Source of the DNA: an uncultured virus (IMG/VR IMGVR_UViG_3300044629_000710) | Taxonomy: Duplodnaviria; Heunggongvirae; Uroviricota; Caudoviricetes | Virus record (IMG/VR): IMGVR_UViG_3300044629_000710 | Direction: 5' to 3' (one strand) | Length of the DNA stretch: 20,000 bases | Shown: in pieces, positions 1 through 20,000 of the stretch | Position numbering within the stretch: the first letter of the stretch is position 1 | How the letters are laid out: the number at the start of each line of letters is the position of its first letter | Notes under the pieces: model-generated | Told to the model about the DNA's origin: nothing | Database searches by the model: none | Seen by the model: only the letters and a program-made list of their open reading frames with translations | Program-made: the position numbers and the translations under genes

Positions 1-2
1 CC

Positions 3-2150
3 GACAAGGTGTTCGTCATGAACCACACGGCGAGCGGGGAGATCGCCAACATCGTTTCCAGCGACTACATCAAGATCAACCCCTTCGGAGTGGTCTCGTT
101 CCTCGGCAACATGAAGATCAGCCCATCGTCGGATGTCTGGTTTGACACGGGCAAGCGTCCGAAGGTGCAGGTCAATGTCGGTGGCGAGAACGACAACTGG
201 CAGTCAGGAGCATTCAACGGCTTCGGCACCCGTTACAACGACTGGGAGTCCATCTGGTTTGGAAAGAATCTGAGTGCGGAGAAAGTCTCCAAGCCAAACC
301 TGTCCCCCTCACGGCTGATCAATGCCAAGGTTGATGGCGTTGCCCTGAACAGCCTAAATTCGTCCACTACGCCTGACTCCATCAAGAAACGGGTCGTTGA
401 GAAGTCGGTCATCAAGGATGTCCTCCCGATCGCAAGGGAGAATGCCATCAACATCACCGCCAAGGGACTTAAGCCGAACACTCCGTTCTATGTGTATTGC
501 GATGATCTGTATGTGACACCATTCTGCACGGGTCAGAGCGTCACGGACACGAAAGGCGAGATCACGAATCTAGCCTTCCTCTTCAATCGCACCAGCGTCG
601 GCAACAACTACGGGTTCAATGAGCAGAATTTCCCCGTGGGACGGCATGTCATTCGCATCGTGGGCAGCGAATCGCCCGTCACAAATGTGAACACTCTGAT
701 TGAGAATCCCGACACATGGACCATGTCTGCCGATGCGGTCTATGTGGCTGAGGGCTTCTACGACTCGCTTTCCGAGTCTAATATCCTCTCCACCAGACTG
801 CCGTTGACCAAGAGAAAGTCGGCCAAGTCCACCCGCGTCATCTCCAACCTCTCGGAAGTGGTGAACAGTGCGGGAGAGGTGGTCGGCTATCAGGAGCCGC
901 TGTGCCAGACTTTCCTTGTGGACGCGAACAAGTACCCGAACGGCATGTTCGTCAGTTTCATTGACCTGTACTTCCGTGCGAAGGACTCATCCATGACCGT
1001 TCCCGTGAGCGTGGAGATCAGACCCACGGTCAACGGCTATCCTCACCCGTCAAGAGTCCTGCCTTTCGCATCCTCCACCCTGTACTCAGATTCGGTCAAC
1101 ATCGGCGATCGGGTGGATTCGGGCGATGATGACAAGACGAGATTCCAGTTCAGCACTCCGGTCTATCTGTTGCCGGGCACGGAGTACGCCGTGTGCGTCT
1201 CCACCAACTCCCCCGTTTACTCGCTCTTTACATCAAACATCGGCTCGTTCGCCATCAAGGACAACGAGAGCGATCCGGACCTCACTGTCGCCAAGCAGCC
1301 CAACTTCGGCTCGTTGTTCAAGACCCAGAATGCCGGTAAGTTGACCAAGACCGAGAACGAGTTGCTCTGCATGAGGGTGGGTGTGTGCAAGTTCACTTCC
1401 GGAACGAACACCATCCAGTTCAGCAAGAGCGATGCGTTTGGCTCGGATGTCGCGAAGTATAATAGCATCCGGTTCAACACGGCGGTGTCTCTGCCGGAGG
1501 GTTGCTCATACACGATTGGCTTTGACAATCCAGCAGTGGGATATGAGCCGGGGAAGAACATCATCCCGACAACCGGCATCATTGACCTGAATGCGGTCAA
1601 CGCGAATGCCATTCTGCTGTCTTTCACGACAGCCGACACCTATGTCTCGCCCATGTTTGACCTTGAGCGGTCAAGCGTGGTGATGACGAAGAACATCATC
1701 AACTCCAACTCCAACACGACCACCAACGGAGAACTGGAGCCGACGAACTATGCGGTCACCGAAGCCAGTCGGGCAAAGGCACGCTACATCACGAAGCGGA
1801 TCACCCTTGAGCCGGACATCACGGCACGCAATGTCACCGTGAAGATGTCGCTCTCCAATCCGGTCAACCGCTACAACGAACAGACCCTTCTGTCCTCGTC
1901 GGTGAAGGTGTTCATCCGTCCGCTTCCGGTCGGGGAGACGGATTTCAATAAGGTCAAGTACATTGAGTTGACACCGAGCGACACCGGCTACTCGTACACG
2001 GACGGAGACTTCCGAGAGGTGACATTCACCAACATCGGCGACGAGACGCTGCCGGAGTTCAACTCGTTCTCCATTAAGGTCGCGATGTTCGGGGACGACA
2101 ATGGCATCGTGTACCCGCGCGTACGCAACCTGCGGGTGGTCGCGACATGA
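3..2150 (+). CDS. Large virion structural protein, C-terminal part (DUF4815/VrlC-like, T4-like phages); 5'-truncated by the window
   Basis: The frame is open from the window edge (ORF track starts at GTG 9). Motifs INPFGV..F.G....SP.SD.W.DT, GLKPNT.FY, EPLCQTF.V....GMFVS.IDLYF..KD, TRFQFSTPVYL..G.EYA and a terminal F..FSIKV.M.....YPRV.NLRVVA match, from recall, the large structural protein that precedes the fibre/neck genes in cyanophage-like T4 relatives. Confidence 0.8.
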   Translation, partial: DKVFVMNHTASGEIANIVSSDYIKINPFGVVSFLGNMKISPSSDVWFDTGKRPKVQVNVGGENDNWQSGAFNGFGTRYNDWESIWFGKNLSAEKVSKPNLSPSRLINAKVDGVALNSLNSSTTPDSIKKRVVEKSVIKDVLPIARENAINITAKGLKPNTPFYVYCDDLYVTPFCTGQSVTDTKGEITNLAFLFNRTSVGNNYGFNEQNFPVGRHVIRIVGSESPVTNVNTLIENPDTWTMSADAVYVAEGFYDSLSESNILSTRLPLTKRKSAKSTRVISNLSEVVNSAGEVVGYQEPLCQTFLVDANKYPNGMFVSFIDLYFRAKDSSMTVPVSVEIRPTVNGYPHPSRVLPFASSTLYSDSVNIGDRVDSGDDDKTRFQFSTPVYLLPGTEYAVCVSTNSPVYSLFTSNIGSFAIKDNESDPDLTVAKQPNFGSLFKTQNAGKLTKTENELLCMRVGVCKFTSGTNTIQFSKSDAFGSDVAKYNSIRFNTAVSLPEGCSYTIGFDNPAVGYEPGKNIIPTTGIIDLNAVNANAILLSFTTADTYVSPMFDLERSSVVMTKNIINSNSNTTTNGELEPTNYAVTEASRAKARYITKRITLEPDITARNVTVKMSLSNPVNRYNEQTLLSSSVKVFIRPLPVGETDFNKVKYIELTPSDTGYSYTDGDFREVTFTNIGDETLPEFNSFSIKVAMFGDDNGIVYPRVRNLRVVAT

Positions 2151-2359
2151 TGCGACGGGAGAGGGTCAGGAACGAGAACTTGGTCCGAGACCCGAGGACC
2201 ACTGCCCTCCTGTCCACGGACAAGGATGCCATACTCGCCTACGAGCGGAAGAAGCGGGAGCGACAGGTTCAGGAAGACCGGCTAAATACGCTGGAACGGG
2301 AAGTCGCTGCCCTGAAGGAACAGGTCGCACAACTACGCAAGAACGGTAACGCCCCATGA
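2147..2359 (+). CDS. Small conserved T4-like phage protein with C-terminal coiled coil
   Basis: ATGA overlaps with both neighbours suggest translational coupling (start may be 2150). The NLVRDPRTTALLSTD...Y motif followed by a heptad stretch (RLNTLEREVAALKEQVAQL) is typical of the small gene that follows the DUF4815-like protein. Confidence 0.8.
   Translation: MMRRERVRNENLVRDPRTTALLSTDKDAILAYERKKRERQVQEDRLNTLEREVAALKEQVAQLRKNGNAP
2282..2289 (+). promoter_or_regulatory. Putative T4-type late promoter (CTAAATAC), intragenic, upstream of the 1324-aa fibre gene
   Basis: Variant of the T4 gp55-dependent TATAAATA element, about 67 nt before ATG 2356. The same core recurs before five other gene starts. 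Confidence 0.55.
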
Positions 2360-5300
2360 GTTGCACAGCATCCGATCTCATCAAAATCCAGCCCCTCACC
2401 CTTTCGGACACCTTCCACACATGGTTTGACCGGACCAACGAGGTCATTGATGCCGTCAGTGCCGTCAACATCTACAATGTGTCGGTAGGGGTGACCAGCG
2501 GTCTTGGGATCGTCAACGACTGCGCGAATGGCAACTACAACGGGACGATAGTGATTGACACCAATGTCGGCGGCGGTGTCGGCATCGGTCCCGCGAACTA
2601 CAAGACCAACCAGATCGTCATGGATTTCGCGGACCTGCCGTTCTATCTTGACGGCGGGGTCTCGGCGAATCCGGCGTTGAATGACTACTACGCACTCAGC
2701 GACTTGAGCGACACATCTCAGGGACCGGCAGGAACCCCGAAGAAGATCGCCGCGCGTTACATGCTGCCCCCCAAGGTCACGATGGGTCAGACGGGCGGGG
2801 GCACGCTGGAGATTGAAGGAAGTCTCGTTGTAAAAAACAACTTGAGCGTACTTGGTGATACCACATACATTCAGGTTAGCGACATTCGGGTTGAGGACAA
2901 GATCATTGAGTTGGCATCCAGCCCCTATACGGCATTTATGATAGAGGGGGCAGCGTCTGATATTGGAGATATTGAATCCGGAATGACTGCATATGGATGG
3001 GGAGAAGGCGATTGGCCCAATCCCAACAATGAAGACATCATTTTCAAGATTCGTTCAATTCAAAGACAGTCATCCGGCACGACCGCATACATTGAAATTC
3101 ACAGAATCTCCGAGGGAACTCCGGAAGAGATTCAACAAAATAGCGTCATTGAAGTTGATCCTGATGGTCTTGGATTGACTTTTGATGTCACAACAAATCC
3201 CGTGGGCGGAAATGGACTGGTTACGGATGTGGAACTTTCTCCCGCGGGTGTCCGAATCAAGGGAGACGAGGGAGACAAGGACTTCCTCTGGACCAACACA
3301 TACAATCGCTGGGCGACCAACACGAACCTCGGCGTTTCGGACAAGGACTTGTTCGTCGTATCGTCCAAGTTCGGCTCCTATGGGTTTGAGGACGCTTCGC
3401 GGGACAACATCTTCACCTTCGTCGGTGCGTCCGGTCAGGATGTTACCCTCTCCATCGCAAACGGCAGCCTGACGGTCACCGGTGACGGATGGGAAAACTC
3501 GGCATGGAAGTTGGTGAAGCATGCCACCCCCGGTGCGTTGCGGGCTTACCAGAGGATGTCGCTCATCCATGACAGCGGTGCGACTGCCTATCCCATTGCC
3601 ACTTTCTATGCAGGAAGGACCGGTCCCGTGTACGCGGGCGTGGGCGTGAGCGGGTGGGCACAGCACCTCAATGTGGACATGGTTGACGGGGCGCATGCCA
3701 CACAGACCCCGACCGCATACTCCATCCCTGTCGCATACTCGGACGGCAAGATTGACCCGAACTGGCTCATGGCAGATGCAATCCGCAAGGACATCGTGGT
3801 GTCCGGCGGTCATGCCTTCCAAGTCGGCGATGTTGTCCGATACGACGCTCTGGGTGGCTTGACCTTCGCCATCGCGGACACCATCCCGACGGCAGAGGCG
3901 ATCGGCATGGTCTCGGAGGTTGACGGCAACACGGTCACGGTGACCACAAGAGGGTATATCGCCAACATCCCAATCGCAGGAACAAGGTTTGGAAATTTCC
4001 CATATCCCGCCGTCACGGGAAGCGTCTACTTCCTAAGTGCAGACAATTCGGGGCGGCTCATCGCCAATCCGGATACAGGCGATCTTGACGCAGGACAGGT
4101 CCGCAAGGCCATGTTCCTCGCGGACGGGGTCAGCAGCGGTTATGTCTTGAACTATGTCGGCTCGGTGTTCGGTGGCGACTCCACCGACCGCGTCTACCTG
4201 CCGCTCCTCACGCCCGTGGGTTCTGTCCAGCCGTTTGCCGGTGCGACCTCCGGAGTTCCGGAAGGATGGCTCCTGTGCGATGGCAAGTCGCATGTCAAGA
4301 ACTCATACCCCGACCTCTTTGATGCGATCGGCAACGCCCACTTCGCGAACGCCAAGATGTCCGGCTCCAGCGGAACCATCATCGTCTTCGCCGACAACAT
4401 CCGGAACCTCGCAGCCAACAATCCGGTCGTGATTGAGTGGACAAATTCAGACGGACAGGTCGTGTCCTCCAATTGCACGGTCAGCAGCGTAAACTCCGGA
4501 GCCAGAACGGTCACCTTGACGGGCATCGGAACTGCACTCCCGACCACGGATGGTGTTGATGTCCGTGTCTATGGTCGCGTGGCGGGTCAGGACACCAACA
4601 TGGTGTTCTTCGTCCCCGACCTGCGTGGCAGGACTCCGGTCGGGGTGTCCACCCCGTCCATTGGTCTCGGCGTTCAGGGAGGCATGACTGCGGCGACCCT
4701 GCCCGAGCACAAGCACTTCTCGGTGGATACCGCCATCGGAGATGGTCCACAATCGGCTGCGGCAGTCGGTAGTCCTTATACCGGCGGTCTGTCGGCTGGC
4801 TCGGTCAGCAACACGATTCCTACCATGCCTCCCTACATCGGGATGCATTGGATCATCCGTGCCATCAAGACGCTGCCTGCATTGATAATCACGGGTCACC
4901 ACCATGACTCGCGATACATCCGCTTTGATGCGGCACAGTCGGTCCCCGCGGGAACTGTTGGGGGCATTGGTGGCGGATTGAACCAGTTCCATGTCAACGC
5001 AGCGGTCTTGAGCGACGGCACGCTGGGCAGAGACAAGTTTGAAAATAGACTTGCCATCCAGTACCACGGCGATGGAGTGACGGGTCTTGGTGACTGGGAG
5101 TTTTGGGCAAGCACTCTACCCGCCGCAGGTTCATACACCTACTTGGGGGCGAATACATCCCAGTGGTGGTCTCAAGCCGCCTTGAATGTGATGGGTGGAG
5201 ATGCCAGCAGGGCAGTAATCAACATCTTCAACAACAACGCGAATTGGTGGTCACCGTCTGCGGGTCGTGCGGACGAGATGGGATTGAATTTTTATGGTGT

Positions 5301-6330
5301 AGGCATATCTGGCGCAACCGCCCCCGCTAGATTTGCTGCGGGAATCAGAGCCAGCATTCAACAAATTGATGTTGATGGGATTGATCTCACCGATCCTAGT
5401 AGAGTGGCATTGGGTTCTATAACCGGATCCAACAGAAGATACTTTGACATATCTCTCGGGGGTATCACGGACGGTAGACCTGCATTTGCGATCTACAGGG
5501 ACGAGCATCCATCTGTCGCCGGATCCAATTCAAACGCTGGATGGGACAAAACCATACGGTATCGCTTGCCCCACGGACTCACATCGGAGAGCGTCCACAA
5601 GGGATACATGACTCATGTCATGCTTCGCTATGGAAGAGAACTGGTGGAGTACACCGGCACCTCCCTGAGCGGCTCGGATCTCCATGTGACGGGTGCGGTC
5701 AAGATCGGACAGGGATCTCTGTCAAGCACCCTTGATTCCGATGCCAAGATACTGACGGTGGATTCGGACACAGGCGTGGTGCATACCCGCAAGATGCTTG
5801 AGGTCACGGGCAACACCCCGCCGACCGAAGCATCAGAGGTGGCCAACTATCCGGAAGGGTTCGTGTGGTACAAGACCGACACAGGTGGAGAGATATACTC
5901 TCCGGGTCTGACTCCCATTCGCGGAATCATCATGTGGAGCGGAGGATTGAATGAAGTTCCGACCGGATGGGCATTGTGTGACGGCAGAACAGTCGGAGGC
6001 ATAACAACACCCGACCTTCGCGGTCGGTTCATCGTGGGTGCAGGTGGGGAATATGCTGTGAATGCTATTGGAGGAACCGCAAACGCCGTCGTAGTTTCTC
6101 ACACCCATGTAACGGAATCGCCATCATTTGCAAATCAAGTTGTCGGAGGTGTGAGGATATCTAACGGGGGAAGCAATACAACTAGTGTTGGGCTTGATCA
6201 GACACCCGGAGAATTGAATATCGGCACTGCATTCCCAATCGTTGTTCCCGCTCCTAGCAATGCAGTCAGCGGAACCAACATGAACCTACCTCCCTACTAC
6301 GCCCTCGCCTATATTATGAGAGTGGCATGA
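2356..6330 (+). CDS. Tail fibre / fibre-like structural protein with two phage tail-collar domains (1324 aa)
   Basis: N-terminal SDTFHTWFDRTNEVI motif and a VEDKIIEL...GVRIKG..DKDFLW fibre motif. Collar 1 is TPVGSVQPFAG...PEGWLLCDG...YPDLFDAIG...PDLRGR...HWIIRA; collar 2 is PIRGIIMWSG...PTGWALCDG...TPDLRGRFIVGAG...PPYYALAYIMR. Gly/Thr/Ser-rich. Confidence 0.85.
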   Translation: MSCTASDLIKIQPLTLSDTFHTWFDRTNEVIDAVSAVNIYNVSVGVTSGLGIVNDCANGNYNGTIVIDTNVGGGVGIGPANYKTNQIVMDFADLPFYLDGGVSANPALNDYYALSDLSDTSQGPAGTPKKIAARYMLPPKVTMGQTGGGTLEIEGSLVVKNNLSVLGDTTYIQVSDIRVEDKIIELASSPYTAFMIEGAASDIGDIESGMTAYGWGEGDWPNPNNEDIIFKIRSIQRQSSGTTAYIEIHRISEGTPEEIQQNSVIEVDPDGLGLTFDVTTNPVGGNGLVTDVELSPAGVRIKGDEGDKDFLWTNTYNRWATNTNLGVSDKDLFVVSSKFGSYGFEDASRDNIFTFVGASGQDVTLSIANGSLTVTGDGWENSAWKLVKHATPGALRAYQRMSLIHDSGATAYPIATFYAGRTGPVYAGVGVSGWAQHLNVDMVDGAHATQTPTAYSIPVAYSDGKIDPNWLMADAIRKDIVVSGGHAFQVGDVVRYDALGGLTFAIADTIPTAEAIGMVSEVDGNTVTVTTRGYIANIPIAGTRFGNFPYPAVTGSVYFLSADNSGRLIANPDTGDLDAGQVRKAMFLADGVSSGYVLNYVGSVFGGDSTDRVYLPLLTPVGSVQPFAGATSGVPEGWLLCDGKSHVKNSYPDLFDAIGNAHFANAKMSGSSGTIIVFADNIRNLAANNPVVIEWTNSDGQVVSSNCTVSSVNSGARTVTLTGIGTALPTTDGVDVRVYGRVAGQDTNMVFFVPDLRGRTPVGVSTPSIGLGVQGGMTAATLPEHKHFSVDTAIGDGPQSAAAVGSPYTGGLSAGSVSNTIPTMPPYIGMHWIIRAIKTLPALIITGHHHDSRYIRFDAAQSVPAGTVGGIGGGLNQFHVNAAVLSDGTLGRDKFENRLAIQYHGDGVTGLGDWEFWASTLPAAGSYTYLGANTSQWWSQAALNVMGGDASRAVINIFNNNANWWSPSAGRADEMGLNFYGVGISGATAPARFAAGIRASIQQIDVDGIDLTDPSRVALGSITGSNRRYFDISLGGITDGRPAFAIYRDEHPSVAGSNSNAGWDKTIRYRLPHGLTSESVHKGYMTHVMLRYGRELVEYTGTSLSGSDLHVTGAVKIGQGSLSSTLDSDAKILTVDSDTGVVHTRKMLEVTGNTPPTEASEVANYPEGFVWYKTDTGGEIYSPGLTPIRGIIMWSGGLNEVPTGWALCDGRTVGGITTPDLRGRFIVGAGGEYAVNAIGGTANAVVVSHTHVTESPSFANQVVGGVRISNGGSNTTSVGLDQTPGELNIGTAFPIVVPAPSNAVSGTNMNLPPYYALAYIMRVA

Positions 6331-6351
6331 CGATCACGAAAGGACCGAGCA

Positions 6352-7887
6352 ATGGGTGAGATCTATGTGAAGAAGAACGCCGCCTTTGAGAAGGTGGTCA
6401 CGGACGGCAACACCATCATCGTCAACGGTGGGGCTGGGGGTGGTAGTGGAATTGTCATTGCGTCCTATGCCTACAGGAGTGATGCCGACAGCGATGATAC
6501 TATTCCGTACGCATCAAGCATAGATTTCCCCCACCAAGGGACATCAGGTTCATATGCATACAGGAACCTGTCCAAGTACCTTGACCGCGTTCCTGTGAAC
6601 AGCAACTCGCTCGGGAATGGAGCCGCCTTCAACAGCGAAAACGGAAAGTTCACCGCCAAGGTCGGAGGCATCTACCAGTTCAATGCGACCGCGGTGGTTC
6701 AATTGACGCAAAGTGCCGCTGCGGCCAGTGCCGTCTACTTTCAGATGTGGCTGAGAAGAAACGAGACCACCACTTCTATCACCAACACAAACGATTTCAG
6801 GACAGGACAGGTGGTTTCGGTCTATCGCGATGAGGAGGAGTCGGCAGCGGAAACATCGCAGATCGTGAATGTGACGGAGACATGGCAAGTTGAGTTGCAA
6901 GCCAACGACACGATCGTGCTATGTGGTGGTTGGAACAATGCGGGTGGTGCCGTGAGCGTCAATGGAGCATCTCTCTCCGCTACTTATCTCGGAGGTGCCT
7001 CTGTCACTCCCGCCGGTCCTGTCGCGATGCACTATCGGTTCTATGGATTGGCTGGAAGTAGTGGGTGGGCTGGTACGAACTCTTGCTACATTCCCCTGAC
7101 CAACACCACACCGATTCGCATCAAGAATGGTGCGATGTCCGGTTTATGCACCCCATCAGGCGGAGCGATGATCAATGTGTTTGATACGCTCAATTCGTTC
7201 AATCCCGCCACGGGTGTCTTTACCGCTCCCGTCACGGGCACCTATTCTGTGATGTTTGATGGTGCAATTCAGGATGGAGACAATGACGATGGGCAGAGGA
7301 CACACATATGGATTCAAAAAACACAGGCAGGAGCAGAGGTTGCTGCCCCCGCCATTGCTAATGCTTATGGGAATGTTTCTACGCATGCCAGCAGGGCTGG
7401 CGCAATGTGGCCGATCAGTTCAAACTGGTTGGTTCAGTTGAATGCCGGTGACACGATCACATGGAACATAGCGGGATCCTTGTCAAACAATAGTGCAAAC
7501 CCGAACAGTTACCTTGCCAACTTCTCGCTGATGGCGAACCTGCTGACCTCCACGCAGACGGTTGATCGCCAGTCACTCGCGGCAGAGGAAGGTTGGTCTG
7601 AACTGCCCGGTGGCTTGCTGATGCAGTGGGGCAAAAAACAATACTCGGTTGCTGGTTGGCCAGGTCTACAAGCAACTATCACATTTCCCCGTGCATTCAG
7701 TGAAGTGCCTTATAATATAACCACATCATGGGGTGTAAGTGGGTCTTATAATGCAAACGACAATTTCATTGTCCATTATGATGATCCGACAACCACAACG
7801 ATGAAATTGATATTAAATGCTGTAGAAAGCGGTGCGATACCATCCACTAATATCTGCACCAATTGGCTCGCGATCGGCAAGGCATGA
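6352..7887 (+). CDS. Putative receptor-binding/fibre protein: two C1q-like domains plus a C-terminal gp53-like fibre-tip domain
   Basis: SD AAAGGA upstream. Two C1q-type signatures (FNSENGKFTAKVGGIYQFNA...VELQANDTI and FNPATGVFTAPVTGTYSVMF...VQLNAGDTI). The C-terminus GWSELPGGLLMQWG...TITFPRAFS...NWLAIG is a typical tail-fibre tip motif. Confidence 0.8.
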   Translation: MGEIYVKKNAAFEKVVTDGNTIIVNGGAGGGSGIVIASYAYRSDADSDDTIPYASSIDFPHQGTSGSYAYRNLSKYLDRVPVNSNSLGNGAAFNSENGKFTAKVGGIYQFNATAVVQLTQSAAAASAVYFQMWLRRNETTTSITNTNDFRTGQVVSVYRDEEESAAETSQIVNVTETWQVELQANDTIVLCGGWNNAGGAVSVNGASLSATYLGGASVTPAGPVAMHYRFYGLAGSSGWAGTNSCYIPLTNTTPIRIKNGAMSGLCTPSGGAMINVFDTLNSFNPATGVFTAPVTGTYSVMFDGAIQDGDNDDGQRTHIWIQKTQAGAEVAAPAIANAYGNVSTHASRAGAMWPISSNWLVQLNAGDTITWNIAGSLSNNSANPNSYLANFSLMANLLTSTQTVDRQSLAAEEGWSELPGGLLMQWGKKQYSVAGWPGLQATITFPRAFSEVPYNITTSWGVSGSYNANDNFIVHYDDPTTTTMKLILNAVESGAIPSTNICTNWLAIGKA

Positions 7888-7909
7888 CGCAAGAAGGAGG
7901 AGGTCACTG

Positions 7910-8254
7910 ATGGCAGTCAGCATTAACAGGGACATGGATCAGGGGGCGAACTTCTCGTTTGTCGCCGTCGCCAAGGGAACGACCTCCGGCGAACCGATGA
8001 ACATCGCCACCGGCTACACCGCGTACGCGCAGATGCGGAAGTTCTACAGCAGCAGCACCGCCGTGACCCTCAACACCAGCATCACCGGAGCAACGGGAGA
8101 AATCCTCGTCTCGCTCGGACCCACCGGAACCGCTGCCGTGAAGGCAGGCACATGGTTCTATGATGTTGAGATCCACAAGCACACCGGCAACGCCGTGCAA
8201 CGGGTGGTTCAGGGCATGGTTCAGGTATATCCCGAAGTGACCAAAATTCCGTGA
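7910..8254 (+). CDS. Small virion structural protein (114 aa), conserved T4-like/cyanophage family
   Basis: Strong SD AAGGAGGAGG before ATG 7910, preferred over ORF-track start 7832. The pattern I.(D)QGANFS....GYTAYAQMRK.Y.S...G.I..SL....T...KAG...YDVEI....RVVQG.V.V.P.VT matches, from recall, a widespread T4-like structural protein family. Confidence 0.8.
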   Translation: MAVSINRDMDQGANFSFVAVAKGTTSGEPMNIATGYTAYAQMRKFYSSSTAVTLNTSITGATGEILVSLGPTGTAAVKAGTWFYDVEIHKHTGNAVQRVVQGMVQVYPEVTKIP

Positions 8255-8282
8255 TAGTCACGCGCGTCCGCCCGTGGACCCG

Positions 8283-8297
8283 CTAAATACACTCGTC
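8283..8297 (+). promoter_or_regulatory. Putative late promoter of the glycosyltransferase (CTAAATACACTCGTC)
   Basis: Intergenic. The 14-mer TAAATACACTCGTC (8284-8297) is identical to 17679-17692 upstream of gp18. Confidence 0.75.
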
Positions 8298-8319
8298 CGC
8301 TTTCACCATGGAGAACACA

Positions 8320-9519
8320 ATGAGCGACACCGCCGTGCTTGAAGTGCCTCAAGGCATTGATTCGGTCCCCGCCGGGATTGAAGCCCCCAAGAAGAACAAG
8401 ACCGTCACCCTGTGCATGATCGTGAAGAACGAGGCACCCGTCATTGAGCGGTGCCTGTCTTCCGTCCTTCCGGTCATTGACTACTGGGTCATTGTGGACA
8501 CAGGCTCCACGGACGGCACGCAGCAGAAGATCAAGGACTTCTTTGACCGCAACGGGATTCCGGGCGAGTTGCACCAGAGTGAATGGCGTGACTTCGGATT
8601 CAACCGTAGCGAGGCGTTGGAGTACGCACAGAAGACCGAGCACGACTACTCCCTCATGATTGATGCCGACGAGATCCTCGTCTTTGAGCCGGGCTTTGAT
8701 CCGGTCAAGTTCAAGGAGGGTCTGACCGCCGACCTCTACAATGTGTTCGCGCAGTTCGGACAGACCCGTTATCACCGCCCGCAACTCACCAGCAACAAGA
8801 AGCCGTTCTACTACCGCGGCATCCTCCATGAGTATGTGGATTGCAAGGATCCGATCGGCACCCGTGATTTCGCCCGTGGGTTCATGAACACCCCGATTCA
8901 GGACGGCAACCGGTCCAGCAACCCCCGCAAGTACGAGATTGATGCCGAGCGGTTTGAGGCTGCACTCGCCTCCGGCACCGTTGAGGAGAAGGACTTCAAC
9001 CGGTATCACTTCTACCTCGCGCAGTCCTACCGAGACTCGCAGCAGTGGGAGAAGTCGCTTGATGCCTATGTGAAGCGGGCCAACCTCGGTGGATGGAACG
9101 AGGAGGTCTTCTATTCGTGGTATCAGGCTGGTCGCATCATGGAGATCCTGAACAAGCCGTTTGACGAGATCATCCGTGTCTACTTCCAAGCCTATCAGGT
9201 CGCCCCTTGGCGTGCCGAAAGCCTCTGGGCTGCTGCCCGCCTCTGCCGGACATACTGCCGGTGGGATCAGGCATACCGCTTCGCCAAGCAGGCTCTGAAG
9301 ATCCGCTATCCGGAGGGTGCCCTCTTCGTCGGACAGGGCATCTACGACTGGGCGATCCTTGACGAGTTCTCCATCGCCGCCTACTGGACGGAGCATTACA
9401 CGGACGCACGATACTCCGCCATGCAACTGCTCAAGGACGGCAAGTATCCACCCGACCAGAAGGAACGCATTGAGGCCAACCTCAAGTTCGCAACCGAGGC
9501 GATCCTCGGGGGTGGATGA
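8320..9519 (+). CDS. Family 2 glycosyltransferase with C-terminal TPR-like helical repeats (GmaR/SunS-like architecture)
   Basis: GT-A motifs TLCMIVKNE, IVDTGSTDGT, WRDFGFNR, DxD in IDADE, and YRGILHEY. TPR-like helices RYHFYLAQSYRD...EVFYSWYQAG...AESLWAAARLCR. GGAG lies 6 nt before ATG 8320 (alternative start 8308). Confidence 0.9.
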   Translation: MSDTAVLEVPQGIDSVPAGIEAPKKNKTVTLCMIVKNEAPVIERCLSSVLPVIDYWVIVDTGSTDGTQQKIKDFFDRNGIPGELHQSEWRDFGFNRSEALEYAQKTEHDYSLMIDADEILVFEPGFDPVKFKEGLTADLYNVFAQFGQTRYHRPQLTSNKKPFYYRGILHEYVDCKDPIGTRDFARGFMNTPIQDGNRSSNPRKYEIDAERFEAALASGTVEEKDFNRYHFYLAQSYRDSQQWEKSLDAYVKRANLGGWNEEVFYSWYQAGRIMEILNKPFDEIIRVYFQAYQVAPWRAESLWAAARLCRTYCRWDQAYRFAKQALKIRYPEGALFVGQGIYDWAILDEFSIAAYWTEHYTDARYSAMQLLKDGKYPPDQKERIEANLKFATEAILGGG

Positions 9520-9525
9520 TAGCCA

Positions 9526-9532
9526 CTAAATA
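9526..9532 (+). promoter_or_regulatory. Putative late promoter (CTAAATA) upstream of the 1025-aa fibre gene, inside an inverted repeat
   Basis: Intergenic, about 33 nt before ATG 9565. Context is GCCACTA-AA-TAGTGGC (9522-9537). Confidence 0.7.
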
Positions 9533-9564
9533 GTGGCAGTCGGCTCAACCAGAGGACACCACTG

Positions 9565-12500
9565 ATGGCTTATAGTGCAATTCCAATCCCCGCAGGAGGT
9601 GCGGGAGGATCGTCGCAGACCACCCGAATCTTCAATACATGGGATCAGGCTGGCAACAGTCTTTCCGTGGGTCAGGTGGTGTTCCACAACGGGACTGTCT
9701 TTGCACCCGCACTCGCGTCCGCGTTGGGGGCAAGTGCGAACTCGGTTGGAATCGTGGAGGCCAGATCGGCCAATCAAGTCACCGTGGTCTATCAGGGTGA
9801 GATTGACTTCGGCAGTCAATCGCTTGGAATAGATGGTGGGGCGGTTAGCCTCACGGCGGGAACCGTGTATTACATCTCGGATGTGACACCCGGAAATCTC
9901 AAGGCTACCGCCCCATCATCGCCCAACAGCATCATCGCCCCCCTTCTAGTCGGGACGGCGGCGAAGAAGGGAATTGTCATCAACTCGCTGGGGCACCAGA
10001 AGTACAGTGCCTCCATCATGACCCCTGTCGGCACCATCGTGCCATGGGCAGGCAGCAGGAGCACTCTTCCGGAGACATGGACACTCTGTGACGGTCGGGC
10101 ATTGAACAAGAGCAGCACGGAATACTCCGAGTTGTACGGCATCATCGGGGACAAGTATCAGGTCACCTCAATCAGCAGCGTGACAGCCGGTGGTTCCAAC
10201 TTTGATACGGTGACCTTGTCCTTCACAGGCGGGTACGATAACCATGAGGATGGGGTTGAGTTTGACATCCACAATCTGAACGCACTCTACCTTGCAGGGG
10301 GAGCGGACAAGGATTTCGTGGTCGGATGGGGAGGCACCAACGATTACGCCGTGGCCACCCTGAACGGAGCCAGCACAACAAATCGCACCGTATCATTTGT
10401 CTGGAAAGCAGCCTATCCCGGAACCAGTCCATCCGGCACGAAGTTGCAGTCCATCCAGTTGAACTCTCCGGTGACACTTCGCTCGCTTGCGGATGGCGAG
10501 GTGGCGACATGTGCGACAGACTACTTCTTCATTCCTGACTTGCGGGCACGCACGGTCATGGGTGCAGGCAAGACGGTCGGACTGACGGAACTCTATCGCG
10601 GCAGCATCGGCGGCAACCAGACCCACCTGCTCACGACGGATGAGATTCCCGACCACAGCAACTTCGTGCTGACCGCGACCGGACCCGGCAGTTCCGGTCT
10701 TGCGGCATTGAATGTGACTGCGTTCGCCAACGCGAACAATCCGCAGTCGTACGCCGCATCGTTTACCGCGGATAACGATGCGATCTCGCTGCTCAATCCT
10801 CATGTTGTCACCAACTGGATCATCCGTCACAAGCGGTTCGGCGGTGCGGGTTATGAGGTGGGACCACAAGGACCAGCCGGACCCGCTGGACCGACTGGAC
10901 CCACCGGTGCTGACTGCAACTGTCCCGGACCGGGTGAGGGTGGGGTAGCCAGTGTCATCTATGTCTCAAAGGATGGCGGTTATGGAGACGGGGACATCGG
11001 ACCCTTCGGCTTCTCCGACGATCCGGAGAACCCGACCCAGTGGGACTATGTGACTTCGGTCATGACAACGACTTCTGTGCTGACCAACACGATTGATCCG
11101 CCGGATGTAATAGTCGGCGATCCGTCTGGTGTGGATAAAGAAAATGAAAGCCCGTATGTAAGCAGACCCGGAGCATCTCCGCCTCCGAACAACAACCAGA
11201 CGATCATTAGGTCGGGAGATGGTGGCATTGATACGAGAAATCCGTGCGATCCCAATGGCTTGGTCCGTGCCGCATCTGTCGCAGGACCGCAGGCATGGAT
11301 CTACAGCGAAGGTGTCTATGACATCTCAAAGCCATTCTACAATGGAGCGGTCGGACGGGACACCTACATCGGAGCCAAGATGGGTTCGGTCGTGAATCGG
11401 AAGATCACCTCGGTTTCCATCACGCCGTATTTCGATGGAGGAGAGACGAGCGTCAATCAGTTCTACATGACACTTGATACCACCGGACAATCCGGAGGCA
11501 CGGGTGGCATCTCCGTAGGAACCGCCATTCTGGTGAGAGGTCTTTCGGGTGGAATGACCGGAGGAAACGAGGGAGGAACGGGTGGAACCGCTGCCTTCTT
11601 TGATCGGCTCATCGGTCCGTATACGGTCAGCGGTTTCGTAGACGGCACGAAAGTACAGGTTCTCGTCTACAACGAGTCCGTAACAAACTCTTGGTTCGCA
11701 CCTTACTTCAACACCACGACCAACTCCTACATCACGGACATGGACATCTACAAGGTGACATTCCGGTCATCATCCGAGGAGGGGGCTTTCTTCACCGAGC
11801 CGGGAACCCGCACATTCATCGGACGGTATGACTTGCCCGGTGGATTGTCCATGGACGGGGTGGCTTTCGTGAATACCTCCAATGCCCAGTCCATGCTCGG
11901 GGATCCCTCCATGCTGCCGTTCATTCCACGGAATGAGTACAGCAATGCGATTGGCATCCAGACCAAGGGCGGTCATGTGGAGACATCAAAGGTCTCTCTG
12001 GTCAAGTATCCCGCAGCCATCCATGCGACCGATGATGCAAGGGTCAAGTTGAATGACACCCACATCTCGCATTGCTACTTCGGTGCGTCGGTTGAGGATG
12101 ACTCGTCCCTCACCCTGCGGGGATCAAGCGTCTCCCGTTCGTCCATTCCGATCGTGGCAAAGGATGGGTCTACCGTGAAGATCACGGATGACCATGTCCG
12201 AATGTCCCGAATCATGTCAAACAGGGCACCTATCGTTGTCAAGGGTGGATCGGTCCTTGAGATGGGGCAGACAGTCGTTCGTGGACCGGGTGTCTACGCC
12301 AAGCAGTCAACGGTCAACATCAATCGGTTCACCGACATCTACAACGACCTGACCGCAGGTGCTCCTGCTACCGGATCAACGCAAGGTGTTCCCGAAAACC
12401 GGTTTGCCATCATGGGCGTTGACTCCCTGATCAGCGTCCCGAACATTGATGTGGCAACAACCGGACACAATCCAGTGAAGGGCGGGGCGGTTGACAGCAA

Positions 12501-12642
12501 GATCAAGATAAGCGGGGTTGCCCAGTTCTTTGACAGCAAGGTGCGTGGCAGCGTCAGCAAGACAAATGCCACCATCAGCGTGTCTGAGGCAAGCAAGGTT
12601 CTCTCGGTCAAGGAAAACCAGATCCCCAAAACCGAGGCGTGA
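9565..12642 (+). CDS. Tail fibre/spike-like protein: tail-collar domain, short collagen-like segment, probable C-terminal parallel beta-helix (1025 aa)
   Basis: SD AGAGGA. Collar motif TPVGTIVPWAG...PETWTLCDG...YSELYGIIG...PDLRAR...NWIIRH, then GPQGPAGPAGPTGPTG. C-terminal repeats of about 22 aa (AIHATDDARVKLNDTHISHC / GASVEDDSSLTLRGSSVSRS / PIVAKDGSTVKI) resemble beta-helix coils. Confidence 0.8.
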   Translation: MAYSAIPIPAGGAGGSSQTTRIFNTWDQAGNSLSVGQVVFHNGTVFAPALASALGASANSVGIVEARSANQVTVVYQGEIDFGSQSLGIDGGAVSLTAGTVYYISDVTPGNLKATAPSSPNSIIAPLLVGTAAKKGIVINSLGHQKYSASIMTPVGTIVPWAGSRSTLPETWTLCDGRALNKSSTEYSELYGIIGDKYQVTSISSVTAGGSNFDTVTLSFTGGYDNHEDGVEFDIHNLNALYLAGGADKDFVVGWGGTNDYAVATLNGASTTNRTVSFVWKAAYPGTSPSGTKLQSIQLNSPVTLRSLADGEVATCATDYFFIPDLRARTVMGAGKTVGLTELYRGSIGGNQTHLLTTDEIPDHSNFVLTATGPGSSGLAALNVTAFANANNPQSYAASFTADNDAISLLNPHVVTNWIIRHKRFGGAGYEVGPQGPAGPAGPTGPTGADCNCPGPGEGGVASVIYVSKDGGYGDGDIGPFGFSDDPENPTQWDYVTSVMTTTSVLTNTIDPPDVIVGDPSGVDKENESPYVSRPGASPPPNNNQTIIRSGDGGIDTRNPCDPNGLVRAASVAGPQAWIYSEGVYDISKPFYNGAVGRDTYIGAKMGSVVNRKITSVSITPYFDGGETSVNQFYMTLDTTGQSGGTGGISVGTAILVRGLSGGMTGGNEGGTGGTAAFFDRLIGPYTVSGFVDGTKVQVLVYNESVTNSWFAPYFNTTTNSYITDMDIYKVTFRSSSEEGAFFTEPGTRTFIGRYDLPGGLSMDGVAFVNTSNAQSMLGDPSMLPFIPRNEYSNAIGIQTKGGHVETSKVSLVKYPAAIHATDDARVKLNDTHISHCYFGASVEDDSSLTLRGSSVSRSSIPIVAKDGSTVKITDDHVRMSRIMSNRAPIVVKGGSVLEMGQTVVRGPGVYAKQSTVNINRFTDIYNDLTAGAPATGSTQGVPENRFAIMGVDSLISVPNIDVATTGHNPVKGGAVDSKIKISGVAQFFDSKVRGSVSKTNATISVSEASKVLSVKENQIPKTEA
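10861..10914 (+). repeat. Collagen-like (Gly-X-Y)6 tandem repeat
   Basis: Encodes GPQ GPA GPA GPT GPT GAD, with 9-nt periodicity GGACCN-NNN. Confidence 0.85.
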
Positions 12643-12657
12643 CAGGAGCGATAGACC

Positions 12658-13065
12658 ATGTTCATCCATGCAGGTGACACCATCACGATTGACGGCTTCA
12701 AGATTCCGCTTGACCTCTTCTTGCGGCTTGAGCCGACCTACACATATCCGAGCAATCTCAAGATCCTCAGATATGACGGCGTTTGCAGGCAATACAAGGC
12801 AGGCGACCGCAACTGGACGATCGAGGGCAAGTGGGAGCAGGGTGACCGCTATGTCTCGCGGCTGAAGGACTTCAAGCAACTCCTCGCACAGGAAAGAGCC
12901 GAGCAGCAGGCACTTGAGGCGGAGGTTGCAAAGGCTAAATACCCGCTGGAGGAACCAGTAAATGTCCAGTTGCAGCAGCGGGATGATCTCAACGCGGGCG
13001 GAACTGAAGGAGTACGCCCTAAGAGCAAACGGGCACCCCGTCGTAGAAGTGAACATAACGGATGA
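12658..13065 (+). CDS. Hypothetical protein (possible fibre assembly chaperone, by position only)
   Basis: SD CAGGAG 9 nt upstream and codon usage like neighbouring genes. Lies directly after a fibre gene. The last 104 nt overlap gp13 in another frame. Confidence 0.7.
   Translation: MFIHAGDTITIDGFKIPLDLFLRLEPTYTYPSNLKILRYDGVCRQYKAGDRNWTIEGKWEQGDRYVSRLKDFKQLLAQERAEQQALEAEVAKAKYPLEEPVNVQLQQRDDLNAGGTEGVRPKSKRAPRRRSEHNG
12935..12942 (+). promoter_or_regulatory. Putative late promoter (CTAAATAC) for the gp13-gp17 operon
   Basis: About 20 nt before ATG 12962 and followed by SD GGAGGA (12948-12953). Confidence 0.65.
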
Positions 13066-13816
13066 GCAACTGGAGGACCGCATCAACGATGCCTTCCAGT
13101 TCTTCTCCGAGTATCACTTTGACGGTGTGGAGAAGGTCTACCTGAAGTACAAGTTGTCGCAGACGGATATTAACAACGGCTACATCTCGTTCACGGCCAA
13201 CAACCGACAAAACCAGACCGCAGACGGTTCGGGCTTTGAGAACGCAGAGGCCATCCAGCCATCCGTTGATCCCGACTGCCCCGAGAATGTCTTGCTGGAA
13301 AACCTCATCGTCAGCGTGACCCGCATCTTCCCGTTCACGCAGCAGACGGTGGGCATGTTTGATGTGCGATACCAGTACGCACTCAACGACCTGTACACCT
13401 TCGGCACGATTGACCTCGTCCAGTACGACATGACCCAGCAGTACCTCTCGCTCCTGCGGCAGTTCCTGTCGCCGGACAAGAGCATCCGGTTCAACAGGGT
13501 CGCCAACAAGTTGTACATTGACTCCGACAAACGGCAGTTGAACGCGGGCATGTACATCATCATTGAGGCATACCGCATCCTTGACCCGAGAGTGTATCCC
13601 GAGGTCTACAACGACCGTCTGCTGAAGAAGTACTGCGTGGCACTCGTCCGCTGGCAGTGGGGCGTGAACCTGTCAAAGTACTCCGGCATCAAGTTGCCGG
13701 GTGACATCACGCTGGACGGCATGAGCATGATGAAGGACTCATGGACGCAGAAGGAAGAGATAGAGAAGGAAATCATTCTGAAGGGCGAGTTGCCCGTTGA
13801 CTTCATGATGGGATGA
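12962..13816 (+). CDS. gp13: Neck protein (T4 gp13-like)
   Basis: Motifs TRAELKEYALRANGHPVVEVNITDEQLEDRINDA, EYHFDG, VYNDRLLKKY..AL...QWG.NLSKY.G.KLPG..TLDG, terminal ELPVDFMMG; synteny. Confidence 0.95.
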   Translation: MSSCSSGMISTRAELKEYALRANGHPVVEVNITDEQLEDRINDAFQFFSEYHFDGVEKVYLKYKLSQTDINNGYISFTANNRQNQTADGSGFENAEAIQPSVDPDCPENVLLENLIVSVTRIFPFTQQTVGMFDVRYQYALNDLYTFGTIDLVQYDMTQQYLSLLRQFLSPDKSIRFNRVANKLYIDSDKRQLNAGMYIIIEAYRILDPRVYPEVYNDRLLKKYCVALVRWQWGVNLSKYSGIKLPGDITLDGMSMMKDSWTQKEEIEKEIILKGELPVDFMMG

Positions 13817-13819
13817 CGC

Positions 13820-14713
13820 ATGGCACTCAACCCGTACATACGCACCAACACCCAGACATACCAGCCCGAACGGAATCTCATAGATGACCTCACCATTGAG
13901 GCCATCAAGATCTACGGGCAGGAGATGTACTACATCCCGCGTAATCTGGTGAAGAGGGACGATCTGTTCGGGGAGTCACGCTATTCGCGGTTCACCTCAT
14001 TCAAGATGATTGAGATGTACATGGACACGACCACCGCGTTTGAGGGTGGTGACACATTTACCAAGTTCGGCTTTGAGATCCGTGACAGCGTCAAGTTCAC
14101 GGTCTCACGCCGACGATTCAAAAGAGAGACCGGATCGGACAGGCCACTGGAAGGTGACCTCCTGTTCCTGCCCCTCAGCAAGGGTCTGTTTGAGATCAAG
14201 TTCGTAGAGCACGAGAATCCCTTCTACCAGTTGGGCAAACTCTACTCCTACCAACTTACCTGTGAACTCTTCCAGTTTTCGGAGGAGGACTTCGCTACCG
14301 GTGTTCCGGAAATTGATGCGATCAATGACGAGACAGGGTACAAGATCAATCTAGACTTGGGGGTGCTGTATGGAGGAGGATCTTTCGCAAAAGGCGACAG
14401 CGTATATCAATACGAAAATGGCTCGGCTACAGGCTCAGTTACAGGATCGTCTGCGAGGGCGGTGGTCTACTCGTATGACTCCGGAAGCACTCCGAAAGTC
14501 ATATCTCTTACCGATGCTGTTGGTACTTGGGTTACGGAGACGGCCAAGGGAGCAACCGCCTACATAGCCAAGAACGACCACTCCATCTATGCGAGCATCT
14601 CGGGTCGCGAGGACAGCATGGGCATCCTTGACGAAGCCAAGAACGACATCATAGAGACGGAGGCGGATGAGATCATCAACTTTGACGAGAGCAATCCGTT
14701 CGGAGACCCCTGA
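13820..14713 (+). CDS. gp14: Neck / head completion protein (T4 gp14-like)
   Basis: MALNPY, E.IKIYG.E.YYIPR, KFGFEIRD, RPLEGDLLF.P, FEIKFVEHENPFYQLGK, terminal FDESNPFG. Confidence 0.95.
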   Translation: MALNPYIRTNTQTYQPERNLIDDLTIEAIKIYGQEMYYIPRNLVKRDDLFGESRYSRFTSFKMIEMYMDTTTAFEGGDTFTKFGFEIRDSVKFTVSRRRFKRETGSDRPLEGDLLFLPLSKGLFEIKFVEHENPFYQLGKLYSYQLTCELFQFSEEDFATGVPEIDAINDETGYKINLDLGVLYGGGSFAKGDSVYQYENGSATGSVTGSSARAVVYSYDSGSTPKVISLTDAVGTWVTETAKGATAYIAKNDHSIYASISGREDSMGILDEAKNDIIETEADEIINFDESNPFGDP

Positions 14714-15525
14714 TGCTTGAGCATTTCTACCACGGCACGATACGCAAGGTGGTCATCGCTTTCGCCTCGCTGTTCAACGGCATCTACATCTCCCGCAAGG
14801 ATGGCAACGGCACGGAGATAGAGCGTATCAAGGTGCCGATCGCGTACGGACCTCAGCAGAAGTTCCTCCGTCGCCTTGACCGCATCGGCACCGACTTTGA
14901 CCAGCAGGCTGTCCGTATTGAGACCTATCTGCCTCGCATCTCGTTTGAGATCGGCACGGTCCAGTATGACTCCACCCGCAAGTTGAACAGCATCCAGCAG
15001 ACGGTGGGTTATGTGAGTCGCGATAAGATGAAGGCTCGCTATGAGAGGGTTCCGTATAATCTCACCATGAATCTCGGTGTCATGGCGAAAGGCATGGAGG
15101 ACTGCCTCCAGATCACGGAGCAGATCATCCCCTACTTCACGCCGGAGTATGTGGTGACCATCAAGGCGATTGAAGGACTGGACATGGATGTGGACATCCC
15201 GATCGTCCTCTCGTCTGTCGCTTTCTCTGACGGCGATGACGGCTCTTACGGCGACTATGCGACCCGCAAGATCAACTTCGCCGCCCTCTCGTTCAACGCG
15301 AAGATATACCTCTACGGACCCGTCAAGGAGTCCACCGTCATCACGCACACCGACATCAACATCTTTGACGGCAAGGATTTTGGCAAGGACACCAGCACCA
15401 TCAGGAAGTACGCCGACATCGGCATCACGGCGGCGGCAGGGATCACATCCGGTTCCTTTGACCCCTCGCTCACGGGACAGGTTGTCATGACCATCCGCGA
15501 GTACCCGCCTACACCATGGACATGA
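14713..15525 (+). CDS. gp15: Tail terminator / sheath stabiliser (T4 gp15-like)
   Basis: HFYHGTIRKVVIAFASLFN, KVPIAYGPQQKFL, LPRISFE, VPYNL, QITEQIIPYFTP, YLYGPV. TGATG overlap with gp14. Confidence 0.95.
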   Translation: MLEHFYHGTIRKVVIAFASLFNGIYISRKDGNGTEIERIKVPIAYGPQQKFLRRLDRIGTDFDQQAVRIETYLPRISFEIGTVQYDSTRKLNSIQQTVGYVSRDKMKARYERVPYNLTMNLGVMAKGMEDCLQITEQIIPYFTPEYVVTIKAIEGLDMDVDIPIVLSSVAFSDGDDGSYGDYATRKINFAALSFNAKIYLYGPVKESTVITHTDINIFDGKDFGKDTSTIRKYADIGITAAAGITSGSFDPSLTGQVVMTIREYPPTPWT

Positions 15526-15537
15526 CAGGAGTGAACG

Positions 15538-15999
15538 ATGGGCAACATTGATGAGAACATCGCGAACAGCCTCGGCATTGAGCCGACGAAGGAGATCGTC
15601 CGCCCGCCCGTGAGCGTGCCCGCGGTCGTGCGTGAGTATGAAAAGAGCGACTCCGACAAGGACTATGCCGAAGTCCGCACAAACCTGAAGTGCATCATTG
15701 AGAAGTCGCAAGAGGCGATTGAGGGCATCATTGAGTTGGCGCAGGACAGCCAGCAGCCCCGTGCCTATGAGGTGGTCGCCCAACTCATCCAGTCCTCGCT
15801 GGAGGCTAACACCAAGTTGATGGACCTGCATCGCCGCATGAAGGACATCAATCGCGAGGACCAGAAGGCGGCGAAGATCACCAACAACTCCATCTATGTC
15901 GGCAGCACCGCCGAGTTGCAGAAGTTGATCCGCGACCAGAAGAAGGCTATCGCCTCCGGTGAAGTAATTGACATGGAAGGCGAGGAGAAGGATGGCTGA
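15538..15999 (+). CDS. gp16: Terminase small subunit
   Basis: DKDYAEVRTNL, PRAYEVVAQLI, TNNSIYVGSTAELQKLI; SD CAGGAG; position before the large terminase. Confidence 0.93.
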   Translation: MGNIDENIANSLGIEPTKEIVRPPVSVPAVVREYEKSDSDKDYAEVRTNLKCIIEKSQEAIEGIIELAQDSQQPRAYEVVAQLIQSSLEANTKLMDLHRRMKDINREDQKAAKITNNSIYVGSTAELQKLIRDQKKAIASGEVIDMEGEEKDG

Positions 16000-17665
16000 T
16001 CATCAGACATATCTGGGCAACCCCCTGCTCAAGGGGAGTCATGTCCAGATGGAGTTCACGAAAGAGCAACTGGCGGAGTACATCAAGTGCTCGGAAGACC
16101 CGATCTACTTCGCCGAGAAGTACATGAAGATCGTGACGGTGGACGAGGGTCTCGTCCCTCTCATGTTATATGACTTCCAGAAGGACATCATGCGGTCGGT
16201 GTTTGACAACCGCTTCACCATCTGCAAGATCCCCCGACAGAGCGGCAAGACCACCGTCCTCCTTGCCTGCATCCTCCACCTCGTCCTGTTCAACCCGAAC
16301 TACCGAGCCGCCATTCTTGCCAACAAGTTGAAGACGGCGACGGGCATCATGGACCGCGTGAAGGTCGCCTACGAGAACCTGCCCAAGTGGCTCCAGCAGG
16401 GCATCGTGGAGTGGAACAAGACCAGCGTGCAACTGGAGAACGGGTCCAGCATCGTCTGCTCGTCAACCTCCTCCAGTGCCGTCCGTGGCTCGTCCTACAA
16501 CTTCCTGCTCCTTGACGAGTTCGCGTTCGTCCCCGACCAGATCGCCGAGGAGTTCTTCTCGTCGGTCTATCCGACCATCACCTCCGGTCAGACATCCAAG
16601 ACGGTCATCGTGTCCACCCCCAACGGGCTGAACATGTTCTACAAGATGTGGACCAACGCCAAGAACAAGAAGTCCGAGTTCGTCCCCATAGAGGCATTCT
16701 GGTGGCAGGTTCCGGGACGGGACGAGAAGTTCAAGCAGATGACCATCGCCAATACCAGCGAGCGGCAGTGGATCTCGGAATATGAGTGCCAGTTCCTCGG
16801 TTCGCAGGAGACGCTGGTCAAGCCGTCCAAGATCGGCTCGTTGGTCTTCCAGACACCCCTGCGCGAGAGCGAGGACGGGCTGGCGGTCTATGAGACAGCC
16901 ATTCCCGGACACATCTACACCGCCTGTGTGGACACCAGCCGTGCCATCGGGCTGGACTACCATGCCATGACGGTGGTTGATGTGACCTCTCTTCCCTATC
17001 GGGTGGTGGCAAGATATCGCAACAATACCCTCCCGTCGCCCATCCTCCCCAACCTGATCCGGTCGGTGGTCAGTAAGTATAACGAAGCATATGTGCTTGT
17101 GGAGATCAATGACACCGGACAGCAAGTTGCCGACATTCTCAAGGATGAGTTGGAGTATGACAATGTAATCAGCATCTCCATCAAAGGCAAGAAGGGGCAG
17201 AAGGTCGGAGAGGGATTCGGGGGAGGAAGGATTCACAGCGGCATCAAGATGAGCAGTCAGGTCAAGAAGATGGGCTGTGCCGTGTTCAAGGAGATGGTGG
17301 AGACCGACAAGATCATCCTCAACGACTTTGACATCATTGCCGAACTCAGCACCTACATCCTCAAGTCCGGCTCGTACGAGGCGAGCGAGGGCTACAACGA
17401 CGACCTGATGGCGACCCTCATCATGTTCGGCTGGCTGACCACGCAGGAGTACTTCAAGGAACTGGTCAGCCTTGATGTCCGCAAGCGGCTTTTTGAGGAG
17501 AAACTGCGGAAACTGGAGGACGAGTTGACCCCCTTCGGCTTCTTCGGGGGAGCCGATGATGATTTTGAGGAAGCCTCCAAGGAACTGGCTAGGGAGAGGG
17601 AAGTGTCGGAAAGGTCCAGAAGAAGGGACCGGTCGTGGATGGACGATGCCGACGAGATTCTCTGA
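15992..17665 (+). CDS. gp17: Terminase large subunit
   Basis: YLGNPLLK, Walker A IPRQSGKTT, Walker B FLLLDEFAF, IVSTPNG, nuclease motifs CVDTSR and GYNDDLM. Start ATG 15992 follows GAGGAG (ORF track start 15968). No intein or intron evident. Confidence 0.97.
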   Translation: MADHQTYLGNPLLKGSHVQMEFTKEQLAEYIKCSEDPIYFAEKYMKIVTVDEGLVPLMLYDFQKDIMRSVFDNRFTICKIPRQSGKTTVLLACILHLVLFNPNYRAAILANKLKTATGIMDRVKVAYENLPKWLQQGIVEWNKTSVQLENGSSIVCSSTSSSAVRGSSYNFLLLDEFAFVPDQIAEEFFSSVYPTITSGQTSKTVIVSTPNGLNMFYKMWTNAKNKKSEFVPIEAFWWQVPGRDEKFKQMTIANTSERQWISEYECQFLGSQETLVKPSKIGSLVFQTPLRESEDGLAVYETAIPGHIYTACVDTSRAIGLDYHAMTVVDVTSLPYRVVARYRNNTLPSPILPNLIRSVVSKYNEAYVLVEINDTGQQVADILKDELEYDNVISISIKGKKGQKVGEGFGGGRIHSGIKMSSQVKKMGCAVFKEMVETDKIILNDFDIIAELSTYILKSGSYEASEGYNDDLMATLIMFGWLTTQEYFKELVSLDVRKRLFEEKLRKLEDELTPFGFFGGADDDFEEASKELAREREVSERSRRRDRSWMDDADEIL

Positions 17666-17677
17666 AAGTGGGCAATG

Positions 17678-17692
17678 ATAAATACACTCGTC
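17678..17692 (+). promoter_or_regulatory. Putative late promoter of gp18 (ATAAATACACTCGTC)
   Basis: Intergenic and the closest match to T4 TATAAATA in the window. Followed by SD AAGGAG. Confidence 0.8.
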
Positions 17693-17718
17693 TATCCATA
17701 CTTCAAGGAGATTGAGCA

Positions 17719-19602
17719 ATGGCATTCCAACTCTCGCCCGGCGTAAATGTCACGGAAAAGGATCTTACCACGATTGTCCCTGCGGTCGCAACGACCCGTG
17801 CAGGCTTCGCGGGTGTCTTCAACTGGGGTCCGGTCAACAAGCGAGTCCTCGTTGACTCGGAGAATAACCTCGTCTCCCTCTATGGAACCCCCGACGATGA
17901 CTGTGCCGAGTGGTGGTTCTGTGCCGCCAACTTCCTCGGGTACGGCAACAACCTTCAGGTGGTCCGGTGCAAGGTCGGTGATGACATGACCAATGCCAAC
18001 CCCTTCGGTCAGGTTGGAGCGACTTCCTATGTCCCCAACGATGACTATAACGACAGCAAAGCAGCCGCAACGGTCGGTGGCTTCATCGCCAAGTATCCCG
18101 GTTCGCTCGGAAACAGCCTTGAGGTTCAGGTTTGTGGTTCAAACACCTTTCTTGGAATCACCGCCGCTTCGGGTCATACAATGGGTGGACTGACCGCGTA
18201 CGGCACCAAGTTCTCAAACTGGACATATTCTAATGAATTCAACTCTGCCCCAAGCACATCCTCGGTTCTCGGTGCTCTTGGTGGAACCGGAGATGAGTTC
18301 CATCTCGTCGTGATTGACCGAGGTGGTCTCTTCAGTGGAACCAAGGGAACCATTCTTGAGAAGTTTGAGGGACTGTCCGTCATTGATAACATCACCGATT
18401 CGCTCGGCAACAGCCTCAACTACCGCGACAGGGTGAACAATAACTCTGCCTATGTCCTCGCTACCAAGCGAACAGGCAACTCTTACAGCGATCTCTTCAC
18501 CGGCGGAACTGGAGCGCAGCAGTTCTACAGTTCGGGATCAGTCAGTGGAACCACTGGCTGGAACACTCCATTCAAGAACAACGAGGTCGGAGTTACAGGA
18601 AACAACCCGTCTTTCGGGGTTGGTGTGTATATTCTCAAAAACGGCAATGACGGGTTCACCGCCGGATTCTCCCCCGACTACAAGGACATCGTCCTGGGTC
18701 AGGATGCATCCGAAGGTGAAGAAGGCTACTACCTCTTCCGTGATGCCGACACCGTGGATGTCAACCTTCTCATCGGTGGACCGGAGCCGGTTGCAAGCAC
18801 CAGCAACGCGACCAACGCAGAATGGGTCGGATCGTCGCTCAAGGACATCGCCGATGCTCGCAAGGACTGCGTCCTCTTCCTATCCTGCCCTGTCAAGAAT
18901 CCCCTTGAGACCGAGCAGAATAAGTTGGACCGCTGCCTGACCTACCGCAACTCCATCGGTTCCTCGTCGTACACCTTCATTGACAGCGGTTACAAGTACC
19001 AGTACGACATCTACAACGACACATATCGCTGGATTCCGCTGAACGGCGACATTGCAGGCATCGCTGTCCGTTCGGATGTGAACTTTGACCCGTGGTGGTC
19101 ACCGGCAGGGTTCAATCGCGGTCAGGTCCGCGGTGTGGTCAAGTTGGCCTACAACCCACGGCAGTCGGCACGGGACGATTTGTACAAGAACAACATCAAT
19201 CCCGTGGTCACCTTCCCCGGCGAAGGAACGGTCCTCTACGGAGACAAGACCGCCCAGACCAAGCCCTCGGCGTTTGACCGCATCAATGTCCGCCGCCTCT
19301 TCATCGTGCTTGAGAAGGCAATCGCGACCGCTGCCAAGTACAGCCTCTTTGAGTTCAATGATGCCTTCACTCGGGCACAGTTCCGCTCGCTGGTGGATCC
19401 GTTCCTCCGCGACATTCAGGCTCGTCGGGGCATCTTTGAGTACAAGGTTGTCTGTGACGAGAAGAACAACACCCCGACCGTCATTGACAGCAACCGTTTC
19501 GTTGCGGACATCTACATCAAGCCGACCCGCAGCATCAACTTCATCCAGTTGAACTTCATCGCCACCAAGACCGGCGTGTCGTTCAGCGAGGTGGGTGCCT
19601 GA
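17719..19602 (+). CDS. gp18: Contractile tail sheath protein
   Basis: MAFQLSPGVNVTEKDLT, F.WGP, ANFL.YGNNL.VVR, WWSPAGFNRG, INPVVTFPG, SAFDRINVRRLF, YIKPTRSINFIQLNFIATKTGVSFSEV. Confidence 0.98.
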   Translation: MAFQLSPGVNVTEKDLTTIVPAVATTRAGFAGVFNWGPVNKRVLVDSENNLVSLYGTPDDDCAEWWFCAANFLGYGNNLQVVRCKVGDDMTNANPFGQVGATSYVPNDDYNDSKAAATVGGFIAKYPGSLGNSLEVQVCGSNTFLGITAASGHTMGGLTAYGTKFSNWTYSNEFNSAPSTSSVLGALGGTGDEFHLVVIDRGGLFSGTKGTILEKFEGLSVIDNITDSLGNSLNYRDRVNNNSAYVLATKRTGNSYSDLFTGGTGAQQFYSSGSVSGTTGWNTPFKNNEVGVTGNNPSFGVGVYILKNGNDGFTAGFSPDYKDIVLGQDASEGEEGYYLFRDADTVDVNLLIGGPEPVASTSNATNAEWVGSSLKDIADARKDCVLFLSCPVKNPLETEQNKLDRCLTYRNSIGSSSYTFIDSGYKYQYDIYNDTYRWIPLNGDIAGIAVRSDVNFDPWWSPAGFNRGQVRGVVKLAYNPRQSARDDLYKNNINPVVTFPGEGTVLYGDKTAQTKPSAFDRINVRRLFIVLEKAIATAAKYSLFEFNDAFTRAQFRSLVDPFLRDIQARRGIFEYKVVCDEKNNTPTVIDSNRFVADIYIKPTRSINFIQLNFIATKTGVSFSEVGA

Positions 19603-19622
19603 TTCGTCATGCAGGAAGCCCT

Positions 19623-19630
19623 CTAAATAC
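19623..19630 (+). promoter_or_regulatory. Putative late promoter of the tail tube gene (CTAAATAC)
   Basis: Intergenic, about 20 nt before ATG 19651 and followed by SD AAAAGGAG. Confidence 0.75.
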
Positions 19631-19650
19631 GGTAAAAGGAGTCCTAGCAC

Positions 19651-20000
19651 ATGTCACAGTTCAGCATTGACGCTTTCAGAGCCAACCTCATCAACGGTCT
19701 GGCCCGCAACAACCTCTTCCTCATTCAGGGGAACTTCCCCGGTGCGAACACCAGTTCCATTCAGGGAGCCGCTGCCGTCGCCGGAGCACTTTTCGGCGGG
19801 GCTGTGTCGGGTGCCATCAATGCCGTAGCAGCCGCTGCGGGTGGTGGAAATCCGAGTGCTCAGGTGTCGTTCCTCTGCAAGGCATCCAAGTTGCCGGTAT
19901 CCACCATCAACATCAACAACGCCATGTACATGGGTCGCCAGTTCAAGTATCCGGGTGACCGCTCGTTCGCCGACTGGTCGGTGACCTGCTATAACGACGG
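19651..20000 (+). CDS. gp19: Tail tube protein (T4 gp19 family), 3'-truncated; absent from the ORF track
   Basis: Manual translation gives MSQFSIDAFRANLINGLARNNLFLIQ...VSFLCKASKLPVSTI...YMGRQFKYPGDRSFADWSVTCYND, matching gp19 motifs (ARPNLF, F.CKA..LP, GDRTF.DW.VTV.ND). It follows gp18. Confidence 0.9.
   Translation, partial: MSQFSIDAFRANLINGLARNNLFLIQGNFPGANTSSIQGAAAVAGALFGGAVSGAINAVAAAAGGGNPSAQVSFLCKASKLPVSTININNAMYMGRQFKYPGDRSFADWSVTCYND

Follow-up and report, generated by a model that had tools for sequence, protein, structure and literature searches.

Absence of ACGT and AGCT from a T4-like lake phage and its relatives: a probable case of restriction-site avoidance

Introduction

Why should short palindromic words be almost completely missing from the DNA of a phage, and which agent removes them? 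This question is raised by the stretch analyzed here (the window), 20,000 nucleotides of an uncultured virus. For this stretch, a first-pass annotation had claimed a near-complete avoidance of ACGT, AGCT and TCGA and had ascribed it to long-term selection by host defenses. That phage genomes avoid restriction sites is a principle decades old. We consider it likely that it applies here as well, i.e. that a lytic T4-like phage lineage avoids the sites of host-encoded sequence-specific nucleases.

Gene organization of the window

The window comprises the neck–terminase–sheath module of a T4-like lake phage. Genes gp13 to gp19 are present together with a terminase and a sheath of the T4 type, which defines a T4-like myovirus. 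The same gene order is found in T4-like myoviruses of aquatic bacteria (Melnitz, S-RIM8, Mosig), whose terminases are 52–55% identical. However, no cultured T4-like myovirus exceeds 60% identity in the terminase, and the window phage belongs to a distinct uncultured clade. Its lifestyle is presumably lytic, judging from the family with its T4-like virion and replication genes; the family matches of the scanned proteins, in a scan not aimed at integrases, included no integrase. The features are as follows.

3..2150, + strand: large structural protein, 5'-truncated (match to PHROG 358/877, function not assigned)
2356..6330, + strand: tail (collar) fiber protein (family match)
6352..7887, + strand: variable fiber-associated protein (PHROG 15750) whose central portion is exchanged in a co-occurring strain
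7660..7664, unstranded: CCWGG site 1 of 2 (CCAGG)
7913..8254, + strand: small conserved protein (PHROG 1084/3304)
8308..9519, + strand: GT2 glycosyltransferase, 72–77% identical in relatives G007–G009
9565..12642, + strand: short-tail-fiber-like protein with collagen repeat
10864..10908, + strand: collagen-like repeat, each Gly-Pro written GGA CCN, avoiding GGCC
11432..11435, unstranded: surviving TCGA (Phe TTC|GAT Asp) in the short-tail-fiber gene, within a 93-base patch diverged in the co-occurring strain
12658..13065, + strand: ORF without family match, 135 aa
12821..12824, unstranded: surviving TCGA (Ile ATC|GAG Glu) that overlaps a GATC and reads TTGA in the 96.4%-identical record G001
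12962..13816, + strand: head–tail adaptor, gp13-like, 92% identical in G008
13820..14713, + strand: head closure, gp14-like
14713..15525, + strand: tail sheath stabilizer, gp15-like
15538..15999, + strand: terminase small subunit
15995..17665, + strand: terminase large subunit, 55% identical to its best match among cultured phages (Methylophilales phage Melnitz)
17719..19602, + strand: tail sheath, gp18-like, the query for collecting relatives
18693..18697, unstranded: CCWGG site 2 of 2 (CCTGG)
19651..20000, + strand: tail tube, gp19-like, truncated at the end of the window

Depletion of words in the window

By direct count, the window contains no ACGT, no AGCT and two TCGA (11432 and 12821). 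Base composition predicts 76.1 of each, close to the roughly 70–75 estimated by eye in the first-pass annotation, and a maximal-order Markov model predicts 61 ACGT, 44 AGCT and 95 TCGA. When the synonymous codons of the 14 genes were shuffled 300 times, the means amounted to 65.7, 67.2 and 144.5, and the lowest values of 50, 50 and 125 still lie far above the observed counts. The near-complete avoidance thus remains under both controls, which rules out dinucleotide or codon bias as its cause. An assembly artifact is ruled out by identical zeros in many independent records and by codon compensation.

Other palindromes are well represented, as the annotation had noted: GATC occurs 116 times, CCGG 123 times and CATG 107 times. 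GCGC (13) and GGCC (19) are reduced yet present, with an observed/expected ratio of about 0.2, i.e. a five-fold depletion. Overlooked at first was CCWGG, which is also near-absent (2 versus 52.5 expected from codon shuffling). Several 6-mers are at or near zero even when measured against a shuffle that already excludes ACGT, AGCT and TCGA: GACGCC (0/18 observed/expected), GAGCCC (0/12), GCCGGC (0/10), GACGAC (2/28) and CACGAG (1/11). The pattern has the form expected of type II restriction-modification avoidance, with a palindrome bias below 0.1 at expectations above 15 and beyond codon or amino-acid effects.

Codon choice and frame dependence

The words are avoided by context-dependent synonymous codon choice, and the codon contexts proposed from reading the sequence were borne out in the counts. 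In front of GAN codons, the window genes use NTT 134 times and NTC twice, whereas at other positions NTC (855) prevails over NTT (178). Preceding GTN (Val), NAT occurs 65 times and NAC never, compared with 728 NAC and 349 NAT elsewhere. None of the 639 AAG/GAG/CAG codons is followed by CTN, whereas 31 are followed by TTR. The rule that Gly-Pro in the collagen repeat is always GGA CCN holds as well; across the window, the Gly codons of Gly-Pro are GGA (15) or GGT (6) and never GGC or GGG.

In the synonymous frame, the words that transitions would produce are enriched (ATGT 65 versus 24, AGTT 70 versus 41, TTGA 134 versus 38), as would be the case if methylated C in these words had decayed to T by deamination. 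However, synonymous escape yields the identical enrichment, and the zeros of ACGT and AGCT hold in all three codon frames. In the frames xxA|CGT and xxA|GCT, in which transitions are nonsynonymous, G007 has none versus 98 and 123 expected, and G008 none versus 92 and 136 expected. The uncalled DNA of G007 lacks both words as well (94 expected of each). Moreover, no m5C methylase was found in G007–G010 or in three of the five most ACGT-poor hosts tested. Because of the zeros in every codon frame, selection is favored over methyl-C decay, and decay is hardly credible as the cause.

The non-palindromic ACCT/AGGT is not eliminated, and ACGT and AGCT uncouple, which rules out a single enzyme for A-S-S-T. 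Non-palindromic 5- and 6-mers, on the other hand, have disappeared from sense and antisense strands alike (CACTG 0/0 and GAGCAC 0/0, in both G007 and G008). Their absence from both strands fits recognition of double-stranded DNA.

tRNA genes

Selection rather than mutation is also indicated by noncoding DNA, including tRNA genes. AGCT is found in none of the 37 tRNA genes of the four relatives G007–G010 versus 29 of 43 tRNAs in bacterial loci. Of 20 D-stems checked in the phage tRNAs, 16 keep four pairs, and the paired changes in these stems are again at odds with decay. The D-stem changes provide a measure of how strong the selection is.

An RNA-level pressure, in which a host endoribonuclease toxin cleaves ACGU and AGCU in phage mRNA and tRNA, would also affect tRNA genes, and palindromes do not reveal which strand is targeted; the same model was raised in the account of AGCT in pandoraviruses (10.1101/712018). 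Against it stand the AGCU of those 29 host tRNAs, the palindromic nature of all 4-mers eliminated in the relatives and the loss of non-palindromic words on both strands. We regard this pressure as very improbable.

Distribution over the phage clade

The absence extends over the clade. Among the 28 closest sheath relatives (L001–L028, 286 kb), one ACGT and seven AGCT were counted versus 768 and 713 expected, whereas the more distant L029–L079 have 1759 ACGT versus 2069 expected and 2129 AGCT versus 2411 expected. Neither word occurs in two relatives of 177 and 168 kb that are nearly complete; the observed/expected counts are 0/451 (ACGT) and 0/405 (AGCT) for G007, and 0/421 and 0/418 for G008. 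The nearest record, G001 (7.6 kb), differs from the window at 244 positions and contains no ACGT, AGCT or TCGA. Among the population variants, none of the 40 listed of about 1,020 creates a site, a number too small for a test.

On the tree of the ribonucleotide reductase (RNR; FastTree, 78 of 80 rows), whose gene may itself move between phages, 31 of 78 loci are null for both words, 11 for ACGT only, 17 for AGCT only and 19 for neither, and these classes are interleaved. The two words hence vary separately, which points to host pressures. The relatives avoid further words in lineage-specific sets, including CCGG, CGCG, GGCC, CAGTG and many 6-mers. The three words had been presented as one signal; ACGT and AGCT are indeed avoided clade-wide, but TCGA is lineage-specific and does not belong with them.

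Within the sheath clade (70 of 80 rows, on a rapidly built tree with no bootstrap values), which spans 37–59% GC, the absence of the ACGT/AGCT pair is invariant. Such constancy, a zero that is absolute even in tRNA genes, and many conserved genes without a family would suit a phage whose own ACGT/AGCT-specific nuclease degrades host DNA while its own genome is site-free. This self-avoidance appears improbable: on the RNR tree, avoidance of the two words is uncoupled and partly relaxed at many points, the G007 proteins (91 scanned in Pfam, 47 in PHROGs) include no conserved family of site-specific nucleases, and the lineage-specific sets would need host pressure anyway.

DNA modification and antirestriction genes

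The first-pass annotation had suggested that the DNA is not fully shielded by hypermodification. Consistent with this, the thymidylate-synthase/hydroxymethylase family (PF00303) is absent from all five related records scanned, two of which are more than 90% complete; the Mom-like genes of G008 and G009 and a weak DUF1599 match in G007 weigh on the other side. Antirestriction genes of the relatives include SAM lyase-like genes (G007–G009), Mom-like genes (G008 and G009) and N6/N4 methyltransferases (G007, G009 and G010).

Candidate host defenses

The likely explanation, selection by host nucleases, would operate as follows. Host-encoded, type II-like nucleases specific for double-stranded DNA would cleave unprotected ACGT and AGCT. 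Both specificities would be widespread and of long standing in the hosts, so that the clade holds both words at zero through synonymous codon choice and altered tRNA D-stems. Further words would be contributed by systems of greater mobility, each confined to certain host lineages, in the window TCGA, CCWGG and partly GCGC and GGCC. Long-term selection by a sequence-specific defense, as first proposed, is supported; the AluI-, MaeII- and TaqI-type systems named with it stand for sites only. AluI and MaeII/HpyCH4IV are the enzyme names for the AGCT and ACGT specificities.

The hosts are probably Phycisphaerales (Planctomycetota). Dockerin and cohesin domains and exosortase-type tails occur as host-marker genes in the relatives rather than in the window itself. 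Of 443 viral loci, six encode proteins with PxP[GA]...RRRR tails, and each of the six is null for ACGT and AGCT or for AGCT; these exosortase-type tails match tails in Phycisphaerales loci and therefore suggest such hosts. In a search of 401 Planctomycetota, the phage protein matches best in G394 (39%) and G250, whereas 121 Verrucomicrobiota gave no match. Besides the two phyla so searched, Acidobacteriota also appear among the atlas matches. On a tmRNA tree, the phage tmRNAs join Polynucleobacter on a long branch and not Phycisphaerales, toward which the pairwise scores lean. A CRISPR spacer search gave seven short matches in 251 Phycisphaerales, none in spacer context, a weak negative since many MAGs have no arrays. 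Neither a co-binned contig nor a spacer links the window to these genomes or to GTDB genomes as a whole; the 42 loci of phage contigs binned together with GTDB genomes come from mixed taxa, and none is null for both words. Homolog and cluster look-ups of phage proteins returned no host names, and no Phycisphaerales stretch examined matches the full word profile of the window. The host fingerprint expected from the motifs is present, but it would reach the level of an order only.

Some Planctomycetota chromosomes are themselves poor in these words. The ACGT-bearing 6-mer GACGTG is depleted in 19 of 251 Phycisphaerales, with counts of 1 in G593 (2.6 Mb), 7 in G566 and 11 in G647, the three measuring 2.6–3.2 Mb. 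The ACGT/AGCT pair is purged from G096 and G142, and G096 also lacks TCGA. As hosts, however, G096, G142, G051 and G325 were rejected, since GATC and CATG, both kept by the phage, are purged there too; G071 was rejected as it keeps ACGT.

Pairs of type II endonuclease and methyltransferase were detected in G566 and G593 by PADLOC models, which carry no specificity; with such models, no nuclease specific for ACGT or AGCT was identified. Loci with type II pairs include L485, L488, L496 and L505. G591 and G633, the two small Phycisphaerales poorest in both words, show only two N6/N4 methyltransferases, with no adjoining nuclease seen and no m5C enzyme. In another scenario, orphan methyltransferases found throughout the host order mark ACGT, AGCT or both on phage DNA, which is then cut by modification-dependent nucleases (type IV, Mrr-like) of hosts without that methylase; alternatively, solitary nucleases would depend either on the orphan methylase or on a chromosome free of the site. 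A beta-class N6/N4 methyltransferase without adjacent nuclease (loci read) is indeed present in 130 of 251 Phycisphaerales and in 16 of the 19 GACGTG-poorest genomes (Fisher p = 0.004, ignoring kinship), to which the low counts of G593, G566 and G647 add. Furthermore, the CTAG and GATC absent from HF1 haloviruses are tied to the widespread Zim methylase and to Mrr, as reported (PMC7230728). However, 114 carriers of the orphan methyltransferase lack strong depletion, and a second orphan family occurs in G593 and G560, whose AGCT is normal, and is absent among the matches of G250 and G600. A one-to-one correspondence of orphan families A (L489:1381-2334) and B (L494:1489-2244) with ACGT and AGCT was not borne out, and we consider the orphan route unlikely.

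Somewhat less doubtful, yet still rather unlikely, is the proposal that ACGT and AGCT are targets of an undescribed defense widespread in Phycisphaerales, and perhaps other phyla, rather than of an orthodox endonuclease–methyltransferase pair. Solitary nucleases might lean on order-wide orphan methyltransferases, or might do without a methylase where the chromosome is emptied of the word (1 GACGTG in 2.6 Mb in G593). If so, this defense would have left its record in an entire clade of phages, down to the stems of their tRNAs.

Comparison with known systems

Restriction-site avoidance is a known kind of phenomenon. Nontemperate dsDNA phages are reported to avoid orthodox type II restriction-modification sites, with avoidance in 2.4% of cases with and 55.8% without a hydroxymethylase (Rusinov et al. 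2018, PMC6286503). The window shares with the cases described there palindromic words of 4–6 bp, a bias below 0.1 at more than 15 expected, and a presumably lytic T4-like phage with no hydroxymethylase gene found in its relatives. Unlike in those cases, the zeros of two words span a deep clade of uncultured phages, the avoidance extends to tRNA genes, and the host can be named only as probable.

The closest precedent is the HF1 group of haloviruses, in which CTAG and GATC are reported absent group-wide, AGCT in one member, along with 21 6-mers, and whose host genomes are also poor in one word and carry a widespread methylase (Dyall-Smith et al. 2020, PMC7230728). Both groups lack two tetramers throughout and, in a limited lineage, all or nearly all copies of a third; the host genomes, probable ones in the case of the window clade, are poor in one word and carry a widespread methylase. 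However, the HF1 group infects archaea, its hosts are known and the words it avoids are different, whereas the window clade consists of freshwater bacterial T4-like phages avoiding ACGT and AGCT.

In clade A pandoraviruses, AGCT is described as wholly missing with ACGT normal, the authors rejecting restriction-modification, and five large enterobacterial phages miss GCGC (Poirot et al., 10.1101/712018). Total absence of AGCT from a large viral genome, with no cause identified, is common to both systems; pandoraviruses, however, have eukaryotic hosts and lack one word, whereas the window clade has lost many classical sites together. In a literature search, mostly of the main texts of open journals, no paper dealing with this group of phages or with the ACGT/AGCT pair of Phycisphaerales was found; the site tables of PMC6286503 and the motif tables of PMC8919816 may be relevant here.

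Should the host assignment be right, the missing words would serve as a host label for a lake clade of T4-like phages that is abundant and uncultured, and would supply a list of specificities (ACGT, AGCT and lineage-specific sets) to look for in Phycisphaerales methylomes. The recurrence of the ACGT/AGCT pair in phages and in the chromosomes of G096 and G142 makes the nuclease search a concrete project.

Surviving sites

Both TCGA sites of the window have the form xTC|GAx. For the one at 12821, Dam methylation of the overlapping GATC had been suggested to block TaqI. This idea was rejected: in TCGA-poor relatives, whose loci are partly redundant, 16 of the 88 surviving TCGA overlap a GATC, compared with 149 of the 786 TCGA of a TCGA-rich relative, the Dam family (PF02086) had no match above cut-off in the five related records, and G001 carries TTGA at this site. 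A TaqI-type system likewise finds no support, as the RE_TaqI family is absent from all 101 Phycisphaerales searched (host order inferred), with a positive control in Thermus.

Shielding of surviving GGCC by Mom was discarded as well, the flank rule being weak in the Mom-carrying G008 (24/79) and G009 (37/79). In the window, all 19 surviving GGCC have a T before or an A after, as do 36 of 39 in G004.

Depletion of short words in the window

The window is a T4-like phage module with tail fibre, neck, terminase, sheath, and tube genes; the top cultured match of its terminase is 55%. All 24 listed runs containing it are lake-water metagenomes, three of them possibly its source. In a co-occurring strain, positions 6451–6994, the middle of a 511-residue gene, are occupied by 662 other bases.

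The first-pass annotation had described a near-absence of ACGT, AGCT, and TCGA, obtained by context-dependent codon choice, and both parts are borne out by counting. At 55.8% GC, base composition predicts 76 copies of each word, and 0, 0, and 2 are observed. Synonymous-codon shuffling (14 genes, 300 shuffles) gives means of 65.7, 67.2, and 144.5 with minima of 50, 50, and 125. The codon rules are exact: NTT exceeds NTC by 134 to 2 before GAN codons, NAT exceeds NAC by 65 to 0 before GTN codons, and NAG directly precedes CTN in 0 of 639 cases. CCWGG (2 observed versus 52.5 expected) belongs to the same set, and several 6-mers are at or near zero even against a shuffle with the three tetramers already forbidden. 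GCGC and GGCC stand at ~0.2 of expectation. Surviving GGCC has T before or A after in 19 of 19 instances (~40% expected), and surviving GCGC in 10 of 13. The same flank rule for GGCC is seen in the phage relatives G004 (36/39) and G001 (6/7). The sequences actually targeted may be longer than four bases or degenerate.

Selection at the DNA level

Every codon frame is free of ACGT and AGCT, even where C-to-T would alter the protein, and so is uncalled DNA. Non-palindromic missing words are gone from both strands. ACCT and AGGT are not eliminated; hence, a single degenerate enzyme is unlikely. In the tRNA genes of the relatives G007–G010, AGCT occurs in 0 of 37; among the tRNAs of bacterial loci 29 of 43 have it, and among those of other phage loci, 6 of 17. 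Their D-arm starts with TAGCAC, TAGCGC, or TAACTC in place of the usual TAGCTC, and four pairs are retained in 16 of 20 D-stems checked. An unrelated genome (L592) has TAGCAC in a tRNA array too, so some of these variants may not be new changes.

Spread over the phage clade

The loss of ACGT and AGCT is real, strong, and clade-wide. Among 79 sheath relatives, the nearest 28 (52–87% identity, 37–59% GC, 286 kb) contain one ACGT versus 768 expected and seven AGCT versus 713, all seven in one locus (L026); the remaining 51 are near expectation. In a quick tree, the window and these 28 fall into one 30-row clade (support 98), which includes two long-branch rows without the trait. Larger records were reached through RNR and gp46 searches. 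G007 (177 kb, 98% complete) has 0 ACGT of 451 expected and 0 AGCT of 405, and G008 (168 kb, 93% complete) likewise lacks both, against 421 and 418 expected; the pattern of G009 and G010 agrees. G008 shares gp13 (92% identity) and terminase (77%) with the window. The short record G001, 96.4% identical to the window over 7.7 kb, differs from it at 244 sites and contains no ACGT, AGCT, or TCGA; of the synonymous changes possible, 4–6% would generate one of these words. Each of G007–G010 has its own word set, with 7–18 further 6-mers at zero: CCGG is absent from G008–G010, GGCC from G010, and CAGTG from G007 and G008. TCGA remains at 0.5–0.9 of expectation in these four genomes and is near zero only in some lineages, including that of the window. 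Remoter T4-like contigs (L682–L692, L699, L700; terminase 52–58%) lack either AGCT alone or ACGT and AGCT together.

Host pressure or phage enzyme

The RNR tree of 78 loci comprises 31 null for both words, 11 for ACGT only, 17 for AGCT only, and 19 for neither, the last mostly at 0.2–0.8 of expectation, and the four states are interleaved. This separate variation of the two words, as pressures that come and go, suits host defences better than a single phage enzyme, although RNR can be exchanged between phages. As to phage enzymes, no conserved site-specific nuclease family was found among the phage-relative proteins scanned. N6/N4 methyltransferases number two in G007 and one each in G009 and G010, with none found in G008. 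No m5C methylase passed the cut-off in G007–G010, and no Dam- or hydroxymethylase-family gene did so in five related records. Other anti-restriction genes are SAM-lyase-like (G007–G009) and Mom-like:

L388:10124–11044 and G009 near 38434: Mom-like DNA-modification gene, in G008 and G009

One G007 methyltransferase frame (L379:10434–12134) appears to be interrupted by the insertion of an HNH-like ORF; the insert may be an intron or a homing element. Amid sugar-nucleotide genes, G010 carries a RuBisCO-large-chain family match (L401:5255–6445, E 5e-37).

Relation to known systems

The phenomenon works like classical restriction-site avoidance. According to Rusinov et al. (PMC6286503), elimination concerns ~7% of type II site–phage pairs, chiefly in non-temperate phages. 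The closest case is that of the HF1 haloviruses, for which PMC7230728 gives two tetramers missing group-wide and 21 missing 6-mers. Pandoraviruses are described as missing AGCT from a cause not known (10.1101/712018). Among lake and marine methylomes (PMC6329791, PMC8919816), m4C AGCT is reported in Thaumarchaeota, and ACGT is not mentioned in either main text. Out of the ordinary are how deep the ACGT/AGCT pair reaches, the involvement of tRNA stems, and the fact that candidate hosts purge ACGT themselves.

Candidate hosts

Secreted proteins of the phage relatives bear PxP[GA]-hydrophobic-RRRR tails, as well as dockerin and cohesin domains, and are possibly displayed on the infected cell:

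L087:15221–17740, L382:7253–8287, L382:6134–6820: T4-like phage proteins with a dockerin domain, a cohesin domain, or an exosortase-type tail

Of 443 viral loci, 6 encode such a tail; they represent four distinct records or lineages, and every one lacks either both words or AGCT. Bacterial clusters in an atlas rank Planctomycetota first and Acidobacteriota second. Against 401 Planctomycetota, the phage protein best matches G394 (39%) and G250, the latter placed in Phycisphaerales by named homologues of one of its proteins; 0 of 121 Verrucomicrobiota match. GACGTG falls below 0.15 of its reversed-word control in 19 of 251 Phycisphaerales genomes, a tally that takes in one unpublished genome (G500) outside the 19. 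Direct counts give ACGT at 0.00–0.05 of expectation in G593, G566, G647, G560, G602, G464, and G250. AGCT is reduced in G633 (0.17), G591 (0.26), G464 (0.30), and G250 (0.46) and normal in others. The chromosomes of G593, G566, and G647 (L468–L472), almost ACGT-free with normal AGCT, hold 1, 7, and 11 GACGTG, respectively. Support from tmRNA is weak:

L389:1090–1432 and L393:7885–8237: tmRNA genes carried by the phages G008 and G009

Neither spacers of the 251 Phycisphaerales nor co-binned contigs of GTDB genomes gave a direct link, and passages of PMC12143481, PMC13035462, 10.64898/2026.02.18.706586, and 10.64898/2026.07.13.738189 connect no T4-like phages with this order. Taken together, we lean toward Phycisphaerales as the hosts.

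ACGT-poor Phycisphaerales have 2–9 N6/N4 methyltransferase matches per genome, part of them in type II pairs of unassigned specificity. Three conserved families are orphans, with no nuclease neighbouring them in the loci read:

L489:1381–2334: family A
L494:1489–2244: family B
L504:1411–2301: third family

Of the 251 genomes, 130 carry family A, among them 16 of the 19 depleted in GACGTG, but the majority of carriers show no such depletion; in G591 and G633, A and B are the only methyltransferases seen. RE_TaqI is found in 0 of 101 Phycisphaerales, and no nuclease tied to ACGT or AGCT was identified in the loci examined.

The start of a Cas9-like gene in the bacterial genome G071 (L406:3–2474) was judged by eye from its N terminus. 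In the small Planctomycetota genomes G096 (L412, L413), G142 (L414), G051, and G325, many 4-base palindromes are almost purged; in G096, ACGT, AGCT, CTAG, GATC, GGCC, and TCGA are all at ≤0.05 of expectation.
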